Assembly (NCBI GenBank): GCA_963770565.1
Contig: CAVYQE010000011.1
Coordinates: 352,001-416,000 of the forward strand
From: an uncultured Actinomycetota bacterium
Lineage (GTDB): Bacteria; Actinomycetota; Actinomycetes; JAFAQI01
Reading direction: 5' to 3'
DNA length: 64,000 bases
Shown piece by piece: positions 1 to 64,000 of the stretch. The stretch's first letter is position 1, and each line of letters begins with the position of its first letter. The translations under genes and the position numbers were made by a program. The notes beneath the pieces were generated by a model that searched no databases, was not told the origin of the DNA, and worked only from the letters and a program-made list of their open reading frames with translations.

Positions 1-2
1 AG

Positions 3-155
3 GCTCGGCACGCGTACTGGCTCAACCCGGAGCCGCGGCAGTACTGGTCGTCGGGCGACTCGGCCGCGGCGGTCTACGGCGAGGCGATGCCGATGCTCGA
101 GTGCCGAAACGTGGCTCAACTGCAGCAGTTCGTCGAGGGTCTGCTCCCGGTCTAA
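3..155 (+). CDS. 3' end of VWA/CoxE-like domain protein (truncated by window start)
   Basis: Manual translation of frame 3: [60 protein letters not shown] and ECRN..QL..FV match CoxE-type C-termini found upstream of nadD in actinobacteria. Confidence 0.7.
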
Positions 156-184
156 GCCGGGTTGCGCCGGTAGCCTTCGACAGT

Positions 185-796
185 GTGAGCGCTCCCGGCG
201 GTGAAGCGCGTCGGGTCGGAGTCATGGGTGGCACCTTCGATCCGGTGCACAACGGTCACTTGGTGGCGGCGAGCGAGGTAGCGAGCCGGTTCGCCCTCGA
301 CGAGGTCGTGTTCGTCCCGACCGGCGAGCCGTGGCAGAAGACGACCCACCCGGTGTCGCCGGCCGAGGATCGCTATCTCATGACGGTGATCGCGACCGCC
401 TCGAACCCGCGGTTCTCCGTCAGCCGGGTCGACATCGACCGCAATGGCCCGACGTACACGATCGACACCCTGCACGACCTGCGCAAGCAGTACGGCGACG
501 CCACGGAGCTGTTCTTCATCACCGGCGCCGACGCGCTCGAGGCGATTCTCGGCTGGCACAAGTCGGAGGAGCTGTTCACGCTGGCGCACTTCGTCGGGGT
601 GACCCGGCCGGGGCACCATTTGTCCGATCCGGGCTTCCCGGCCGGCGGGGTCAGCCTGGTCGAGGTGCCTGCCCTGGCGATCAGCTCGACGGATTGCCGG
701 TTAAGGGTGGAGGCCGGAGAGCCGATCTGGTACCTCGTGTCGGATGGCGTCGTGCAATACATCTCGAAGCGCAACTTGTACGCGAAAGTTAGGTAA
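185..796 (+). CDS. nadD: Nicotinate-nucleotide adenylyltransferase
   Basis: [14 protein letters not shown] (HxGH), [15 protein letters not shown] and ISSTDCR motifs. Start uncertain (GTG 185 chosen). Confidence 0.95.
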
Positions 797-2508
797 TGGC
801 CGGTAAGCGGAGGAAGGGGAAGGACCCCGTTCCGTCGAGGCCGGCCGAGCCGCCGCCGGCGGCTCCGGAGCCGACTCCGCCCCCTCCGGCCGCAGCCCCA
901 CCGCCGCCCACCGATAGCGAGCCGGCCCAGCCCGCACCGCCGGCGCCCACGTACCCGGAGCCGGTCGTGCCGCCGCCGGCGCCGCCACCGGCGCCCGAAC
1001 CACCATTGCCGCCGCCACCGGCGCCGCCACCGGCGCCCGAACCACCACCGCCACCGCCACCGCCACCGCCGCCACCCGAACCACCATTGCCGCCACCACC
1101 TTTGCCGCCACCGGCGCCCGAACCACCATTGCCGCCACCGGCGCCCGAACCACCATTGCCGCCGCTACCGCCGCCACCCGTGATCCCTCCGGCGAACCCG
1201 CCTACGAGCGGGTTCGCCACGTATCCGGGGGCTGCGACGGCGTTCGAGTCGCCCACGCCTCCGGCGACGCCGCCGGTCGTGATGGCGCCGCCGGTGACTC
1301 GTCGCCAGGCCCGCCAGGCGCGCCGGCGGCAGCAACACCGCCGGATCGGCTTGCTCGGCGGCGTGGCGATCGCGGTCGCTGCGATCGTGATCATCAGCGC
1401 CATCGCCTTCGGCGTGCACAAGGTTGAGACCAGCTCGCACGGCTCCACCCGGTCCCAGGCGACCTTGCTGATGCAGGTCCAGGGCTCGGACCGGACGGCC
1501 GCGGCAAGCGTGCTGCTCGCGCACAACTCGGCGACCAAGTCCGGCGTCGTCGTGCTGGTGCCGCCCCGGGTGATCAGTCAGGTCTGTGGTTACGGCTCGC
1601 AGAACTTCGGCGACATCCTCGCGTTGCCCAACGGCCCGGTGCTGTCCCGACAGACGATGTCGATGATGCTCAACGATGTCACGGTGGATGGCTCGTGGGT
1701 GCTGTCCGAGGCGCAGCTCGCCAAGCTGATCGACGTCTATGGCGGGATCACCGTCGACGTCGACACCAACGTCGTCAGGCGCACCAGTGGCGGCGGCGGG
1801 CAGATCCTGATCCCGGCCGGGACCAACGAGCACCTCGACGGCGCGAAGGCGGTCGAGTACGCGCTCTACTCGTCCTCGCCACAGACCGGTGGTCCGGCGC
1901 AGCTGACCCGGCTCAATCGGGTAGTGGCTGCTCTGCTGCAGGTACTGCCGACCGACCCCACGCCGATCGCGGCCTCGCTGCGCCAGCTCGGACCGAGTGG
2001 CACGTCGACCCTTGGCGTGGACAAGCTCTCGACCATGTTGGCCGGGCTGGCCAGCGACAGTCGCAAGGCCGCTGGTGTGTTCCCCACCGACCTTCCGGTC
2101 ACCCCGATCGACGCGGGCGGGTTGAGCCCGTCGTACCGGATCGACGACTCCGCGTCCGGAGTTCCGCAGCTCGTGCACAACCAGCTGGCCGACTCGCTGC
2201 CGGCCGGCGCCAACCGGCCGCGCTCGAGTGTGTTGCTGCTCAACGGCGTCGGTACGCCGGGCCTGGTCCTGAGCGCCTGCGCCCGGTTGTCCGCGCGCGG
2301 CTACAGCTATGCGGGCAGCGGCAATGCGGCGAACTTCAACAACCCGACGTCGAGCGTCGTGATCAAGTCGGACTCCGATGCCAACGTGGCGCTCGGCGAT
2401 GCGGTCGCCAAGGCGCTCGGGCTGTCGAGCGGCGACGTGGTGCACAGCACGGAGAACCAGGACGTGGCTGACGTGGTCGTGATCCTCGGCAAGGACTACC
2501 ACCCGTAG
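796..2508 (+). CDS. LCP (LytR/CpsA/Psr)-like membrane protein with proline-rich N-terminus and LytR_C domain
   Basis: Pro-rich N-terminus, Arg cluster plus one TM helix, LIDVYGGITVDV and LDGAKA LCP-like segments, C-terminal VLLLNG...DVVVILGKDY LytR_C motif. Lies between nadD and rsfS. Confidence 0.8.
   Translation: MAGKRRKGKDPVPSRPAEPPPAAPEPTPPPPAAAPPPPTDSEPAQPAPPAPTYPEPVVPPPAPPPAPEPPLPPPPAPPPAPEPPPPPPPPPPPPEPPLPPPPLPPPAPEPPLPPPAPEPPLPPLPPPPVIPPANPPTSGFATYPGAATAFESPTPPATPPVVMAPPVTRRQARQARRRQQHRRIGLLGGVAIAVAAIVIISAIAFGVHKVETSSHGSTRSQATLLMQVQGSDRTAAASVLLAHNSATKSGVVVLVPPRVISQVCGYGSQNFGDILALPNGPVLSRQTMSMMLNDVTVDGSWVLSEAQLAKLIDVYGGITVDVDTNVVRRTSGGGGQILIPAGTNEHLDGAKAVEYALYSSSPQTGGPAQLTRLNRVVAALLQVLPTDPTPIAASLRQLGPSGTSTLGVDKLSTMLAGLASDSRKAAGVFPTDLPVTPIDAGGLSPSYRIDDSASGVPQLVHNQLADSLPAGANRPRSSVLLLNGVGTPGLVLSACARLSARGYSYAGSGNAANFNNPTSSVVIKSDSDANVALGDAVAKALGLSSGDVVHSTENQDVADVVVILGKDYHP
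970..1180 (+). repeat. Intragenic tandem Pro-rich repeats (PAPEPPLPPP units; ccaccg runs)
   Basis: Repeated ccggcgcccgaaccaccattgccgcca units and (ccaccg)n-type runs visible directly. Confidence 0.85.
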
Positions 2509-2575
2509 GCTCGATCCCGCTGCGTCGTGGCAGGCTAGAGATGCCGGATTGCCCCCGATTGACCAGAGGATCGAT

Positions 2576-2953
2576 TTGACTGCAACTGCCCGAAGCGTCG
2601 AACTCGCCGAGGCCGCCGTGAGCGCGGCCGCCGACAAGCTGGCGACCGACCTCGAGATCGTTGACGTCAGCGACCACCTGGCGATCACCGACTGCTTCGT
2701 GCTGGCCGCGGCCACCAACGAGCGGCAGGTCAAGGCGGTGGTGGAGGCGATCGAGGAGCGGCTGCTGACCCTCGGTGCCAAGCCGGTACGCCGCGAGGGC
2801 GAACGCGAGGGGCGCTGGGTGCTGCTCGACTACATCGACATCGTGGTTCACGTGCAGCACAGCGAGGAGCGGGTCTTCTACTCCTTGGAACGGCTGTGGA
2901 AGGACTGCCCGTCGCTTCCGCTGCCTGCTGACGCGCTTCCGCCCGCCTCGTGA
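2576..2953 (+). CDS. rsfS: Ribosome silencing factor
   Basis: DKLA, TDCFVLA, EG...WVLLDYIDIVVHV and FYSLERLW motifs. TTG start after AGAGGA. Confidence 0.95.
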   Translation: MTATARSVELAEAAVSAAADKLATDLEIVDVSDHLAITDCFVLAAATNERQVKAVVEAIEERLLTLGAKPVRREGEREGRWVLLDYIDIVVHVQHSEERVFYSLERLWKDCPSLPLPADALPPAS

Positions 2954-3591
2954 GCCAGCTGCGCCGCGTCGTGCTGCTCCGCCATGGCCGGACGGAGTGG
3001 AATGCGACCGGTCGCTTCCAGGGCCAGCTCGACTCACCGCTGGACGGGATCGGCCGGGCGCAGGCGCTGGCCGCGGCGATCGCGGTCGCGCCGATGACGC
3101 CGGACGCAATGGTCACCTCGGATCTAGCCCGGGCGCTCGACACCGCCGTCGCGGTCGGTGCGGAGGCGGGCCTCGACCCGGTCGCGGACCCGAGGCTGCG
3201 TGAGATCGATCTCGGCGAGTGGCAGGGTCTGACCCGGGCGGAGGCACGGGCCCGGTTCCCGGTCGAGTACGCGAGCTGGCAGGCCGGTGAGGACAGCCGC
3301 AGGGGCGCGGGGGAGACCTACGCCGAGGTCGGGGCCCGGGCCGCCGAGTGCGTCTTCGAGTGGCTGGACCGGCTGGGTCCCGGCTCGCTGCTGGTCGCGG
3401 TCACCCACGGTGGCACCGCGCGGGCCACGATCGGGACCCTGCTCGGCATGGAGCCGGACACCTGGTGGCGACTTGCGCCACTGTCGAACTGCCGGTGGTC
3501 CCTACTCGCCGACATGGGTCGCGGCTGGCGGCTGGAAGAGCACAACGCGGGCAGCCCGCCGGAGGAGGAGACCGGGGACGACGCCCGGTAG
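2950..3591 (+). CDS. Histidine phosphatase (phosphoglycerate mutase family)
   Basis: LLRHGRTEWN, SDLARA, LREIDLGEWQG and VTHGG motifs. GTGA overlap with rsfS. Confidence 0.92.
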   Translation: MSQLRRVVLLRHGRTEWNATGRFQGQLDSPLDGIGRAQALAAAIAVAPMTPDAMVTSDLARALDTAVAVGAEAGLDPVADPRLREIDLGEWQGLTRAEARARFPVEYASWQAGEDSRRGAGETYAEVGARAAECVFEWLDRLGPGSLLVAVTHGGTARATIGTLLGMEPDTWWRLAPLSNCRWSLLADMGRGWRLEEHNAGSPPEEETGDDAR

Positions 3592-3676
3592 GCCCCGGGC
3601 CAGGAGAGTTCCAGAATCGGTTGCGACCGCACGTGATCGGTGCAAGCATCTGGCCAGCCGGGTCTAAGGGGGTCTG

Positions 3677-4762
3677 ATGAGCATGTCGTGGCGTCGGAAG
3701 ACGATCGGATCGGCCGCGATCGTCGTACTTGTTGCAGGGTCCGCGGTCGCTAGCTTGCCTGCTTCGGCGGGGGCGCGGGCCGTCCAGGCGAGGCCGAGCG
3801 CGGCGAAAGTCACCGGGCTGAGCTTCGATCCTGCGATCCAGACCATCCTGTCGAACACACACAAGAAGCTGCAGGTACGGCTTTTCGCGTCGGAGAGCAT
3901 CGAGTCCACGGGTTCGGCGACGTCGGCCGGCGTGACGGTGTCCCGCAACGGCGTGCCCGAGACTCACAACTGGAACTTCAGCCTCACCAACGGCACGTTG
4001 ACGTTCAATCCGGCCACCGGCAAGGGCTCGCTGAAGACGAAGAAGGAGCTCTTGCCCTACGCGATGGCGACCCTCTCGCTGAAGGCCACCGGCAAGAAGC
4101 AGACCACCAAGTGCGGCACCCAGAAGACGATCGACCAGCCGGTGAAGGTCAGCGGCACATTCTGGTTCGACACCCGGTCCGGCAAGCACGGGTGGGGCAA
4201 GGTCACGAGCAAGCACCTGTCGGGCAAGACCTTCGTGATCTACGAGATCGGCAAGCCGGGCACTTGCGGCGGGGGCTTTGTCTTCCCGTGCGGTGCGGGT
4301 CTGGACTGGGATGTGTTCCACAGCCAGACCGGGACCATCAACCAGACTTCGTTCAGCGGCTCGATCGTGAAGGTCGGCAAGAAGACCTTGCGGACGATCT
4401 TCGCCAGTCGCAACACCCAGCTGAGCAAGCCGAAGAACGCGTCGCGGGGTGATGAGACCGAAGTCGCCGACAACAACCAGGTCTTCAAGGTCTCCAAGGC
4501 GGGCCTGGCCACCCTCACCGTCAAGGGCGTAGGTCCGCTGAGCGGTTCAGCGACGCTGTCCAGTTCGCTGCCGGGTGAGACCGGCTCGCCCGAGAGCTGC
4601 GGCAAGTCGGGCCACACCGAGACCTCGACCGACTGGCAGGTGGCCTACACGAATGGAAAGTCGCCGCTTGAGGTCCACGAGCAGATCGAAGGCGCCTACA
4701 AGGTGCCGAACATCGGTAGCGACAGCTTCGAGAACTCGATCGACAAGACCGTCGTCAACTGA
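3677..4762 (+). CDS. Secreted hypothetical protein, Lys/Thr/Ser-rich
   Basis: Signal-peptide-like N-terminus, strong GC3 codon pattern, four Cys, no family recognised. Confidence 0.75.
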   Translation: MSMSWRRKTIGSAAIVVLVAGSAVASLPASAGARAVQARPSAAKVTGLSFDPAIQTILSNTHKKLQVRLFASESIESTGSATSAGVTVSRNGVPETHNWNFSLTNGTLTFNPATGKGSLKTKKELLPYAMATLSLKATGKKQTTKCGTQKTIDQPVKVSGTFWFDTRSGKHGWGKVTSKHLSGKTFVIYEIGKPGTCGGGFVFPCGAGLDWDVFHSQTGTINQTSFSGSIVKVGKKTLRTIFASRNTQLSKPKNASRGDETEVADNNQVFKVSKAGLATLTVKGVGPLSGSATLSSSLPGETGSPESCGKSGHTETSTDWQVAYTNGKSPLEVHEQIEGAYKVPNIGSDSFENSIDKTVVN

Positions 4763-4809
4763 GCACCGGCCGTAGGCCTCGGCGGCGTCTGTAGACTGGG
4801 CGCCGCTTT

Positions 4810-4882
4810 GGGGCTGTGGCGCAGCTGGTAGCGCACTTGCATGGCATGCAAGGGGTCAGGGGTTCGAATCCCCTCAGCTCCA
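4810..4882 (+). tRNA. tRNA-Ala (anticodon GGC)
   Basis: Acceptor stem GGGGCTG/CAGCTCC with G3:U70, anticodon stem CTTGC-ATGGCAT-GCAAG, T-loop GGTTCGAATCC. 73 nt, CCA not encoded. Confidence 0.97.
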
Positions 4883-4914
4883 CTCGACCGTGGGTTCGTG
4901 GACCGTTGGACGCT

Positions 4915-4979
4915 GATCTTCGCGCTCGTGACCGTTTTTCGCACGACCCGCCGCAGAAGTGGTCACGAGCACGAAGATC
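4915..4979. repeat. Long inverted repeat (REP-like hairpin or terminator) downstream of the tRNA
   Basis: gatcttcgcgctcgtgacc (4915-4933) vs ggtcacgagcacgaagatc (4961-4979): 19 bp, one mismatch. Confidence 0.75.
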
Positions 4980-5059
4980 TGGAGTCGCGTTCCACCGTGG
5001 GGTGGGTTAGCTGAGTTCGCGAACCTTGAGGGTGTCGACAGGCCGACCGAACGGTCCGG

Positions 5060-6646
5060 CTAGTGGTGCTGGGTGAAACCGAGAGTCGCGATCGGCCCGG
5101 CACCGGAGTTGTTGCGGGCCCGCACCTCCACCAAGTAGGTCTGGCCCTTGAACAGTCCCGTTCGGCTGGCGTGGCGGCGGAGCCCGGTGCTGGCCCAGCC
5201 GGTCCAGGTGTGTCCGTTGTTGGGTGACCAGCGGATCTGGTAGGAGCTGATCGGCGCACTGCCGTGAAAGGCCGGTGCCCGCCAACTCAGGGTGGCCGAT
5301 CCCGGGTGCGGGAAGGTCACCTTCAGGGTTCGGGGTGCGGTGGAGGTGCCGACAATGACCGCGGGTGAGGTGATGGATGGCGGTCCGGTGCCGATCGCGT
5401 TCTGACCTGTGACGACGAACCGGTAGTGGCTTCTGTTCTTCAGTCCGCGCACCGTGCAGTGCAATGTCCCGGTGCTGACGCACTGCTGGCCGCCCGGGGT
5501 CGCAGTAACCCGGTAGCCGGTGATGGCGGCCGCACCGGGGGCTGTCGGCGGCGCCCAGCTCACGACCGCGGCCTTCGCCCGTGGGCTTGCGCTCACCGTG
5601 CGGGGCGCGGACGGCACCCCGGTGGTGATCCGTGCCACCGAGCTATCGACGAACTCGGTGAACCACATGTTCCCGTCCGGTCCCGCCGCGATTCCGGCCG
5701 GACGGCTGGCGGCGGCAATCCCGGTACTGAACTCCTTCACCTTTCCCTTCGGGGTGATCCGCGCGACCTGGCCATCGTTGAACTCGGTGAACCACAAGTT
5801 TCCGTCCGGCCCCGCCGCGATGCCTCGCGGATTGCTGTTCGAGGTGATGCCGGTGCTGAACTCGGTGATCGTGCCCACCGCCGATGAGACGCCGGTGGTG
5901 ATCCGCCCGACCCGGTTGCCGTTGAACTCGGTGAACCACATGTTTCCGTCCGGCCCCGCCGCGATCTCGCTCACGCCGCTGGCGGCCGTGATCCCGGCGC
6001 TGTACTCCGTGACCTTCCCGCGGGGGGTGATCCGCCCGATCTGGTCACTGGCGGTTTGGGTGAACCACAGGTTGCCGTCCGGTCCTGCCGCGATCCCGTC
6101 CGGTTCGCTCGCCGCGGTGATCCCGGCGCTGTACTCCGTGACCTTCCCGTGGGGGGTGATCCGCCCGATCTGGTCACTGGCGGTTTGGGTGAACCACAGG
6201 TTGCCGTCGGGACCTGCCGTGATCCCCATCAGGCCGCTCGTCGTGGTGATCCCGGCGCTGTACTCGGTCACCTTCCCGTGGGGGGTGATCCGCCCGATCT
6301 GGTCACTGTCCTGCTGGGTGAACCACAGGTCGCCGTCCGGTCCGGCCGCGATCCCTTGCAGGAAGCTGTGCGCCGTGATCCCGGCGCCGAACTCCGTCAC
6401 CTTCCCGTTGGGGGTGATCCGCCCGACCTGGTTGGTGGCTCGCTGGATGAACCACAGGTTGCCGCCCGGTCCTGCCGCGATCTCGACCGGCGCGCTTGCG
6501 GCGGTGATCCCGGTGCTGAACTCGGTGACCGTGCCTGGCGAGGTGTAGGTCACCGCGACCGCCGGACCCGCTGACTCGGCCCCACCGATCACTGCCGCCA
6601 CCGCCATCAGCAGGGCGGCGCCTGACCTGCGCCCGCGAGCCACCAT
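5060..6646 (-). CDS. Secreted Vgb-lyase-like 7-bladed beta-propeller + 2 fibronectin type III domains (paralog 1)
   Basis: Signal peptide; seven repeats of IAAGPDGNxWFT..IGRIT; two FN3 domains (VSWAPP...ITGYRVT; LSWRAP...YLVEVRARN). ATG 6646 after AAAGGGG. Confidence 0.88.
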   Translation of the reverse strand: MVARGRRSGAALLMAVAAVIGGAESAGPAVAVTYTSPGTVTEFSTGITAASAPVEIAAGPGGNLWFIQRATNQVGRITPNGKVTEFGAGITAHSFLQGIAAGPDGDLWFTQQDSDQIGRITPHGKVTEYSAGITTTSGLMGITAGPDGNLWFTQTASDQIGRITPHGKVTEYSAGITAASEPDGIAAGPDGNLWFTQTASDQIGRITPRGKVTEYSAGITAASGVSEIAAGPDGNMWFTEFNGNRVGRITTGVSSAVGTITEFSTGITSNSNPRGIAAGPDGNLWFTEFNDGQVARITPKGKVKEFSTGIAAASRPAGIAAGPDGNMWFTEFVDSSVARITTGVPSAPRTVSASPRAKAAVVSWAPPTAPGAAAITGYRVTATPGGQQCVSTGTLHCTVRGLKNRSHYRFVVTGQNAIGTGPPSITSPAVIVGTSTAPRTLKVTFPHPGSATLSWRAPAFHGSAPISSYQIRWSPNNGHTWTGWASTGLRRHASRTGLFKGQTYLVEVRARNNSGAGPIATLGFTQHH

Positions 6647-6734
6647 CGCCGTGCCCCTTTCAGCCGCCAACGTCTCCGCTGGGATGCCTTGGGTGGGAAT
6701 TCGTGACACTCGCTCGTCGATCCATCGTTGGTCG

Positions 6735-8360
6735 TTAGTGCGGTTGAGTGAAGGCGACGGTCGCGACCGGTCCGGCACCGGAGTGGTTGCGGGCCCGGAC
6801 CTCCACGAGGTAGGCCTGGCCTTTGAACAGTCCGGTTCGGCTGCCGTGCCGGCGCAGTTTGGTGTTGGCCCATGCGTTCCAGGTGTGCCCGTTGTTGAAC
6901 GACCAGCGGATCTGATACGAGCTGATCGCACCGCTGCCGTGAAAGGCTGGCGCCCGCCATGTCACGCTGGCTGCTCCGGCGTACGGGAAGTTCACCTTCA
7001 GAGTGCGGGGCACGCTCGGGGTGCCGGCGATGACCGCGGCCGATTGGGCGGACGCCGGCCCGGTGCCAACCGCGTTGTGGGCGGTGACGCGGAACCGGTA
7101 GCTGGTCCCGTTCTTCAGGCCGTGCACCGTGCAGCGATCTGCCCCGGTGCTGACACAGCTGTGCCCGCCGGGGGTGGCGGTGACCAGGTAGCGGCTGATC
7201 GCGATCGCACCCGGGTTTGTTGGCGCCGCCCAGGTCACAACCTCTGATGTCGACCGTGGACTTGCCTTCACCGCACGCGGCGAGGACGGCACCCCGGTGG
7301 TGATCCGCCCGATCTCGTCGACGACGTCCTCGTTGCCCGGCTGGATAAACCACATGCTTCCGTCCGGACCGGCGGCAATGTCATCCGAAGTGCTGTGCGC
7401 GGCAATCCCCTTGCTGTACTCGGTCACTTTCCCGGTCGGGGTGATCTGCGCGACCTGGCCACTCGACCGCTCGGTGAACCACATGCTTCCGTCGGCGCCC
7501 GCGGCGATCCCGAGGGGTTCACTGCCCGCGGTGATGCCCGCGCCGAACTCCTTGACTTTGCCTGCCGCTGACGAGACACCGGTGCTGATCCGCCCGATCC
7601 GGTCAGTACCGAATTCGGTGAACCACATGCTTCCGTCCGGACCCGCCGCGATCCGAAAAATGTCGGCCCCCGCCGTGATCCCGGTGCTGAACTCCTTGAC
7701 TTTGCCTGCCGCTGACGAGACACCCGTGGTGATCCGCCCGATCCGGTCAGCACCGAACTCGGTGAACCACATGTTTCCGTCCGGGCCCGCCGCGATGCCG
7801 ATCGGAACGCTACCCGGGGTGATGCCGTTGCTGAACTCCGTCACCTTCCCCGTCGGCGTGATCCGCCCGACTTCGTTACTGCCCTGCTGGGTGAACCACA
7901 TGTTTCCGTCCGGACCCGCCGCGATCCCGACCGGATCACTGTCCGCGGTGATGTTGGTGTGGAACTCCGTGACCTTCCCGGTCGGCGTGATCCGCCCGAT
8001 CTGATCTGCGTCGGACTCGGTGAACCACATGTTTCCGTCCGGACCTGCCGCGATCCCGCCTGGTCCGCTGGCCGCGGTGATGCCGTTGCTGAACTCGGTC
8101 ACCTTCCCGGTAGGGGTCATCCGACCGACCTGGTCACTGTCCTGCTGGGTGAACCACACGTCACGGTCCGCACCGGCCGCGACCCCCGACGGGTAGCTGC
8201 TGACGATACTGATCACTTTGCTGATGTTGAACTCCGTCACCGTTCCCACCGGAGTGAACGTCACCGCGGTCGCCGGGCCCACCGACCCGGCCACGCCGAT
8301 CGCCGCGATCACCGCCAGTGTTGCCACTCTCGGAGCTGACGTGCGCGCGCCTGTCGCCAT
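6735..8360 (-). CDS. Secreted Vgb-lyase-like 7-bladed beta-propeller + 2 FN3 domains (paralog 2)
   Basis: Same architecture with seven GxDGxxWF-type repeats. ATG 8360 after GAAAGGGGG. Confidence 0.88.
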   Translation of the reverse strand: MATGARTSAPRVATLAVIAAIGVAGSVGPATAVTFTPVGTVTEFNISKVISIVSSYPSGVAAGADRDVWFTQQDSDQVGRMTPTGKVTEFSNGITAASGPGGIAAGPDGNMWFTESDADQIGRITPTGKVTEFHTNITADSDPVGIAAGPDGNMWFTQQGSNEVGRITPTGKVTEFSNGITPGSVPIGIAAGPDGNMWFTEFGADRIGRITTGVSSAAGKVKEFSTGITAGADIFRIAAGPDGSMWFTEFGTDRIGRISTGVSSAAGKVKEFGAGITAGSEPLGIAAGADGSMWFTERSSGQVAQITPTGKVTEYSKGIAAHSTSDDIAAGPDGSMWFIQPGNEDVVDEIGRITTGVPSSPRAVKASPRSTSEVVTWAAPTNPGAIAISRYLVTATPGGHSCVSTGADRCTVHGLKNGTSYRFRVTAHNAVGTGPASAQSAAVIAGTPSVPRTLKVNFPYAGAASVTWRAPAFHGSGAISSYQIRWSFNNGHTWNAWANTKLRRHGSRTGLFKGQAYLVEVRARNHSGAGPVATVAFTQPH

Positions 8361-8500
8361 GCTGTGCCCCCTTTCGACCGCCACCCGCAGCCCCCACCCG
8401 GGTGCGGCGATCAATTTCGAGCCTCAATGATCCGGCGACAGGCGATTCATACCAGCAGGACCGCTCTGTCGGAAAGCCCGGTCGAGCGACCGGCCGTCGG

Positions 8501-10084
8501 TCAGTGGAGTTGGATGAAGGTGAGCGTCGCGAACGGCCCGGCACCGACGTGGTTGCGGGCGCGGACCTCCACGAGGTAGGTGGTGGCCTTGTGGAGACCA
8601 ATTCGGCTGGCATGGCGGTGCCGCTTGGTGCTCGCCCACGCCGTCCAGCTGCGCCCGTCGTTGGACGACCAGCGGACCTGGTAGGAGCTGATCAGTGCGC
8701 TGCCGTGAAAGGCCGGTATCCGCCAGCTGATGCGTGCCGCCCCGGCGTGCGGGAACGTCACCTTCAGGCTGCGGGGTGCGGCGGCGGCGCCCACGATCAC
8801 CGCCACCGATTCGGCCGACGCCGGTCCGGTGCCGCTCACGTTGTGTGCGGTGACGCTGAACCGGTAGTGCGTCGCGTTCGCCAGACCGCGCACCGTGCAC
8901 GTGAGTGCTCCTGAGCTCACGCAAGTGCGCCCACCGGGTGCGGCGGTAACCCGGTAACCGGTGATCGCGGCGGCGCCCGGGTTGGTCGGTGCCGACCAGC
9001 TCACGACCACTGCCTTCGAGCGTGGGCTCGCCGTCACCCTGCGGGGGGCGGATGGCACTCCGGTCGTGATCCGCCCGATCCCCGTGGTCTGCCCGCTTTC
9101 CGACGGCTCGGTGAACCACATGTTGCCGTCCGGACCGGCCGCGATCCCATCCGGAGAGCTGGCTGCGGTGATCCCGGTGCTGAACTCCTTGACCGTTCCC
9201 ACCAATGACGAGATGCCGGTGCCGATCCGGCCGATCTGGTCAACGCCGTACTGACTGAACCACATGTTGCCGTCCGGGCCCGCTGCGATCTGCCGCGGAG
9301 TGCTGTTCATGGTGATCCCGGTGCTGAATTCCGTCACCTTCCCGGTCATGGTGATCCGCCCGATCTGGTCACCATCGGTGAACCACATGTTTCCGTCCGG
9401 GCCCGCCGCGATCCCAAGCAGCCGGCCGCCGGTGATCCCCTGGTTGAACTGGGTCACCTTCCCGGTCATGGTGATCCGCCCGATCTGGCTGTCACCATCG
9501 GTGAACCACATGTTTCCGTCCGGGCCCGCCGCAATCGAGTTCAGGCCGATACCTGTGATCCCCTTTTTGAACTCGGTGACCTTCCCCGTGGGGGTGACTC
9601 GCCCGATCTGGTCATAGAGGGACTCGGTGAACCACATGTTTCCGTCCGGGCCCGCCACGATCGAGGTCGGCCAGCTGTTCGGGGTGATCCCGATGTCCTG
9701 CTCCGTGACCTTTCCGTTGCGGGTGATCCACCCGACCCGGCTAGCCAGCATCTCGGTGAACCACATGGTGCCGTCCGGGCCCGCCGCGATCCCGTACGGG
9801 TCGGCGCCCGGGGTGATCCCTTTGCTGAACTCGGTGACCTTCCCGCTGGGGGTGATTCGCGCGATCTGGCCAGCTTTTGGCTCGGTGAACCAAAGGTTGC
9901 CGTCCGGCCCGGCGGCGACCAACGGCGGGCTGCTCTTGGCGGTGATCCCCGCGCTGAACTCCGTCACCGTCCCCACTGGTGTGTACGTCACCCCAGCGGC
10001 CGGACCCACTGATCCGGCCACGCCGATCGTTGCCACCACAGCGACCAAAACGGCCGAACCTGACCTGCGCGCGCGAGCCACCAT
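8501..10084 (-). CDS. Secreted Vgb-lyase-like 7-bladed beta-propeller + 2 FN3 domains (paralog 3)
   Basis: Same architecture with seven repeats. ATG 10084 after GAAAGGGG. Confidence 0.88.
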   Translation of the reverse strand: MVARARRSGSAVLVAVVATIGVAGSVGPAAGVTYTPVGTVTEFSAGITAKSSPPLVAAGPDGNLWFTEPKAGQIARITPSGKVTEFSKGITPGADPYGIAAGPDGTMWFTEMLASRVGWITRNGKVTEQDIGITPNSWPTSIVAGPDGNMWFTESLYDQIGRVTPTGKVTEFKKGITGIGLNSIAAGPDGNMWFTDGDSQIGRITMTGKVTQFNQGITGGRLLGIAAGPDGNMWFTDGDQIGRITMTGKVTEFSTGITMNSTPRQIAAGPDGNMWFSQYGVDQIGRIGTGISSLVGTVKEFSTGITAASSPDGIAAGPDGNMWFTEPSESGQTTGIGRITTGVPSAPRRVTASPRSKAVVVSWSAPTNPGAAAITGYRVTAAPGGRTCVSSGALTCTVRGLANATHYRFSVTAHNVSGTGPASAESVAVIVGAAAAPRSLKVTFPHAGAARISWRIPAFHGSALISSYQVRWSSNDGRSWTAWASTKRHRHASRIGLHKATTYLVEVRARNHVGAGPFATLTFIQLH

Positions 10085-10337
10085 GGCCCTGCCCCTTTCG
10101 ACCGTCTCCGCCACCCCCACCCGGGCACGGCGAACTGGACGAGCCGTCAATGATCCGGCGACAGCAGATTCATACCAGCGGGATCGCTGCAAAGGAAGCC
10201 CAGCGCTGCTGGTGCGGCTGGTTCTCGCTTCCGATGCCCGACCTGGCCGCATCTCCTTGCGAGCCATCCGTCGCGGCGAGGCTCGGGGTGATCCGTGCGG
10301 TCGAGCGGGCGGAACAACAACCTCGCGTCGGGTCCGG

Positions 10338-11147
10338 CTAGTCGGCCGTCGTTGTGGATGCTGTGTACAGGACGCCGGTCCGTTCGGCGACGGTCGGCCC
10401 TACGGTCGTCGCCTCGGCGACCAGGTCGTCGGCGGACTCGTCGCCGAGCGTCCCGCGGATTTCGTCGATGTTGGCCAGCCACACGTCGTACATGCGCTTG
10501 AGGTCTTCGGAGAACCAGGGAATCTCCTCCCTGGCCTCAACGATGAGTCCACCAGCCCTGATCAGTGGCGTCCAGTCGGGCACCGCCGTAGGGCGCTGCG
10601 GATCGTCGGATTCGTCGGCGGTGAACATGAATCGGCCGCCCGGCCGAAGGATCCGCGCCACCTCGGTGAACACGGCCACCCGATTGGGGGCGAAGAACAC
10701 GGCATCGGCACAGATGACAGAGTCGAAACTGTTCGAGGTGAGGCCGGTGGCGGCGAGATCACCCACCACAAACGTCGCCCGCTCCGCCGGAACGAACTCC
10801 GGCGTGCGCTCGGTTGCCAGCTTCACTGCCACCGGCGACCAGTCCACTCCCGTCAGTATGGCGCCGGTCGCGCGGGCGAGCCAAAGGCCGACTCCGGCAC
10901 GACCGCACGCCAAGTCCACCAGTCGTCCACCGACGCCCAGATTCAAGCCCGAGACGAACCGTCCCAGCGTCCACCAGGTCGTCATGCCCCACGGCTGGAC
11001 CTGTTCGGGGTAGCGCTCGCCGTAGGTCTCACGGCTCAAGCGCCACATCAACTCATTAGCAGTGACTCCGTGGGCGCGATCGAACTCCTTCGGAGTCAGG
11101 TCGGGCCCGATGGGTGCGGTGGCGCCGATCAATTCGTCAGTCGTCAC
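10338..11147 (-). CDS. Class I SAM-dependent methyltransferase
   Basis: LVDLACGRAG motif I, GVDWS, FDSVIC and RILRPGGRF. Confidence 0.88.
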   Translation of the reverse strand: MTTDELIGATAPIGPDLTPKEFDRAHGVTANELMWRLSRETYGERYPEQVQPWGMTTWWTLGRFVSGLNLGVGGRLVDLACGRAGVGLWLARATGAILTGVDWSPVAVKLATERTPEFVPAERATFVVGDLAATGLTSNSFDSVICADAVFFAPNRVAVFTEVARILRPGGRFMFTADESDDPQRPTAVPDWTPLIRAGGLIVEAREEIPWFSEDLKRMYDVWLANIDEIRGTLGDESADDLVAEATTVGPTVAERTGVLYTASTTTAD

Positions 11148-11233
11148 GTCCTCCGCCCCTTTGACCGGCCCGTTCTCCGAAGTCTGCCACGGCCGCCGTA
11201 CGTGCGACCGATGGTCCGTCGGATCCCAAACTG

Positions 11234-11266
11234 ATACTTGATTGATTCCAGAAAATGGGGAAGACT
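11234..11266 (+). promoter_or_regulatory. furA promoter with FurA operator overlapping -35; leaderless transcript predicted
   Basis: ATACTTGATTGATTCCAGAAAAT resembles the mycobacterial FurA site (AGTCTTGACTAATTCCAGAAAAG, from memory). -35 TTGATT 11238-43, 17 bp spacer, -10 AAGACT 11261-66, GTG at 11273. Confidence 0.75.
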
Positions 11267-11272
11267 CGCAGC

Positions 11273-11716
11273 GTGCCGGTGACTGCTGACTTCGAGCAGA
11301 TGCTGCGCGCGGCAGAGCTCCGAGTGACCCGGCAGCGAGTCGCGGTGCTCGGTGCCGTCCACGCTCATCCGCACGCCGACACCGACTCGATTATCGGTAT
11401 CGTCCGCGCGGAGCACGGTGAGGTCTCCCACCAGGCGGTCTACGACGTCCTTCGGGCACTGACGACGGCAGGACTCGTACGACGGATCGAGCCGGCCGGC
11501 TCGGTCGCGCGCTACGAGGCGCGGGTCGGCGACAACCACCACCACATCGTGTGCCGGTCGTGCGGCGTCATCGTCGACGTCGACTGCGCGGTCGGAATCA
11601 CGCCCTGCTTGACTGCGTCCGACGACGGGGGCTTCGAGATCGACGAGGCCGAGGTCGTCTACTGGGGCCTGTGCCCCGACTGCGCCACCACATCAGTTCT
11701 TGAGTCGAGTGCCTGA
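11273..11716 (+). CDS. furA: Fur-family peroxide regulator
   Basis: LRVTRQR, DNHHHIVCRSC and YWGLCPDC motifs. Directly upstream of katG. Confidence 0.93.
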   Translation: MPVTADFEQMLRAAELRVTRQRVAVLGAVHAHPHADTDSIIGIVRAEHGEVSHQAVYDVLRALTTAGLVRRIEPAGSVARYEARVGDNHHHIVCRSCGVIVDVDCAVGITPCLTASDDGGFEIDEAEVVYWGLCPDCATTSVLESSA

Positions 11717-13966
<2,250 letters not shown>

Positions 13967-14074
13967 TCCCCAGCCAGGTCGACGCGTGGTGCCGACCGGT
14001 GCTCACCGACGCGGGATATCGTGCGCGAAATGGCCGGGGGGCTATTGGTCAGTGATCTCGGGTCGGAGGTCAAA

Positions 14075-15067
14075 TTGCGCGCACCACGGGTCGGTCTTGT
14101 CCTCGCTGCGGTTGTTGGTCTGGTCGTGCCGCTGGCCGGCGCGGCGAGCGCAGGCACTCACCGTACGGTCGTCGTCACCCGCGGAGTTCCGAGCCCGCTC
14201 GGCTTCTTCGGAGCGAAGTGCGACACCGGCCAGATCGACCCGCGCGGCGTGCCCGTGCACGTGCCCGGGCCCGGCAAGCCGCCGTCCGGGAAGGGCAGCC
14301 TCGCCCTGCGCGGACCGGACGAGAGGCTGTTCGAGCTGTTCTCGGCGTCGCACCTGGCCACCGCCCTGACCAGCCTGTCGTACTGGGTATACGGCAGCAA
14401 GGCGACCGCGGCAGCAACGGCTGACGTCGTCGGTGAGATCGACATCACGACCTCACCGACCACCTTCGACGAACTGGTGCTGGAGACGCCGGTCAAGGCA
14501 CAGTGGCGACAGCTCAATCCACTCACCGCGAAGGTCGAGCTCATCCATGGCGATTCGTCAACGCCACCAACGGTTTTCACCGATGAAGGCATGACGACGT
14601 ACGCCGACTACCTGACCGGTCATGTCGGCGCGCACGTCTCCGATGCTGCGATCATTTCGTACAACTGCGGCTCCGGAACGGGTGGAAGCGGTCCGGCCGA
14701 TCTCAACGTCGACGACGTCCGAGTCGGGTTCAACGGCTCGAGCACGACCTACGACTTCGAGCCCGATCCGACCGTTGCACTCTCCGCGCACGCGCCACAC
14801 TCCGCGCGTAGGGCGAGCCCGGTTGCGATCACCGGGCTGCTGACCCGCAAGGGCGGAGCGATTGCGGGTCAGCCGGTCGCACTTCAGGCCAAGCCGAAAG
14901 GCTCGAAGACCTGGCTCGCCGCCGGCACGATCAAGACGACGTACAACGGGCGGCTCTACAGCGTGCAGCTTCCGACCACGACGACGGAGTTTCGCTGGAG
15001 CTTCGCCGGGACGGCGAACGCGGGGGCGGTGACGTCCAAGCCGGTCACCGTTCACATCGCGCACTGA
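14075..15067 (+). CDS. Secreted hypothetical protein with C-terminal Ig-like beta domain
   Basis: TTG start after GGAGG; signal peptide ending AASA; beta-rich C-terminus; no family recognised. Confidence 0.65.
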   Translation: MRAPRVGLVLAAVVGLVVPLAGAASAGTHRTVVVTRGVPSPLGFFGAKCDTGQIDPRGVPVHVPGPGKPPSGKGSLALRGPDERLFELFSASHLATALTSLSYWVYGSKATAAATADVVGEIDITTSPTTFDELVLETPVKAQWRQLNPLTAKVELIHGDSSTPPTVFTDEGMTTYADYLTGHVGAHVSDAAIISYNCGSGTGGSGPADLNVDDVRVGFNGSSTTYDFEPDPTVALSAHAPHSARRASPVAITGLLTRKGGAIAGQPVALQAKPKGSKTWLAAGTIKTTYNGRLYSVQLPTTTTEFRWSFAGTANAGAVTSKPVTVHIAH

Positions 15068-15102
15068 GCCGGCCTCGTCTGGCGTTGCGGAGTCCCGGAG
15101 CG

Positions 15103-16113
15103 TTACGAGGGAGTGGGGACCGCAGCCGGGCCGGTGCTGACGTCAGGCTGCTCGGCCGACCCGGGTGGCGCAGAGTCCTCCTCGTCGTCGGGCGACGCCT
15201 CACCGCCGCCCGCTTCCTTCGACGCCTTCCACCGCGCGGCGACGGTCGACGAGTGGGTGATCTGCTCGGAGTCCAGGTAGAGCCGGCGGTACTCGGCCCG
15301 CAGCTGGTCGAGCCGCACTCGACGTGCGCGGTCGTCGTTTTCGACCGCGCCGTCGAGCTCGGCCGATACCCGCTCGATGAGGGGCCGGACCGCCGCCGGC
15401 AGCTCGAGGTCGGCGAGGGTGGCCTGCTCCCGGCGCAGCCCGGGATCCAGCCAGGCGTCGACCTGCTCGGTCGCGGCCTGGTCGTCGAGGTCGAGTCCCA
15501 GGTGCAGCTTCGCGTTGATCCCGGTCAGCACCGACCGCCAGTCGGTCAGCAGATCGGTGTAGCGGATGAATGCTCGTTTGCTTTCCCGGGTCTGCCGCTC
15601 GGTGCGCAGCTGCACGTTCATCCAGCCGCAGATCCGCGCGGTCGGCCGGTTCGGGCCCTTGTACCAGCGACTGGCGCTCGCGACTGCCTCGGCCGGCGAG
15701 CGGAGCAGCGTGACGTACGACGTCTCGAGGCCCATCTCGCTGCTGACCTGATCCCACAACGGCAAGAACCAGGCGGTGCGCGGATCCTTCACGACGACCC
15801 GGTCGTGACCCTCGAACTGCGTGGTCAACCAGGCCCGAAGCTCTGCGGCCACCTCGGCGTCCTGGCCGGCGGATCTGGTGTGGCGCCACGCGTACGGGCG
15901 GGCGTCCCAGGTTGCGACCTGCGCTCCGCGCAGCAGCCCGGAGTGAAAACCGACCGCCCATCGTGGCTCACCGAAGCCGCGCGGATTCGTTTCATCGGCC
16001 CGAATTTCCGGCTGTGGCACGGCGTATCCGAGGGCCGCGACCGAGCCGCTGAAAGCGCTCGTCCCACTGCGTCCGACGCCCACGACGAGCATCAACTGAG
16101 GGGTCGGCGACAC
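15103..16113 (-). CDS. Sulfotransferase-family P-loop protein
   Basis: VVGVGRSGTS 5'-PSB-like loop, NPRGFGE, VVKDPR and LRSPAEAVAS (3'-PB-like). Confidence 0.75.
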   Translation of the reverse strand: MSPTPQLMLVVGVGRSGTSAFSGSVAALGYAVPQPEIRADETNPRGFGEPRWAVGFHSGLLRGAQVATWDARPYAWRHTRSAGQDAEVAAELRAWLTTQFEGHDRVVVKDPRTAWFLPLWDQVSSEMGLETSYVTLLRSPAEAVASASRWYKGPNRPTARICGWMNVQLRTERQTRESKRAFIRYTDLLTDWRSVLTGINAKLHLGLDLDDQAATEQVDAWLDPGLRREQATLADLELPAAVRPLIERVSAELDGAVENDDRARRVRLDQLRAEYRRLYLDSEQITHSSTVAARWKASKEAGGGEASPDDEEDSAPPGSAEQPDVSTGPAAVPTPS

Positions 16114-16224
16114 CGAAACAGGCTATCCCGGCAACCGGCGCGGCCCGTCGACGAACCTCTGAGTGTGCAGAAGTCCGCACAGTAGGCTCGCGGGTCGGAT
16201 CCATGCGGAGGGAGCACGCGACGG

Positions 16225-19200
16225 ATGGGGCTTGTGGGTCGGGCCAGCCAGAACGCACGAGCCGGGTATCGGCGGCTGATGTCGCCCCGGCTTCGTCGGC
16301 AGTTCTGGCATCTTCGCCAGCGGATTCAGCCGTTGCTCGACGCGCCTCGTCGGGTCGGGCTGAGCGTCGTCATGCCGGTCTACAACGTCGAGAGCTACCT
16401 CGCTGAGGCAGTGGAGAGCGTGCTCTCCCAGAGCTACCGCAACCTCGAGCTGATCCTGGTCGACGACGGTTCGACCGACACCTCCGGCGCACTATGTGAC
16501 GACATCGCGAAGAGTGACCGCCGGGTGCGGGTCATCCATCAGGTCAACGGCGGCCTCGGCGCGGCCCGCAACACCGGGATCGCCGCGGCGCGCGGGAAGT
16601 ACCTCGCGTTCATCGACAGCGACGACTACATCCTTCCCGACGCCTACGCGAAGATGGTCGGCTCGCTTCGCCGGTCCGGCTCCGACATGGTCACGGGCAA
16701 CGTCATGCGCCGCGACGGCAAGCGGGTCTATCCCTCCTGGCTGCAGACCAGGTCGCACCTCGGAGACGCGACCTCGCGCACGCTCGCCGAGTCACCTGAG
16801 TTGCTGTTCGACACGGTCGCGTGGAACAAGGTCTTCCGACTGAAGTTCTGGCAGACCTACGTCAAGACCTTCCCGGTCCGCAAGCTGTACGAGGACACCG
16901 CAACCATCTTCACCGCGATGTTGCACGCCAACGCGATCGACGTCGTGGCAGCGCCGGTCTACGTGTGGCGGCTGCGTGACGAGGGCGGCTCGATCACTCA
17001 GCGGCTGCTCGAGCCCGAGAACATCGACGACCGGTTCGAGATGGTCGACCGGGTCGACGAGATGATCCGGTCCAACGGGCTGCAGGGCGCCCTGGGCGAC
17101 CGGCTGTCGATGAAGGTCCTCGAAGTGGACCTGTGGGTCTATGTCCGCGAGATGCACGACATGCCGCAGGAGACGATCGACCGGGTCCAGCGGGTGGTCC
17201 AGCGCTACTGGCCGGTCGCGTCCCCCGCGGTCAAAGCCGCGATCCCGCCGGATCGGCGGATCTGTTACTGGCTGCTGTTGAACGAGCGCGGGCGAGACGT
17301 CCCCGCCGTACTCGATTGGTACGCCGCGCTCTCCGCCGCCCCGCCGTTGCTCAGGCGGGACGGCGGCGTCCTGCTCGACGTGGCCGGGTGCCCGGTGGAC
17401 CTGGCCGGCCTGCCCTCCGAGTTGCTCGACATGGCCGACGCCGCCGAGGTCATCGCCAACGTGACCGACGTCCGCTGGACCGGACCGACGACCGTGACGG
17501 TCAGCGGCTATGCGTACACCAAGTTCGTCTCGGACGGGTCGCAGGCGATCACGCTGATCGCGAGCGACGAGCGGACCGGCGAATCGGTCTGCTTCGCGAC
17601 CGAGCGGGTCGGGTCCGTGGACTCGGCTCGCTGGACGTCGGACCTGAGCTCCGCGCGCGACCACGACGGGTTTGTCGGCGCGATCGACGTCGAGGCACTG
17701 CGCTCGTCGCCCGGGTCGGACCCGCGGCGCAGTCCGTGGTCCTTGTCGGCCCAGGTCCAGGACGGCGACGTGGTCAAGACGATCGAGTTGCGGAAGGTCT
17801 GGCGGCTCGGATCGGGCGCGGTGGTCGGCGCGTCGCTGCTGTCGGACCACACCGTTGCGATGGCCAAGGTCGAAGCCGGTGAACCGTTGCGGATCCAGTT
17901 CGACGACTCCGGTCTGCTGACCGAGTCGGTCGAGGTCACCGGTACGACGGTAGTCATCCGTCCGAACGACCCGCGGCGGCAGGCAACCCGGGTATGGGGG
18001 GCCGCGCCCGGCGCCAGCAGCACGGTCGAGGCAGATCGACGCGCGGATGGTTCGTTCGTGCTGCGGCTGCCGAGCCCGATCGGCGCCGATCGGTCCGCGA
18101 ACTGGCGGCTGCTTGCGCTCGTCGGCGGCCACGAGATGCCGGTCCTTGCGCCGGCCGGGCCCGACTCCGGATCGGAGCCGAACCCGGACGGACTCCGCGC
18201 CGCGGTCAACCGCACTGGCCAGGCAGTGGTCTGGGCACACCCCGGCGCTGCCCTCGTCACTGGGCTCGGCTTCACCGACGACGGCGAGATCGAGGTCGCG
18301 GGCTCGCTGTTTGCCCTCGAGCAGTTCGAGATCGGTCTGGGGCCCCGGGTGGGTGCGCCGGCGACCTGGCACCAGCCGACCGTCGCTGACGGAAAGTTCC
18401 GGGCCAGGATCCCGACGAACGAGGTCGATCTCGACGGCGTGACGCGACCCCTGCGCTCGGGCAACTACGTGCTGCACGCGCGCCGGGACCCGACGTCGGC
18501 GACGACGTCGGAGGTCCTACTGAGCGACGCGGTGTCGCTGACGCTGCCGGTCACGGAAATGACCGAGTCGATCAAGGTCCGCTTCGTCCGTCGGGAAGCC
18601 GACTGGACCGGCGTCGAGGTGTCGGCACCCGTGCCCGACGAGCTGCTCGGCCGCTACGCCCAGGAGCAGCTCAAGGCACGTCACAGCGCAAGCCCGCGCG
18701 CGCTCGAGAACGCGGTCTTCTTCCAGGTCGATCTCGGCAACTCCGCCGTCGACAGTGCCCTGGCGATCCACCACGAGCTGCGCCAGCGCGGCCTGCCACT
18801 GACGTTGTACTGGGGAGTCGAGGACCTCAGTGTCGCGGTGCCGGTCGGCGGGATCCCGATCGTGAAGCGCGGCGTCGAGTGGTTCGAGACAGTGAACTCC
18901 TGTCGCTACATCGTCAACAACTACGGCGGCTTGTGGGGTCTGTCGAAGGACCCCGAGCAGCGTTACCTGCAGACCTGGCACGGCACGCCGTACAAGTCGA
19001 TCGGGCTGACCGAGGCACGGCACAAGCGCGCCTCCCGGACCCGGCTCGAGCACATCGCCCGGGAGGCGGCCGAGTGGGACGCCTTCGTGTCACCGAGTCC
19101 GTACTTCTCCGCACTGATCCCGGCCGAGTTCGCCTACCACGGAGCGATCCTCGAGACCGGCTATCCGCGCAACGACCGGCTCGCGACCGCAGGTCCGGCC

Positions 19201-19788
19201 GAGTGTGCGGCGATGCGCGCGCGGCTCGGGCTCGACGAGTCGGCGAAGGTCCTGCTCTATGCGCCGACCTTTCGCGAGGGCATGCGCGACGGGTGGCGGG
19301 CCGAGATGTACGACGGCCTGGATGTCGGGGTGCTGGCAAGGATGCTCGGCCCGGAGTGGCACGTCCTGCTGCGTGGGCACAGCTTCAACGCCCGTGACGA
19401 CATCGCCGACCGCAGCGACGACCGGGTCATTGACGTCACTCGCCATCCCGACGTCAACGACCTGTGTATCGCCTCTGACGTCCTGGTGACGGACTACTCG
19501 TCGCTGATGTTCGACTATGCCGCCACCCGCAAGCCGATCGCGCTGTTCACCCCCGACATCAAGCAGTACATCGCGGTTCGCGGGGTCTACTTCGACCTTG
19601 ACGAGCAAGGACCCGGGCCGCTGCACGACGACGTCAACAGCCTGGCCGCCGATCTGCGCGACCTCGAGGGCTTCGCGGCCCGGCACCGGGAGAAGTACGA
19701 CACGTTCCGCGAGAAGTTCGCTCCCTGGGACGACGGCAAGGCCGCGGCGCGAGTCGTGGACGCCTTCTTCGCCGACGTAAAGAGTTAG
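16225..19788 (+). CDS. Bifunctional GT2 glycosyltransferase / CDP-glycerol glycerophosphotransferase (TagF-like)
   Basis: VVMPVYNV and FIDSDD (GT2); QTWHGTP, GYPRND, YAPTFR and TDYSSLMFD (TagB/F); long central linker region. Confidence 0.92.
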   Translation: MGLVGRASQNARAGYRRLMSPRLRRQFWHLRQRIQPLLDAPRRVGLSVVMPVYNVESYLAEAVESVLSQSYRNLELILVDDGSTDTSGALCDDIAKSDRRVRVIHQVNGGLGAARNTGIAAARGKYLAFIDSDDYILPDAYAKMVGSLRRSGSDMVTGNVMRRDGKRVYPSWLQTRSHLGDATSRTLAESPELLFDTVAWNKVFRLKFWQTYVKTFPVRKLYEDTATIFTAMLHANAIDVVAAPVYVWRLRDEGGSITQRLLEPENIDDRFEMVDRVDEMIRSNGLQGALGDRLSMKVLEVDLWVYVREMHDMPQETIDRVQRVVQRYWPVASPAVKAAIPPDRRICYWLLLNERGRDVPAVLDWYAALSAAPPLLRRDGGVLLDVAGCPVDLAGLPSELLDMADAAEVIANVTDVRWTGPTTVTVSGYAYTKFVSDGSQAITLIASDERTGESVCFATERVGSVDSARWTSDLSSARDHDGFVGAIDVEALRSSPGSDPRRSPWSLSAQVQDGDVVKTIELRKVWRLGSGAVVGASLLSDHTVAMAKVEAGEPLRIQFDDSGLLTESVEVTGTTVVIRPNDPRRQATRVWGAAPGASSTVEADRRADGSFVLRLPSPIGADRSANWRLLALVGGHEMPVLAPAGPDSGSEPNPDGLRAAVNRTGQAVVWAHPGAALVTGLGFTDDGEIEVAGSLFALEQFEIGLGPRVGAPATWHQPTVADGKFRARIPTNEVDLDGVTRPLRSGNYVLHARRDPTSATTSEVLLSDAVSLTLPVTEMTESIKVRFVRREADWTGVEVSAPVPDELLGRYAQEQLKARHSASPRALENAVFFQVDLGNSAVDSALAIHHELRQRGLPLTLYWGVEDLSVAVPVGGIPIVKRGVEWFETVNSCRYIVNNYGGLWGLSKDPEQRYLQTWHGTPYKSIGLTEARHKRASRTRLEHIAREAAEWDAFVSPSPYFSALIPAEFAYHGAILETGYPRNDRLATAGPAECAAMRARLGLDESAKVLLYAPTFREGMRDGWRAEMYDGLDVGVLARMLGPEWHVLLRGHSFNARDDIADRSDDRVIDVTRHPDVNDLCIASDVLVTDYSSLMFDYAATRKPIALFTPDIKQYIAVRGVYFDLDEQGPGPLHDDVNSLAADLRDLEGFAARHREKYDTFREKFAPWDDGKAAARVVDAFFADVKS

Positions 19789-19863
19789 AGTCGGTTCGAG
19801 CGCCAGCGAGCTGAAACGAGCGACGCAGCCGCCCTGGCCGACGAATGAGGAGCGACGCTCGCG

Positions 19864-22164
19864 GTGACTCGGTTCAGCATCGTGCTACCCGTCTACAACG
19901 TGCGGGCGTACCTGCGGGAGTGCCTCGACTCCATCCTCGGCCAGACCTTCGGTGACTTCGAGCTGATCGCCGTCGACGACTGCTCGCCCGACCACAGCGG
20001 CGAGATCCTCGACGAGTACGCCGACGCCGATCCCCGAGTGCACGTCATCCACCTGGCCGAGAACGTGGGGCTCGGGTTGGCTCGGGAGGCGGGCATCGCC
20101 CGGGCGACCGGCGACTACCTGCTGTTCGTCGACAGCGATGACCTGATGACCCCGGGATCGCTCGCCGCGATTGCGCGGCGGATCGACGCCACGGCAGAGC
20201 CGGACATCGTGCTGTTCGACTACGCACGTCTGTACTGGAACGGCTCGCTCGTGCGCAACCAGCTGGCCGGGTTGCTGAGCCGGCCGGGCCCCGAGGTCTT
20301 CGCGATCGACGAGCGCTCCGAGCTGCTGACCCTGTTAATGGTGGTGTGGAACAAGGCGTATCGCCGGGAGTTCGTCACCGCCGGCGACTTCCACTTCCCG
20401 ACCGGCTTCTATGAAGACACACCCTGGACCTACCAGACCCTGCTCTTCGCGAAGCGAATCGCCATCCTCGACCGGGTGTGCATCCACTACCGGATGCGAC
20501 GGGAGGCGGGCAACATCCTGAAGAGCCGGTCGCGCAAGCATTTCGCGATCTTCGACCAGTGGGCGCTGGTCTTCGGGTGGCTCGACCAACACCGCGACCT
20601 CGAGCACTGGCGGGCGTTCCTGCTCCGCCGTGAGCTGGAGCACACCACCACGATCATGGAGAGCCCTCGACGGCTTCCGCCGGATGCCCGCCGGGAGTTC
20701 TTCACGCGCACGCACGACGACTATCTGCGCTACAAGCCGGCCGAGCCGGTGCCGGTCCCGGAGGGCCTCGACGGAGCCCGGATCCGGCTGGTCATGCGTA
20801 ACGCGTATCTGCGCTTCCGCCTGCTGAGCTCGACGATGCGAGCGGTTGCCAAGGTTGGTAAAGCGCGCCGCTCGGTCCGGCGCCGGATCGGGAGGCAGTA
20901 CCGTCGCGGGGTCCGGGTGGTCAAGCGGGTCTACTACCTGCTTCAGCTCCGGCTGCCGCTCGACCCGAACCTCGCGGTCTTCGGCGCGTACTGGTATCGC
21001 GGTGTGCAGTGCAGCCCGGCAGCGATCTACTTCAAGGCCCGCGAGCTGGTTCCGCAGGTGCGGGGCGTGTTCGTCATCGCCGATCCTCGGGCCACTGAGA
21101 TCCCGCCAGAGGTCGACTGGGTCCTGGTGGACTCAGTGGCGTACTACCGCCTCCTGGCGAGGGCGAAGTACTTCGTCAACAACGTGAACTTCCCGAGCGT
21201 CGTCCGCAAGCGACGTGGCGCCGTACACCTTCAGACCCAGCACGGAACGCCGCTGAAGAAGATGGGCCTCGACCTGCAGGACTATCCGGTCGGTGCCAAC
21301 CAGATGGATTTCGCCGGGTTGATGCGGCGGGTGGATCGATGGGACTTCAACATCTCGTCGAACCGATTCTCGACCGAGGTCTGGGAGCGGTCGTATCCCG
21401 CTCGGTTCGAGATCCTCGAGGTCGGCTATCCACGGAACGATCGCCTGGTCAACGCCACCGGCGCGGAGGCATCGGCGATCCGCGAGCAGCTCGGGCTGCC
21501 CAGCGATGCTCGGGTCGTTCTGTTCGCGCCGACGTTTCGGGACTATCGCGACTCGTTCGACCCAGAGGTCGACCTGGCCGCCCTCGTCGACGCGATCGGT
21601 CCGGACGGCGTCTTGCTGGTCCGGGCGCACTACTTCATCGAGCCGGACGGGAGCCGGCTCAGCGAGCTGGCCGGATCGGGACGGATTCGCGACGTGTCGC
21701 GCTACCCGTCGGTCGAGGACCTGTGCGTCGCGTCAGACGCGCTGCTGACCGACTACTCCTCGATCATGTTCGACTACGCGAACCTCGACCGCCCGATCGC
21801 GATCTACGCCTACGACTGGGACACTTACGTGCGGACCCGCGGGGTCAACTTCGACCTCGTCGCGGAGCCGCCGGGTGTCGTGGCAGGCACCGCCGAGGAG
21901 CTGATCGCCGCGTTTCGCGACGGTGAGGTCTGGGGCGAGCCGGCCGCGAAGCTCCGCGCGGAGTTCCGCCGCAGGTTCTGCTCGTACGACGACGGCCACG
22001 CGGCGGAGCGGGTCGTACGACGGGTCTTCCTCGGCGAGCCGCTGCCGCCCCGGATGGACTCCGAGTCGACCGCCGTTGCGGACCTTGACGCCGAGCGCGA
22101 CGCGGGCGAACCGAGCGAAGGGCCGGCGGCGCTCGAACCCAACGACGATACGGTTGTGGGGTGA
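19864..22164 (+). CDS. Bifunctional GT2 glycosyltransferase / CDP-glycerol glycerophosphotransferase (TagF-like)
   Basis: IVLPVYNV and FVDSDD; QTQHGTPLK, GYPRND, FAPTFR and TDYSSIMFD. Confidence 0.92.
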   Translation: MTRFSIVLPVYNVRAYLRECLDSILGQTFGDFELIAVDDCSPDHSGEILDEYADADPRVHVIHLAENVGLGLAREAGIARATGDYLLFVDSDDLMTPGSLAAIARRIDATAEPDIVLFDYARLYWNGSLVRNQLAGLLSRPGPEVFAIDERSELLTLLMVVWNKAYRREFVTAGDFHFPTGFYEDTPWTYQTLLFAKRIAILDRVCIHYRMRREAGNILKSRSRKHFAIFDQWALVFGWLDQHRDLEHWRAFLLRRELEHTTTIMESPRRLPPDARREFFTRTHDDYLRYKPAEPVPVPEGLDGARIRLVMRNAYLRFRLLSSTMRAVAKVGKARRSVRRRIGRQYRRGVRVVKRVYYLLQLRLPLDPNLAVFGAYWYRGVQCSPAAIYFKARELVPQVRGVFVIADPRATEIPPEVDWVLVDSVAYYRLLARAKYFVNNVNFPSVVRKRRGAVHLQTQHGTPLKKMGLDLQDYPVGANQMDFAGLMRRVDRWDFNISSNRFSTEVWERSYPARFEILEVGYPRNDRLVNATGAEASAIREQLGLPSDARVVLFAPTFRDYRDSFDPEVDLAALVDAIGPDGVLLVRAHYFIEPDGSRLSELAGSGRIRDVSRYPSVEDLCVASDALLTDYSSIMFDYANLDRPIAIYAYDWDTYVRTRGVNFDLVAEPPGVVAGTAEELIAAFRDGEVWGEPAAKLRAEFRRRFCSYDDGHAAERVVRRVFLGEPLPPRMDSESTAVADLDAERDAGEPSEGPAALEPNDDTVVG

Positions 22165-23240
22165 AGACGGGGCCCTCGCGCTACGTGGGCGCCGGGGACC
22201 GGCCGATCTTCATCGGCGCCTGCCCGCGCTCCGGGACGACCTTGCTCCGGACCATGCTCAACACCCACCCGGACATCGCGATCCCGCGCGAAACGAAGAT
22301 CGTGCCCATCCTCTGGGAGCATCGGGCGCGCTGGCAGCGGCTGGACGAGGAGTCGGAGCGCGAGCGGCTCGCCCAGACCATCGCGGACACCTCGTGGACC
22401 AGGGCCGACCGGTTCGGGACGCCCATCGACGAGCTGGTCAAACGGTTGGTCGACGCACCGCCGACGCTCGGCTCGATCTTTGGCACCTGCTTCCAGCTCT
22501 ATGCCGAGTCCACCGGCAAGTGGCGCTGGGGCGACAAGCGGCCGATGTACGCGCGCTACATGGACGCGGTCTTCTCGCTGTTTCCCGACGCTCAGTTCAT
22601 CAACTGCATCCGCGACCCGCGAGCCTCGGTGGCGTCGATGCGCAAGATCGGCTGGTACGACGGGCAGGTCGCGCCTGGCCTCGACCTCTGGGAGCGGTCG
22701 GTCCGCGCGGTCGAGCCTTGGCGCAGCGTGCTGCACGCCGACCAGTTGCTCGATCTGCGCTACGAGGATCTGGTCGGCGAGCCGGAAGCGACGCTGTCAG
22801 GCCTCGCCGACTACCTCACGCTGTCGCAGGAGTCGGTCCCGGTCATGCTGACCTACCAGGACAACGTGGACGAGACCGCGATGAGATATCACTCCCGGCT
22901 CAGCGAACCGATCACTACCGACACCGTGCATGCGTGGGAGGAGATCCTCAGCGCCGACGAGGTCGCGCTCGTGGAGCAGGTCGCCGGGCCGTGGATGGAT
23001 GCGTTCGGGTACGAGCGATCGGCAACTGGCGCCCGCCCGTCGACGGCGCTCCTCGAGGCCTATCAGCGCCGCCACCGGGAGATCGCCAAGGAGCGCCGCG
23101 AGATGGAGATCGAGGAGTTCAAGCGGTTGTTCATCTGCCGCCAGCCGGTTGCGGCCCGCCTGACCACGGCGCAGCAGCGGGTCACCGGACGGCCTGACCT
23201 GCCCCCGTTCTGGAAGCGGCATATCGGCAAGCCGCGTTGA
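22161..23240 (+). CDS. Sulfotransferase (Sulfotransfer_3-like)
   Basis: FIGACPRSGTTLL, WGDKRP, IRDPRASVAS and LRYEDLV. GTGA-coupled to the upstream TagF gene. Confidence 0.88.
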   Translation: MKTGPSRYVGAGDRPIFIGACPRSGTTLLRTMLNTHPDIAIPRETKIVPILWEHRARWQRLDEESERERLAQTIADTSWTRADRFGTPIDELVKRLVDAPPTLGSIFGTCFQLYAESTGKWRWGDKRPMYARYMDAVFSLFPDAQFINCIRDPRASVASMRKIGWYDGQVAPGLDLWERSVRAVEPWRSVLHADQLLDLRYEDLVGEPEATLSGLADYLTLSQESVPVMLTYQDNVDETAMRYHSRLSEPITTDTVHAWEEILSADEVALVEQVAGPWMDAFGYERSATGARPSTALLEAYQRRHREIAKERREMEIEEFKRLFICRQPVAARLTTAQQRVTGRPDLPPFWKRHIGKPR

Positions 23241-23417
23241 CTTTCGACGGACGCTAAGCCGGGTCGCTCGCCGCCGCGGGCCGCTGCGGCGACTACGCTT
23301 TGGCAGCGGCGCTGACCCTCATCGTTATCGGTGATCCGGTCCTCCGGTGGCGGGCGCCGTCTCTCCACCAGAGCCGACCGGCGCGGGTGCGGGTGCTACC
23401 GCTGCAGAAGGAATGCT

Positions 23418-24149
23418 GTGATCGGGATTGTCCTAGCGGCCGGCGCAGGCCGTCGGCTGGCGCCGCTGACCGACGACCTGCCGAAGACACTGCTGCCGGT
23501 CGACGGCGAGACGACGATCCTCGACATCGCACTGTCGAACCTGGCCGCGATCGGGCTGGATGAGGTCGTCGTGGTGACCGGCTTCGCGTCCCACCAGATC
23601 GACCAGCGGCTTCCGGACCTTCAAGCCCGGCACGGGGTGCAGTTGCGGGTGGTCTGGAACGAGCGGGCGCTGGAGTGGAACAACGCTTACTCGTTGTGGT
23701 TGGCCCGCGACTTCCTGGTCGGCGGGGCAATGCTCTGCAACGGCGACACGGTGCACCCGGTCTCGGTCGAGAAGACGCTTCTGGCCCAGGAGCCGCGGGA
23801 GATCCTGCTCGCGCTCGACGACCAGAAGACGCTGGCCGATGAGGAGATGAAGGTGGTGCTCGGCCCAACCGGCTCGATGCAGCGCATCAACAAGGCGGTC
23901 GATCCACGCGAGGCCGGCGGTGAATACATCGGCGTGACCCGGATCGAGCCGGCCGCCGCCGAAGGCCTCGCCGACGCGCTGGAGGCGACCTGGCGCCGCG
24001 ACCCCAACCTGTACTACGAAGACGGCTACCAGGAGTACGCCGACCGTGGCGGGCTCGTCGAGGTTGCCTCGATCGGCGACGCTGAGTGGGTCGAGGTCGA
24101 CAACCACGCCGATCTCGAACGAGCGAAGGGGATCGCATGGCGCTACTAG
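23418..24149 (+). CDS. Nucleotidyltransferase, LicC/phosphocholine cytidylyltransferase-like
   Basis: VLAAGAGRRL..LT...PKTLL, LCNGD, EEMKV, GEYIG and WVEVDNHADL. GTG after AAGGA. Confidence 0.88.
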   Translation: MIGIVLAAGAGRRLAPLTDDLPKTLLPVDGETTILDIALSNLAAIGLDEVVVVTGFASHQIDQRLPDLQARHGVQLRVVWNERALEWNNAYSLWLARDFLVGGAMLCNGDTVHPVSVEKTLLAQEPREILLALDDQKTLADEEMKVVLGPTGSMQRINKAVDPREAGGEYIGVTRIEPAAAEGLADALEATWRRDPNLYYEDGYQEYADRGGLVEVASIGDAEWVEVDNHADLERAKGIAWRY

Positions 24150-25195
24150 CGCGAATGATCTATGCCCCCCTGAGCCTCGACATCGGTCCGGGTGCGATCG
24201 CCGGCCTCCATGGCCTGCTGGCCGAGGGTGGGATCTCCCGCGGCGGGAAGGTCGCCGTGCTCGTCGGCAGCGGCCAGGGCGAGGAGATCGAGAAGGTGCT
24301 TCGCGACACCCTGGAGTCGGCCGACTTCGTCCGGGTGACCTCGGCCTCGATTGAGCACGCGCGCGACCTCGCCGCGACCCTGCAGCCCTCTTCCTATGAC
24401 GCGGTGGTCGGAATCGGCGGCGGGCGGACCCTCGACGTGGCGAAGTACATCGCGTCGGTGGTGGCACTGCCGATGGTTGCGGTGGCGACCAACCTGGCCC
24501 ATGACGGTCTTGCGTCGCCGGTCGCTTCGCTGGAGTACGCCGGGCGCAAGGGGTCGTACGGCGTCCACATCCCGGTGGCGGTGATCGTCGACCTCGACTA
24601 CGTCCAACGGTCACCGCGGCGGATGCTCGCGGCCGGGGTCGGCGACGTGGTGAGCAACCTGTCCGCGCTCGCGGACTGGAAGCTTGCCGCCGAGGTCCGC
24701 AGCGAACGGGTCGACGGCATCGCCGCGGCGTTCGCCCGGTCGGCGGCTGAAGCGGTGATCGGCCGGACGGATTCGGTCGAGTCGATGGAGTTCATCACCG
24801 TCCTTGCCGAGGCGCTGGTGCTCTCCGGCCTGTCGATGGCGGTGGCCGGCAGCAGCCGGCCCTGCAGCGGCGGCGACCACGAGATCCTGCACGCGATCGA
24901 CCAGCTGTATCCGGGCACCAGCAACCACGGTGAGCTGGCCGGCCTCGGTGCGCTGTTCTGCGCGCACCTCCGTGACGACGATGTGCACGCGCAGGCGATC
25001 GAGGCCTGCCTGCGCCGGCACGGGCTCCCTCGGTCACCCCTTGACGTCGGTCTGACCGCCGAGCAGTTCGTCACCGCGGTCGAGCTTGCGCCGAGCACCC
25101 GGCCAGACCGCTACACGATCCTCGAGCACCTCGACCTGTCCCACGAGGCGATCGAGAACCAGGTCGAGAAGTTCCTTGCGACGATCGGAGAGTGA
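24137..25195 (+). CDS. sn-glycerol-1-phosphate dehydrogenase-like (EgsA/AraM; DHQS/Fe-ADH fold)
   Basis: GIGGGRTLDVAKY, TNLAHDGLASP, AGVGD, SSRPCSGGDHEILHA and NHGE metal ligands. Confidence 0.85.
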   Translation: MALLARMIYAPLSLDIGPGAIAGLHGLLAEGGISRGGKVAVLVGSGQGEEIEKVLRDTLESADFVRVTSASIEHARDLAATLQPSSYDAVVGIGGGRTLDVAKYIASVVALPMVAVATNLAHDGLASPVASLEYAGRKGSYGVHIPVAVIVDLDYVQRSPRRMLAAGVGDVVSNLSALADWKLAAEVRSERVDGIAAAFARSAAEAVIGRTDSVESMEFITVLAEALVLSGLSMAVAGSSRPCSGGDHEILHAIDQLYPGTSNHGELAGLGALFCAHLRDDDVHAQAIEACLRRHGLPRSPLDVGLTAEQFVTAVELAPSTRPDRYTILEHLDLSHEAIENQVEKFLATIGE

Positions 25196-25201
25196 GGGCG
25201 C

Positions 25202-26182
25202 TTAGCGACCGAGTCGCTGCAGCAGCCCGGTGCGCTTCGACTTGCCCTTGCGCGGCGCCGTCGTCCCCGGCTCCGGGGTGCGGCCCTGACGGCACTGGTC
25301 GAGCTCGTAGTTGATCCGCCGGGCCCGGCGCGACAGATCGCCGATCCGCTCACCGCGCTCAGCGATCATCGCGGTGGCCGCGAGGACGTCCGGGCCGTAC
25401 TCCTCGGTCCTCAGCTTCGGCGGCTTCGGGTCGTCGTAGTCGAGCTTGGCGAAGTCGTCGGCGTACAGCAGCGCGATCGCGTCGAGGATGTGCTGCGGGA
25501 AGGCCCGCTCGATCGCCGGGAGCGGGGTCTCGTTGCTGCGGCTCGGCTCCAGCTCACCGGACCAGCCCTGCTTGTCGAGGTGGGCCCGCAGATCATCGAG
25601 CATGGTCCGGAACTCCGACGTGTCGTAGATCCGGTCGTACGGCATGGACCCGACGTTGAGCAGGAGGCTCTGCGACTGGAAGTGGTTGTCCTGCATGATC
25701 TGTGAGGTCGGATCCGCCGCCGCCGCGCGGACGAACCGATCCCAGTCCTCGAGCACGTCGTCGGTGGACTGGGGGATGCGAGGCATCCAAGGCTCGTTGG
25801 CGTACTGGACGAGGAAGCGTGGCTCGCGCAGCAGGAACTTCGACTGCCAGGCCGACCAGAGCCGCATGCCCGGATGTCGGGTCATGGTGAAGGACAACCA
25901 GCCGTTGTCAGGGCTGATCTCGGCCAGTTGCGCATCGTCGAGGTCGCGGAGGTTGGGCGTGGTGTCGTTCCAGAGGAAGTGCCGGTGGTGGATCGTGGTG
26001 GCGCGGCTGGTCTCGCTGCTCAGCGACGAATAGAAGACCTTGGGCTCGATCCCCTGGATGTCGGCAAGCAGCCACTTGATCGTCGTGCAGGCCGCTTTCG
26101 GGGTCGAGACGTAGACCAGCTTCCACTTCGGAAGAACGAAGGTGGCGTGCTTTCGAAGCGGCGGGACCTCGTCAGCCTTCAT
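25202..26182 (-). CDS. Sulfotransferase (Sulfotransfer_2-like)
   Basis: YVSTPKAACTTIK, RHPGMRLWSAW and DNHFQSQ motifs typical of carbohydrate sulfotransferases. Confidence 0.82.
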   Translation of the reverse strand: MKADEVPPLRKHATFVLPKWKLVYVSTPKAACTTIKWLLADIQGIEPKVFYSSLSSETSRATTIHHRHFLWNDTTPNLRDLDDAQLAEISPDNGWLSFTMTRHPGMRLWSAWQSKFLLREPRFLVQYANEPWMPRIPQSTDDVLEDWDRFVRAAAADPTSQIMQDNHFQSQSLLLNVGSMPYDRIYDTSEFRTMLDDLRAHLDKQGWSGELEPSRSNETPLPAIERAFPQHILDAIALLYADDFAKLDYDDPKPPKLRTEEYGPDVLAATAMIAERGERIGDLSRRARRINYELDQCRQGRTPEPGTTAPRKGKSKRTGLLQRLGR

Positions 26183-26325
26183 GTCACCGTTCCGTCGAAG
26201 CGGACCCACCGGGTCGAGGTCCTTACCGGATCGACGCTAGCAAACCGAGCGCGCCCGGGCCGGTAGCCCACGACGACCATGGCGGGGCCGGATCCGGCCC
26301 GCCCTGGCAGTACCGTGGGCTGACC

Positions 26326-27015
26326 ATGAGCACTCAATCTTCCCTGGCCGATCTTGCCGCGTCCGGTGGCACCCGCTTCGACTTCTGGAGCCGCGTCGTT
26401 GCGAATCGCAAGGTGCAGCGACTGGCCGAGATCGGGGTCTGGAAGGGCGACTTCGCCGAGGCGCTGCTCTCGACCTGCCCGGACATCGAGACCTACTACC
26501 TGGTCGATCCGTGGAAGCACCTCGACGACTGGGAGAAGCCGGCCAACGTCGACGACGACCGGTTCAGCGAGCACTACGCGGGCGTGATCGCGCGAACCGA
26601 GCCATGGGCCGAGAAGCGGGTCGTGCTCCGCGGCCGTACCACCGAGGTCTCGGACCAGATCCCCGATGACTCGTTGGACTTCGCCTACATCGACGGCGAC
26701 CACTCGTTGCGCGGCATCTCGATCGACCTCGTGCAAATGTGGCCGAAGATTCGCGCGGGCGGGCTGATCGGCGGCGACGACTTCCAGCCGAGTGTGTGGC
26801 AGCACTCCGGGAAGTTCGAGCCGACCGTCGTGTTTCCCTTGGCGGTCTATTTCGCCGAGGCGGTCGGCGCCTGCATCGAAGCCTTTCCGCGCAGCCAGTT
26901 CGCCATCCACAAGACGAACGATCGGTTCATCTTCGTCGACCACACCGGCAAGTACGGCGATCTCACCTTGCGCACTGCGCTGCGTGGGCGAAATCGCCAG
27001 CGCGCCAACAACTAG
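26326..27015 (+). CDS. Class I SAM-dependent methyltransferase (Methyltransf_24-like)
   Basis: AEIGVWKG, LVDPW, LDFAYIDGDH and GGLIGGDDF. Confidence 0.85.
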   Translation: MSTQSSLADLAASGGTRFDFWSRVVANRKVQRLAEIGVWKGDFAEALLSTCPDIETYYLVDPWKHLDDWEKPANVDDDRFSEHYAGVIARTEPWAEKRVVLRGRTTEVSDQIPDDSLDFAYIDGDHSLRGISIDLVQMWPKIRAGGLIGGDDFQPSVWQHSGKFEPTVVFPLAVYFAEAVGACIEAFPRSQFAIHKTNDRFIFVDHTGKYGDLTLRTALRGRNRQRANN

Positions 27016-28208
27016 GCGCTGCCGGACCGCGTCCGGCGGTCACGAAGCGGCCGGGTCAGACGCCGTCTGACCCGGTTGATCACCACCGCTGCCAGTTGGC
27101 GGGTCGTCGTGCCGTCGATCGTTCGGGGCTCGACCGCGTAGACCGCCGAGATCGGTTTGGCGCCGGTGTACGCGATGATCGCGCCGGCGACCGCGTCCTT
27201 TGCCGCTTCGACACTGAGCATGGCTTCCTCGACCGGCGTCTCGTCGGCGTCTGGTGCCGCTACGGCACTCAGGGCGTCGAGGTTGCCCAGGACGTGAACG
27301 CCGCTCTTCGCGATTCGCTCTGCGGCCGCGGCGGCAATGTCGTTCGCCTGCCTGACCGCCCACGACGGCGTTGCAATCCGCGGCTCGTCCGGCGCGGGGA
27401 GCCGCTGCTGCAGTTGCCGGACCACGCCGGTTCGTACCAACTTGCCGTAGAGCTCGGCGGACCAGCCCCGCTCGTGAAACTCGATGTTGATGGCGCGGAT
27501 CAACTCGGTCTCAGCGGCGGTGAGGGAGCGGTTCGTGGATTCCTGATCGGTTCGCAGCAGGCCTTCGGGGAGGTCCAACACCCGCTCGAAGACGCGCGCC
27601 AGCCGGGTCCGATCGGACTCGTCGACGACAACCACCAGCACCCGGTCAGGACCCACGATCGAGGCCCAGCGATCGACGAGCATGTCGTGGTGGTGCCTGA
27701 ACCAGAACTGGCCGGCGGAGCCCTGCCCATCCTCGCCGTTGAGCACCTGGTCGAGCCAGTCGCGGTACGGCGTGCGCATCCGGTTGCGGACGTACTGCTG
27801 CCAGGCCGACGGCAACATGCTGGCCAGCGGCCGGAGCGTCACCACGACATGCACCCGGTCACCACCGAGCGCGGTCACCACCTGCCGGGCCACGTCGTCG
27901 GTGGCGTCATCGAAGTACTCGCTGCTGATCACCACGCGACGATCAGCAGCCGCCGTCGTGGCGGCGACCAGCTTGTCCCAGTCCGCGGGCTCGGGGGCAC
28001 GATCACCGGCCAGGCTCTTGCCGCCGCCGATCGCGAGCGCCGCTTTGTGCTGCGGACGGGTTCGCAGCGGGTAGACCACGCCGTGCCGGGCCAGCTCGGC
28101 TTGCGCTTCGAGCAGCGCGGCCTGGATTGCCGTCGTACCGGTCTTGTGCGGCCCGACGTGGAGCAGCAGGCCTTGCTCTGGCAGACGCAGGTCGGCGCCG
28201 AACGCCAT
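27012..28208 (-). CDS. Sulfotransferase-like P-loop protein
   Basis: LHVGPHKTGTTAIQ, VISSEYF, LRP...SAWQQ and NRSL. Confidence 0.7.
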   Translation of the reverse strand: MAFGADLRLPEQGLLLHVGPHKTGTTAIQAALLEAQAELARHGVVYPLRTRPQHKAALAIGGGKSLAGDRAPEPADWDKLVAATTAAADRRVVISSEYFDDATDDVARQVVTALGGDRVHVVVTLRPLASMLPSAWQQYVRNRMRTPYRDWLDQVLNGEDGQGSAGQFWFRHHHDMLVDRWASIVGPDRVLVVVVDESDRTRLARVFERVLDLPEGLLRTDQESTNRSLTAAETELIRAINIEFHERGWSAELYGKLVRTGVVRQLQQRLPAPDEPRIATPSWAVRQANDIAAAAAERIAKSGVHVLGNLDALSAVAAPDADETPVEEAMLSVEAAKDAVAGAIIAYTGAKPISAVYAVEPRTIDGTTTRQLAAVVINRVRRRLTRPLRDRRTRSGSA

Positions 28209-28256
28209 CGAACCCCCGATCCTCAGGCTGCCTGGCGATCCTGCGTCATGTTACGA

Positions 28257-28625
28257 CTAGAGCAAGGCCAGACCCAGGCCCGCCGCGGCGGCGCCGAGCC
28301 CGAGTACGACGCTGCCCGCGACGTTGGCCGCAGACCGCCCGATTGCGGGCGTCTCGGCCAGTGCGACCGACTCCCAGCAGTACGTGGACCACGTGGTGAA
28401 CCCGCCACACAGGCCGATCCCGACGATCTCGGCGAGATGGCTCGACAGTCCGTGGTGGGTCACGAGGCCGGTCGTGAGGCCGAGGACGAACGAACCGAGC
28501 ACATTGACGACCAGCGTTCCCCACGGGAACTGCGTGTCGTGCCGATGCTGGATCGTCCGGTCGAGGAGGTAGCGGAACACCGCGCCGAGGCCAGCGGCGA
28601 CACCGATTGCCAACGACAGGATCAC
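28257..28625 (-). CDS. crcB: Fluoride channel Fluc/CrcB (second copy)
   Basis: GAVFRY, FPWGTLVVNVLGSF and GLCGGFTTWSTY. GTGA overlap with the first copy. Confidence 0.93.
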   Translation of the reverse strand: MILSLAIGVAAGLGAVFRYLLDRTIQHRHDTQFPWGTLVVNVLGSFVLGLTTGLVTHHGLSSHLAEIVGIGLCGGFTTWSTYCWESVALAETPAIGRSAANVAGSVVLGLGAAAAGLGLALL

Positions 28626-29077
28626 GAGCTCGCCACCGGCCGTGAAGATGCAACGGTTCGGCCGATCGCGAGACCGAGCCGGGTAGCCGTCAGCCCGGCC
28701 ATGATGCTTCCTGCCATGTACAGCAGCGCCAGCCCGGCATGGCCGTGTCCGGCGAGCTGGTCGCTGGCCACCGTCACGGTCGAGAAGGTGGTGTAGGCGC
28801 CGCAGAACCCGGTGCCCAGGGCCGGCCGTAGATAGGTCGTGCGGGGCAGCAGCTCGAGGGCGAGCACGAGCAGCAATGCGAGCACGAAGGCGCCCGAGGT
28901 GTTGATGGCGAAGGTGGCCCACGGAAACCCGCCCGGCGGGGTGGGCCAGGCCAGCCCGATGCCGTAGCGGGCCAGGCCGCCGGCGAAACCGCCTGCGCCG
29001 ATGACCGCCACGATCCGCCAGACGTTCGCCGGCATCGGTCCTTGACGGCGAGGTCGTTCGCTGCGGCGATCCATCAC
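28622..29077 (-). CDS. crcB: Fluoride channel Fluc/CrcB (first copy)
   Basis: GGLARY, FPWATFAIN and GFCGAYTTFST. Confidence 0.93.
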   Translation of the reverse strand: MMDRRSERPRRQGPMPANVWRIVAVIGAGGFAGGLARYGIGLAWPTPPGGFPWATFAINTSGAFVLALLLVLALELLPRTTYLRPALGTGFCGAYTTFSTVTVASDQLAGHGHAGLALLYMAGSIMAGLTATRLGLAIGRTVASSRPVASS

Positions 29078-29093
29078 AGCCTCCTACCCAGTT

Positions 29094-29148
29094 GGTAGGA
29101 ACCATTGGTCGCCGCTGCGACAGTTGTTGGCGGGTCCCACCGCCGTTA
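29094..29148 (-). ncRNA. Fluoride (crcB) riboswitch
   Basis: Minus strand GGCG-GUGGGACC-CGCC AACAACU GUCGC-AGCG-GCGAC CAAU GGUUCC UAC: P1, P2, pseudoknot GGGACC/GGUUCC and the CUAC end. Immediately upstream of the crcB pair. Confidence 0.85.
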
Positions 29149-29183
29149 TTTCTCAGCCAATCGTAGTGGTCGGGACCGCGGCG

Positions 29184-29654
29184 TCAGTCGACCGGACTCG
29201 GCAAGCCCTCCGGAACGACCAGCACGGGCTTGCGTTGTTTCCGCATCAGCGCCTCGGGCACCGAGCCGTGGAGCAAGCGGGCGCCCAGACCACGACGGCT
29301 CGCACCGACGATGATGAACAGCGCATCGAGGTCGTGCGCTGCTTTGGCCAGCGCATGCGCCGGCTCGTCGCGAGCAGTGTCGTAGAACCAGTCGACCGAG
29401 CAGCCGGACAGCATCGCCTCGGCCTCGCGCCGCTCCTGTGCGATCGTCTGCTCGGCGGAGCTTTCCCAGTCGGCTGAGTCCGGGTCGATCGGGTAGTCCT
29501 GTAGATCGATGACGTGCAGGATGAAGAGCTTCGCGCGAATCGTGGCGGCCAGGTCGATGGCCACCTGGAGGGCCCGATGGCTCGCCGGGTGCCGGTCGAA
29601 TCCGACCAGTACCCGATGCCCGCCCTCGAGATGCGGTCCGCTGAAGGGTTCCAT
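29184..29654 (-). CDS. Universal stress protein (UspA family)
   Basis: VLVGFD, LFILHVI, IIVGASRRG..RLLHGSV and PVLVVP. Start uncertain. Confidence 0.88.
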   Translation of the reverse strand: MEPFSGPHLEGGHRVLVGFDRHPASHRALQVAIDLAATIRAKLFILHVIDLQDYPIDPDSADWESSAEQTIAQERREAEAMLSGCSVDWFYDTARDEPAHALAKAAHDLDALFIIVGASRRGLGARLLHGSVPEALMRKQRKPVLVVPEGLPSPVD

Positions 29655-29785
29655 CGCCGCCAAGAGCGTATCGCCGCGTCCGGACGCCGATACGATTGTT
29701 CCACGGTTGCCGAGACCAAGCGACTGCTCGTCGATTCGGCGAGCAATGAAAGCCCTCGTCCTGGCGCCGACAGGAAGCGGTTCGC

Positions 29786-30514
29786 ATGGCACCCACCGAT
29801 CAGTTGGAGCCGGGGCGGCCACAGCCGCCCGATCCACTCGGCCAATTCGCCGCCGGGTTCGTGCACGACATCACCAACTCGCTCGGCGCGATCCTGAACT
29901 GCAGCGCGCTGCTTTCACGGCGACTGACCGACCCCGCCACCCTTCGCGACGTCAAGACGATCCAAGCCGCCGCGCAGCAGGCGCTCGAGCTGACCCGAGC
30001 CCTGGTCGCAGTCCTCGGCCAGCGGCCCTCGCACACCGAGCCGGTCGACCTGAACGACGTGGTTCGTGCCATTGCCGCGTCCTCCGGGCACGGCATCAAC
30101 TCGACGGTCCGGGTCCAGCTGGATCTTGCCGATGGCCCGCTGGTCTCGCTCGTGGATCGCGGCCAGTTTGAGCAGATCGTCGAGGCATTGACCCGGAACG
30201 GCTGCGAGGCGATGCCGGCCGGGGGTGAGCTCACGATCTCCACGCAGCAATCGCCCGATACCGAGGGTGCGGTCACCGTCCGGGTGACGGACTCGGGATA
30301 CGGCATGAGTCCGGAGGTCGCAGAGCGCGCGTTCGTACCGTTCTTCACCACGAAGCCGCGCGGGTCCGCCAGCGGCCTCGGGCTGGCTCTCGTCGACAAC
30401 CTGGTGCAGCGCAACGGAGGAGCCGTCGCGATCCACTCGGTGCTGGGTGAAGGGACCACCGTGACGCTCACCCTGCCCGCGGAAAGCCCGTCGACGCAGG
30501 TGCGCGATGGTTGA
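29786..30514 (+). CDS. Histidine kinase (HisKA + HATPase only, no sensor domain)
   Basis: FVHDITNSL H-box, NGCEAM, DSGYGM, FVPFFTTK and GLGL. Confidence 0.85.
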   Translation: MAPTDQLEPGRPQPPDPLGQFAAGFVHDITNSLGAILNCSALLSRRLTDPATLRDVKTIQAAAQQALELTRALVAVLGQRPSHTEPVDLNDVVRAIAASSGHGINSTVRVQLDLADGPLVSLVDRGQFEQIVEALTRNGCEAMPAGGELTISTQQSPDTEGAVTVRVTDSGYGMSPEVAERAFVPFFTTKPRGSASGLGLALVDNLVQRNGGAVAIHSVLGEGTTVTLTLPAESPSTQVRDG

Positions 30515-31172
30515 GCCGGGCGCCGACCCGGTCAGCGTTCTGATCGTCGACGACCACCTGATGTTCGCCGAGAGCCTGGCTCGGTTGCTTCAGGACGAAG
30601 GCGACATCGCCGTGGTCGGGCTGGCTCCGAGCGGTGCGGACGCGATCGAGATGTCGGGGCGCCTCTCGCCGGACGTCGTCCTGATCGACTATCAGATGCC
30701 AGATCGCGACGGCGTGGAGATCTCGGCCGAGATCAAGGAGCGCAATCCGCAGATCATGGTGGTGATGCTCACCGGCACCTCGGACGACCGGGTGTTGCTC
30801 GCCTCGATCGAAGCCGGATGCTCCGGGTTCCTCACCAAGGACCGGGCCGCCTCCGAGGTGGCCATCGCGGTACGGTCGGCGGCCGCGGGCGAGGCGCTGA
30901 TCACGCCCGCACTGCTCGCCCGGTTGTTGCCCAAACTCAGCCGGCGCCAGGCCGGGGTTGGGACCGAGCTGACCGCTCGCGAGCGCGAGGTCATGGCGTG
31001 CATGGCCCGCGGCTGGTCCAACAAGACGACAGCGACCGAGCTGTATCTCAGCGTGAACACGGTCCGCAACTACACCCAGTCGATCCTGACCAAGCTCGGC
31101 GCTCATTCGAAGCTCGAAGCGGTCTCCAGGGCCGTGCGGGAGGGAATCGTCGACTACCCGAGCCACTCCTGA
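30507..31172 (+). CDS. NarL/LuxR-family response regulator
   Basis: IVDDH, VLIDYQMPD and FLTK receiver motifs; LTARERE...LYLSVNTVRN HTH. Confidence 0.93.
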   Translation: MVEPGADPVSVLIVDDHLMFAESLARLLQDEGDIAVVGLAPSGADAIEMSGRLSPDVVLIDYQMPDRDGVEISAEIKERNPQIMVVMLTGTSDDRVLLASIEAGCSGFLTKDRAASEVAIAVRSAAAGEALITPALLARLLPKLSRRQAGVGTELTAREREVMACMARGWSNKTTATELYLSVNTVRNYTQSILTKLGAHSKLEAVSRAVREGIVDYPSHS

Positions 31173-31400
31173 GGGCTGATCCGCCGGCCCCGACGTGTGC
31201 TCGGCGGAGCCGGAAGAGGGTGCAATTGCATCCCCTTGACCGGTGATTACGCCTCTGTTTGAGCGGCCGCGAGATGTCGTTGTCACTACTGCGTGGGTCT
31301 CACGTGATTGCCCAGACCCTGCAACGCAAAGCGTGGGATCCACGCCCGTTGCAACGGATCCCCGATCCTTCAGCCCGTCGACCAGTCGCAAGGAGCCCGC

Positions 31401-31880
31401 ATGTTGCCACTGCCCGAGGATGAGACGTTCACCGCCTTCGTCAACGAGCTGAGCCGTCAGGGCGCCTCGGTGCGGACGATCGCCTCGGCGTTGAACCAGT
31501 CCGCGTGGGCCGACCCGAGCGGACGCAAGTGGCACTGGCGACAGGTGTCGGCGATCGTCGGCGTACCCACCGAACCGTCCAGCTCCGAGCCGCCCGCGGT
31601 GACCCGACCCCGCCCGGACCGGGCGTCGGCTCGACGGGTCGAGGTCCTTCGGGCCCTCCGTGACTGGCGGCCGTTCGACCAGTGGAATGTCGAGACGATC
31701 TGGCAGTACCACCAGGCCGGCGACTCGCTGACTGCGATCGCTCGAAGGATGAACCAGGCCGGTGTGCCCGCGCCGAACGGCCGGCAGTGGAACCGGTTCT
31801 GGGTTAACGTCATGCTTCACGCCCAGGAGGTTGCGACTGCTGGTGCCGACCGCGACGCGTGGATCGCACTGACCGCATAG
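31401..31880 (+). CDS. Small protein with two recombinase-family DNA-binding modules and no catalytic domain
   Basis: GASVRTIASALNQ...PSGRKWHWRQVSAI and GDSLTAIARRMNQAGVPAPNGRQWNRFWV. ATG after AGGAG. Confidence 0.7.
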   Translation: MLPLPEDETFTAFVNELSRQGASVRTIASALNQSAWADPSGRKWHWRQVSAIVGVPTEPSSSEPPAVTRPRPDRASARRVEVLRALRDWRPFDQWNVETIWQYHQAGDSLTAIARRMNQAGVPAPNGRQWNRFWVNVMLHAQEVATAGADRDAWIALTA

Positions 31881-31891
31881 CGCGGCCGCGC

Positions 31892-32530
31892 CTATCGAGG
31901 CGTGCCGATGCTCACGAAGTACTCGTCGCGGGGTGGTGCGGGTTCGCGGGCAGGTCGGTCGATCGGAGGACGAGGCACCCGGACGTCGACCACGATCGTT
32001 CCCGCCGCTCGGTCATGCAAGCCGCGGCGCCGGTCGTCCCGTAGCGCCGGTAGGTAGGCGAGCAGTCCGGTCGCCGGGAACGGGATCAGTCCCGGAACCT
32101 GCGGGACGACCCACCGCCGCCACGAGCGGGCCCAGCCCGGTGGCTCCAGTTGGCGCTGCTCCGGATGGTCGATGACGACCCGCAGACCCAGCAGGACCTT
32201 GCCGACGCCGGCTCCCCATTTGGCCGTCGTGACCACCCGGTAGGCGACCGTCGCGAGCGTGATGACGCTGAGAAGCGCGAGAATGCCCAGGATCGGCTTG
32301 AGCGCGCTCAGCTGGGGAGACTGGGGGTTGGTCGCGGCCGCCAGGGCCCGGCCGGTCCGGCCACCCACCGACTTGAAGCTCAGCAGGTGGGCAATGACCT
32401 CGAAGTCACCGGTGCCGCCCACCACGAGCACCAGGCCGGTGCCGAGCGCTACACCGATCGCGGCGTCAAGGAGCCAGGCGGCGATCCGGCGTCCGAGCGG
32501 CGCGACGGCGTACCCGGGCGCAGCGGTCAT
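31892..32530 (-). CDS. RDD-family membrane protein
   Basis: APLGRRIAAWLLD, GKVLLGLRVV and RRGLHDRAAGTIVV. Confidence 0.88.
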   Translation of the reverse strand: MTAAPGYAVAPLGRRIAAWLLDAAIGVALGTGLVLVVGGTGDFEVIAHLLSFKSVGGRTGRALAAATNPQSPQLSALKPILGILALLSVITLATVAYRVVTTAKWGAGVGKVLLGLRVVIDHPEQRQLEPPGWARSWRRWVVPQVPGLIPFPATGLLAYLPALRDDRRRGLHDRAAGTIVVDVRVPRPPIDRPAREPAPPRDEYFVSIGTPR

Positions 32531-32697
32531 GCAAGCACCATCGACCTGGCGCGATCGCGAGTTGACTCCAACCTTCGCCTCCGGATGACCGGAATTGTTA
32601 GCCCGACTGCGAAATCGCGAGTACCGTCGTTGTTGAGGCCACTTTCTCCAGAGCCCGGACCGACGCTCTAGCCGCACGTTGCTAGATCGGAAGCCGG

Positions 32698-33513
32698 ATG
32701 CCCACACTCAGTCCGACCGATCGAACCGCGCTCGTTGCGATCATGGCGCACGAGATCCGGACGCCCCTGAGCATCATGGTGTTGCTCGCCGAGCAGCTCG
32801 AGGCCAACGACAGTGACACCATGACCGAGCCGCAGGTCGAATCGGCGACCGTCTTGCACGCCTGCGGTCGTGACCTGCTGGCGCTGCTGGACAGCGTGCT
32901 CGACCTCGCGAAGTCCGACGCCGGGACGTTGGCCGTCGACCTCGTCAGGGTCGAGATCAGCGACCTGCGCGACACGCTGTGCCGGGAGTTCGCGTATCTG
33001 GCTCGTGACCGCGGTCTCGACCTGTTGGTCGAGGTCGCGCCGGACGTGCCCGCAGAGTTCGTCACCGACCCGCTCCGGCTCCGCCAGGTCCTGACGAACC
33101 TGCTCGCTAACGCGATCAAGTTCACCGAGTACGGCGGGGTGCGGGTGTGCGTCGACGTGGCCGACACCGGACCGACGGGGTCGGGCGCGGATCGCGAGGA
33201 CGGCCGGACCCTCGCGATCTCGGTGATCGACACCGGCATCGGCATCGATCCGCAGGACCAGGAGCGGATCTTCGAGTCGTTCACTCAAGCGAACGCTGCG
33301 AGCGGCCGCCGTAGCGGTGGGGCCGGTCTCGGCCTGTCGATCAGCCGCCAGCTCGTCCAGTTGCTGGGCGGCCGGATCACCGTCAACAGTCAACCCGGCG
33401 AGGGAAGCACCTTCACCGTGCATCTGCCGCTGCCTCGATCGATGAGCGAGTCCGTCCCAGCGGGCGCCGACCGGTTGTTCTGGGCCGCGCCCGAACAGTG
33501 TGTTCCGACGTGA
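32698..33513 (+). CDS. Histidine kinase (BarA-like core, no sensor or receiver)
   Basis: MAHEIRTPL, RLRQVLTNLLANAIKFT, DTGIGI, FESFTQ and GAGLGLSI. Confidence 0.9.
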   Translation: MPTLSPTDRTALVAIMAHEIRTPLSIMVLLAEQLEANDSDTMTEPQVESATVLHACGRDLLALLDSVLDLAKSDAGTLAVDLVRVEISDLRDTLCREFAYLARDRGLDLLVEVAPDVPAEFVTDPLRLRQVLTNLLANAIKFTEYGGVRVCVDVADTGPTGSGADREDGRTLAISVIDTGIGIDPQDQERIFESFTQANAASGRRSGGAGLGLSISRQLVQLLGGRITVNSQPGEGSTFTVHLPLPRSMSESVPAGADRLFWAAPEQCVPT

Positions 33514-34571
33514 GCCAGCCGATGTCGGTGCCGGTGCTCGTCGTGGATGACGACGCCAGCAAGCGGTTTGCGTTGAAGTCGGTGGTCGCCCCGCTCGGGT
33601 GTGCGGTCATCGAGGCGGGATCGGGGCGGGCCGCGGTCGATTGCGTGCGGGCGCAGGACTTCGCCGTGATCCTGCTCGACGTGCTGATGCCAGGAATGGA
33701 CGGCCTTGAGACCGCGGCACTGATCCGCACGCACGAGCGGGCTGGTCCGACCCCGATCATCTTCACGACCGCGCTGAGCGCCGATGAGGTCTCCCGCGCC
33801 GATCTCTTCGCGCAAGGAGCCGTCGACTTCATCCACGCCCCGATTGCCGCGCAGGAGCTGCGCGCGAAGGTCGCGGTCTTCGTCGGCTTCTACGCCAACA
33901 CCGCCGAACTGCTGGCCAAGGCCCGCGCTGCCGAGGCGTCAGCGACCCGGCTCGAACGGCTGAACCTCGAGCTCGCCGCGATCGCGCGCCGCGATGCCTT
34001 GACCGGGCTACCGAACCGGCGCGCGCTCAGCGAGGATCTCGAGGGCATCGAGGCCCGGGTCAGCCGGTACGGGCACCGCTACTGCATGGCCGTCACGGAC
34101 ATTGACCTCTTCAAGTCCTACAACGACGCCTACGGCCATCAGGCCGGCGACGAGGCGCTTCAGATCGTCGGCGCGCGCCTCGCCGAGTTGCTGCGCACCG
34201 GGGACTCGCTCTATCGGTACGGCGGCGAGGAGTTCCTGTGCATTCTCCCCGAGCAGTCCCTTGACTCGGGTGTGACCGCGCTGGAACGAATGCGCCGGGG
34301 GGTCGAGGCGCTGCGGATCGGCCATCCTGGCAACCCGGGTGGCGTACTCACCTTGAGCGGCGGGGTGGCGATCCTCCAGCCCCCGACGCGGTGCTCGGCC
34401 AGTCACGTGCTCAAGGCCGCTGACGAGGCGCTCTATCGGGCCAAGGCGCTTGGTCGCAACCGGATCGAGTTCACTGTGTGCACCGAATCGGCGATCGGGG
34501 AGGTCGCCGATCACGTCGTCGTCCCGATCCACGCGAACGGCAGCCGGGCCGGATCGGACTGCTGGAAATGA
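33510..34571 (+). CDS. REC-GGDEF diguanylate cyclase
   Basis: VVDDD/LLDVLMP receiver, DALTGL, DIDLFKSYND, RTGD I-site and GGEEF. GTGA-coupled to the kinase. Confidence 0.92.
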   Translation: MSQPMSVPVLVVDDDASKRFALKSVVAPLGCAVIEAGSGRAAVDCVRAQDFAVILLDVLMPGMDGLETAALIRTHERAGPTPIIFTTALSADEVSRADLFAQGAVDFIHAPIAAQELRAKVAVFVGFYANTAELLAKARAAEASATRLERLNLELAAIARRDALTGLPNRRALSEDLEGIEARVSRYGHRYCMAVTDIDLFKSYNDAYGHQAGDEALQIVGARLAELLRTGDSLYRYGGEEFLCILPEQSLDSGVTALERMRRGVEALRIGHPGNPGGVLTLSGGVAILQPPTRCSASHVLKAADEALYRAKALGRNRIEFTVCTESAIGEVADHVVVPIHANGSRAGSDCWK

Positions 34572-36721
34572 TCCGCCGCAGCCGCGTCGGTCGCTCGTCC
34601 GGCGTGGAGACCAGCAACCAGGCCGGGCTGCTCGACCGGGCGCAGCGGCTGGCTCAGCTCGGCAGCTTCGAGCACGACCTCGTGACCGGCGCGCGGTTCT
34701 ACTCCGCGGAGTTCCGGCGGATCGTCGGCGCGGTGCCAGGTGAGCCGATCGCGGACGACATCCTCTTGTCGCTCACTCACCTTGCCGACCAGAAGGCGAT
34801 CCGGGCCGCCTGGACCGAGGCGACGGTTCGAGGTGGCTGCGTCGATGTCTCGGTCCGCCTGCTCCGCGACGACACGGGCTTGCGCTTCGTGCGGCTGCGG
34901 GTGGCCGCCGATGTCGGGCCCGACGGCACGATCGGCAAGGTGATCGGCACCTTGCTCGACGAGACCGACCGGGTCGACGGCGCGGAGCGCGGTCGCGAGG
35001 CCGAGGTCAGGTTCGAGCTCGGTTTCGAACGTTCCGAGATCGGTGCCGCGATCGTCGGCATCGACGGCGCGCCGAGCCGGGTCAACCCGGCATTCTGCCG
35101 GCTGCTCGGACAGTCGGCCGATCAGCTCACCGGCGTTCCCTGGCCGGCGTACGACGACGACCCGCCGCTGTGGTCGCGGGTGCTTGCCGCCGTGACCAAC
35201 GGGCACGAGAGCTACTCGGACGAGCGCCGGTTCGTCCGGCCGGACGGGTCGATGATCTGGGCGATCACGCACGTCGGCATCGCGCGGGACGCCAACGGTG
35301 CCTTCCAGTACTACTTCGTGCAGTTGCAGGACGTGACGGAGCGCAAGCGGATGGAGGACGACTTCGCGCACCACCTGCTGCACGACCCGCTGACCGGGCT
35401 CGCGAACCGCGCGTCGCTTACCGACCGGCTCGTGCAAGGGCTCGCGGCCTCGCGCAGAAGGCATTCGCAGCTCGGCATCATGTTTGTCGACATCGATCAA
35501 CTGCAGGCAGTGAACTCCTCGCTCGGCCACGGCTCCGGTGACCTGCTCGTGCGGCAGGTGGCGAGCCGGCTCGCGGTGGCGATCCGGCCCGGGGACACGC
35601 TGGCCCGGATCGGTGGCGAGGAGTTCGTCGTCGTGTGCGACCGCGTCACCGCACCATTGATCGAGGCGATCGCGCGGCGGGTGTTGGTCGCGCTCAGCGA
35701 ACCTAGCGGCGCGGATGGTCACGGGTTGAACGTGTCGGCCGGCGTCGGCATCGCGGTGGCCGATGAGACCTCGACCCCGGAGACGCTCCTGCGGGACTCG
35801 TGCGCCGCGATGTACCGGGCGAAAGCGAGTGGTCACGGCGGCGTGGTGGTGTTCGACGAGACGGTCCGCGCGGACGCACAACGGCGATCCGCCACCGCAC
35901 TGTCGTTGCGGCACGCCATCGAGCGCGGCGAACTCACGGTGCACTACCAGCCGATTGTCGACCTGGCCACGGGCAACCTGGTCAGCGCGGAGGCCTTGGC
36001 GCGCTGGACCGATCCGATCCGCGGTCCGGTCAGCCCGGCGGAGTTCATCCCGATCGCCGAGCAGACCGGGCTGATCGTGCCGATCGGTGCCTGGGTGCTG
36101 GAGCAGGCGTGCGCCCAGCTCGCCCGCTGGCAACGGACCCCGATCACGATGTCGCTGTCGGTCAATCTCTCCGTGCGCCAGATGAACGCGCCCGATGTGG
36201 TGGCACTGGTGCGGGACGCATTGATCCGTACCGGCGCCCGCCCGGAGCGGCTCTGCCTCGAGCTCACCGAGAGCGTCGTGATGAGCGATGTCGAATCCGC
36301 CCGCTGGACGCTGGAGGAGCTCAAGGCGCTCGGGGTCACCTTGTCGATCGACGACTTCGGCACCGGTTACTCGGCGCTGAGCTACCTCAAGCGCTTCCCG
36401 GTCGATGCCGTGAAGGTCGACCGATCCTTCGTCGGCGGCCTCGGCACCGACCCGCACGACTCGGCATTGGTGGCCGCGATCATTGCGATGGCCGCCGCCC
36501 TCGACCTCGAGGTCACTGCGGAAGGGGTGGAGACACCGAGCCAGCTGGCGGACCTGGTCCGGCTCGGGTGCGGACGGGCTCAGGGCTTCTACCTGGCCTC
36601 GCCGATGCCGGCCGAGGAGATGACCGAGCTGGTCGGCGAGCCGCACCGGTGGGCGTTCGACTTCCACGCGGACGCCACCCCGAAGAGCAATGTCACATTG
36701 CCCTGGGAAATTCGGGGGTGA
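34568..36721 (+). CDS. PAS-PAS-GGDEF-EAL c-di-GMP enzyme
   Basis: Two PAS/PAC segments, HDPLTGL, GGEEF, EALARW, ELTES, DDFGTGYS, AEGVE and QG. Confidence 0.92.
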   Translation: MIRRSRVGRSSGVETSNQAGLLDRAQRLAQLGSFEHDLVTGARFYSAEFRRIVGAVPGEPIADDILLSLTHLADQKAIRAAWTEATVRGGCVDVSVRLLRDDTGLRFVRLRVAADVGPDGTIGKVIGTLLDETDRVDGAERGREAEVRFELGFERSEIGAAIVGIDGAPSRVNPAFCRLLGQSADQLTGVPWPAYDDDPPLWSRVLAAVTNGHESYSDERRFVRPDGSMIWAITHVGIARDANGAFQYYFVQLQDVTERKRMEDDFAHHLLHDPLTGLANRASLTDRLVQGLAASRRRHSQLGIMFVDIDQLQAVNSSLGHGSGDLLVRQVASRLAVAIRPGDTLARIGGEEFVVVCDRVTAPLIEAIARRVLVALSEPSGADGHGLNVSAGVGIAVADETSTPETLLRDSCAAMYRAKASGHGGVVVFDETVRADAQRRSATALSLRHAIERGELTVHYQPIVDLATGNLVSAEALARWTDPIRGPVSPAEFIPIAEQTGLIVPIGAWVLEQACAQLARWQRTPITMSLSVNLSVRQMNAPDVVALVRDALIRTGARPERLCLELTESVVMSDVESARWTLEELKALGVTLSIDDFGTGYSALSYLKRFPVDAVKVDRSFVGGLGTDPHDSALVAAIIAMAAALDLEVTAEGVETPSQLADLVRLGCGRAQGFYLASPMPAEEMTELVGEPHRWAFDFHADATPKSNVTLPWEIRG

Positions 36722-36763
36722 TGTCACAGGGCCCCGACAAAGTCGGGGCAATGTGACATTGCT
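36686..36763. repeat. 78-bp REP/MITE-like element with 18-bp perfect inverted repeats
   Basis: agcaatgtcacattgccc (36686-36703) / gggcaatgtgacattgct (36746-36763); each arm is itself palindromic. Confidence 0.8.
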
Positions 36764-36802
36764 TGGCGCGGCCGGTACGGCGCTCACCCGCACGGGTCAG
36801 GA

Positions 36803-36828
36803 AACTGTACCGTCCGGACGGTACAGTT
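36803..36828. promoter_or_regulatory. Perfect 26-bp palindrome, likely TetR operator overlapping the -10
   Basis: AACTGTACCGTCC|GGACGGTACAGTT contains TACAGT (36822-27), which lies 6 nt before the TetR ATG. Confidence 0.82.
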
Positions 36829-36833
36829 GACGG

Positions 36834-37382
36834 ATGGCCAGCGCGACCCGGGACCGAATTCTCGATGCCTCGGAGAGCATCGTGATCAGTTCCGGCGTCT
36901 CCCGGCTCACCCTCGAAGCCGCGGCTGCGGAGGCCGGGTTGAGCAAGGGCGGGGTGCTGTATCACTTCCGCACTCGCGACGCGCTGGTGTCGGCCATGGT
37001 CGAACGCTTGGTGGCCGGGTTCGATGCCGACCTTGCCGACGAGAGCGCGCGCGACGACGGCGGGGACGCCGGTCGCTACGTCCGGGCATATGTCCGGGCC
37101 ACGGTTCGGCCGGCGCAGACCGCCGAGGCCATCCGGCGTGAGCGGGCGGGCGCGGCGATCCTTGCGGCGATGGCCTGTGAGCCGGAGTTGCTCGAGCCGC
37201 TGCGCCGTTCATTCGACCGGTGGCAGGCCCGGCTCGTTGCCGACGGCGTCGACCCGGTCCGGGCCACCGTCGCGCGACTGGTCGTCGACGGGATCTGGAT
37301 GGCCGAGCTGTTCGGCTTCTCGCCCCTGGAGGAGCCACTGCGCAGCCGGGTGGCCGCCTTCGTCGAGGACCTGAGTCGATGA
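36834..37382 (+). CDS. TetR-family transcriptional regulator
   Basis: N-terminal HTH LTLEAAAAEAGLSKGGVLYHF. Confidence 0.93.
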   Translation: MASATRDRILDASESIVISSGVSRLTLEAAAAEAGLSKGGVLYHFRTRDALVSAMVERLVAGFDADLADESARDDGGDAGRYVRAYVRATVRPAQTAEAIRRERAGAAILAAMACEPELLEPLRRSFDRWQARLVADGVDPVRATVARLVVDGIWMAELFGFSPLEEPLRSRVAAFVEDLSR

Positions 37383-38560
37383 CCCGCTCCACTCGGCACT
37401 TCCTCTTCGTGCTCACCGGCACCGCATTCATCGAATGGCTCGGGGCGAGCGCGATCCTTCCGCTGCTTCCGGCCTACCTCCGTCACCACGGGACGTCGAC
37501 CGGCACGGTCGGCCTGGTGATGTCGGCGTACTTCGTGGCCGGGCTGATCGTGCAGTACCCACTCGGTCATCTCGGCGATCGGATCGGGCAGCGCCCGGTC
37601 CTGATCGGCGGGCTGTTGAGCTACGCCGTCGGCAGCCTCGGCTTCCTGCTGCATCCGGGCGCCGCCGGCTACATCGCGCTGCGCGGGGCCCAAGGCGCCG
37701 GTGCCGGCGCGGTTCAGGTCGCGTCGTTCGCGATGGTCGGTGCCGTTGTTGCGTCGGACCGGCGGGGGCGGGCTTTCTCGTGGTTGTTCGCAGGGCAGCT
37801 CGGCGGGATGGCGATCGGGCCATTGGCGGGCAGCTTCGCCGGCATCTCCGGAATGCCGATCCTCTTCGTCGCCACGGCGATCACGTCGACGGTTGCCAGC
37901 GTGTGGGCGCTCAGCAGCCTTCCTCGAGTCGGCGGTGCGACCGATGCCGCGCCGTCCCGGCTGGTGGTCAACCGGCTGCTGCTCGGCGTGGTCGTGACTG
38001 GTGTCGTCGGCGGGCTGATCACCGGGGTCTACGAGACGTGCTGGACCCTGTTGCTCGACCTGCGCGGCGCGCACGCCTGGCAGGTCGGCCTGTCCTGGAC
38101 GCTGTTCGCAGCGCCGTTCGCCGCGTTCTCGCCGCTGGCCGGCCGGATGGCCGATCGGTTCAACCGGGTGACCCTCACGATCGCCGCGCTCACGTCCTCG
38201 GTGTTCTTCGCGGCCCTGTATCCGTTCCTGCACTGGCTGCCGTTGCTGATCGGCCTCGGATCGGTCGAGTCGATCGGGGTCGCGGTCGCGTACCCGGCCG
38301 CACAGTCGCTGCTCGCGCAAAGTGTTCCGGCGTCGGCCTTGGGCCGCGCTCAAGGGCTGTCGAACGGCACGCAGACCGCGGCGATGGCGGTGTCAGCCGC
38401 CGCGAGTGGGGCGTTGTTCGGCATCGCCCCGTGGGTGCCCTTCGTCGGTGCGGCCGCGTGCGCCGCGGTCCTGATCGGGTTGCTCCCGTGGATCTGGCGA
38501 TTCGGGGCGGACCAGCCGAGCCCGGCGCCGCACGACCGGCCGATGAGTCTGATTGTCTGA
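37379..38560 (+). CDS. MFS transporter (DHA1-like efflux)
   Basis: GHLGDRIGQRP motif A, LRGAQG, GRMADRFNR and about 12 hydrophobic segments. ATGA-coupled to TetR. Confidence 0.9.
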   Translation: MTRSTRHFLFVLTGTAFIEWLGASAILPLLPAYLRHHGTSTGTVGLVMSAYFVAGLIVQYPLGHLGDRIGQRPVLIGGLLSYAVGSLGFLLHPGAAGYIALRGAQGAGAGAVQVASFAMVGAVVASDRRGRAFSWLFAGQLGGMAIGPLAGSFAGISGMPILFVATAITSTVASVWALSSLPRVGGATDAAPSRLVVNRLLLGVVVTGVVGGLITGVYETCWTLLLDLRGAHAWQVGLSWTLFAAPFAAFSPLAGRMADRFNRVTLTIAALTSSVFFAALYPFLHWLPLLIGLGSVESIGVAVAYPAAQSLLAQSVPASALGRAQGLSNGTQTAAMAVSAAASGALFGIAPWVPFVGAAACAAVLIGLLPWIWRFGADQPSPAPHDRPMSLIV

Positions 38561-38645
38561 TTGCAGATTTGTGCTACGGTCCGCGCTCGTGATCGAGCCG
38601 GCCGCTCTCTGCGGCGCGGCCGCTGAGCAGGAAGGCGTCTGAGCC

Positions 38646-40019
38646 ATGGCTGTACCACCGCCCTCGTCCGGCATCGATGCCGGCCGGGTGGAGGAACTGC
38701 TCGGTCGCGAGCGCGAGCGCTTCATCGCGACCCATCCGCGCTCGATCGACTACCGGCAGCAGGCAGAGCGCTCGCTGCTTTACGGCGTACCGATGAATTG
38801 GATGACCCGCTGGTCGAGCCCCAGCCCGATCGTCGTCGCGGGTGCACACGGGGCCGAGCTCGAGGACATCGACGGCAACACCTATGTCGACCTGTGCCTG
38901 GGCGACACCGGCGCGATGGCTGGTCATGGCCCGAAGCCGGTCGTCGATGCACTCACGGCCCAGATGAGCCGCGGCGCCACATTCATGCTGCCGACCGAGG
39001 ACGCGATCTGGGTCGGCGACGAGATGAGCCGTCGGTTCGGTCTGCCGTACTGGCAGTTCTGCCTGACTGCATCCGATGCGAACCGGTTCGTCCTCCGGCT
39101 GACCCGTCAGATCACCGGCCGGTCGATCATCGTCGTGCACAACTGGTGCTACCACGGCTCGGTCGACGAGACGCTGGCGTCGCTGTCGGACACCGGTACC
39201 GTCGTGCCGCGCGAGGGCAGCGTCGGGCCGTCCCTCGATGTCACAAAGTCGACCCGGGTGGTCGAGATCAACGATCTGGCCGGCCTGGAGAAGGCCCTGG
39301 CCGACGAAGCGGTCGCGTGCGTGCTGGTCGAGCCGGCGCTGACCAACATCGGCATCGTGTTGCCCGATCCCGATTACCACCGCGAGCTGCGCCGAATCAC
39401 CCTCGAGACCGGCACCTTGCTCGTCATCGACGAGACCCACACGATCTGCGCCGGCCCCGGCGGCTACACCGCGCGTGAAGGGCTCGAGCCGGACTTCCTG
39501 ACGATCGGCAAGACGATCGGCGGCGGGGTGCCGGTCGCGGCGTACGGCATGAGTGAAGGCGTGGCCGCGTCGATCGTCGAGCGGACGTTCTGGCAGGAAG
39601 CCGACGTCGGCGGCATCGGCGGAACGCTCGCGGGCAACGCGCTGTCGCTCGCGGCCGCTCGCGCGACGCTGTCCGACGTCCTGACCGCCGCCGCGTTCGA
39701 GCAGATGGAGTCACTCGCGATCCGGCTCTGCGACGGGATCGACTCGGTGATCACGGCCAACCGCGCGCCATGGCACGTGACCCGGCTCGGCTGCCGGGCG
39801 GAGTACCTGTTCAGCCCGGCGATGCCGCGAAACGGCGCCGAGGCCGCCGCTGCCGGCGACGCCGACCTCGACGGTCTGATCCACCTCGCGATGCTCAACC
39901 GGGGGGTCGTGCTCACGCCGTTCCACAACATGGCGCTGATGTCGCCGGCGACGACGGCGGCCCAGATCGATGCGCATACCTCGGCGTTCGAGGAGATCGT
40001 CGCCGACCTGCTGGCCTGA
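38646..40019 (+). CDS. Class III PLP aminotransferase (GSA-aminomutase-like)
   Basis: DIDGNTYVD, YHG, LVIDETHT, TIGKTIGGGVP and GTLAGN. Confidence 0.9.
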   Translation: MAVPPPSSGIDAGRVEELLGRERERFIATHPRSIDYRQQAERSLLYGVPMNWMTRWSSPSPIVVAGAHGAELEDIDGNTYVDLCLGDTGAMAGHGPKPVVDALTAQMSRGATFMLPTEDAIWVGDEMSRRFGLPYWQFCLTASDANRFVLRLTRQITGRSIIVVHNWCYHGSVDETLASLSDTGTVVPREGSVGPSLDVTKSTRVVEINDLAGLEKALADEAVACVLVEPALTNIGIVLPDPDYHRELRRITLETGTLLVIDETHTICAGPGGYTAREGLEPDFLTIGKTIGGGVPVAAYGMSEGVAASIVERTFWQEADVGGIGGTLAGNALSLAAARATLSDVLTAAAFEQMESLAIRLCDGIDSVITANRAPWHVTRLGCRAEYLFSPAMPRNGAEAAAAGDADLDGLIHLAMLNRGVVLTPFHNMALMSPATTAAQIDAHTSAFEEIVADLLA

Positions 40020-40052
40020 CTCCGGCCGGGGCCGCGCCGACCCCGGCGGGAG

Positions 40053-40100
40053 TCGTTGACAACCTCAACGCAGGTTGTTGACAATCCTTCCAGACGACAA
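40053..40100 (+). promoter_or_regulatory. Repeated GACAA / TTGTTGACAA boxes upstream of the eno operon (candidate GntR/FadR operator and promoter)
   Basis: TCGTTGACAA 40053-62, TTGTTGACAA 40075-84 and CAGACGACAA 40091-100 in an AT-richer spacer. Confidence 0.55.
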
Positions 40101-40152
40101 TACCTTGGCCGATCGGGAGCCTCGTTGACGAGGACCGACGCGAGGAGGCTGG

Positions 40153-41451
40153 GTGCCGCACGCCGGCGAACGGGAGATTCGGGCGGTTCACGCCCGAGAG
40201 GTGCTTGACTGCCGTGGTTTGCCCACGGTGCAGGTCGATGTCGTGCTCGGGGACGGGTCGCTCGGCCGCGCCGACGTACCGTCGGGCCGATCGACCGGGG
40301 CCTACGAGGCCCGCGAGCTGCGGGACGGCGGCTCGCGCTATGGCGGGTACGGCGTCCGCCAGGCGGTCGCCAACGTCGTCGACGTGCTCGGGCCGGGGGT
40401 GCTCGGCTGGCCGGCGGATGCCCAGCGCGCTCTCGACGGTCGCCTGATCGAGCTGGACGGCACACCGGACAAGTCGGCGCTGGGCGCCAACGCGCTGCTC
40501 GGGGTCTCACTGGCCGCGGCCCGCGCCGCGGCGACATCGGCCGGGCTGCCGCTGTATCGCTACCTGTCCTCCGACGGTCACCTGCTCCCGGTGCCGTTGG
40601 TGAACCTGATCAATGGCGGACGGCACGCGGCCGGACAGCTGCAGTTCCAGGAATTCATCGTCATCCCGACCGGCGCTCCGACGTTCAGTCAAGCGCTGGC
40701 CGAGAGTTCCGAGGTCAACCTTGCCCTCGGCGAGGTGCTCGAAGCGAAGTACGGCCGCAGTGCGCTCGCTCTCGGCGACGAAGGTGGTTACGTGCCGCCG
40801 GTGTCGGACCCGCGCGAGGCCCTCGAGTTGCTGCACGTCGGTGTCGAGAAGGCCGGCTACACCGGCCGGTTCCAGTACGGGCTCGATTGTGCGGCGACGC
40901 ATTTCTACGACGACGAGGACGGCACCTACCGGTTGGCCGGCACGCCGATGTCGGCCGAGGAGCTGCTCGGGCTCTACCTCGAGCTGATCCGCGACTTCGG
41001 GATCACCACGATCGAGGATCCGTTCGCCGAGGACGACTTCACCAGCTTTGCCGCGTTGACCAAGGAGTCGGGCATCCAGATCGTCGGCGACGACCTGTTC
41101 GTCACCAACACCGCGCGACTGCTTCGCGGGATCGAGGTCGGTGCCGCGAACGCGTTGCTGTGGAAGGTCAACCAGATCGGCACGTTGTCCGAAGCACTCG
41201 ACGCCGCCGCGGTGGCGACCAGTCATGGGTACGGCGTTTGCGTCTCGGAGCGGTCCGGAGAGACCGAGGACCCGATCATCGCCGACCTGGTGGTCGCCCT
41301 CAACGCCGGCCAGATCAAGACCGGCGCACCGGTGCGTGGCGAACGGACGTCGAAATACAACCGGTTGCTGCAGATCGAAGAAGAGCTCGGTACGGCCGCG
41401 CGCTACCCGGGCGCCCAGTTCCCCGCGATCAGCGTGAGCCGCGGCTCGTGA
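40153..41451 (+). CDS. eno: Enolase homolog with non-canonical active-site loops
   Basis: GGRHA, QEF, GDEGG, IEDPF, GDDLFVTN, KVNQIG and QIKTG; but PSGRSTG and SERSGETED. Confidence 0.85.
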   Translation: MPHAGEREIRAVHAREVLDCRGLPTVQVDVVLGDGSLGRADVPSGRSTGAYEARELRDGGSRYGGYGVRQAVANVVDVLGPGVLGWPADAQRALDGRLIELDGTPDKSALGANALLGVSLAAARAAATSAGLPLYRYLSSDGHLLPVPLVNLINGGRHAAGQLQFQEFIVIPTGAPTFSQALAESSEVNLALGEVLEAKYGRSALALGDEGGYVPPVSDPREALELLHVGVEKAGYTGRFQYGLDCAATHFYDDEDGTYRLAGTPMSAEELLGLYLELIRDFGITTIEDPFAEDDFTSFAALTKESGIQIVGDDLFVTNTARLLRGIEVGAANALLWKVNQIGTLSEALDAAAVATSHGYGVCVSERSGETEDPIIADLVVALNAGQIKTGAPVRGERTSKYNRLLQIEEELGTAARYPGAQFPAISVSRGS

Positions 41452-42914
41452 CGATCGAGGCCGCCAAGGCCGATGCGATCGCAGGCGTGGCTGAGCGGGC
41501 GGCCGATCTCGCGCCGATCGCGAACGCCGATCGCCTGCTCGACCACGGCTCCGCGGAGCTGCGGCGGGTCGCCCTCGACGTGGTCGCGGCCGGGCTGCGG
41601 GCGGCCGACCCCGGGGCCGCGGTCGACCGCACGGTCGAGGTCGACGGGAGCCTGCTGCGGGTAGCGGGCCGGACCTTCGACCTCGATGCCGCGGGCTCGA
41701 TCGTCGTACTCGGTGCGGGCAAGGCGAGCCTGCCGATCGCGGCGGCGTTGGAAGCAAAGCTCGGCGACCGGATCAGCCGCGGACTGGTCGTGCGGCGGGC
41801 GGGCGCCCCCGGCACGCTGGAACGCATCGAGGTGATTGACGCCGATCACCCGGTTCCCAGCGAGGCGAGCGTGGTTGCCGGCCGGCGGCTGGTCGAGATG
41901 GCGGCGACCTGTGCGCCCGGCGATCTGCTGATCACCGCGTTCACCGGTGGCTCCTCCGCGCTGGCGTGCCTGCCGCCGGACGGCGTCTCGTTCGAGGCTA
42001 AGCAGGCACTGCACTCGTTGCTGCTCGACTGCGGCGCGTCGATTGCCGAGATCAACGCGGTCCGCAAGCACGTCTCGGCGCTCAAAGGCGGCCGGCTGGC
42101 GATGGTGGCTCGCGGTGCCAGCATCATCAACCTCACACTGTCTGACGTGGTGGGCGATGCGGTCGATCTCTTGTGCGACGTCGTGGTGCAGGACAGCACC
42201 GATCCGGCCGACGCCATCGCCGTGCTCAACCGCTACGGGCTGTGGGACTCCGTCGACCCGCAGATCCGGCACCACCTCACGAGTGACGCGGCAGCCTCGC
42301 CCTCGCTGGCGGATCGCGACATCACGACGTGCGTGCTGGTCACCGGATCGACGGTCGTCGAACGGATGGCGGACCGGGTGCGGGCGATCGGCCGGACCCC
42401 GGTGGTGCTCGGGTCGGCGCTGGCCGGCGACGCGGTCTGCCTCGGCGGGTTGCTCGGGGCCCTCGCCTGTGAGTCGTCGACCCTCGGCCGCCCGTTCCCG
42501 CCGGGCTCGGTGCTTGTCGCGGCCGGTGGTGAGGCCACCGTCTCGATCCACCGCGGGGCGGGTGTCGCGGTCGGACGCGGTGGCCCGAACCAGGAGGAGG
42601 CGATTGCCTTCGCCAAGGCGATCGGCGGCGGCCATGTGCAGGCATCCGGGGTGTTCGTCGACAGCGACGGGTCCGACGGCGGCACGGATGCGGCCGGCGG
42701 CTGTGTCGACGGCGGCACCGTGAGCCGGGCGGCAGAGCTCGGCGTGGATCTTGACTCCGGGATCGCGGCCCACGACTCATCGGCGCTGCTTCAGCAGCTC
42801 GGCGACCTGGTGGTGACCGGACCGACCGGCACGAACATCTCCGACCTGTTGGCGATCGCGATCGACGGAGTCGTCGAGCCGGTGCCCGGCGACTCCGGGG
42901 CGGGCCCGGCATGA
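41448..42914 (+). CDS. Glycerate 2-kinase-like (DUF4147 + MOFRL) protein
   Basis: GAGKAS, HPVP, GGSSAL, INAVRKHVSALKGG, SDVVGD, GGEATV, GGPNQE and GPTGTN. GTGA-coupled to eno. Confidence 0.85.
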   Translation: MTIEAAKADAIAGVAERAADLAPIANADRLLDHGSAELRRVALDVVAAGLRAADPGAAVDRTVEVDGSLLRVAGRTFDLDAAGSIVVLGAGKASLPIAAALEAKLGDRISRGLVVRRAGAPGTLERIEVIDADHPVPSEASVVAGRRLVEMAATCAPGDLLITAFTGGSSALACLPPDGVSFEAKQALHSLLLDCGASIAEINAVRKHVSALKGGRLAMVARGASIINLTLSDVVGDAVDLLCDVVVQDSTDPADAIAVLNRYGLWDSVDPQIRHHLTSDAAASPSLADRDITTCVLVTGSTVVERMADRVRAIGRTPVVLGSALAGDAVCLGGLLGALACESSTLGRPFPPGSVLVAAGGEATVSIHRGAGVAVGRGGPNQEEAIAFAKAIGGGHVQASGVFVDSDGSDGGTDAAGGCVDGGTVSRAAELGVDLDSGIAAHDSSALLQQLGDLVVTGPTGTNISDLLAIAIDGVVEPVPGDSGAGPA

Positions 42915-44530
42915 CCCGGCACGACGTCGTCATCGTCGGCGGCGGCCACAACGGTCTGGTCGCGGCGTTCTACCTGGCTCGGGCCGGCTTGAAGCCGCTG
43001 GTGCTGGAGCGCCGGCCGTTCGTCGGGGGCGCCTGCGTGACCGAGGAGTTCGCGCCCGGGTACCGCGCGTCGACCGGCGCCTATGTTCTCGCGATGCTGA
43101 GGCCGGCGATCTGGCGCGACCTCGAGCTCGACCGGCGCGGGATCGTGGTCAGCCCGGCCGGCCCGTCGCTCAACCTGCTGCCGGACGGTACGTCGCTCCT
43201 GCTCGGCGATGATCCGAACGAGGCGATGGACGCGGTCCGGCACCACTCGGCGCGGGACGCGGTTGCGCTCGGCCGATTCGAGACCGAGCTCGGCCAGCTC
43301 GCCCAGGTGTTGTTGCCGACGATCGACATGGCCGCGCCGGATCCGTCGATGCACCATCTGCGCGACTGGCTGACCGCAGGCCAGATCGCGCGGACCGGGC
43401 TGAAGCAGCGCAAGCAGATCGCCGGCACCCTGCGGTTGCTGGTGGCGTCGGCCGGCGACTACCTCGCGGAGCGGTTCGAGAGCGAAATCGTGAAGGTCGC
43501 ACTTGGTTGGCACGCGATCAACGACAGCCTGGTGGGGCCCTCGAGCCCGGGCACCGGCTACGTGCTCTTGCACGACCACGCATCCGGCGACCCGGACGGC
43601 GGGATCCGGCAGTGGGGCTTCGTCAACGGCGGCATGGGCCGGGTGACCGCGGTGATGGCCGAGGCCGCGATCGAGGCAGGTGCCACGATCCGCACCGACG
43701 CGGAGGTGGCGTCGATCCGCGTCGGCGGCGATCGCGCCACCGGCGTCGTGCTCGTGGGCGGTGAGGAGATCGACTGCGACCTGGTGCTGTCGAACGCCGA
43801 CCCGAAGCGCACCTTCCTCTCGCTGTGCGAGAAGGTCGCCCTGCCTGACGACTTCGTCGCGTCGATGCAGACGTTTCGCTGCGAAGGCACCAGCATCAAG
43901 ATCAACCTCGGCCTCGCGGAGCTGCCGCGGGTGCGCGACGACCGGTCGGGCGATGCGCAGGACTATCACCGCGGAATTCTCGAGATCGGCCCGCCGCTCG
44001 GTGACCTCGACGTCCAGCAGGCGCACGCCCGCCGCGGTACTCCAGGGACCGGCACCCACATCGAGGTCTGTTTCCCCACCGTCCACGACCCCTCGCTCGC
44101 GCCCGAGGGCCGCCACATCGCGACCATCGACGTCAACTCGCAGCCCTACACGCTGGCCGAAGGCGGATGGGACGACATCAAGGAGCAGGTTGCGGACCGG
44201 GTGATCGGCGAGTTGGGTGAGCTGATGCCCAACCTGCCCGGCGCGGTGGTCGCCCGCCAGGTGCTCAGCCCGCTCGACCTCGAGCGGGTGCTCGGGATGA
44301 CCGGTGGGCACGCCCTGCACGGCGACATGACCCTGGACCAGCTGTTCATCTTCCGCCCGACGCTGCATTACTCCGACTACCGCACTCCGGTCGAAGGCTT
44401 GTATCTGTGCGGCGCAGGAACTCATCCCGGTGGTGGTGTGACCGGCGCCAACGGGCGCAACTGCGCGGCCGCAGTGATCTCCGATCGACGCCGGGGTCGG
44501 CGCCGGTGGTCCGGCCGGTCGGCATCATGA
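42911..44530 (+). CDS. FAD-dependent oxidoreductase, phytoene-desaturase/PYROXD2-like
   Basis: IVGGGHNGLVAA, VGGACVTEE, GGMG, DPSLAPEG and LYLCGAGTHPGGGVTG. Confidence 0.9.
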   Translation: MTRHDVVIVGGGHNGLVAAFYLARAGLKPLVLERRPFVGGACVTEEFAPGYRASTGAYVLAMLRPAIWRDLELDRRGIVVSPAGPSLNLLPDGTSLLLGDDPNEAMDAVRHHSARDAVALGRFETELGQLAQVLLPTIDMAAPDPSMHHLRDWLTAGQIARTGLKQRKQIAGTLRLLVASAGDYLAERFESEIVKVALGWHAINDSLVGPSSPGTGYVLLHDHASGDPDGGIRQWGFVNGGMGRVTAVMAEAAIEAGATIRTDAEVASIRVGGDRATGVVLVGGEEIDCDLVLSNADPKRTFLSLCEKVALPDDFVASMQTFRCEGTSIKINLGLAELPRVRDDRSGDAQDYHRGILEIGPPLGDLDVQQAHARRGTPGTGTHIEVCFPTVHDPSLAPEGRHIATIDVNSQPYTLAEGGWDDIKEQVADRVIGELGELMPNLPGAVVARQVLSPLDLERVLGMTGGHALHGDMTLDQLFIFRPTLHYSDYRTPVEGLYLCGAGTHPGGGVTGANGRNCAAAVISDRRRGRRRWSGRSAS

Positions 44531-45912
44531 CGGCCGGGGGCTTCGATGGCCGACCGGTGCCCGATCTCGTGACGGCATTGCCCGGCCCGAAGAGCCAGGC
44601 GATCCGGGCGCGTGAGCGCGCCGTGCTCTATCGCGGCACCGGTGAGCATCTCGCGCCGGTCGTCATGGCCCGCAAGTCCGGCTACGTGATCGAGGACGTC
44701 GACGGCAACCTGTTGCTCGACATGGCGAGTGCCTCGGCGTCAGTGCCGCTTGGCGCGTCCCCGCCGCGGATGGTCGAGGCCGCGTCGGCGGCACTCGCGC
44801 GGTTCGGCAACGAAGACACCCATGCGTTCACCAGCGAGTACGTCGCGCCGCTCGCCGAGCGCCTGATCGAGTTGTCTCCGCCGCGCTGCACCCGGGTCGA
44901 CATCGCGTTGAACGGCACGGAGGCGATCGAGATCGCGGTGCGGCTGATGCGCCGTGCGACCGGCCGGCCGATCATCATCGGCTTCCTCGGTGGCTATCAC
45001 GGCGAGTCCTCGACGACCGCGTCGCTCGGTGCCGAGGCCGCGGAGATCAGCCGTGGGGTCCGGGGTCTCGTACCCGGCTTCGTGCATGTCCCGTATCCCA
45101 ACCCGTATCGCAACCCCTTCGGCGCACCGCGGCCGGGCGGCTGCGGTGACGCGACCATCGACTATCTGCGCGACTTTCTGCTGTTCCACGCCATCGACCC
45201 GGCCGACGTCGCGGGCGTCATCATCGAGCCGGTGCTCGGATCGGGCGGGGTCGTGGTGCCGCCTCCGACGTTCTTCCCGGCGTTGGCGCAGTTGTGCGAC
45301 GAGCACGAATGGCTGCTGTGCGCCGACGAGGTCAAGAGCGGCTGCGGGCGCACCGGCACCTTCCTCGCGGTCGAGCGGCTCGGAGCCGACCCGGACCTGA
45401 TCTGCCTCGGCAAGGGCCTGGGTGGGGGAGTCATGCCGATCGGCGCGGTGCTCGGCTCCGAGCGCGTGCTCGGCGAGTTCGACGACGTCTCGACCGGGAG
45501 CACGTGGGCCTGGCTGCCGGCCAGCTGCGCGGTCGCACTGGTGATGCTCGAGGAGATCACCAATCCCGGTGTGCTCGAGCACGTCAGGGCGATCGAGGCC
45601 AGGTCGCAAGAGGTCTTCGGCCGGTTGCTCGACCGGTTCGACGCAGTCGGCGACGTACGGTCCGTCGGAGCACTGACCGCGGTGGAGTTCGTCACGGATC
45701 GGGACAGCAAGCAGCGCGACACACAGCTTCAGGATCGAGTCGCGCAGGAGATGTTCAACCGCGGCCTGGTCGCGGACTCGAGCACGACGTCGCTGAACAT
45801 CCAACCGTCGTTGATCACACCGCTGGAGGTGATCGACCAGGCGGCGGACATCGTCGCTGACTCGATCCGAGCGGCGATGGCCCAACCGAGATCCGGGGAT
45901 GCCGAGCGCTAG
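44527..45912 (+). CDS. Class III PLP aminotransferase (GabT-like)
   Basis: LPGPKS, DVDGN, NGTEAIE, GYHG, IIEPVLG, DEVKSGCGRTG and LGKGLGGG. Confidence 0.9.
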   Translation: MTAGGFDGRPVPDLVTALPGPKSQAIRARERAVLYRGTGEHLAPVVMARKSGYVIEDVDGNLLLDMASASASVPLGASPPRMVEAASAALARFGNEDTHAFTSEYVAPLAERLIELSPPRCTRVDIALNGTEAIEIAVRLMRRATGRPIIIGFLGGYHGESSTTASLGAEAAEISRGVRGLVPGFVHVPYPNPYRNPFGAPRPGGCGDATIDYLRDFLLFHAIDPADVAGVIIEPVLGSGGVVVPPPTFFPALAQLCDEHEWLLCADEVKSGCGRTGTFLAVERLGADPDLICLGKGLGGGVMPIGAVLGSERVLGEFDDVSTGSTWAWLPASCAVALVMLEEITNPGVLEHVRAIEARSQEVFGRLLDRFDAVGDVRSVGALTAVEFVTDRDSKQRDTQLQDRVAQEMFNRGLVADSSTTSLNIQPSLITPLEVIDQAADIVADSIRAAMAQPRSGDAER

Positions 45913-45927
45913 GAAGGGAGTCGGCCC

Positions 45928-46893
45928 ATGAACTGGACCGAGTACCTCGTCAAACGGGTGGCGTTCACCATCGTGACGATCTTCGTCGCGATCTCGTTGA
46001 ACTTCCTGCTGTTCCGCGTGCTGCCAGGCACTGCGGTCACCAACCTGGCCCGCATCCCCAACGCCTCGCTCGCACTCAAGCGGCACCTGCGCGCCGAGTT
46101 CGGCCTGAACCTCTCACTGCGCGCGCAGTACTGGGACTACCTCAAGCAGCTCGCGCACGGCAACCTCGGCGTTTCGTTCGCCAACCAGCAGCCGGTCTCG
46201 ACGAACCTGAAGAACGCGCTCTACAACACGCTCCCGGTGGTCACGATCGCGACCGTGCTTTCACTGATCGTGGGCATCGGCACCGGCGTGCTCTCCGCGT
46301 GGCGGCGCGGTTCGTTGACCGACCAAATCAGCACCAACACTGCGATCGTGCTCTATGCCTTGCCGACCCAGTGGATCGCCCTCGTGCTGCTGATCGCCTT
46401 CTCGAAGTACCTCCCGACCGCCGGCACGTCCAACCCGTTCGCGGTCGTGTCGCCGCCGTTCTGGCAACACCTCGATGACGTGCTTGCGCACATGATCCTT
46501 CCGGCCATCACGCTGGTCCTCACCCTGTACGGCGGCAATACGCTCATCGTCCGGTCGGCCTTGCTCGAGACGCTCGGCGAGGACTACATGCTGACGGCGC
46601 GGGCGAAGGGAATCGGGCGCGGCCGAATGATGTGGTCACACGCCCTGCGTAACGCGATGTTGCCGATCACCACGCTGGTCACGCTGTCGCTGGGCTCGAT
46701 CGTCGCCGGCGCGATCCTGATGGAAGTGGTGTTCTCCTGGCCGGGGATCGGCTCCGCGCTCTACCAGGCCGTTCAGCAACGGGACTACCCGATGCTGCAG
46801 GGCGGCTTCCTGATCTTCACGGTCTCGGTGGTGCTGTTCAACCTCATCGCCGATCTTCTGTACTTCCGGCTCGACCCGAGGATCTCGCAGTGA
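45928..46893 (+). CDS. Peptide/nickel-type ABC transporter permease (DppB-like)
   Basis: GNLGVSF, EDYMLTARAKG, HALRNA, FSWPGIG and LDPRI. Confidence 0.93.
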   Translation: MNWTEYLVKRVAFTIVTIFVAISLNFLLFRVLPGTAVTNLARIPNASLALKRHLRAEFGLNLSLRAQYWDYLKQLAHGNLGVSFANQQPVSTNLKNALYNTLPVVTIATVLSLIVGIGTGVLSAWRRGSLTDQISTNTAIVLYALPTQWIALVLLIAFSKYLPTAGTSNPFAVVSPPFWQHLDDVLAHMILPAITLVLTLYGGNTLIVRSALLETLGEDYMLTARAKGIGRGRMMWSHALRNAMLPITTLVTLSLGSIVAGAILMEVVFSWPGIGSALYQAVQQRDYPMLQGGFLIFTVSVVLFNLIADLLYFRLDPRISQ

Positions 46894-47852
46894 CGAGCGT
46901 CGCGGTTGCCCCCACTCCGGTGGTGCCGCCCCGCCAGTCGAGCCTGCGGCGCGGTTGGCACAGCTTCGTGTCCCTTCTGCGGCAGCGGCCATCGGCGGCG
47001 GTCGGCCTGGGAATCCTGCTGTTCTTCGTGATCATCGCGCTGATCGCACCGTGGATCGCGCCGCACTCGACCCAGGCCGCTAGCGGCCCGGTGTACGCCG
47101 GCCCATCAGCCCATCACTGGTTCGGCACCGACGACGGCGGCGTCGACGTACTGAGCCTGGTGCTCGTCGGCGGGCGGGTCTCGCTCGTCGTCGGCGCGGC
47201 TGCCACCGGTGTCGCGATGGGTGTCGGCGGGCTGATTGGGATCCTGTCCGGCTACTTCGGTGGCTGGATCGACATGTTGCTGATGCGGATCACGGACTAC
47301 TTCCTCGTCGTACCCGACTTGGTCCTGATGATCGTGGTCGCGACTTTGTGGGGTCCGAGCCTGTCGCACGTGATCCTGGTGATCGGCCTGCTGCTGTGGA
47401 CTTCGACCGCCCGCATCGTGCGCGCGGAGGTGAAGAGCGTGCGGGAGCGGGTGTACGTGCGCCGGGCGCGCACGATGGGTGCGGGACACCTGACCACCGT
47501 CTTCCGGCACGTGCTGCCGCAGATCGCGCCGTTGCTCATCGCGAATACGGTGCTCAGTGTCGCGATCGCGATCTTCGACGAGACCTCGCTGGACTTCCTT
47601 GGCCTCGGCGACCCCAACGGCACGAGCTGGGGCATCATCCTCGAGCACGCGAACGACCGGACCGCGGTGAGCTACGGAGCCTGGTGGACGGTCGTCCCGC
47701 CGGGCGTGTGCATCGCCGCGGTCATTGTCGGTTGCTACCTGCTCGGCCAGGCCCTCGAGGATGCCCTGAACCCGAGGTTGCGGATCTCGCACTTCGCGTT
47801 TCGCAGCTGGCGGTTGCGACCACTCGTCGGGCGCGGGAAGGACGCGCTATGA
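46890..47852 (+). CDS. Peptide/nickel-type ABC transporter permease (DppC-like)
   Basis: HWFGTD, HVLP, LDFLGLG, SWG and ALNPR. Confidence 0.93.
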   Translation: MTSVAVAPTPVVPPRQSSLRRGWHSFVSLLRQRPSAAVGLGILLFFVIIALIAPWIAPHSTQAASGPVYAGPSAHHWFGTDDGGVDVLSLVLVGGRVSLVVGAAATGVAMGVGGLIGILSGYFGGWIDMLLMRITDYFLVVPDLVLMIVVATLWGPSLSHVILVIGLLLWTSTARIVRAEVKSVRERVYVRRARTMGAGHLTTVFRHVLPQIAPLLIANTVLSVAIAIFDETSLDFLGLGDPNGTSWGIILEHANDRTAVSYGAWWTVVPPGVCIAAVIVGCYLLGQALEDALNPRLRISHFAFRSWRLRPLVGRGKDAL

Positions 47853-49888
47853 GCCTGCTCGAGGTGGATGGGCTGGAGGTCTTCTTCGACCTTCCGGACG
47901 GCGAGCTGCACGCGGTGCAGGGCGTCGATCTTCGTCTGGATGCCGGCGAGCGGCTGGCGATCGTGGGGGAGTCCGGATCCGGCAAGACGACCACCGTGCT
48001 CGCACTGATGGGACTGCTCCCGCCGACCGCATCGATCTGTGGCACGGTTCGGCTGAACGGTCGCGACCTGCTCTCCGGTGGAGAGCGCGGCACCGACGAC
48101 TGGCGCTGGCGTGACATCGCGACCGTCTTCCAGGGCGCGATGAACGCGCTCAACCCGGTGCGCAGTGTCGGCTGGCAGATCACCGAGCCGATGCGGGTGC
48201 ACGACACCGCGACCGGCACCGCGGCCCGGGACCGAACCCGCGAGCTGTTGTCCCTGGTCGGCCTGCCACCCGCGATCGAGCAGGCATTCCCGCACCAGCT
48301 CTCGGGCGGGATGCGGCAGCGGGCCGCGATCGCGATGGCGCTCGCCTGCGAGCCGAAGGTGCTGCTCGCCGACGAGCCGACGACGGCACTCGACGTCGTG
48401 GTTCAAGCCGGCATCCTCGATCTGCTGGGGCGGCTCAGTGAGGAGCTCGACCTCGCCCTCGTGTTGGTTACGCACGACCTCGCGGCCGCGGCGGCTACCT
48501 GCGGTCGACTGGCGGTCATGTACGCCGGCCGGCTGGTCGAGTCCGGGCCGGTCAGCTCGATCGCCGGTGCGCCGGAGCACCCGTACACCCGCCAGCTGTT
48601 CGCTGCGATCCCAGACCTCTTCGACCGCCACTCGGTCCACGCGATTCCCGGTGCTCCGCCCCGGCTCGACCAGCTGATCGAAGGATGTGCGTTCGCGCCT
48701 CGGTGCGACGTACGGATCGAGCGCTGCAGTCACGAGCTGCCGCCGCTGGTCCAGATCGGCGAGAGCTGGCAGGCCGCATGCTTGCTGTCCCGACCCGGTG
48801 CGGGTGGTGGTCCGGCCGCCCCGGTTGCGTCGGCGGCGCCCGCCGACGCCCCGCTCGAACGAGCGGATGGAGTGCTGCAGACGGACGATGTCGCGTTGGC
48901 CCTGGACGAGGTCTTCGTCACCTTCCCGCGCCGCCGTCGGATGGTCGACCTGGTCCGCGGCCGCCCGCGCGCGATCGTGCGAGCGGTCGACGGGTTGTCA
49001 CTGTCGATCGAGCCGGGGGAGATGGTTGCTCTCGTCGGCGAGTCGGGGTCGGGCAAGACCTCGACCGCGCACGCCATCGTCGGCAATGTGTCGACGAGCG
49101 GTGGGCACGTAGTGGTATCCGGCGTCGACCTCGGGACCATGGACCGCAAGGCCCGGCGCCGGTTGCGCCAGCACGTCCAGCTCGTCTACCAGGATCCGTA
49201 CGAGTCGCTCGACCCGCGGATGCGGGTGCGGTCGATCCTGGATGAGCCGTTGCGGGTTAACCACATCGGACGCAACCGCAAGGAGCGGCAGCGGCTCGCT
49301 GCCGAGGCGTTGACCCAGGTCGGTATGGATCCGCCGGAGCTCTTTCTCGACCGCTTCCCGCACGAGCTGTCCGGGGGTCAGCGGCAACGGGTGGCGATCG
49401 CAGCCGCGCTCGTGATGAACCCGACCATCCTGGTCGCCGACGAGCCGGTCTCGATGCTCGACGTGTCGGTCCGGGCCGAGGTGCTGGAGGTGCTCGACGC
49501 ACTGCGCCGGACGAAGTCGGTCGCGATCATCATGATCACCCACGACCTGTCCACCGCGGCGCACTACGCCGACCGGATCGCGGTGATGTATCTCGGCCGG
49601 ATTGTCGAGCAGGGTCCGGCCACCCAGGTGGTCGCCGCTCCCGGCCATCCTTACACCCGCGCCCTGGTGGCTGCGGTGCCGGTCGCTCACACGCAGCGGC
49701 GACCGACGAGCGTGCTGACGGGCGAGATTCCGGACGCGGCCGCGATCCCCGCCGGCTGCCGTTTCGAGCCGCGGTGCCCGATCGCCGTGCCTGAGTGCCG
49801 CGAGATCGACCCCGCGTTCGTGCTGGTCGGCGCTGCGCACACCGCGGCGTGTATCCGGGCCGAGATCGCGGCGGGAGTGAGCTCATGA
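47849..49888 (+). CDS. ABC transporter ATP-binding protein, fused DppD/DppF
   Basis: Two GESGSGKT Walker A motifs, LSGGMRQR/LSGGQRQR and two Cys-rich C-terminal extensions. Confidence 0.93.
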   Translation: MSLLEVDGLEVFFDLPDGELHAVQGVDLRLDAGERLAIVGESGSGKTTTVLALMGLLPPTASICGTVRLNGRDLLSGGERGTDDWRWRDIATVFQGAMNALNPVRSVGWQITEPMRVHDTATGTAARDRTRELLSLVGLPPAIEQAFPHQLSGGMRQRAAIAMALACEPKVLLADEPTTALDVVVQAGILDLLGRLSEELDLALVLVTHDLAAAAATCGRLAVMYAGRLVESGPVSSIAGAPEHPYTRQLFAAIPDLFDRHSVHAIPGAPPRLDQLIEGCAFAPRCDVRIERCSHELPPLVQIGESWQAACLLSRPGAGGGPAAPVASAAPADAPLERADGVLQTDDVALALDEVFVTFPRRRRMVDLVRGRPRAIVRAVDGLSLSIEPGEMVALVGESGSGKTSTAHAIVGNVSTSGGHVVVSGVDLGTMDRKARRRLRQHVQLVYQDPYESLDPRMRVRSILDEPLRVNHIGRNRKERQRLAAEALTQVGMDPPELFLDRFPHELSGGQRQRVAIAAALVMNPTILVADEPVSMLDVSVRAEVLEVLDALRRTKSVAIIMITHDLSTAAHYADRIAVMYLGRIVEQGPATQVVAAPGHPYTRALVAAVPVAHTQRRPTSVLTGEIPDAAAIPAGCRFEPRCPIAVPECREIDPAFVLVGAAHTAACIRAEIAAGVSS

Positions 49889-51561
49889 GAGCGCGCCGGC
49901 TGGTGATGGCGACGATGCTGGCCGCGGTCGTGCTCACCGGCTGCGATCGCAGCTTCCCGCTGAACGATCCCGGCGTACCGGGGCCGGGTGGCTTCCTGCG
50001 GATCGGCACGATCTCGATCATCAACACGATGAACCCGTGGATCACCGACGACCAGCTCGCGCTGAGCACGCAGAGCGACATCTATCCGCGGATCCTCCAG
50101 TACAACCTCAAGACGCTGGACTTCGAGCCTGACTTCGCGTTGAAGTGGGTGCTGTCGAACCACGGTCGCACCTGGACCTTCACCACGCGGGCCGGCGCGG
50201 AGTGGTCGGACGGTCAACCGCTGACCGCGCAGGACGTCGCCTGGACGATCGCCACGATGGTCCGGCTGCACAAGGGGCCGGCCGCGCTGTGGGCGAGTGC
50301 GGTGGCGGGCGTGGTCAGCGCGACCGCACCGAACCCGACAACGGTCGTCGTGACCTACCGCAAGCCAGAAGGCGATGCGCTGTCGAACCTCGAGCAGATC
50401 CCGGTGCTGCCGGAGCACGTGTGGGCGAAGTACGCCGCGGGCAATGGCAAGGCACTTCGCAGCCAGCCGAACACACCGTCCGCCGGTCATCCGGTCGTGT
50501 CGGGCGGACCGTTCATGTTCGTCAAGTACACCTACAACGAGGCGATCGTCTTCGCCCGCAACCCGCACTACTACGGCCCGCCCGCGCACATCGCGGGCTT
50601 CGGCGTCGAGCTGTTCTCCAACGACGACGCACTGGTCGCTGCCATGCGGGCCGGCGAGGTCGATGCGGCGACTGGTGACCCCAACCTGCCGCCGACCGAC
50701 GTACGCCCGCTGAAGTCAGGCGGGTTCAAGATCCTGGCCGAGCCGGCGGTTGCCTACAACGACCTCATCATCAACACCAACCCGAAGAAGGTCGCTCATC
50801 GCGAGCTGCTGAACCCCAATGTCCGCAAGGCTTTTGAGTACGCGATCGACCGCAACACGATTGATCGAGTGGCCTTCCTCGGCTACGCCCAGCCGGCCCA
50901 GTCGATCGTGCCGCCGGCGACGGGCAAGTGGTACGACCCGGCGGTCAAGCCGCTCCCGTACGACTTGTCCAAGGCCAACGCGCTGCTCGACGCGGCCGGC
51001 TACAAGCGGGGACCGGGCGGGATCCGGATCGCCGACGGTCATCAGATGTCTTACACCGTCTACGTCTCGACCGACAACGGCGGCGAAGGTGTGCGCAGCG
51101 GCGAGATCATGACTACCGACTTCCGCAAGATCGGCGTCAAGCTCACGTTCCGGCTCACCGACGACGACGCGCTCAACTCGGATATCTTCGCCGACCACTA
51201 TCGGAAGTACGACATGGCGATGTGGGGCTGGGACACGTTCATCGACCCGACGTACATCCTCAACGTGCTGACTTGCTCGCAGTGGTACGACAACAGCGAC
51301 TCGGGCTACTGCAATCCGACGTACGACAAGCTCTACAAGGAGCAAGGGGCGACGACGAACGTCGTCAAGCGGCGCCAGCTGGTCTATCGCATGCAGGAGA
51401 TCCTTGCGAACGCGCGGCCCTACATCATCCTGCAGGACTTGGATGTGCTGGAGGCCTGGAATCCGCGCTGGACCGACATCGTCGAGTCACCGGATGGATG
51501 GTTCAACCAGTTCTCCTCCGACGGCCAGACCTCGATCCGCCTGGCGCCCGGCGCGGGCTGA
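49885..51561 (+). CDS. ABC substrate-binding lipoprotein (family 5)
   Basis: Lipobox LTGC, WSDGQPLTAQDV, GPF, VRKAFEYAIDR and ANALLDAAGY. Confidence 0.92.
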   Translation: MRARRLVMATMLAAVVLTGCDRSFPLNDPGVPGPGGFLRIGTISIINTMNPWITDDQLALSTQSDIYPRILQYNLKTLDFEPDFALKWVLSNHGRTWTFTTRAGAEWSDGQPLTAQDVAWTIATMVRLHKGPAALWASAVAGVVSATAPNPTTVVVTYRKPEGDALSNLEQIPVLPEHVWAKYAAGNGKALRSQPNTPSAGHPVVSGGPFMFVKYTYNEAIVFARNPHYYGPPAHIAGFGVELFSNDDALVAAMRAGEVDAATGDPNLPPTDVRPLKSGGFKILAEPAVAYNDLIINTNPKKVAHRELLNPNVRKAFEYAIDRNTIDRVAFLGYAQPAQSIVPPATGKWYDPAVKPLPYDLSKANALLDAAGYKRGPGGIRIADGHQMSYTVYVSTDNGGEGVRSGEIMTTDFRKIGVKLTFRLTDDDALNSDIFADHYRKYDMAMWGWDTFIDPTYILNVLTCSQWYDNSDSGYCNPTYDKLYKEQGATTNVVKRRQLVYRMQEILANARPYIILQDLDVLEAWNPRWTDIVESPDGWFNQFSSDGQTSIRLAPGAG

Positions 51562-51574
51562 GCCGGCCGCAAAC

Positions 51575-52855
51575 TCAGGACGAGTTGACCATGCCTCGGC
51601 CCAGCCAGTCGTTGCGATCACGAACGCCGGGGAGCGCGAAGAAGTAGCCGCCGCCGACCGGGCTGACGTAGTCGACCATCGGCTCGCCGACCAGGCGGGC
51701 CTGGACGGCTTCGAACTGCCGCTTGATGTCTTGCTGAAAGCAGTTGAAGACCAGGCCCAGGTCGAGGTTGCCGTTGAGGTCGACGCCCCGGTCGTAGTTG
51801 TAGCCACGGCGGTAGATCCGGCTCGGCTCGGTGCGGTTGGTGCGCGGGTTGGCCAGTCGGATGTGCGCGTCGAGCGGAATCACCTTGCCGAGTGGATCGG
51901 CGTGGTAGTCGGGGAGGTCGGCTTCGGTGACACCGTCGAGCGGCGCGCCGGTGTCGCGGAACCGGCCGATCATCGTCTGCTGCTCGTGCAGTGAGACCCG
52001 GTCCCAGAACTCGATGAACATCTTGATGATCCGGCAGACGTGGTAGCTGCCACCGATCGCCCAGGTCGGCTCGCCGTGACCTTTCTCGACCCAGAGCAGC
52101 TGTCTGGAGACGGCCGGTCGATCGATCTCGGGGTTGGCGATGCCGTCTTTGAAACCGAGGTGGTTGCGCGGTACGCCGGACGGTCGCGACGGCGAGATGA
52201 AGCCGTCGATCCGCCAGCGAATCGCCATCCCGCCGCGGGTGTGCTTGGCCAGATCGCGCAGCGCGTGGATCGCCGTATCGGCGCTGCCCGCGCAGATCTG
52301 CGCGATTAGGTCGCCGCCGGTCTGGGCCGGGTCGAGGTTGTCGTTGGGGAACGAGCGCATCGGGGTGAGATGGCGCGGTTTCGCCCCGGCCAGGCCGTAG
52401 CGGTGGTCGAACAGGGTCGACCCGACCCCGACCGTCATCGTGAGGCCGTCGGCCGGTACGTCGGGTCCGAGCGTGCCGCTGTCGGCAGGTGGCGCGCCGA
52501 CTCCGAGGTTGCGCGGCGTGCCGCCGGCGGTGAGGAAGCGGGCCCGGTGGGTGATCGTGTGGAACAGCTCGACGAGCTCGTTGCGATGCTCGGCCGTCAC
52601 GTCGAACGCGGCGAAGCAGGCGGCCGGTGGCGGCGGAGTGCTGATGCCCGCTTGGTGGGCGCCGTGGAACGGCACCGGCGGCAGGTGCGCGGCCGGATCG
52701 CGAATGGTCGGAACCTCAGGTGGTTCGTCAGCCTCGCCGGGGCGCGGATGCGCTCGCGTCGCGGCCTCGGCCGGCGTGAGTCCCGCCCCCGCGAGCGCCG
52801 CACCGGCCGCCACGATCCCGGAGCGCCCGAGGAACTGCCGGCGGTCGATGGTCAT
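51575..52855 (-). CDS. efeB: Tat-exported Dyp-type peroxidase (EfeB-like)
   Basis: DRRQFL Tat motif, FHGAHQAGI, GFKDGIAN, AHIRLANPR and IYRRGYNY. Confidence 0.92.
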   Translation of the reverse strand: MTIDRRQFLGRSGIVAAGAALAGAGLTPAEAATRAHPRPGEADEPPEVPTIRDPAAHLPPVPFHGAHQAGISTPPPPAACFAAFDVTAEHRNELVELFHTITHRARFLTAGGTPRNLGVGAPPADSGTLGPDVPADGLTMTVGVGSTLFDHRYGLAGAKPRHLTPMRSFPNDNLDPAQTGGDLIAQICAGSADTAIHALRDLAKHTRGGMAIRWRIDGFISPSRPSGVPRNHLGFKDGIANPEIDRPAVSRQLLWVEKGHGEPTWAIGGSYHVCRIIKMFIEFWDRVSLHEQQTMIGRFRDTGAPLDGVTEADLPDYHADPLGKVIPLDAHIRLANPRTNRTEPSRIYRRGYNYDRGVDLNGNLDLGLVFNCFQQDIKRQFEAVQARLVGEPMVDYVSPVGGGYFFALPGVRDRNDWLGRGMVNSS

Positions 52856-54072
52856 GACTTTCCGATCGTCAGCAGGTCGGGCACCGGCGCCAGGATGTTC
52901 AGGACGCGGCCGACGGCCGAGTCGACCGCGTCACGACTGCGCCGGGGCAGGTCGGCGACCGCGACCCACGCGCCGCTCTTCGCTCGGGTCGCGTTCACCG
53001 CTGCGGCCAGCCTGGTCAGCGCCTTGCGAGCGTGCGAGACGAGGTGTGACGAGCGCGGCCTGATCAGTTGGGCCAGCAGGCCCAGCAGCTCGCGGGTGCC
53101 CGCAACGTCAGCCCGCACTGACGCCAGGCTGGTGCCGCTGCCGTAGTCGTCCTGCCCGGTGAGGGAGTCGCGCAGCGCGTCCTCGAGGATCTCGTGGCAA
53201 CGCAGTGGCAGGCCGCTGACACCTGCGGTGGTCAGCGGGAGCCACTGCGAGATCGGCGGCGTCGTCAGCCGCGACACGGCGCGGGCGAGAGCTTTGGCAT
53301 CCGTAGTTGCGGCAGCGATGTCCGCGCGGGTCCACAGGTCGTACTCGACTTTGTGGAAGCCGGTGAACCTCGGGCTCGACGTGCCGCCGACCAGCCCGGC
53401 AGTCGTGCCGTCGATGGTGCGGCCCAGGGTGCCGAATGCGCTGTAGGCACCGTCGTCCTGACCGATCCGAAGCCAGGTCAGGTGCGCGGTGAGCGATGCC
53501 GTCTTCGCGTCGGCGACGTCGTCGCCGGCCAGGTCGGTCTCGAGCGCGTTCGTTTGGCTGGTGAGCAGGGCGAACTCGTGGCCGACGTAGGCCCGGTAGG
53601 ACCTCATCGCGGGTGTCAGTTCGCCCCGGGTCACCGGTACGACCGGTGGCCCCGGTCCCCCGTGGTTCGGGTCGACCGGCACGGTCTGGACGTCGGACAC
53701 TCGTGACGGCCGGCCGGTCAGGTCGCAGCCCCAGACGTATCGCCGGCCCCGGGCGAGGGTGACCACGAGCTCGCGCACCGAGTGCGGCTTGAGGTGTTTG
53801 ACGGTCGCGACGATCGCGTTCGACCGGGGATGGAACAGGTAGATCGTGGCCGAGTACGCCGACCGGTTGGTGATCGCGAAGTGCGCGCGGCCGGGGTTGG
53901 GGGCATACCACCTCGGCGCGCAGGTCGTGGTGGTCACGTAGATCCGCTGGCCGCGAAGGTGGCCGCCGACCTGACCGGAGGCGGCAGCACCGCCCGCCGC
54001 CGGAAGTGACCCGTACGTCAGTGTGGTGGTGGCGATCGTCGCCACCACCACACTGCTCGTTCGATACCGCAC
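52852..54072 (-). CDS. efeO: EfeO/EfeM-like iron-binding protein (cupredoxin-like + imelysin/M75 domain)
   Basis: Signal peptide, N-terminal beta domain with two Cys, FTGFHKVEYDLW (HxxE) and DDYGSGT. Confidence 0.8.
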   Translation of the reverse strand: MRYRTSSVVVATIATTTLTYGSLPAAGGAAASGQVGGHLRGQRIYVTTTTCAPRWYAPNPGRAHFAITNRSAYSATIYLFHPRSNAIVATVKHLKPHSVRELVVTLARGRRYVWGCDLTGRPSRVSDVQTVPVDPNHGGPGPPVVPVTRGELTPAMRSYRAYVGHEFALLTSQTNALETDLAGDDVADAKTASLTAHLTWLRIGQDDGAYSAFGTLGRTIDGTTAGLVGGTSSPRFTGFHKVEYDLWTRADIAAATTDAKALARAVSRLTTPPISQWLPLTTAGVSGLPLRCHEILEDALRDSLTGQDDYGSGTSLASVRADVAGTRELLGLLAQLIRPRSSHLVSHARKALTRLAAAVNATRAKSGAWVAVADLPRRSRDAVDSAVGRVLNILAPVPDLLTIGKS

Positions 54073-54107
54073 AGTTGGTTACCTCGCGCGAGCCGTCGCT
54101 GACATGG

Positions 54108-55358
54108 CTAGCGGTTCGTATAGACATCCGATCCGAACGACACGACCTTCGGCTGCTGGGCATCGCCGAGGTGATGCAGCCCGAAGATGTCCTCGATGCT
54201 GCGCAGCAGCGAGAAGTGGTTGTAGGGGTTCGTGGTCGTCGTACCGGGCTTGACGAACTTCGACAGCACGATCGCGCCCACCCGGCCACCGCCCGGGCCG
54301 TAGAGTCCCGGCTCGTTCATGTTCGGGTGCGACGGGGCGGAGTAGCCAGTGCTGACGCGTTCGCCGCAGCAGGCGCCGGCGTCTTCGTCGGACCCCGACT
54401 CGTCGAAGTTGATCACGATCATGCCGTTCGCCTTGTAGGCCGGCGAGTTCGTGATGATCGGGATCCACTTCTTCAGGAACTCGTTGACGCGGATCAGTCC
54501 GCCCTTGCGGCCGTCCTGGCACTTCGGGGTGTCATGGCCGTCGGCGCAGGTGTTGGGCGTGATGAACGAGTAGTTCGGGGTCGTCGAGATCTTCTTCAGG
54601 TCCTTCTGCAGTGGCTTGAGGGTCAACACGTGCGAGTCGCAATAGGCCTGGTTGTCGATGATCGACTTGAAGTAGACGAACGGGTCGTGTCGGGTCGCGT
54701 AGCTGTCGGTCTTCGGCCCCGTCGAGTCGGTCAGGTCCTCGGCGCCGAGCGCCGGGTGGCCACACGCCGGGCCGTTGGCGGTCTCGACGGTCTTGTCGCG
54801 GTGCGGAAGGTTGCCCATGTCCTGCTCGTAGGCCCGCCAGGTGAGGCCCTTGGCGGTGAGCTGGTTGGCAAGCGTCTTGACGTACTTCGGGTAGACGCAG
54901 CCCTCGCCGGAGAGCTGGTGGTACTTCGTCCACTTGTCGAAGTTCTCGCCGCCGAACTGGATGAACGGCTCGTACAGACCGCAGTCCTGGCCGAGCTCGT
55001 AGTTGGTGTTCTGTCCTGAGATCATCGCGGTGTAGTTGTCGAGGCTGTCGTGCCCGATCCCGTAGTACTGCGTGAGCAGGGCGCCCTTGGCCGGCAACGT
55101 CTTGGCGAGGTACGGCGCCTGCTTTTCGCCGGGCTTTCCGAAGCTGTATCCGAAGGATTCATTTTCCAGCGTGATGATCCACACGTGCTTGATGCCCGGC
55201 GGCGTGGAGGCCTTGGCCGGGTGCGCGGCTGCCGCCGGGTGGGCGGCGCCGCGGGTGTGTGCAATGGCCGCGGGAACGGCGACGACCAGGCCGACAACCA
55301 GCGCGAAGGCAGCGACCGCCGTGGTCGCGAGACGGTGGGTCTTGAGGGTCTTCGGCAC
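54108..55358 (-). CDS. Secreted phosphoesterase (acid phosphatase/phospholipase C family)
   Basis: IKHVWIITLENESF, HDSLDNY, YATRHDPF, TPNTCADGHD, NFDE and YNHFSLLRSIED. GTG after GAGGAG. Confidence 0.88.
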   Translation of the reverse strand: MPKTLKTHRLATTAVAAFALVVGLVVAVPAAIAHTRGAAHPAAAAHPAKASTPPGIKHVWIITLENESFGYSFGKPGEKQAPYLAKTLPAKGALLTQYYGIGHDSLDNYTAMISGQNTNYELGQDCGLYEPFIQFGGENFDKWTKYHQLSGEGCVYPKYVKTLANQLTAKGLTWRAYEQDMGNLPHRDKTVETANGPACGHPALGAEDLTDSTGPKTDSYATRHDPFVYFKSIIDNQAYCDSHVLTLKPLQKDLKKISTTPNYSFITPNTCADGHDTPKCQDGRKGGLIRVNEFLKKWIPIITNSPAYKANGMIVINFDESGSDEDAGACCGERVSTGYSAPSHPNMNEPGLYGPGGGRVGAIVLSKFVKPGTTTTNPYNHFSLLRSIEDIFGLHHLGDAQQPKVVSFGSDVYTNR

Positions 55359-55534
55359 GGTGTGCTCCTCTGTTTGGTGGGTCGCTAGGCGCCACTCGAG
55401 CGGCAAAGTAGCAGATTGCCTACAACAAGACAAGCCGATAATCTGATTGCCGTCAGCATAGTTCGGGGCGAGCTCCGGCTGAGGGATGCCCGGATCGACG
55501 CCGCGCTGGATGCATTCGCGAAGTTGGAGGTCGG

Positions 55535-56962
55535 GTGACCGAGATCGACGCGACTCCGTCGTGGCCGAGCGTTCACACCGAGCTGCCCGGCCCGCGCAGC
55601 CGCGCGTTCTTCGAGCGGCTCGACTCGCGGGTGATCGCGGGGATGACCGACCACGACGAGGTTCCCTTCGCCGAGGCCCGCAAGGTCGGCTCGCTCATCG
55701 AGGATCTCGACGGCAACGTCTTCGCCGACCTGGTGTCGGCGTGGGGCGCGGCGCCGTTCGGGGGCTCACCCGCTGATGTCTTCGAGGCAGTAACGACCGC
55801 GCAACGGCGCTATGGGATGGAGATCACCAACTACATCCCGAACGAGCCCGCTCTCGCCCTCGCTGAGCGGCTGCTCGACGTTGCCCCGCCGGGCATCACC
55901 CGGGTCGCGAGTGCCCTGAGCGGCACGCTCGCCGTCGAGGCCGGCGTGAAGCTGGCCCGCGAGTCGACCGGCCGGCCGATCATCCTGACCTTCCACGGTC
56001 AGTACCACGGCGAGGCGACCTACCTCACCGCGAGCGCGTCGAGCGACCTGTCCGAGGTGGCGAGCTCTAGTGCGGCGTATGTCGGCGGGCTGGTGTTCGC
56101 GCCGTACCCGAACTCGTTCCGGGCGCCGTTCCACCGCGGTCCCGGACCGTACGACGACCTGATGTATCTCGACTACATCGAGGACTGGCTACTGGTACAT
56201 CAGGTCGAGCCGGAGCAGATCGCCGGCGTGCTGATCGAGCCGGTGCTCGGCGAGGGCGGCATCCTGGTGCCATCGGAGGCCTTCTGGGCGCGACTGACCG
56301 CGATGTGCCGGCGCTGGGGCTGGAAGCTGATCCTCGACGAGGTGCAGACCGGCATGGGTCGCTGCGGCACGATCTTCGCCTGCGAGCGATGGAATCTCGA
56401 GCCCGACATCGTCTTGCTGGGCAAGGGGATCACCGCGGGCGGCCAGCCGATCGCGGCGGTGCTCGGCACCGAAGCAGTGATGGCTGACTCCGACGTGCAC
56501 GGAGCCGGAACCTTCGCCTGGACGCCGGCTGCGTGCGCGGGTGCGGTGGCCGGCATCGATCGGCTGCTCAACAGCGACGTCCTGGCCAATGTCGCGACCA
56601 TCGAGGCGATCGCGCACGCCGAGCTCGATCCGCTGATCGAGGAGATCGAGCAGGTCGGTGACGTGCGCGCGGCCGGCGCGCTGATCGGCGTGGAGTTCGT
56701 CACCGATCGCGAGACGATCACGCCCGCGCCGGCCTTCCACCGGTCCGTGCACCAGGCCGCGATGGCCCGCGGCGTACTCGGCATCACCCAGTGGGGGAAG
56801 TGGGTCTACCGGCTGCAGCCGGCGCTGACGACGGCGCCGGAGCTGTTCGAGTGGTCGTGCCGGGCGATCGCGGACGCGATCCGCGAAGTCGCCGCAGACC
56901 CGCCGGAGGAGCCGGCCAGTCTGCTCGACCGCGGCAGCCCGGGCGGCACCCGCCGCCGCTAG
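55535..56962 (+). CDS. Class III PLP aminotransferase (GabT-like)
   Basis: LPGPRS, DLDGN, YHGE, IEPVLGEGG, DEVQTGMGRCG, LGKG and GTF. Confidence 0.9.
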   Translation: MTEIDATPSWPSVHTELPGPRSRAFFERLDSRVIAGMTDHDEVPFAEARKVGSLIEDLDGNVFADLVSAWGAAPFGGSPADVFEAVTTAQRRYGMEITNYIPNEPALALAERLLDVAPPGITRVASALSGTLAVEAGVKLARESTGRPIILTFHGQYHGEATYLTASASSDLSEVASSSAAYVGGLVFAPYPNSFRAPFHRGPGPYDDLMYLDYIEDWLLVHQVEPEQIAGVLIEPVLGEGGILVPSEAFWARLTAMCRRWGWKLILDEVQTGMGRCGTIFACERWNLEPDIVLLGKGITAGGQPIAAVLGTEAVMADSDVHGAGTFAWTPAACAGAVAGIDRLLNSDVLANVATIEAIAHAELDPLIEEIEQVGDVRAAGALIGVEFVTDRETITPAPAFHRSVHQAAMARGVLGITQWGKWVYRLQPALTTAPELFEWSCRAIADAIREVAADPPEEPASLLDRGSPGGTRRR

Positions 56963-57125
56963 TGTCCTGCGTCAGAAGTTGCCTGCCACCACTTGTGGCG
57001 CCCGACCGCCGCCTCGCGGCGTTGTCGTCGTCGGCGGTAGCTCCACTACCGCGCTCCTCCTTCGCCTTGCGAGTCCGGCGCCCGGATCACCACAACTGGC
57101 GGCGAACTTCTGACGCAGGACGCTA
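56960..57125. mobile_element. MITE-like element between convergent genes
   Basis: 17-bp perfect inverted repeat gtcctgcgtcagaagtt (56964-80) / aacttctgacgcaggac (57105-21), extending imperfectly. Flanked by TAG/CTA, with an internal hairpin gcggtag..ctaccgc. Confidence 0.65.
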
Positions 57126-57560
57126 ACGGACCGCGGAGCGGGTCAGCCGGCGCCGCCGGCGCACGGTGTGGACGACGAGCAGTCCGGCCAACAGAACTCC
57201 GGTGATGGCATGCCAGCGGATCGTGGTCGGGTGCCCGATGACCCAGTCCCAGATCCCGGACGCCAGCATCGCGGCGGTTAGCGATGCGAGGCCCAGGTCG
57301 GCGAGGGCCATCCGGCCCGAGCGGGTCCGCATGCTGCGCACCCGGACCAGCCTGGCGGCCAGGTTGGCAGTCGTCTGGCGCCGCTGAACGATATGGACGA
57401 CGACGAGACCGACGAAGATCAGTCCGAGGCCGATGTGGATCGCCAGTACCGGCTCGAGCACGAGTGACACGAGCGCGGTCGCGATCAGCGCGAGGTGGAC
57501 GCAGGTTCGCAAGACTGTCTGCCGGTCCCGCGCGGCCAACCGGGTACCACTCACCGGCAC
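57123..57560 (-). CDS. Small 4-TM His-containing membrane protein (cytochrome b/DUF4405-like)
   Basis: Four hydrophobic helices with twice-repeated H-x13-H (IHIGLG...VVHIV; WHAITG...VVHTV). Start uncertain. Confidence 0.6.
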   Translation of the reverse strand: MPVSGTRLAARDRQTVLRTCVHLALIATALVSLVLEPVLAIHIGLGLIFVGLVVVHIVQRRQTTANLAARLVRVRSMRTRSGRMALADLGLASLTAAMLASGIWDWVIGHPTTIRWHAITGVLLAGLLVVHTVRRRRRLTRSAVR

Positions 57561-57616
57561 AGCGTGTCCCGGCCGCTCGCGCGCCGCATCAGGGGAGTCC
57601 CCGATCCGCACCCTGA

Positions 57617-57711
57617 CCCGTTTCAGCACACGACGCCCCTGCGCCGGCGACGCAACTGGCGCGGGTCGGCCGAAACGGCGCGAACCAACGACAGTTGTGT
57701 GCTGAAACGGG
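57617..57711. repeat. 95-bp REP-like element with 15-bp perfect inverted repeat
   Basis: cccgtttcagcacac (57617-31) / gtgtgctgaaacggg (57697-711), directly after the aroA stop. Confidence 0.72.
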
Positions 57712-57715
57712 GGAG

Positions 57716-58999
57716 CTAGGCGCCCGCGGTCAGGAGCGCGAGGTGGTCGGCGAACGCCGGGTAGCTGGTCGCGACCGCGTCGAACCCGTCGATCCGCGAC
57801 TCGCCGTGCGCCGCGGTCGCCGCGACAGCAGCCGCCATCGCGATCCGGTGATCGCCGTGGCTGTCGACCCGCGCCGGCTGCAGCCCGTGACTGCCGGTGA
57901 TGTCGAGACCGTCGGGGTGCTCGGTGACGCTGACGCCGAAACCGGTCAGCATCGCCGCGATGGTCGCGACCCGGTCGGACTCCTTGACCCGCAGCTCGGC
58001 GGCGCCGCGGATCCGGGTGACGCCGGCTGCCAGGGCGGCCGCGATCGCGAGCGCGGGGATCTCGTCGACGAGGCCCGGCACTTCTTCCGGCGTGATGTCG
58101 GTGGCACGCAGGTCAGTGCCGCGAACCCCTACGGCGAACGCACCGCGCGCCTCGCTCGTGACGCTGATCTCGGCGCCCATCCGGCGCAGGACGTCGAGGA
58201 AACCGTCGCGAGCCGGTCCGAGATAGAGGTTGGTGATCGTCACGTCGCTGCCCGGCATGGCCGCGGCGCCGGCGATCCAGAACGCCGCCTGAGACGGGTC
58301 GCCTGGCACCGATTCGTCGAGCGGCTTCAGGGTCGACCGACGTACCGAGGTTGTCGTGCCTTCCACGGTGAGATCGGCGCCACGCGCGAGCAGCATCTCT
58401 TCGGTATGCCGCCGGCTGACCGCCGGTTCGCGGACCACGGTGGTGCCGTCCGCGGCCAGCCCGGCGAGCAGGATCGCCGACTTCACCTGCGCCGACGCGA
58501 CCGGCGTGGAGTAGTCGATGCCGTGCAGACCGCCGCCAGTGATGACGAGGGGTGCGAACGACCCACCGGACGGACCGCCGATCTCCGCGCCCATCAGCCG
58601 CAGCGGGATGGCGATCCGATCCATCGGACGGCTTCGGATCGACGCGTCTCCGTCCAGTTCGGTGCGGAACGCCAAGCCGGCGGCGACGCCGGCCAGCAGC
58701 CGGATCCCGGTCCCGGAGTTGCCGACGTCGATCACCTGGTCCGCCGGTCGCAGCCGGCCACCGGTGATGCGTACGCCGTCATCCGCCCGCGCCACGTCGG
58801 CGCCCAGCGCGACGACGGCGGCGAGCGTGTGGCCGACATCCGCGCCGTCGGAGAGCCCGTGCACGCTGCTCGTGCCGTCCGCCAACGCCGACAGCAAGAT
58901 CGCCCGATGCGAGATCGACTTGTCGCCGGGGACCTCGAGCCGGCCGGTCAATCGGGTGGGACCGGTCACCGACAGCGACCGCGCGATGTCGTCCGTCAT
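57716..58999 (-). CDS. aroA: EPSP synthase, class II-type
   Basis: PGDKSISHR, GNSGT, RPM, ASAQVKSA, RRHTE, DEIP, ELRVKESDR and DHRIAM. Confidence 0.93.
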   Translation of the reverse strand: MTDDIARSLSVTGPTRLTGRLEVPGDKSISHRAILLSALADGTSSVHGLSDGADVGHTLAAVVALGADVARADDGVRITGGRLRPADQVIDVGNSGTGIRLLAGVAAGLAFRTELDGDASIRSRPMDRIAIPLRLMGAEIGGPSGGSFAPLVITGGGLHGIDYSTPVASAQVKSAILLAGLAADGTTVVREPAVSRRHTEEMLLARGADLTVEGTTTSVRRSTLKPLDESVPGDPSQAAFWIAGAAAMPGSDVTITNLYLGPARDGFLDVLRRMGAEISVTSEARGAFAVGVRGTDLRATDITPEEVPGLVDEIPALAIAAALAAGVTRIRGAAELRVKESDRVATIAAMLTGFGVSVTEHPDGLDITGSHGLQPARVDSHGDHRIAMAAAVAATAAHGESRIDGFDAVATSYPAFADHLALLTAGA

Positions 59000-59119
59000 G
59001 GCTGTGTCGAGGGCGGCCGATCGCGCCACTCCGCCGCTACCATAGTTGTTGCATTGTAAGCAATTTGGCCATGGCTCGGCCGGGGGCGTCGGCGCGGGGT
59101 GGTCGAGAAGGGATCCGCG

Positions 59120-59824
59120 GTGACTGCTCCGTCCTCCGGTGGGTCTGGGTCGCTCGAACCGCTCCAGCTGCAGAGCACGCCGGCCCTGATCGCGGACCGG
59201 CTCCGCGCGGAGATCCTCGAGGGTGCCTTTCCCGCCGATTCGCAGCTGTCAGAGATGGAGCTGGCCCGCCAGCTGCGGGTCAGTCGTGGCCCGATTCGCG
59301 AGGCGATGCAGCGACTGATCCAGGAAGGCCTGCTTCGGGCCGAACGTAACCGGGGGGTCTTCGTGGTCGAGCTCGACCACGACGATGCCCGTGACGTTTA
59401 CCTCGCCCGCGGCGCGGTCGAGCGCACCGCGGCAGCGATCGTGACGCAGCAAGCCTCAGCGGAGGCGCTCGCGTCGCTTCAGCAGGTGGTCGACCGGCTC
59501 ACCGCGTCGCTGGACGGGGACTGGGCGGACGTCATCACCGAGGACCTCGCGTTTCACCAGACCCTGGTCGAGGCGGCTGGCAGCCTCCGGCTGTCCCGGA
59601 TGTTCCGCACCCTGCTTGCCGAGACCCGGCTGTGCCTGATCCGGCTCGAGCCGTTCTACGACGGCCGGTCCGATGTCGTGGCGGAGCACCAGGACATCCT
59701 CGACGCGATTCGCTCCGGTGACCTGGCCACTGTCGACCGCCTGATCAGCCTGCACATGGACTCTTCCGCGGCGCGTTTGTCGGTGCCGAAGACCGGAAGT
59801 GCGGGCGACGCACCCGCGGACTGA
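59120..59824 (+). CDS. GntR-family (FadR/FCD) regulator
   Basis: LSEMELARQLRVSRGPIREA wHTH; DLAFH, EHQDI and LH FCD residues. Divergent from aroA. Confidence 0.93.
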   Translation: MTAPSSGGSGSLEPLQLQSTPALIADRLRAEILEGAFPADSQLSEMELARQLRVSRGPIREAMQRLIQEGLLRAERNRGVFVVELDHDDARDVYLARGAVERTAAAIVTQQASAEALASLQQVVDRLTASLDGDWADVITEDLAFHQTLVEAAGSLRLSRMFRTLLAETRLCLIRLEPFYDGRSDVVAEHQDILDAIRSGDLATVDRLISLHMDSSAARLSVPKTGSAGDAPAD

Positions 59825-59872
59825 CCGCGGCCTACTCCGCCGGCCGAACTGGTCGGCGGGAGACTGGCCGGC

Positions 59873-60808
59873 ATGAGGGTGTTCGTGGCCGGCGCAACCG
59901 GGGTGCTGGGAGCGCGGGTGCTGCCGCTGCTCGTGCAGGCCGGGCACGAGGTCACCGGGATCAGTCGTACGCCGGCTAAGGCGGACCTGGTGCGGGCGGC
60001 CGGCGCGACGCCGGTAACGCTCGACCTGTTCGACCCGGAGGAGCTCGCCGGGGCAGTCGCCGGGCACGACGCGGTCATCAACATCGCGACCCACATCCCT
60101 GACTTGTCGAAGGCGATGCGAGCGAGCGCCTGGGCCGAGGACTACCGGATCCGCACCGAAGGCGCGCACAACCTGGTCCAGGCCGCGCTGGCAGGCGGCG
60201 CCAGTCGCTATCTCCAGGAGTCGGTGGCCTTCTTCTACGCCGATGCCGGCAGCGAGTGGGTCGACGAGGACTCGCCGGTCGACCTGCCGACGTACGCACA
60301 GGCGAGCCGGGCCGCCGAAGCCGAGGCGCAGCGGTTCACCGAGGCCGGTGGAGTCGGCGTGGTGTTGCGGTTCGGGCTGTTCTACGGCGCCGGTTCGTCG
60401 CACACCGGGAGCCAGCTCGCCATGGCCAGGCGCGGCCTCTCGCCCTTTCTCGGCGGACCGGACGGCTACCAGACCCTGCTCCACCTCGATGACGCCGCCA
60501 CTGCGGTGATCGCGGCCCTACGCGTGCCGAGTGGGGTCTACAACGTGACCGAGGACGACCCGGCGACCCGCCGTGATCTTGCGCACGCGCTCGGCGCCGC
60601 GCTGAACCGTCGGCCCGGTCGAAGCCTGCGCGGGGCGCTGCGGCTCGGCGGCGCCCGGGCGGCGTACCTCGGCCGCTCGTTGCGAGTCAGCAACCGGCGG
60701 TTCCGGACCGCGAGCGGCTGGTCCCCCGCGTACCCGACTCCGGCGCTCGGTTGGGCCCAAGTGGTCGAGGCTCAGGCGGCACTGGGTGGCGGCAACCGTC
60801 CGGAGTAG
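59873..60808 (+). CDS. NAD-dependent epimerase/dehydratase family (atypical SDR)
   Basis: FVAGATGVLG Rossmann motif, LRFGLFYG and LHLDDAA. Confidence 0.88.
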   Translation: MRVFVAGATGVLGARVLPLLVQAGHEVTGISRTPAKADLVRAAGATPVTLDLFDPEELAGAVAGHDAVINIATHIPDLSKAMRASAWAEDYRIRTEGAHNLVQAALAGGASRYLQESVAFFYADAGSEWVDEDSPVDLPTYAQASRAAEAEAQRFTEAGGVGVVLRFGLFYGAGSSHTGSQLAMARRGLSPFLGGPDGYQTLLHLDDAATAVIAALRVPSGVYNVTEDDPATRRDLAHALGAALNRRPGRSLRGALRLGGARAAYLGRSLRVSNRRFRTASGWSPAYPTPALGWAQVVEAQAALGGGNRPE

Positions 60809-60842
60809 CCAGTCGACGGTGTCTGGGGCCGACACTGTGAGG

Positions 60843-62069
60843 ATGAAGCGCTGGCGCTCCGGTGCCGCTGTGGCGGTCGTTGTGGTGGCCGGGCTCGGTG
60901 CGGGGTGGTCGGGCGCCGGGTCGGTCGCGGCGCTGGGATCGGCGCCCGCTCATCGGTCCCGACCGATCGCCGTCACGGCCTCCGGCTCGGGTCATCAGGC
61001 CCTCCCGCTGCACGTCTCGGGCAATCGGATCGTCAACTCGAACGGCAAGGCGGTCCAGCTGCACGGCTTCAACAACTCCGGCGCGGAGTACGCGTGCATC
61101 GAGGGCTGGGGGATGTTCGACGTCGACACCGCGACCAACACCTCGGTCCCGGTGTCACATGTCGTGGCGATGGCGAAGTGGACCGGCGCGAACGCGGTGC
61201 GGGTCTCGCTGAACGAGCAGTGTTGGCTCGGGCTGGCCGGGGTCAAGCCGCAGTACGCCGGCGCCCACTACGCGCATGCGATCGAGGGGTACGTCCGGGA
61301 GCTCAACGCGCACGGCTTCGCCGTGATCCTCGACCTGCACAACAGCGCACCGGGCAACGAAACCTCGCTGAACCAGGAGGAGATGCCGGACGCGCACAGC
61401 ATCGCCTTCTGGAAGCAGGTCGCGAAGGCGTTCAAGGGGAACCGGTCGGTGCTGTTCGACCTCTTCAACGAACCGTGGCCGGACGAACAGTCGCTCTCGA
61501 CCGCGGCCTGGCTGTGCTGGCGGGACGGCGGCTGCCGGCAGACGTCCCAGAACGGCGGCGCGACCTACACCGCGGTCGGGATGAACCAGCTGATCCACGC
61601 CGTGCGGTCGGTCGGCGCACGCAACATCGTGCTGGTCGGCGGTCTGAACTTCGCCTCATCGCTCGACAACTGGTTGCGCTACAAGCCGACCGATCCCGAC
61701 CACGAGCTCGCGGCGTCCATCCACATCTACTCGTGGGGTGGCTGCATCACGTCGTCCTGTTACAACGGCGTACCGGCCAGGGTGGCTGGCAAGGTGCCGC
61801 TGGTGATCGGTGAGTTCGGCGCGGACCTCACCGCCGGGTACGCGACGATCGCCGCGAGCTGTCCGCCGAAATACGACGGCACGACCGGTTTCGACCAGAC
61901 CTTGCTGACCTGGGCGAACGCCCACCACGTCAGCTGGCTGGCCTGGACCTGGAACCCGTGGGGCGACTGCCTTTCCCTCGTGCAGGATTTCGCCGGAACG
62001 CCGACCAGCCCCTATGGCATCCGGATCCGGAAGGACCTTCGCGCGGCGAGGCAGTCGCAGCGAGCGTGA
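60843..62069 (+). CDS. Secreted glycoside hydrolase family 5 (cellulase-like)
   Basis: Signal peptide, NAVRV, ILDLH, FNEP (acid/base), HIY, IGEFG (nucleophile) and WTW. Confidence 0.92.
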   Translation: MKRWRSGAAVAVVVVAGLGAGWSGAGSVAALGSAPAHRSRPIAVTASGSGHQALPLHVSGNRIVNSNGKAVQLHGFNNSGAEYACIEGWGMFDVDTATNTSVPVSHVVAMAKWTGANAVRVSLNEQCWLGLAGVKPQYAGAHYAHAIEGYVRELNAHGFAVILDLHNSAPGNETSLNQEEMPDAHSIAFWKQVAKAFKGNRSVLFDLFNEPWPDEQSLSTAAWLCWRDGGCRQTSQNGGATYTAVGMNQLIHAVRSVGARNIVLVGGLNFASSLDNWLRYKPTDPDHELAASIHIYSWGGCITSSCYNGVPARVAGKVPLVIGEFGADLTAGYATIAASCPPKYDGTTGFDQTLLTWANAHHVSWLAWTWNPWGDCLSLVQDFAGTPTSPYGIRIRKDLRAARQSQRA

Positions 62070-62082
62070 GACCATCGATGCT

Positions 62083-62784
62083 GTGGCGATTACGGCGACC
62101 AGCATCGTGCGTGGCCGGGAGGCGCAGCCGGACGCCTACACCGCGCCCGGCCTGACGCTGCGCGGAGCGGCCACCATCTTCGCCGGCACGTTCAGCGCCC
62201 GCCTGCTGGTCCCGGTCGTGCTCGCCACCGCGGTGCTGCGGGTCAGCCTCGGTGGCTGGCGCTGGTGGGACCTCGGCATCGCGGCGATCATCCTCGGCGC
62301 GCAGCCGTTCACCGAGTGGATCATCCACGTGACCGTGCTGCACCTGAAGCCCCGCACCGTCGGCCGCGTCACGATCGATCCACTCAGCTCGCGCCGGCAT
62401 CGCCAGCATCACGCCGACCCGAAGATCCTCGGGCTGGTTCTCGTTCCGCGGCCGATCATGGTCGTCACCTGCCTGACCAACGTGGCTGTCTTCTGGCTGA
62501 TCACGCCGACCTGGCGGCTGGCGCTGAGCGGGATGGTGACGGCGTACGCGATGTATCTCACCTACGAGTGGGTGCACTTCCTGATCCACTCGAGCTATCG
62601 GCCGAAGCACTGGTACTACCGCTACATCTACCGGGCCCACCGGCTGCACCACTACCGCAATGAGAACTACTGGTTCGGTGTCACGGTCCACGTCGCCGAC
62701 CATGTGCTGCGCACCTTCCCCGGTAAGGACGACGTGCCGGTGTCCGCAACCGCGTTCACCCTCGGGGTCGAGCCGACCGGCTGA
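62083..62784 (+). CDS. Fatty acid hydroxylase / sterol desaturase family
   Basis: EWIIHVTVLH, HRQHH, YEWVHFLIH and HRLHH His boxes. Start uncertain. Confidence 0.88.
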   Translation: MAITATSIVRGREAQPDAYTAPGLTLRGAATIFAGTFSARLLVPVVLATAVLRVSLGGWRWWDLGIAAIILGAQPFTEWIIHVTVLHLKPRTVGRVTIDPLSSRRHRQHHADPKILGLVLVPRPIMVVTCLTNVAVFWLITPTWRLALSGMVTAYAMYLTYEWVHFLIHSSYRPKHWYYRYIYRAHRLHHYRNENYWFGVTVHVADHVLRTFPGKDDVPVSATAFTLGVEPTG

Positions 62785-62883
62785 CCAACACCCGACTCGG
62801 GCCGGGATCCTGGTTCACTCTCGCGCTACGTCCAGGGAGTCGTTATGCTCCCGCGGACGACACTGCCGGCATTGGGGGAGGCC

Positions 62884-64000
62884 ATGCGCCGACCGAGACT
62901 CATTCGTCGCAGCCTTGCTTTGCTCGCGGTCACGACCGCGGCAGGAGCAGGCATCCAGCTGGCCGCCACGCCGCTGCTCGCACACCCCGCGGCGGCCGTG
63001 CATGTAGCGAAACCGGCGCATGCGACGCCCACGAAGTGGGTAGCCATCTCGTCGGGCAACGTGAAGACCACCGGCAACCAGCCGTCGATTGCCCGGTTCG
63101 GCAAGAACTACGAGGTGGTGTGGACCTCCGGTACCGGGACCACCTGGGCACTCCATGGGCGGATCCTCGACGCGGCCGGCAAGCCGCTCGGCTCGCAGCT
63201 GAACATCCTGCCGACGAACTGGACCGGTGTCGCGCTCGACCCGACGATCCTGTCTTACGGTGGCAAGCGCACGATCGCGTTCGGCGGTGGCAAGACCGGC
63301 AAGTCCGGTGCGTACGACACGAACGCCGAGTACATGACCACCAGCTCGGACGGGAAGACCTGGTCGCTGTACGCCGGCAGCCTCTCGGCGGACGACGGCG
63401 CAGCGAACGGCTCGACCGCCGTCATCGCGGACGGCACCAACCTCGTCGTCGGTCTGGCTCGCACCGACGCCGTCGCCTATCACATCGGCGCGCCGTCACC
63501 CGCGGACCCGCAGTCTGGACCCGACCCGTTGACCAGCGACACCGGCAACTTCTCCTACGACCCAGGTCTGGGCAAGGACGCCAAGACCGGTCAGGTGTGG
63601 GCGCTGTGGTACTCCAACAGCGGGATCAACGGCAAGGACGGCGTCAACGCCCAGGTGATCGCTCCCAGCCTGGGTGCCCGGGTCCACGCACCCGGTTCAT
63701 CCGATCCCGTCAACAAGTCGGCCGGTGTCCAGCAGGATCTGCCCGCGGTGCAGCGGGTCGGCGGGGGCGTGTACACGGCCTACCGGGTGTCCAACACACT
63801 CTCTATCGACGTGTGGAAGGTCGGGTCGAGCAAGGTGCTGGCCACGATCCCGGACAAGCTGTGGGGGGTCTCCTACGTCACGATGGCCGCCGGGCCGGGC
63901 GGCCGCCTGTGGCTGTTCTGGACCGACCGCAACGGCTGGCGCGCGACCCGCAGCAACAAGGCGGGCACGAAGTTCGGGCCCGTCCTCGTCTCGAAGATTC
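62884..64000 (+). CDS. Secreted beta-propeller-like hypothetical protein (truncated by window end)
   Basis: Not in the ORF track because it has no stop. Manual reading MRRPRLIRRSLALLAVTTAAGAG..., GGGGAG RBS, Asp-box-like SSDGKTW. Confidence 0.7.
   Translation, partial: MRRPRLIRRSLALLAVTTAAGAGIQLAATPLLAHPAAAVHVAKPAHATPTKWVAISSGNVKTTGNQPSIARFGKNYEVVWTSGTGTTWALHGRILDAAGKPLGSQLNILPTNWTGVALDPTILSYGGKRTIAFGGGKTGKSGAYDTNAEYMTTSSDGKTWSLYAGSLSADDGAANGSTAVIADGTNLVVGLARTDAVAYHIGAPSPADPQSGPDPLTSDTGNFSYDPGLGKDAKTGQVWALWYSNSGINGKDGVNAQVIAPSLGARVHAPGSSDPVNKSAGVQQDLPAVQRVGGGVYTAYRVSNTLSIDVWKVGSSKVLATIPDKLWGVSYVTMAAGPGGRLWLFWTDRNGWRATRSNKAGTKFGPVLVSKI

Follow-up and report, generated by a model that had tools for sequence, protein, structure and literature searches.

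A mobile, GntR-linked gene set with a variant enolase as a candidate route from an imported amine or amino alcohol to PEP

Several described systems resemble parts of the gene set analyzed here. A class II (MOFRL) glycerate 2-kinase and an enolase form the lower part of glycerate-forming routes, such as the archaeal non-phosphorylative Entner-Doudoroff branch, and the tartrate utilization genes ttuABCDE of Agrobacterium vitis are a catabolic cluster that includes a glycerate kinase and a pyruvate kinase of its own. In Pseudomonas aeruginosa, PlcH/PchP are linked to choline-betaine catabolism and controlled by GbdR. Other pathways combine an amino-alcohol kinase with a class III-fold phospho-lyase, as for the ethanolamine-phosphate, 5-phosphohydroxylysine and aminopropanol-phosphate lyases. 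One report on 2-aminoethylphosphonate clusters describes a PhnR regulator, a Pot-like PhnSTUV importer and the PbfA lyase (PMC8154272).

The locus studied here lies in a 64,000-nucleotide window from an uncultured soil Actinomycetota bacterium (Table 1). It resembles the glycerate-forming routes and ttuABCDE as an apparently catabolic cluster with its own copies of lower-glycolysis enzymes, but differs in its flavin amine oxidoreductase and class III aminotransferases upstream, a probable imported nitrogen compound and a variant enolase clade. A secreted PF04185-type phosphoesterase that apparently shares its regulation with uptake and breakdown of the amino alcohol it would release recalls the PlcH/GbdR system, from which the locus differs in regulator family, enzymes and end product, and the window has no choline or betaine genes. 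Likeness to the 2-aminoethylphosphonate clusters extends to the best regulator model (phnR_burk), the Pot-like importer of many cluster versions and a PLP enzyme of the class III fold with similarity to PbfA (243 bits). However, these scores were all under cut-offs, no PhnW/PhnX/PhnA-type genes were found among the annotated window genes, and the glycerate kinase (GK) and variant enolase (ENO*) are foreign to that pathway. As in the kinase/phospho-lyase pathways, a kinase is found beside class III PLP enzymes, and an Agrobacterium plasmid homolog of the flavoprotein FADox has such a context, but this locus uses a MOFRL glycerate kinase rather than an APH-type phosphotransferase and pairs it with an enolase. 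The first-pass annotation had not recognized the gene set as a described pathway, and our literature search likewise found no published description of it.

Table 1. Features of the locus, with positions in the window and the basis of each assignment.
Feature	Position	Strand	Basis or detail
TetR regulator (36834-37382) and MFS transporter (37220-38560)	36834-38560	+	Upstream of AT1; Pfam TetR_N/TetR_C_28, MFS_1
AT1, class III aminotransferase, GSA-aminomutase/beta-transaminase-like subfamily	38646-40019	+	NCBIfam PRK07046, 644.8 bits (cut-off 425)
Promoter and putative operator of ENO* operon	40055-40103	+	GTTGTTGACAAT at 40074-40085, overlapping TTGACA -35 box
ENO*, variant enolase	40153-41451	+	TIGR01060, 501 bits (cut-off 300)
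GK, class II (DUF4147/MOFRL) glycerate 2-kinase-like kinase	41448-42914	+	Pfam, 218.9 and 86.9 bits
FADox, PYROXD2/CrtI-like FAD oxidoreductase, Amino_oxidase fold	42911-44530	+	Profile matches
AT2, class III aminotransferase or same-fold PLP lyase	44527-45912	+	Pfam, 267.7 bits
Dpp/Opp-type ABC importer	45928-51561	+	Permeases 45928-46893, 46890-47852; fused double ATPase 47849-49888; binding protein 49885-51561
Exported unit	51575-55358	-	Phosphoesterase PF04185 55358-54108; imelysin/EfeO-like 54072-52852; Dyp/EfeB peroxidase 52855-51575
Operator-like site	55415-55426		ATTGCCTACAAC; divergent region, phosphoesterase/AT3
AT3, class III aminotransferase	55535-56962	+	Pfam, 262 bits
AroA*, class II-like EPSP synthase	57716-59029	-	TIGR01356, 380 bits (cut-off 287)
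Putative operator	59053-59064		ATTGTAAGCAAT; 69-bp aroA/GntR intergenic region
GntR/FadR-subfamily (FCD) regulator	59099-59824	+	Pfam GntR and FCD

Pfam and NCBIfam profile matches identified all the genes named by the first-pass annotation. ENO*, the class II glycerate kinase, the PYROXD2/CrtI-like flavoprotein, a class III aminotransferase and the Dpp-type importer formed a nine-gene operon (40153-51561), separated from AT1 by a 133-bp promoter/operator region. The proposed 4-bp start/stop overlaps were confirmed at eno/kinase (GTGA, 41448-41451), kinase/oxidoreductase (ATGA, 42911-42914) and oxidoreductase/aminotransferase (ATGA, 44527-44530). These coupled genes did run into the importer, which began after a 15-bp gap and had three more 4-bp overlaps (at 46890, 47849 and 49885). 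The genes and overlaps therefore stood, but the 21-kb stretch was not a single block, as it contained a minus-strand unit that had been overlooked, encoding three exported proteins (the phosphoesterase, an imelysin/EfeO-like protein and a Dyp/EfeB peroxidase). This unit was followed by the third aminotransferase, aroA, whose orientation we corrected to the minus strand, and the divergent GntR gene.

As the first-pass annotation would require, the gene set co-occurred elsewhere, in searches from two independent seeds. FADox identified 78 related loci, 55 at at least 51% FADox identity and 23 more distant. Among the 55 loci, an AT2/AT3-type gene was present in 41, GntR in 23 and AT1 in nine; ENO and GK were found together in 15 and one or the other in 18, two of these at contig ends. 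None of the 23 more distant loci had AT2/AT3-type, ENO, GK, GntR or AT1 genes. When 400 sampled Actinomycetota genomes were searched with ENO*, three had it at 65-67% identity, and all three loci contained AT1 adjoining ENO*, GntR, GK, a Pot-type ABC importer and FADox. ENO*, GK, FADox, aminotransferases, GntR and ABC importer recurred in Actinomycetota, Dormiibacterota and Verrucomicrobiota, and the gene set is best regarded as horizontally spread.

The similar boxes noted earlier before several units (at 40075, 55416 and 59054) proved to be part of a conserved palindrome, GATTGTnnACAATC, located at the promoters of recurring cluster genes, three of these promoters being in the window. There were nine occurrences of the pattern TTGNNNNCAA in the window, where 3.1 were expected, and none of 100 shuffles reached this number. 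The motif TTGTNNNCAAT, built on two of the three sites in the window, had 24 matches in the 4.43-Mb genome, three in the 19-kb cluster region and one in a paralogous cluster (contig C1). In the related loci (862,560 bp), all 29 matches (18 sites) were positioned at the 5' side of a cluster gene (ENO*, GntR, FADox, IlvD-like, ABC genes and AT1). Open reading frames in these loci came from a crude GC3-based caller, and four sites were within the 5' portion of such a frame. The operator-bearing loci included Dormiibacterota and Verrucomicrobiia. The box GATTGTTGACAATC was also upstream of ENO* in L007, L008, L009, L027 and L029, and a box identical to that in the aroA/GntR region preceded GntR in L007, L010/L144 and L132. 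We infer from these sites that the units are jointly regulated, as had been proposed, with GntR as the presumed repressor. The top NCBIfam model for GntR was phnR_burk, the model for the aminoethylphosphonate-associated PhnR (139.9 bits, under the 271.5 cut-off).

The three aminotransferases also appeared to belong to the system, based on their recurrence in related loci and the shared operator. AT1, whose top PDB match was 5ykr (456 bits), adjoined ENO* in eight FADox-seeded loci and in L123-L125. AT3 orthologs (62-75% identity) were present in 12 FADox-seeded loci, and AT3 adjoined AroA*/GntR in L132 and L134. AT2 had no NCBIfam equivalog at or above cut-off, and AT2 as well as AT3 might instead be a lyase or racemase with this fold. 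Our literature search found no characterized bacterial member of the FADox family. Plasmid homologs of FADox had as neighbors either class III aminotransferases, GcvT-like and Rieske enzymes together with polyamine ABC genes, or a phosphotransferase, an aminotransferase and gamma-aminobutyraldehyde dehydrogenase.

Together, these data lead us to favor, with moderate confidence, a mobile GntR(FCD)-repressed regulon for the uptake and catabolism of an amine or amino alcohol, with its carbon passing to PEP. An exported phosphoesterase (PF04185 here, Tat-exported and PhoX-like in other versions) would act outside the cell to set the compound free from a phosphoester, and the lipoprotein binding protein and ABC importer would take it up. 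Nitrogen would then be removed or rearranged by the flavoprotein together with AT2, AT3 and AT1, all class III PLP enzymes, leaving the carbon skeleton as a 2,3-dihydroxy acid (in the simplest case D-glycerate) for the kinase to convert to 2-phosphoglycerate and ENO* to dehydrate to PEP. GntR would bind the operator sites, one overlapping the -35 box upstream of ENO* and the others at the promoters between phosphoesterase and AT3 and between aroA and GntR, until the substrate or an intermediate releases it. Export of the phosphatases is indicated by the signal peptide of the window phosphoesterase and by twin-arginine (Tat) signals at the start of six of the 11 called PhoX-like genes in related loci. 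The amine or amino-alcohol context is suggested by the PotD/PotF-like alternative binding protein, the neighbors of the FADox plasmid homologs and the PhnR-like regulator model. No enzyme in the set of the window would obviously turn an amine into glycerate; the expected reductase or aldehyde dehydrogenase was absent, and only some relatives had aldehyde dehydrogenases (f57/f84) or a beta-hydroxyacid dehydrogenase (f78). A path from an amine or amino alcohol through a C3 acid to PEP, as first proposed, remains the best reading; the alternative of enolpyruvyl transfer gained no direct support, and the case for aroA was less simple, as described below.

The nature of ENO* bears directly on this pathway. 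It was the third enolase paralog of the genome (635, 528 and, for ENO*, 501 bits in a profile search) and so an additional variant copy, as had been claimed, rather than the sole housekeeping one. A quick tree search placed ENO* in a single clade (SH-aLRT 97) separate from both paralogs in its own genome, with branching inside the clade that disagreed with taxonomy. Its signature was SERSGETED / SGRSTG / DCAATHF. All 20 cluster enolases (the window and 19 loci) had Glu in place of the conserved SHRSGETED His and His in place of the Glu of the 'SEF' motif, and Arg was usual in SGRSTG; the comparators retained the SHRSGETED His and the Ala of SGASTG (8/8) and, where matched by the 'SEF' pattern, had Glu there (5/5). 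These features identify ENO* as an unusual variant, probably dedicated to the cluster. GK contained a GGEATV motif and matched 1x3l (253 bits) and 2b8n (185 bits). The PDB proteins nearest to GK and ENO* were archaeal (1x3l and 2pa6), and a second, frame-broken GK was found elsewhere in the genome.

ENO* lacks a conserved active-site His and so might depart from ordinary enolase chemistry. GK and ENO* could instead be a kinase and a beta-eliminating lyase for an amino analogue of glycerate, for example converting isoserine (3-amino-2-hydroxypropanoate) via 2-phospho-isoserine to PEP and NH4+, with the flavoprotein and aminotransferases forming the 3-amino-2-hydroxy acid from the imported compound. 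We consider this unlikely, although it parallels known amino-alcohol kinase/phospho-lyase logic, and the substitutions would place a carboxylate near C3, suiting an ammonium leaving group. It also matches the minimal gene set, as no reductase or aldehyde dehydrogenase would be needed, and is consistent with the GSA-mutase/beta-transaminase branch of AT1 and the Agrobacterium plasmid homolog of FADox that adjoins a phosphotransferase and a class III enzyme. However, the remaining enolase motifs of ENO* were intact, and among library representatives enolases without the His had His at the 'SEF' column in 12 of 30 cases, against 5 of 98 others. This His could be the relocated catalytic residue of ordinary enolase chemistry. 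Isoserine is, moreover, rare in nature. In four loci (L011, L012, L019 and L034) there was no ENO*/GK and an IlvD-like dihydroxy-acid dehydratase was under the same operator; the only enolase in these genomes was 50-55% identical. The dehydratase in place of ENO* and GK favors a glycerate-type intermediate passing to PEP or pyruvate, and a 2,3-dihydroxy acid fits it better than a 3-amino acid.

AroA* was the only aroA above the family cut-off in this genome (94.9% complete), which by the reasoning of the first-pass annotation speaks against its place in the cluster. Its association with the regulator is nonetheless real on the comparative data, with AroA* adjoining the cluster GntR in seven genomes and present as a second copy in two (G425, G426). 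The top PDB matches of AroA* were of the class II EPSP synthase kind, as represented by the enzymes of Coxiella burnetii, Agrobacterium CP4 and Streptococcus pneumoniae (best, C. burnetii 3roi, 300.7 bits), and it had three of four class II motifs. It differs from these enzymes in belonging to an actinobacterial lineage and being fixed beside a catabolic regulator. Relatives of the host lineage had an aroA only 31-37% identical to AroA*, which is best explained as a class II-like xenolog traveling with GntR. In the host genus it seems to have taken the place of the native aroA, and AroA* would therefore be the EPSP synthase of the cell.

Two non-native PEP enzymes tied to one regulator, the active-site changes of ENO* and a regulator resembling that of aminophosphonates raise the idea that ENO* and AroA* are insensitive isozymes, protecting against a mimic of PEP or 2-phosphoglycerate rather than carrying flux. 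The mimic would be a compound or intermediate that poisons the ordinary enzymes, arising in catabolism or, less likely, synthesis. Class II EPSP synthases, which AroA* resembles, are generally tolerant of the PEP-competitive inhibitor glyphosate (bioRxiv 10.1101/2020.05.27.118265). We regard this explanation as quite unlikely, as it has no known inhibitor, the genes called and annotated in the window included no PEP mutase or other core biosynthetic enzyme, and binding-protein-dependent importers suggest catabolism. In addition, only 2/55 FADox-seeded loci held AroA*, and GK, always paired with ENO*, favors flux through both.

The family-5 binding protein of the importer was a lipoprotein (LTGC lipobox) whose best matches were of the NikA/NikZ type (PDB 8efz, 125 bits; TIGR02294, 148.5 bits) and CntA (97.9 bits). 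With EfeO/EfeB-like genes directly after the importer, this would be consistent with uptake of a metal or metallophore, the enzymes recycling or degrading an amine-carboxylate metallophore. The peroxidase was Tat-dependent, and in L012 the PLC-EfeO-EfeB order was likewise behind the operator. However, this account is very unlikely, as the profile scores were far under family cut-offs, most cluster versions had a PotD/PotF-like polyamine-type importer in place of the Dpp type, no metalloregulator or EfeU was among the annotated window genes, and EfeB was in 2/55 loci and EfeO in 1/55.

Membership of the TetR/MFS pair in the cluster is uncertain; among the FADox-seeded loci the TetR-MFS-AT1 order was repeated only in L007. 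That housekeeping and unrelated genes simply came to lie together here by chance is hardly credible, as the sole aroA and the opposite-strand genes that interrupt the block are outweighed by the conservation across phyla, the common operator, the separate ENO* clade and the AroA*/GntR adjacency.

The genes of the cluster were chosen from the ORF list by Pfam and NCBIfam matches together with third-position G+C (the G+C of the window is 65–71%). The first-pass annotation had described a variant enolase, a glycerate kinase, an FAD oxidoreductase and an aminotransferase coupled by start/stop overlaps and running into a Dpp-type importer; a check of the junctions found the three overlaps it named to be present as described, and three further overlaps within the importer genes. 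No Rfam family was matched at 34000-64000. Of the parts of an EfeUOB iron-uptake system, the genes annotated at 34–64 kb included an imelysin-domain protein and a Dyp peroxidase bearing a Tat signal, and no EfeU/FTR1 permease. A PAS-GGDEF-EAL protein (34478-36721) is encoded directly upstream of the TetR and MFS genes, with a TTGGTCGCAA box at 34450. Downstream of the GntR gene (59873-62784) are a gene for an NAD-dependent epimerase, one for a GH5 glycoside hydrolase and one resembling fatty-acid hydroxylase genes; the epimerase or GH5 gene adjoins GntR also in same-genus genomes (L132-L134), not in other lineages. Eleven of the 12 DNA sequencing runs on record were labelled as soil or rhizosphere metagenome, and no RNA run was on record.

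Genes and features of the cluster region, with positions in the window
Feature	Position	Strand	Remark
TetR regulator	36834-37382	+	
MFS transporter	37220-38560	+	
AT1, class III aminotransferase	38646-40019	+	subfamily PRK07046, 644.8 bits (cut-off 425)
Spacer between AT1 and the variant enolase			133 bp
Variant enolase	40153-41451	+	
GK, class II glycerate kinase	41448-42914	+	
FADox, PYROXD2/CrtI-like flavoprotein	42911-44530	+	
AT2, class III aminotransferase	44527-45912	+	
Two permeases, fused double ATPase, family-5 lipoprotein binding protein	45928-51561	+	
PF04185 phosphoesterase	likely start GTG at 55358	-	GAGGAG before the start, signal peptide after it
Imelysin/EfeO-like protein		-	minus-strand unit, after the phosphoesterase
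Dyp/EfeB peroxidase		-	minus-strand unit; twin-arginine signal
AT3, class III aminotransferase	55535-56962	+	
Membrane ORF, 168 codons	between AT3 and aroA	-	
aroA	59029-57716	-	
GntR/FCD regulator	59099-59824	+	

A genome-collection scan seeded with FADox gave 346 confirmed relatives. Of these 346, the best 80, representing 78 loci, were searched with all window proteins (tblastn, E <= 1e-20, coverage of at least 50%). Among the 55 of these loci in which FADox was at least 51% identical, aminotransferases of the AT2/AT3 type were found in 41, GntR in 23, the enolase and GK together in 15 and either of the two in 18 (L006 and L013 stop at GK); AT1 was present in 9/55, and aroA and the phosphoesterase in 2/55 each. 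None of these genes was found in any of the 23 distant loci among the same best 80 (FADox at most 43% identical, mostly Acidobacteriota). Based on the record titles, the cluster occurs in Nocardioides, Marmoricola, a Mycobacteriales MAG, Conexibacter and other Thermoleophilia, and also in a Dormiibacterota MAG and a Verrucomicrobiia MAG. The variant enolase served as an independent seed in 400 evenly sampled Actinomycetota genomes, 12 of them unpublished and counted only as non-holders. An enolase 65–67% identical to it was identified in three of the 400, all other best matches being at most 59% identical, and in all three holders AT1 is divergent, followed by the enolase, GntR, GK, a Pot-type ABC importer and FADox. 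Several cluster genes in the long-read MAG loci L060, L009, L010 and L123 were frameshifted or miscalled on the opposite strand, which probably represents assembly indels and not pseudogenes.

The promoters of the cluster share a conserved palindromic box, the putative operator, which reads GTTGTTGACAAT in the 133 bp before the variant enolase gene, ATTGTAAGCAAT in the aroA/GntR spacer and ATTGCCTACAAC in the phosphoesterase/AT3 spacer. In orthologous spacers the full palindrome GATTGTTGACAATC precedes the enolase gene and an identical ATTGTAAGCAAT precedes GntR. The site before the variant enolase gene overlaps a TTGACA -35 box, a position that suggests that the operator acts in repression. 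The pattern TTGTNNNCAAT had 24 matches genome-wide, three of them in the cluster region and one in a paralogous cluster on contig C1 of the same genome. In the 862,560 bp of loci L006-L060 there were 29 matches at 18 sites, and all 18 sites were on the 5' side of cluster genes (the enolase, GntR, FADox, an IlvD-like gene, ABC genes and AT1); four of them were inside the 5' part of called ORFs, the starts of which were maybe called too far upstream. As the motif was derived from two window sites, it has independent support only from the remaining window site and from other genomes. The TTGnnnnCAA box noted on first reading of the window was indeed enriched there (9 seen vs 3.1 expected; 0/100 shuffles reached 9), and a sharper pattern was seen 6 times vs 1.6 expected, with 2/100 shuffles reaching 6. 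Boxes of the 'TGATTGC' type upstream of AT1 and AT3 were rejected, having too few matches and no palindrome. Comparison of the genomes indicated that the original observation of a gene cluster was largely right, the cluster being real, conserved, mobile and, judged from sequence, co-regulated. The putative conserved regulon, which is centred on an orphan flavoprotein family of bacterial PYROXD2 relatives, is carried by Conexibacter stalactiti KCTC 39840 (L028) and hence is testable in culture.

The variant enolase scored 501 bits against TIGR01060 (cut-off 300), and both Enolase_N and Enolase_C were found. GDEGG, the D in LDxA, IEDP, GDDL, KxNQIGT and IKTG, which we take to be metal-ligand and catalytic motifs of enolase, were kept in the window protein and 13 orthologs. 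Alignment with its best solved relative, that of M. jannaschii (2pa6, 480 bits), showed the familiar enolase motifs to be kept with three changes: SHRSGETED to SERSGETED, SGASTG to SGRSTG, and DAAASEF to DCAATHF. These changes were followed in the window protein, 19 other cluster enolases and eight comparators, the latter being both own-genome paralogs and the best-match enolases of six other genomes (one unpublished). Glu replaced the His of SHRSGETED in 20/20 cluster enolases, the His being kept in 8/8 comparators, and His replaced the Glu of 'SEF' in the window protein and all 19 others, with Glu in the 5/5 comparators matched by that pattern. The Arg of SGRSTG was found by pattern match in 15 of the 19 other cluster enolases; all eight comparators had Ala. 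The His of SHRSGETED is presumably yeast His373, a residue to which a catalytic role is ascribed; our search of the literature on the catalytic role of the enolase His found nothing useful.

In a quick IQ-TREE analysis of 79 enolases, the 19 rows of the variant type formed one clade (SH-aLRT 97), which fell outside the bacterial clade of both own-genome paralogs (support 100). Within it, Marmoricola grouped with Conexibacter and the Dormiibacterota sequence with the Verrucomicrobiia sequence, branching that points to gene transfer. The SHRSGETED His was absent in 30 of 128 near-full-length library representatives, and His occupied the 'SEF' column in 12/30 of these vs 5/98 of those that keep it. 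Based on these counts the two positions look coupled, and such coupling suggests that the variant enolase may still carry out the chemistry of an enolase through a re-arranged active site. Among full-length library representatives, the best match to the variant enolase (57% identity) has retained the His, so the variant enolase is not a separate 50% cluster in the library; few or partial representatives carry the Glu. A natural enolase clade without an otherwise conserved residue offers a test of ideas on enolase catalysis and on how function has diverged in the enolase subgroup.

GK has a two-domain architecture (PF13660, 218.9 bits; PF05161, 86.9 bits) and matched the solved glycerate kinases 1x3l (252.7 bits) and 2b8n (185.3 bits). 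The sequence GGE(A/T)TV, which we take to be a functional motif of class II glycerate kinases, was present in 11/12 cluster GKs. GK fell below both NCBIfam equivalog cut-offs, those of archaeal-lineage models (177.9 bits vs 550 and 123 bits vs 670). FADox passed only Pfam Amino_oxidase (64 bits, cut-off 19.8) and Rossmann-type models; it was rejected as a phytoene desaturase CrtI (TIGR02734, 125.5 bits vs cut-off 238.1) and as a CrtO ketolase (247.9 bits vs 1000), and the names for its family in the ESM Atlas are generic (PYROXD2 or phytoene desaturase). The Aminotran_3 domain was identified in AT1 (124.9 bits), AT2 (267.7 bits) and AT3 (262 bits); AT1 additionally passes its subfamily model, and AT2 and AT3 pass no equivalog. 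The winged-helix (PF00392, 63 bits) and FCD (PF07729, 87.3 bits) domains of GntR place it in the FadR (FCD) subfamily, and it was rejected as PhnR (TIGR03338, 139.9 bits, under the cut-off of 271.5). A sequence search of the PDB offered no clue to the function of FADox (best match, CrtI 4dgk, 62 bits), GntR (best match, 2hs5, 75 bits) or the binding protein.

The first-pass annotation had proposed that an imported amine or amino-alcohol is converted to a C3 acid and funnelled to PEP, or that PEP is supplied for enolpyruvyl transfer. This interpretation was partly right. The end steps of the cluster are most likely glycerate to 2-phosphoglycerate to PEP. When the ORFs of the related loci were clustered and representatives annotated, the Dpp-type importer was found to be replaced by a PotD/PotF-like importer in some versions, and an IlvD-like dihydroxy-acid dehydratase (638 bits, cut-off 644) was among the accessory genes. 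In L011, L012, L019 and L034 this dehydratase is directly behind the operator, there is no variant enolase or GK, and the genomes have only a 50–55% identical enolase. The two alternative modules under this operator, GK with the variant enolase and the dehydratase, would both convert a 2,3-dihydroxy acid to a 2-oxo or enol-phospho acid, so the likelier pathway intermediate is glycerate or a close analogue. The order in L012 (operator, dehydratase, phosphoesterase, EfeO, EfeB) mirrors the minus-strand unit of the window, an arrangement that argues for the exported proteins belonging to the regulon. Other accessory genes encode M20 deacylases, amidohydrolases, aldehyde dehydrogenases, a beta-hydroxyacid dehydrogenase, a glucose-1-dehydrogenase-like SDR with an SMP-30-like protein, and Kbl-like enzymes. 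PhoX-like phosphatases were present in 11 loci, with clear N-terminal Tat signals in 6/11. The regulon hints at an unrecognised nitrogen and carbon source of soil bacteria that would be freed by exported phosphatases.

A more far-reaching reading, which we consider improbable, is that of an undescribed amine-to-PEP route transferred through at least three phyla. The MOFRL kinase and an enolase altered near its active site (His to Glu, Glu to His and Ala to Arg) would act on a 3-substituted 2-hydroxy acid (e.g., a 3-amino glycerate analogue), and the class II EPSP synthase would have come with them as another PEP enzyme adapted to the intermediates, displacing the native aroA in the genus. To our knowledge, none of the serine cycle, polyamine, ectoine, opine and aminophosphonate pathways fits all the genes, and no description of the cluster was found in the literature within reach of our search, outside of which were most subscription journals. 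Formation of glycerate from C2 units by the classical route was rejected because the 94.9%-complete genome had no glyoxylate carboligase (Gcl) and no EutB; the best Gcl match (372.6 bits vs cut-off 711.2) adjoins ilvD and is probably an acetolactate synthase.

Plasmid homologs of FADox (34–40% identical) were found in amine contexts. On plasmids of Rhizobium sp. SL42 (L084) and Fuscovulum ytuae (L085), a tandem pair of FADox homologs precedes genes for a GcvT-like aminomethyltransferase, Rieske oxygenases and an ABC importer of the polyamine type, a set that looks like an N-demethylation cluster for a methylated amine. Tandem FADox pairs were also observed in the Acidobacteriota loci L071-L083.

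The EPSP synthase of the window passed the aroA equivalog cut-off (380.1 bits vs 287.25), and its 12 PDB matches at E <= 1e-40 include those of C. burnetii, S. pneumoniae and CP4. The C. burnetii EPSP synthase is a class II reference according to passages of a preprint (bioRxiv 10.1101/2020.05.27.118265). The window aroA is the only one above the family cut-off in the 94.9%-complete genome, the next match having 59.8 bits. RxHxE, GDK, SAQxK and NxTR are motifs of class II EPSP synthases; of these four, the window protein has the first three and lacks NxTR, and nine full-length native-type aroA sequences have 0/4. In a survey of 25 relatives, the window type was found in the same-genus genomes G403 (91% identical), G401 (72%) and G404 (a broken copy). 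Twenty of the 25 had only a 31–37% identical aroA, including the same-genus G402 and the unpublished G422, and two incomplete genomes had no match. It seems that within one genus the native-type aroA has given way to the class II-like gene.

The class II-like aroA is divergent beside the cluster GntR in the window, G401, G403, G404, G425 (the genome of L010), G426 (that of L026) and G428 (that of L009), with the phosphoesterase downstream in G401 and G428. An additional native-type aroA is present elsewhere in G425 and G426; G428 and the window genome have the class II-like gene only. Judged from these sequences, the window aroA is predicted to encode the working EPSP synthase of this genome and to have arrived together with GntR. 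A sole aroA cannot be tightly repressed. The apparent movement of a class II-like EPSP synthase among soil actinobacteria with a catabolic regulator, replacing the native enzyme, is relevant to the spread of glyphosate-tolerant EPSPS types. Within the genus, G401 and G403 were observed to hold only the class II-like aroA, and G402 only the native type.

The 4.43 Mb genome has three enolases (635, 528 and 501 bits), of which the window copy scored lowest; its identity to the others was 50% and 46%. The second extra enolase (C11:824321-825628; L002, L092; 528 bits) has canonical motifs and is beside ABC-transporter-like genes. A second class II glycerate kinase (C1:355946-356685; L088, L089) is split over two frames, by either a frameshift or an assembly error. 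The paralogous cluster on contig C1 (about 1,194,800-1,222,000; L090, L091) comprises counterparts of the window GntR (67% identical), FADox (57%) and Dpp binding protein (55%), together with an SDR and an SMP-30-like protein. Next to this cluster are a glycine/sarcosine/betaine-reductase-like set (PF09338, GRDB, DUF5940, thioredoxin and GRDA) and selB, selD and selA. The GrdA of this set reads CFVUT, the in-frame TGA being taken as selenocysteine, and we predict that this soil actinobacterium has here a selenoprotein reductase system.
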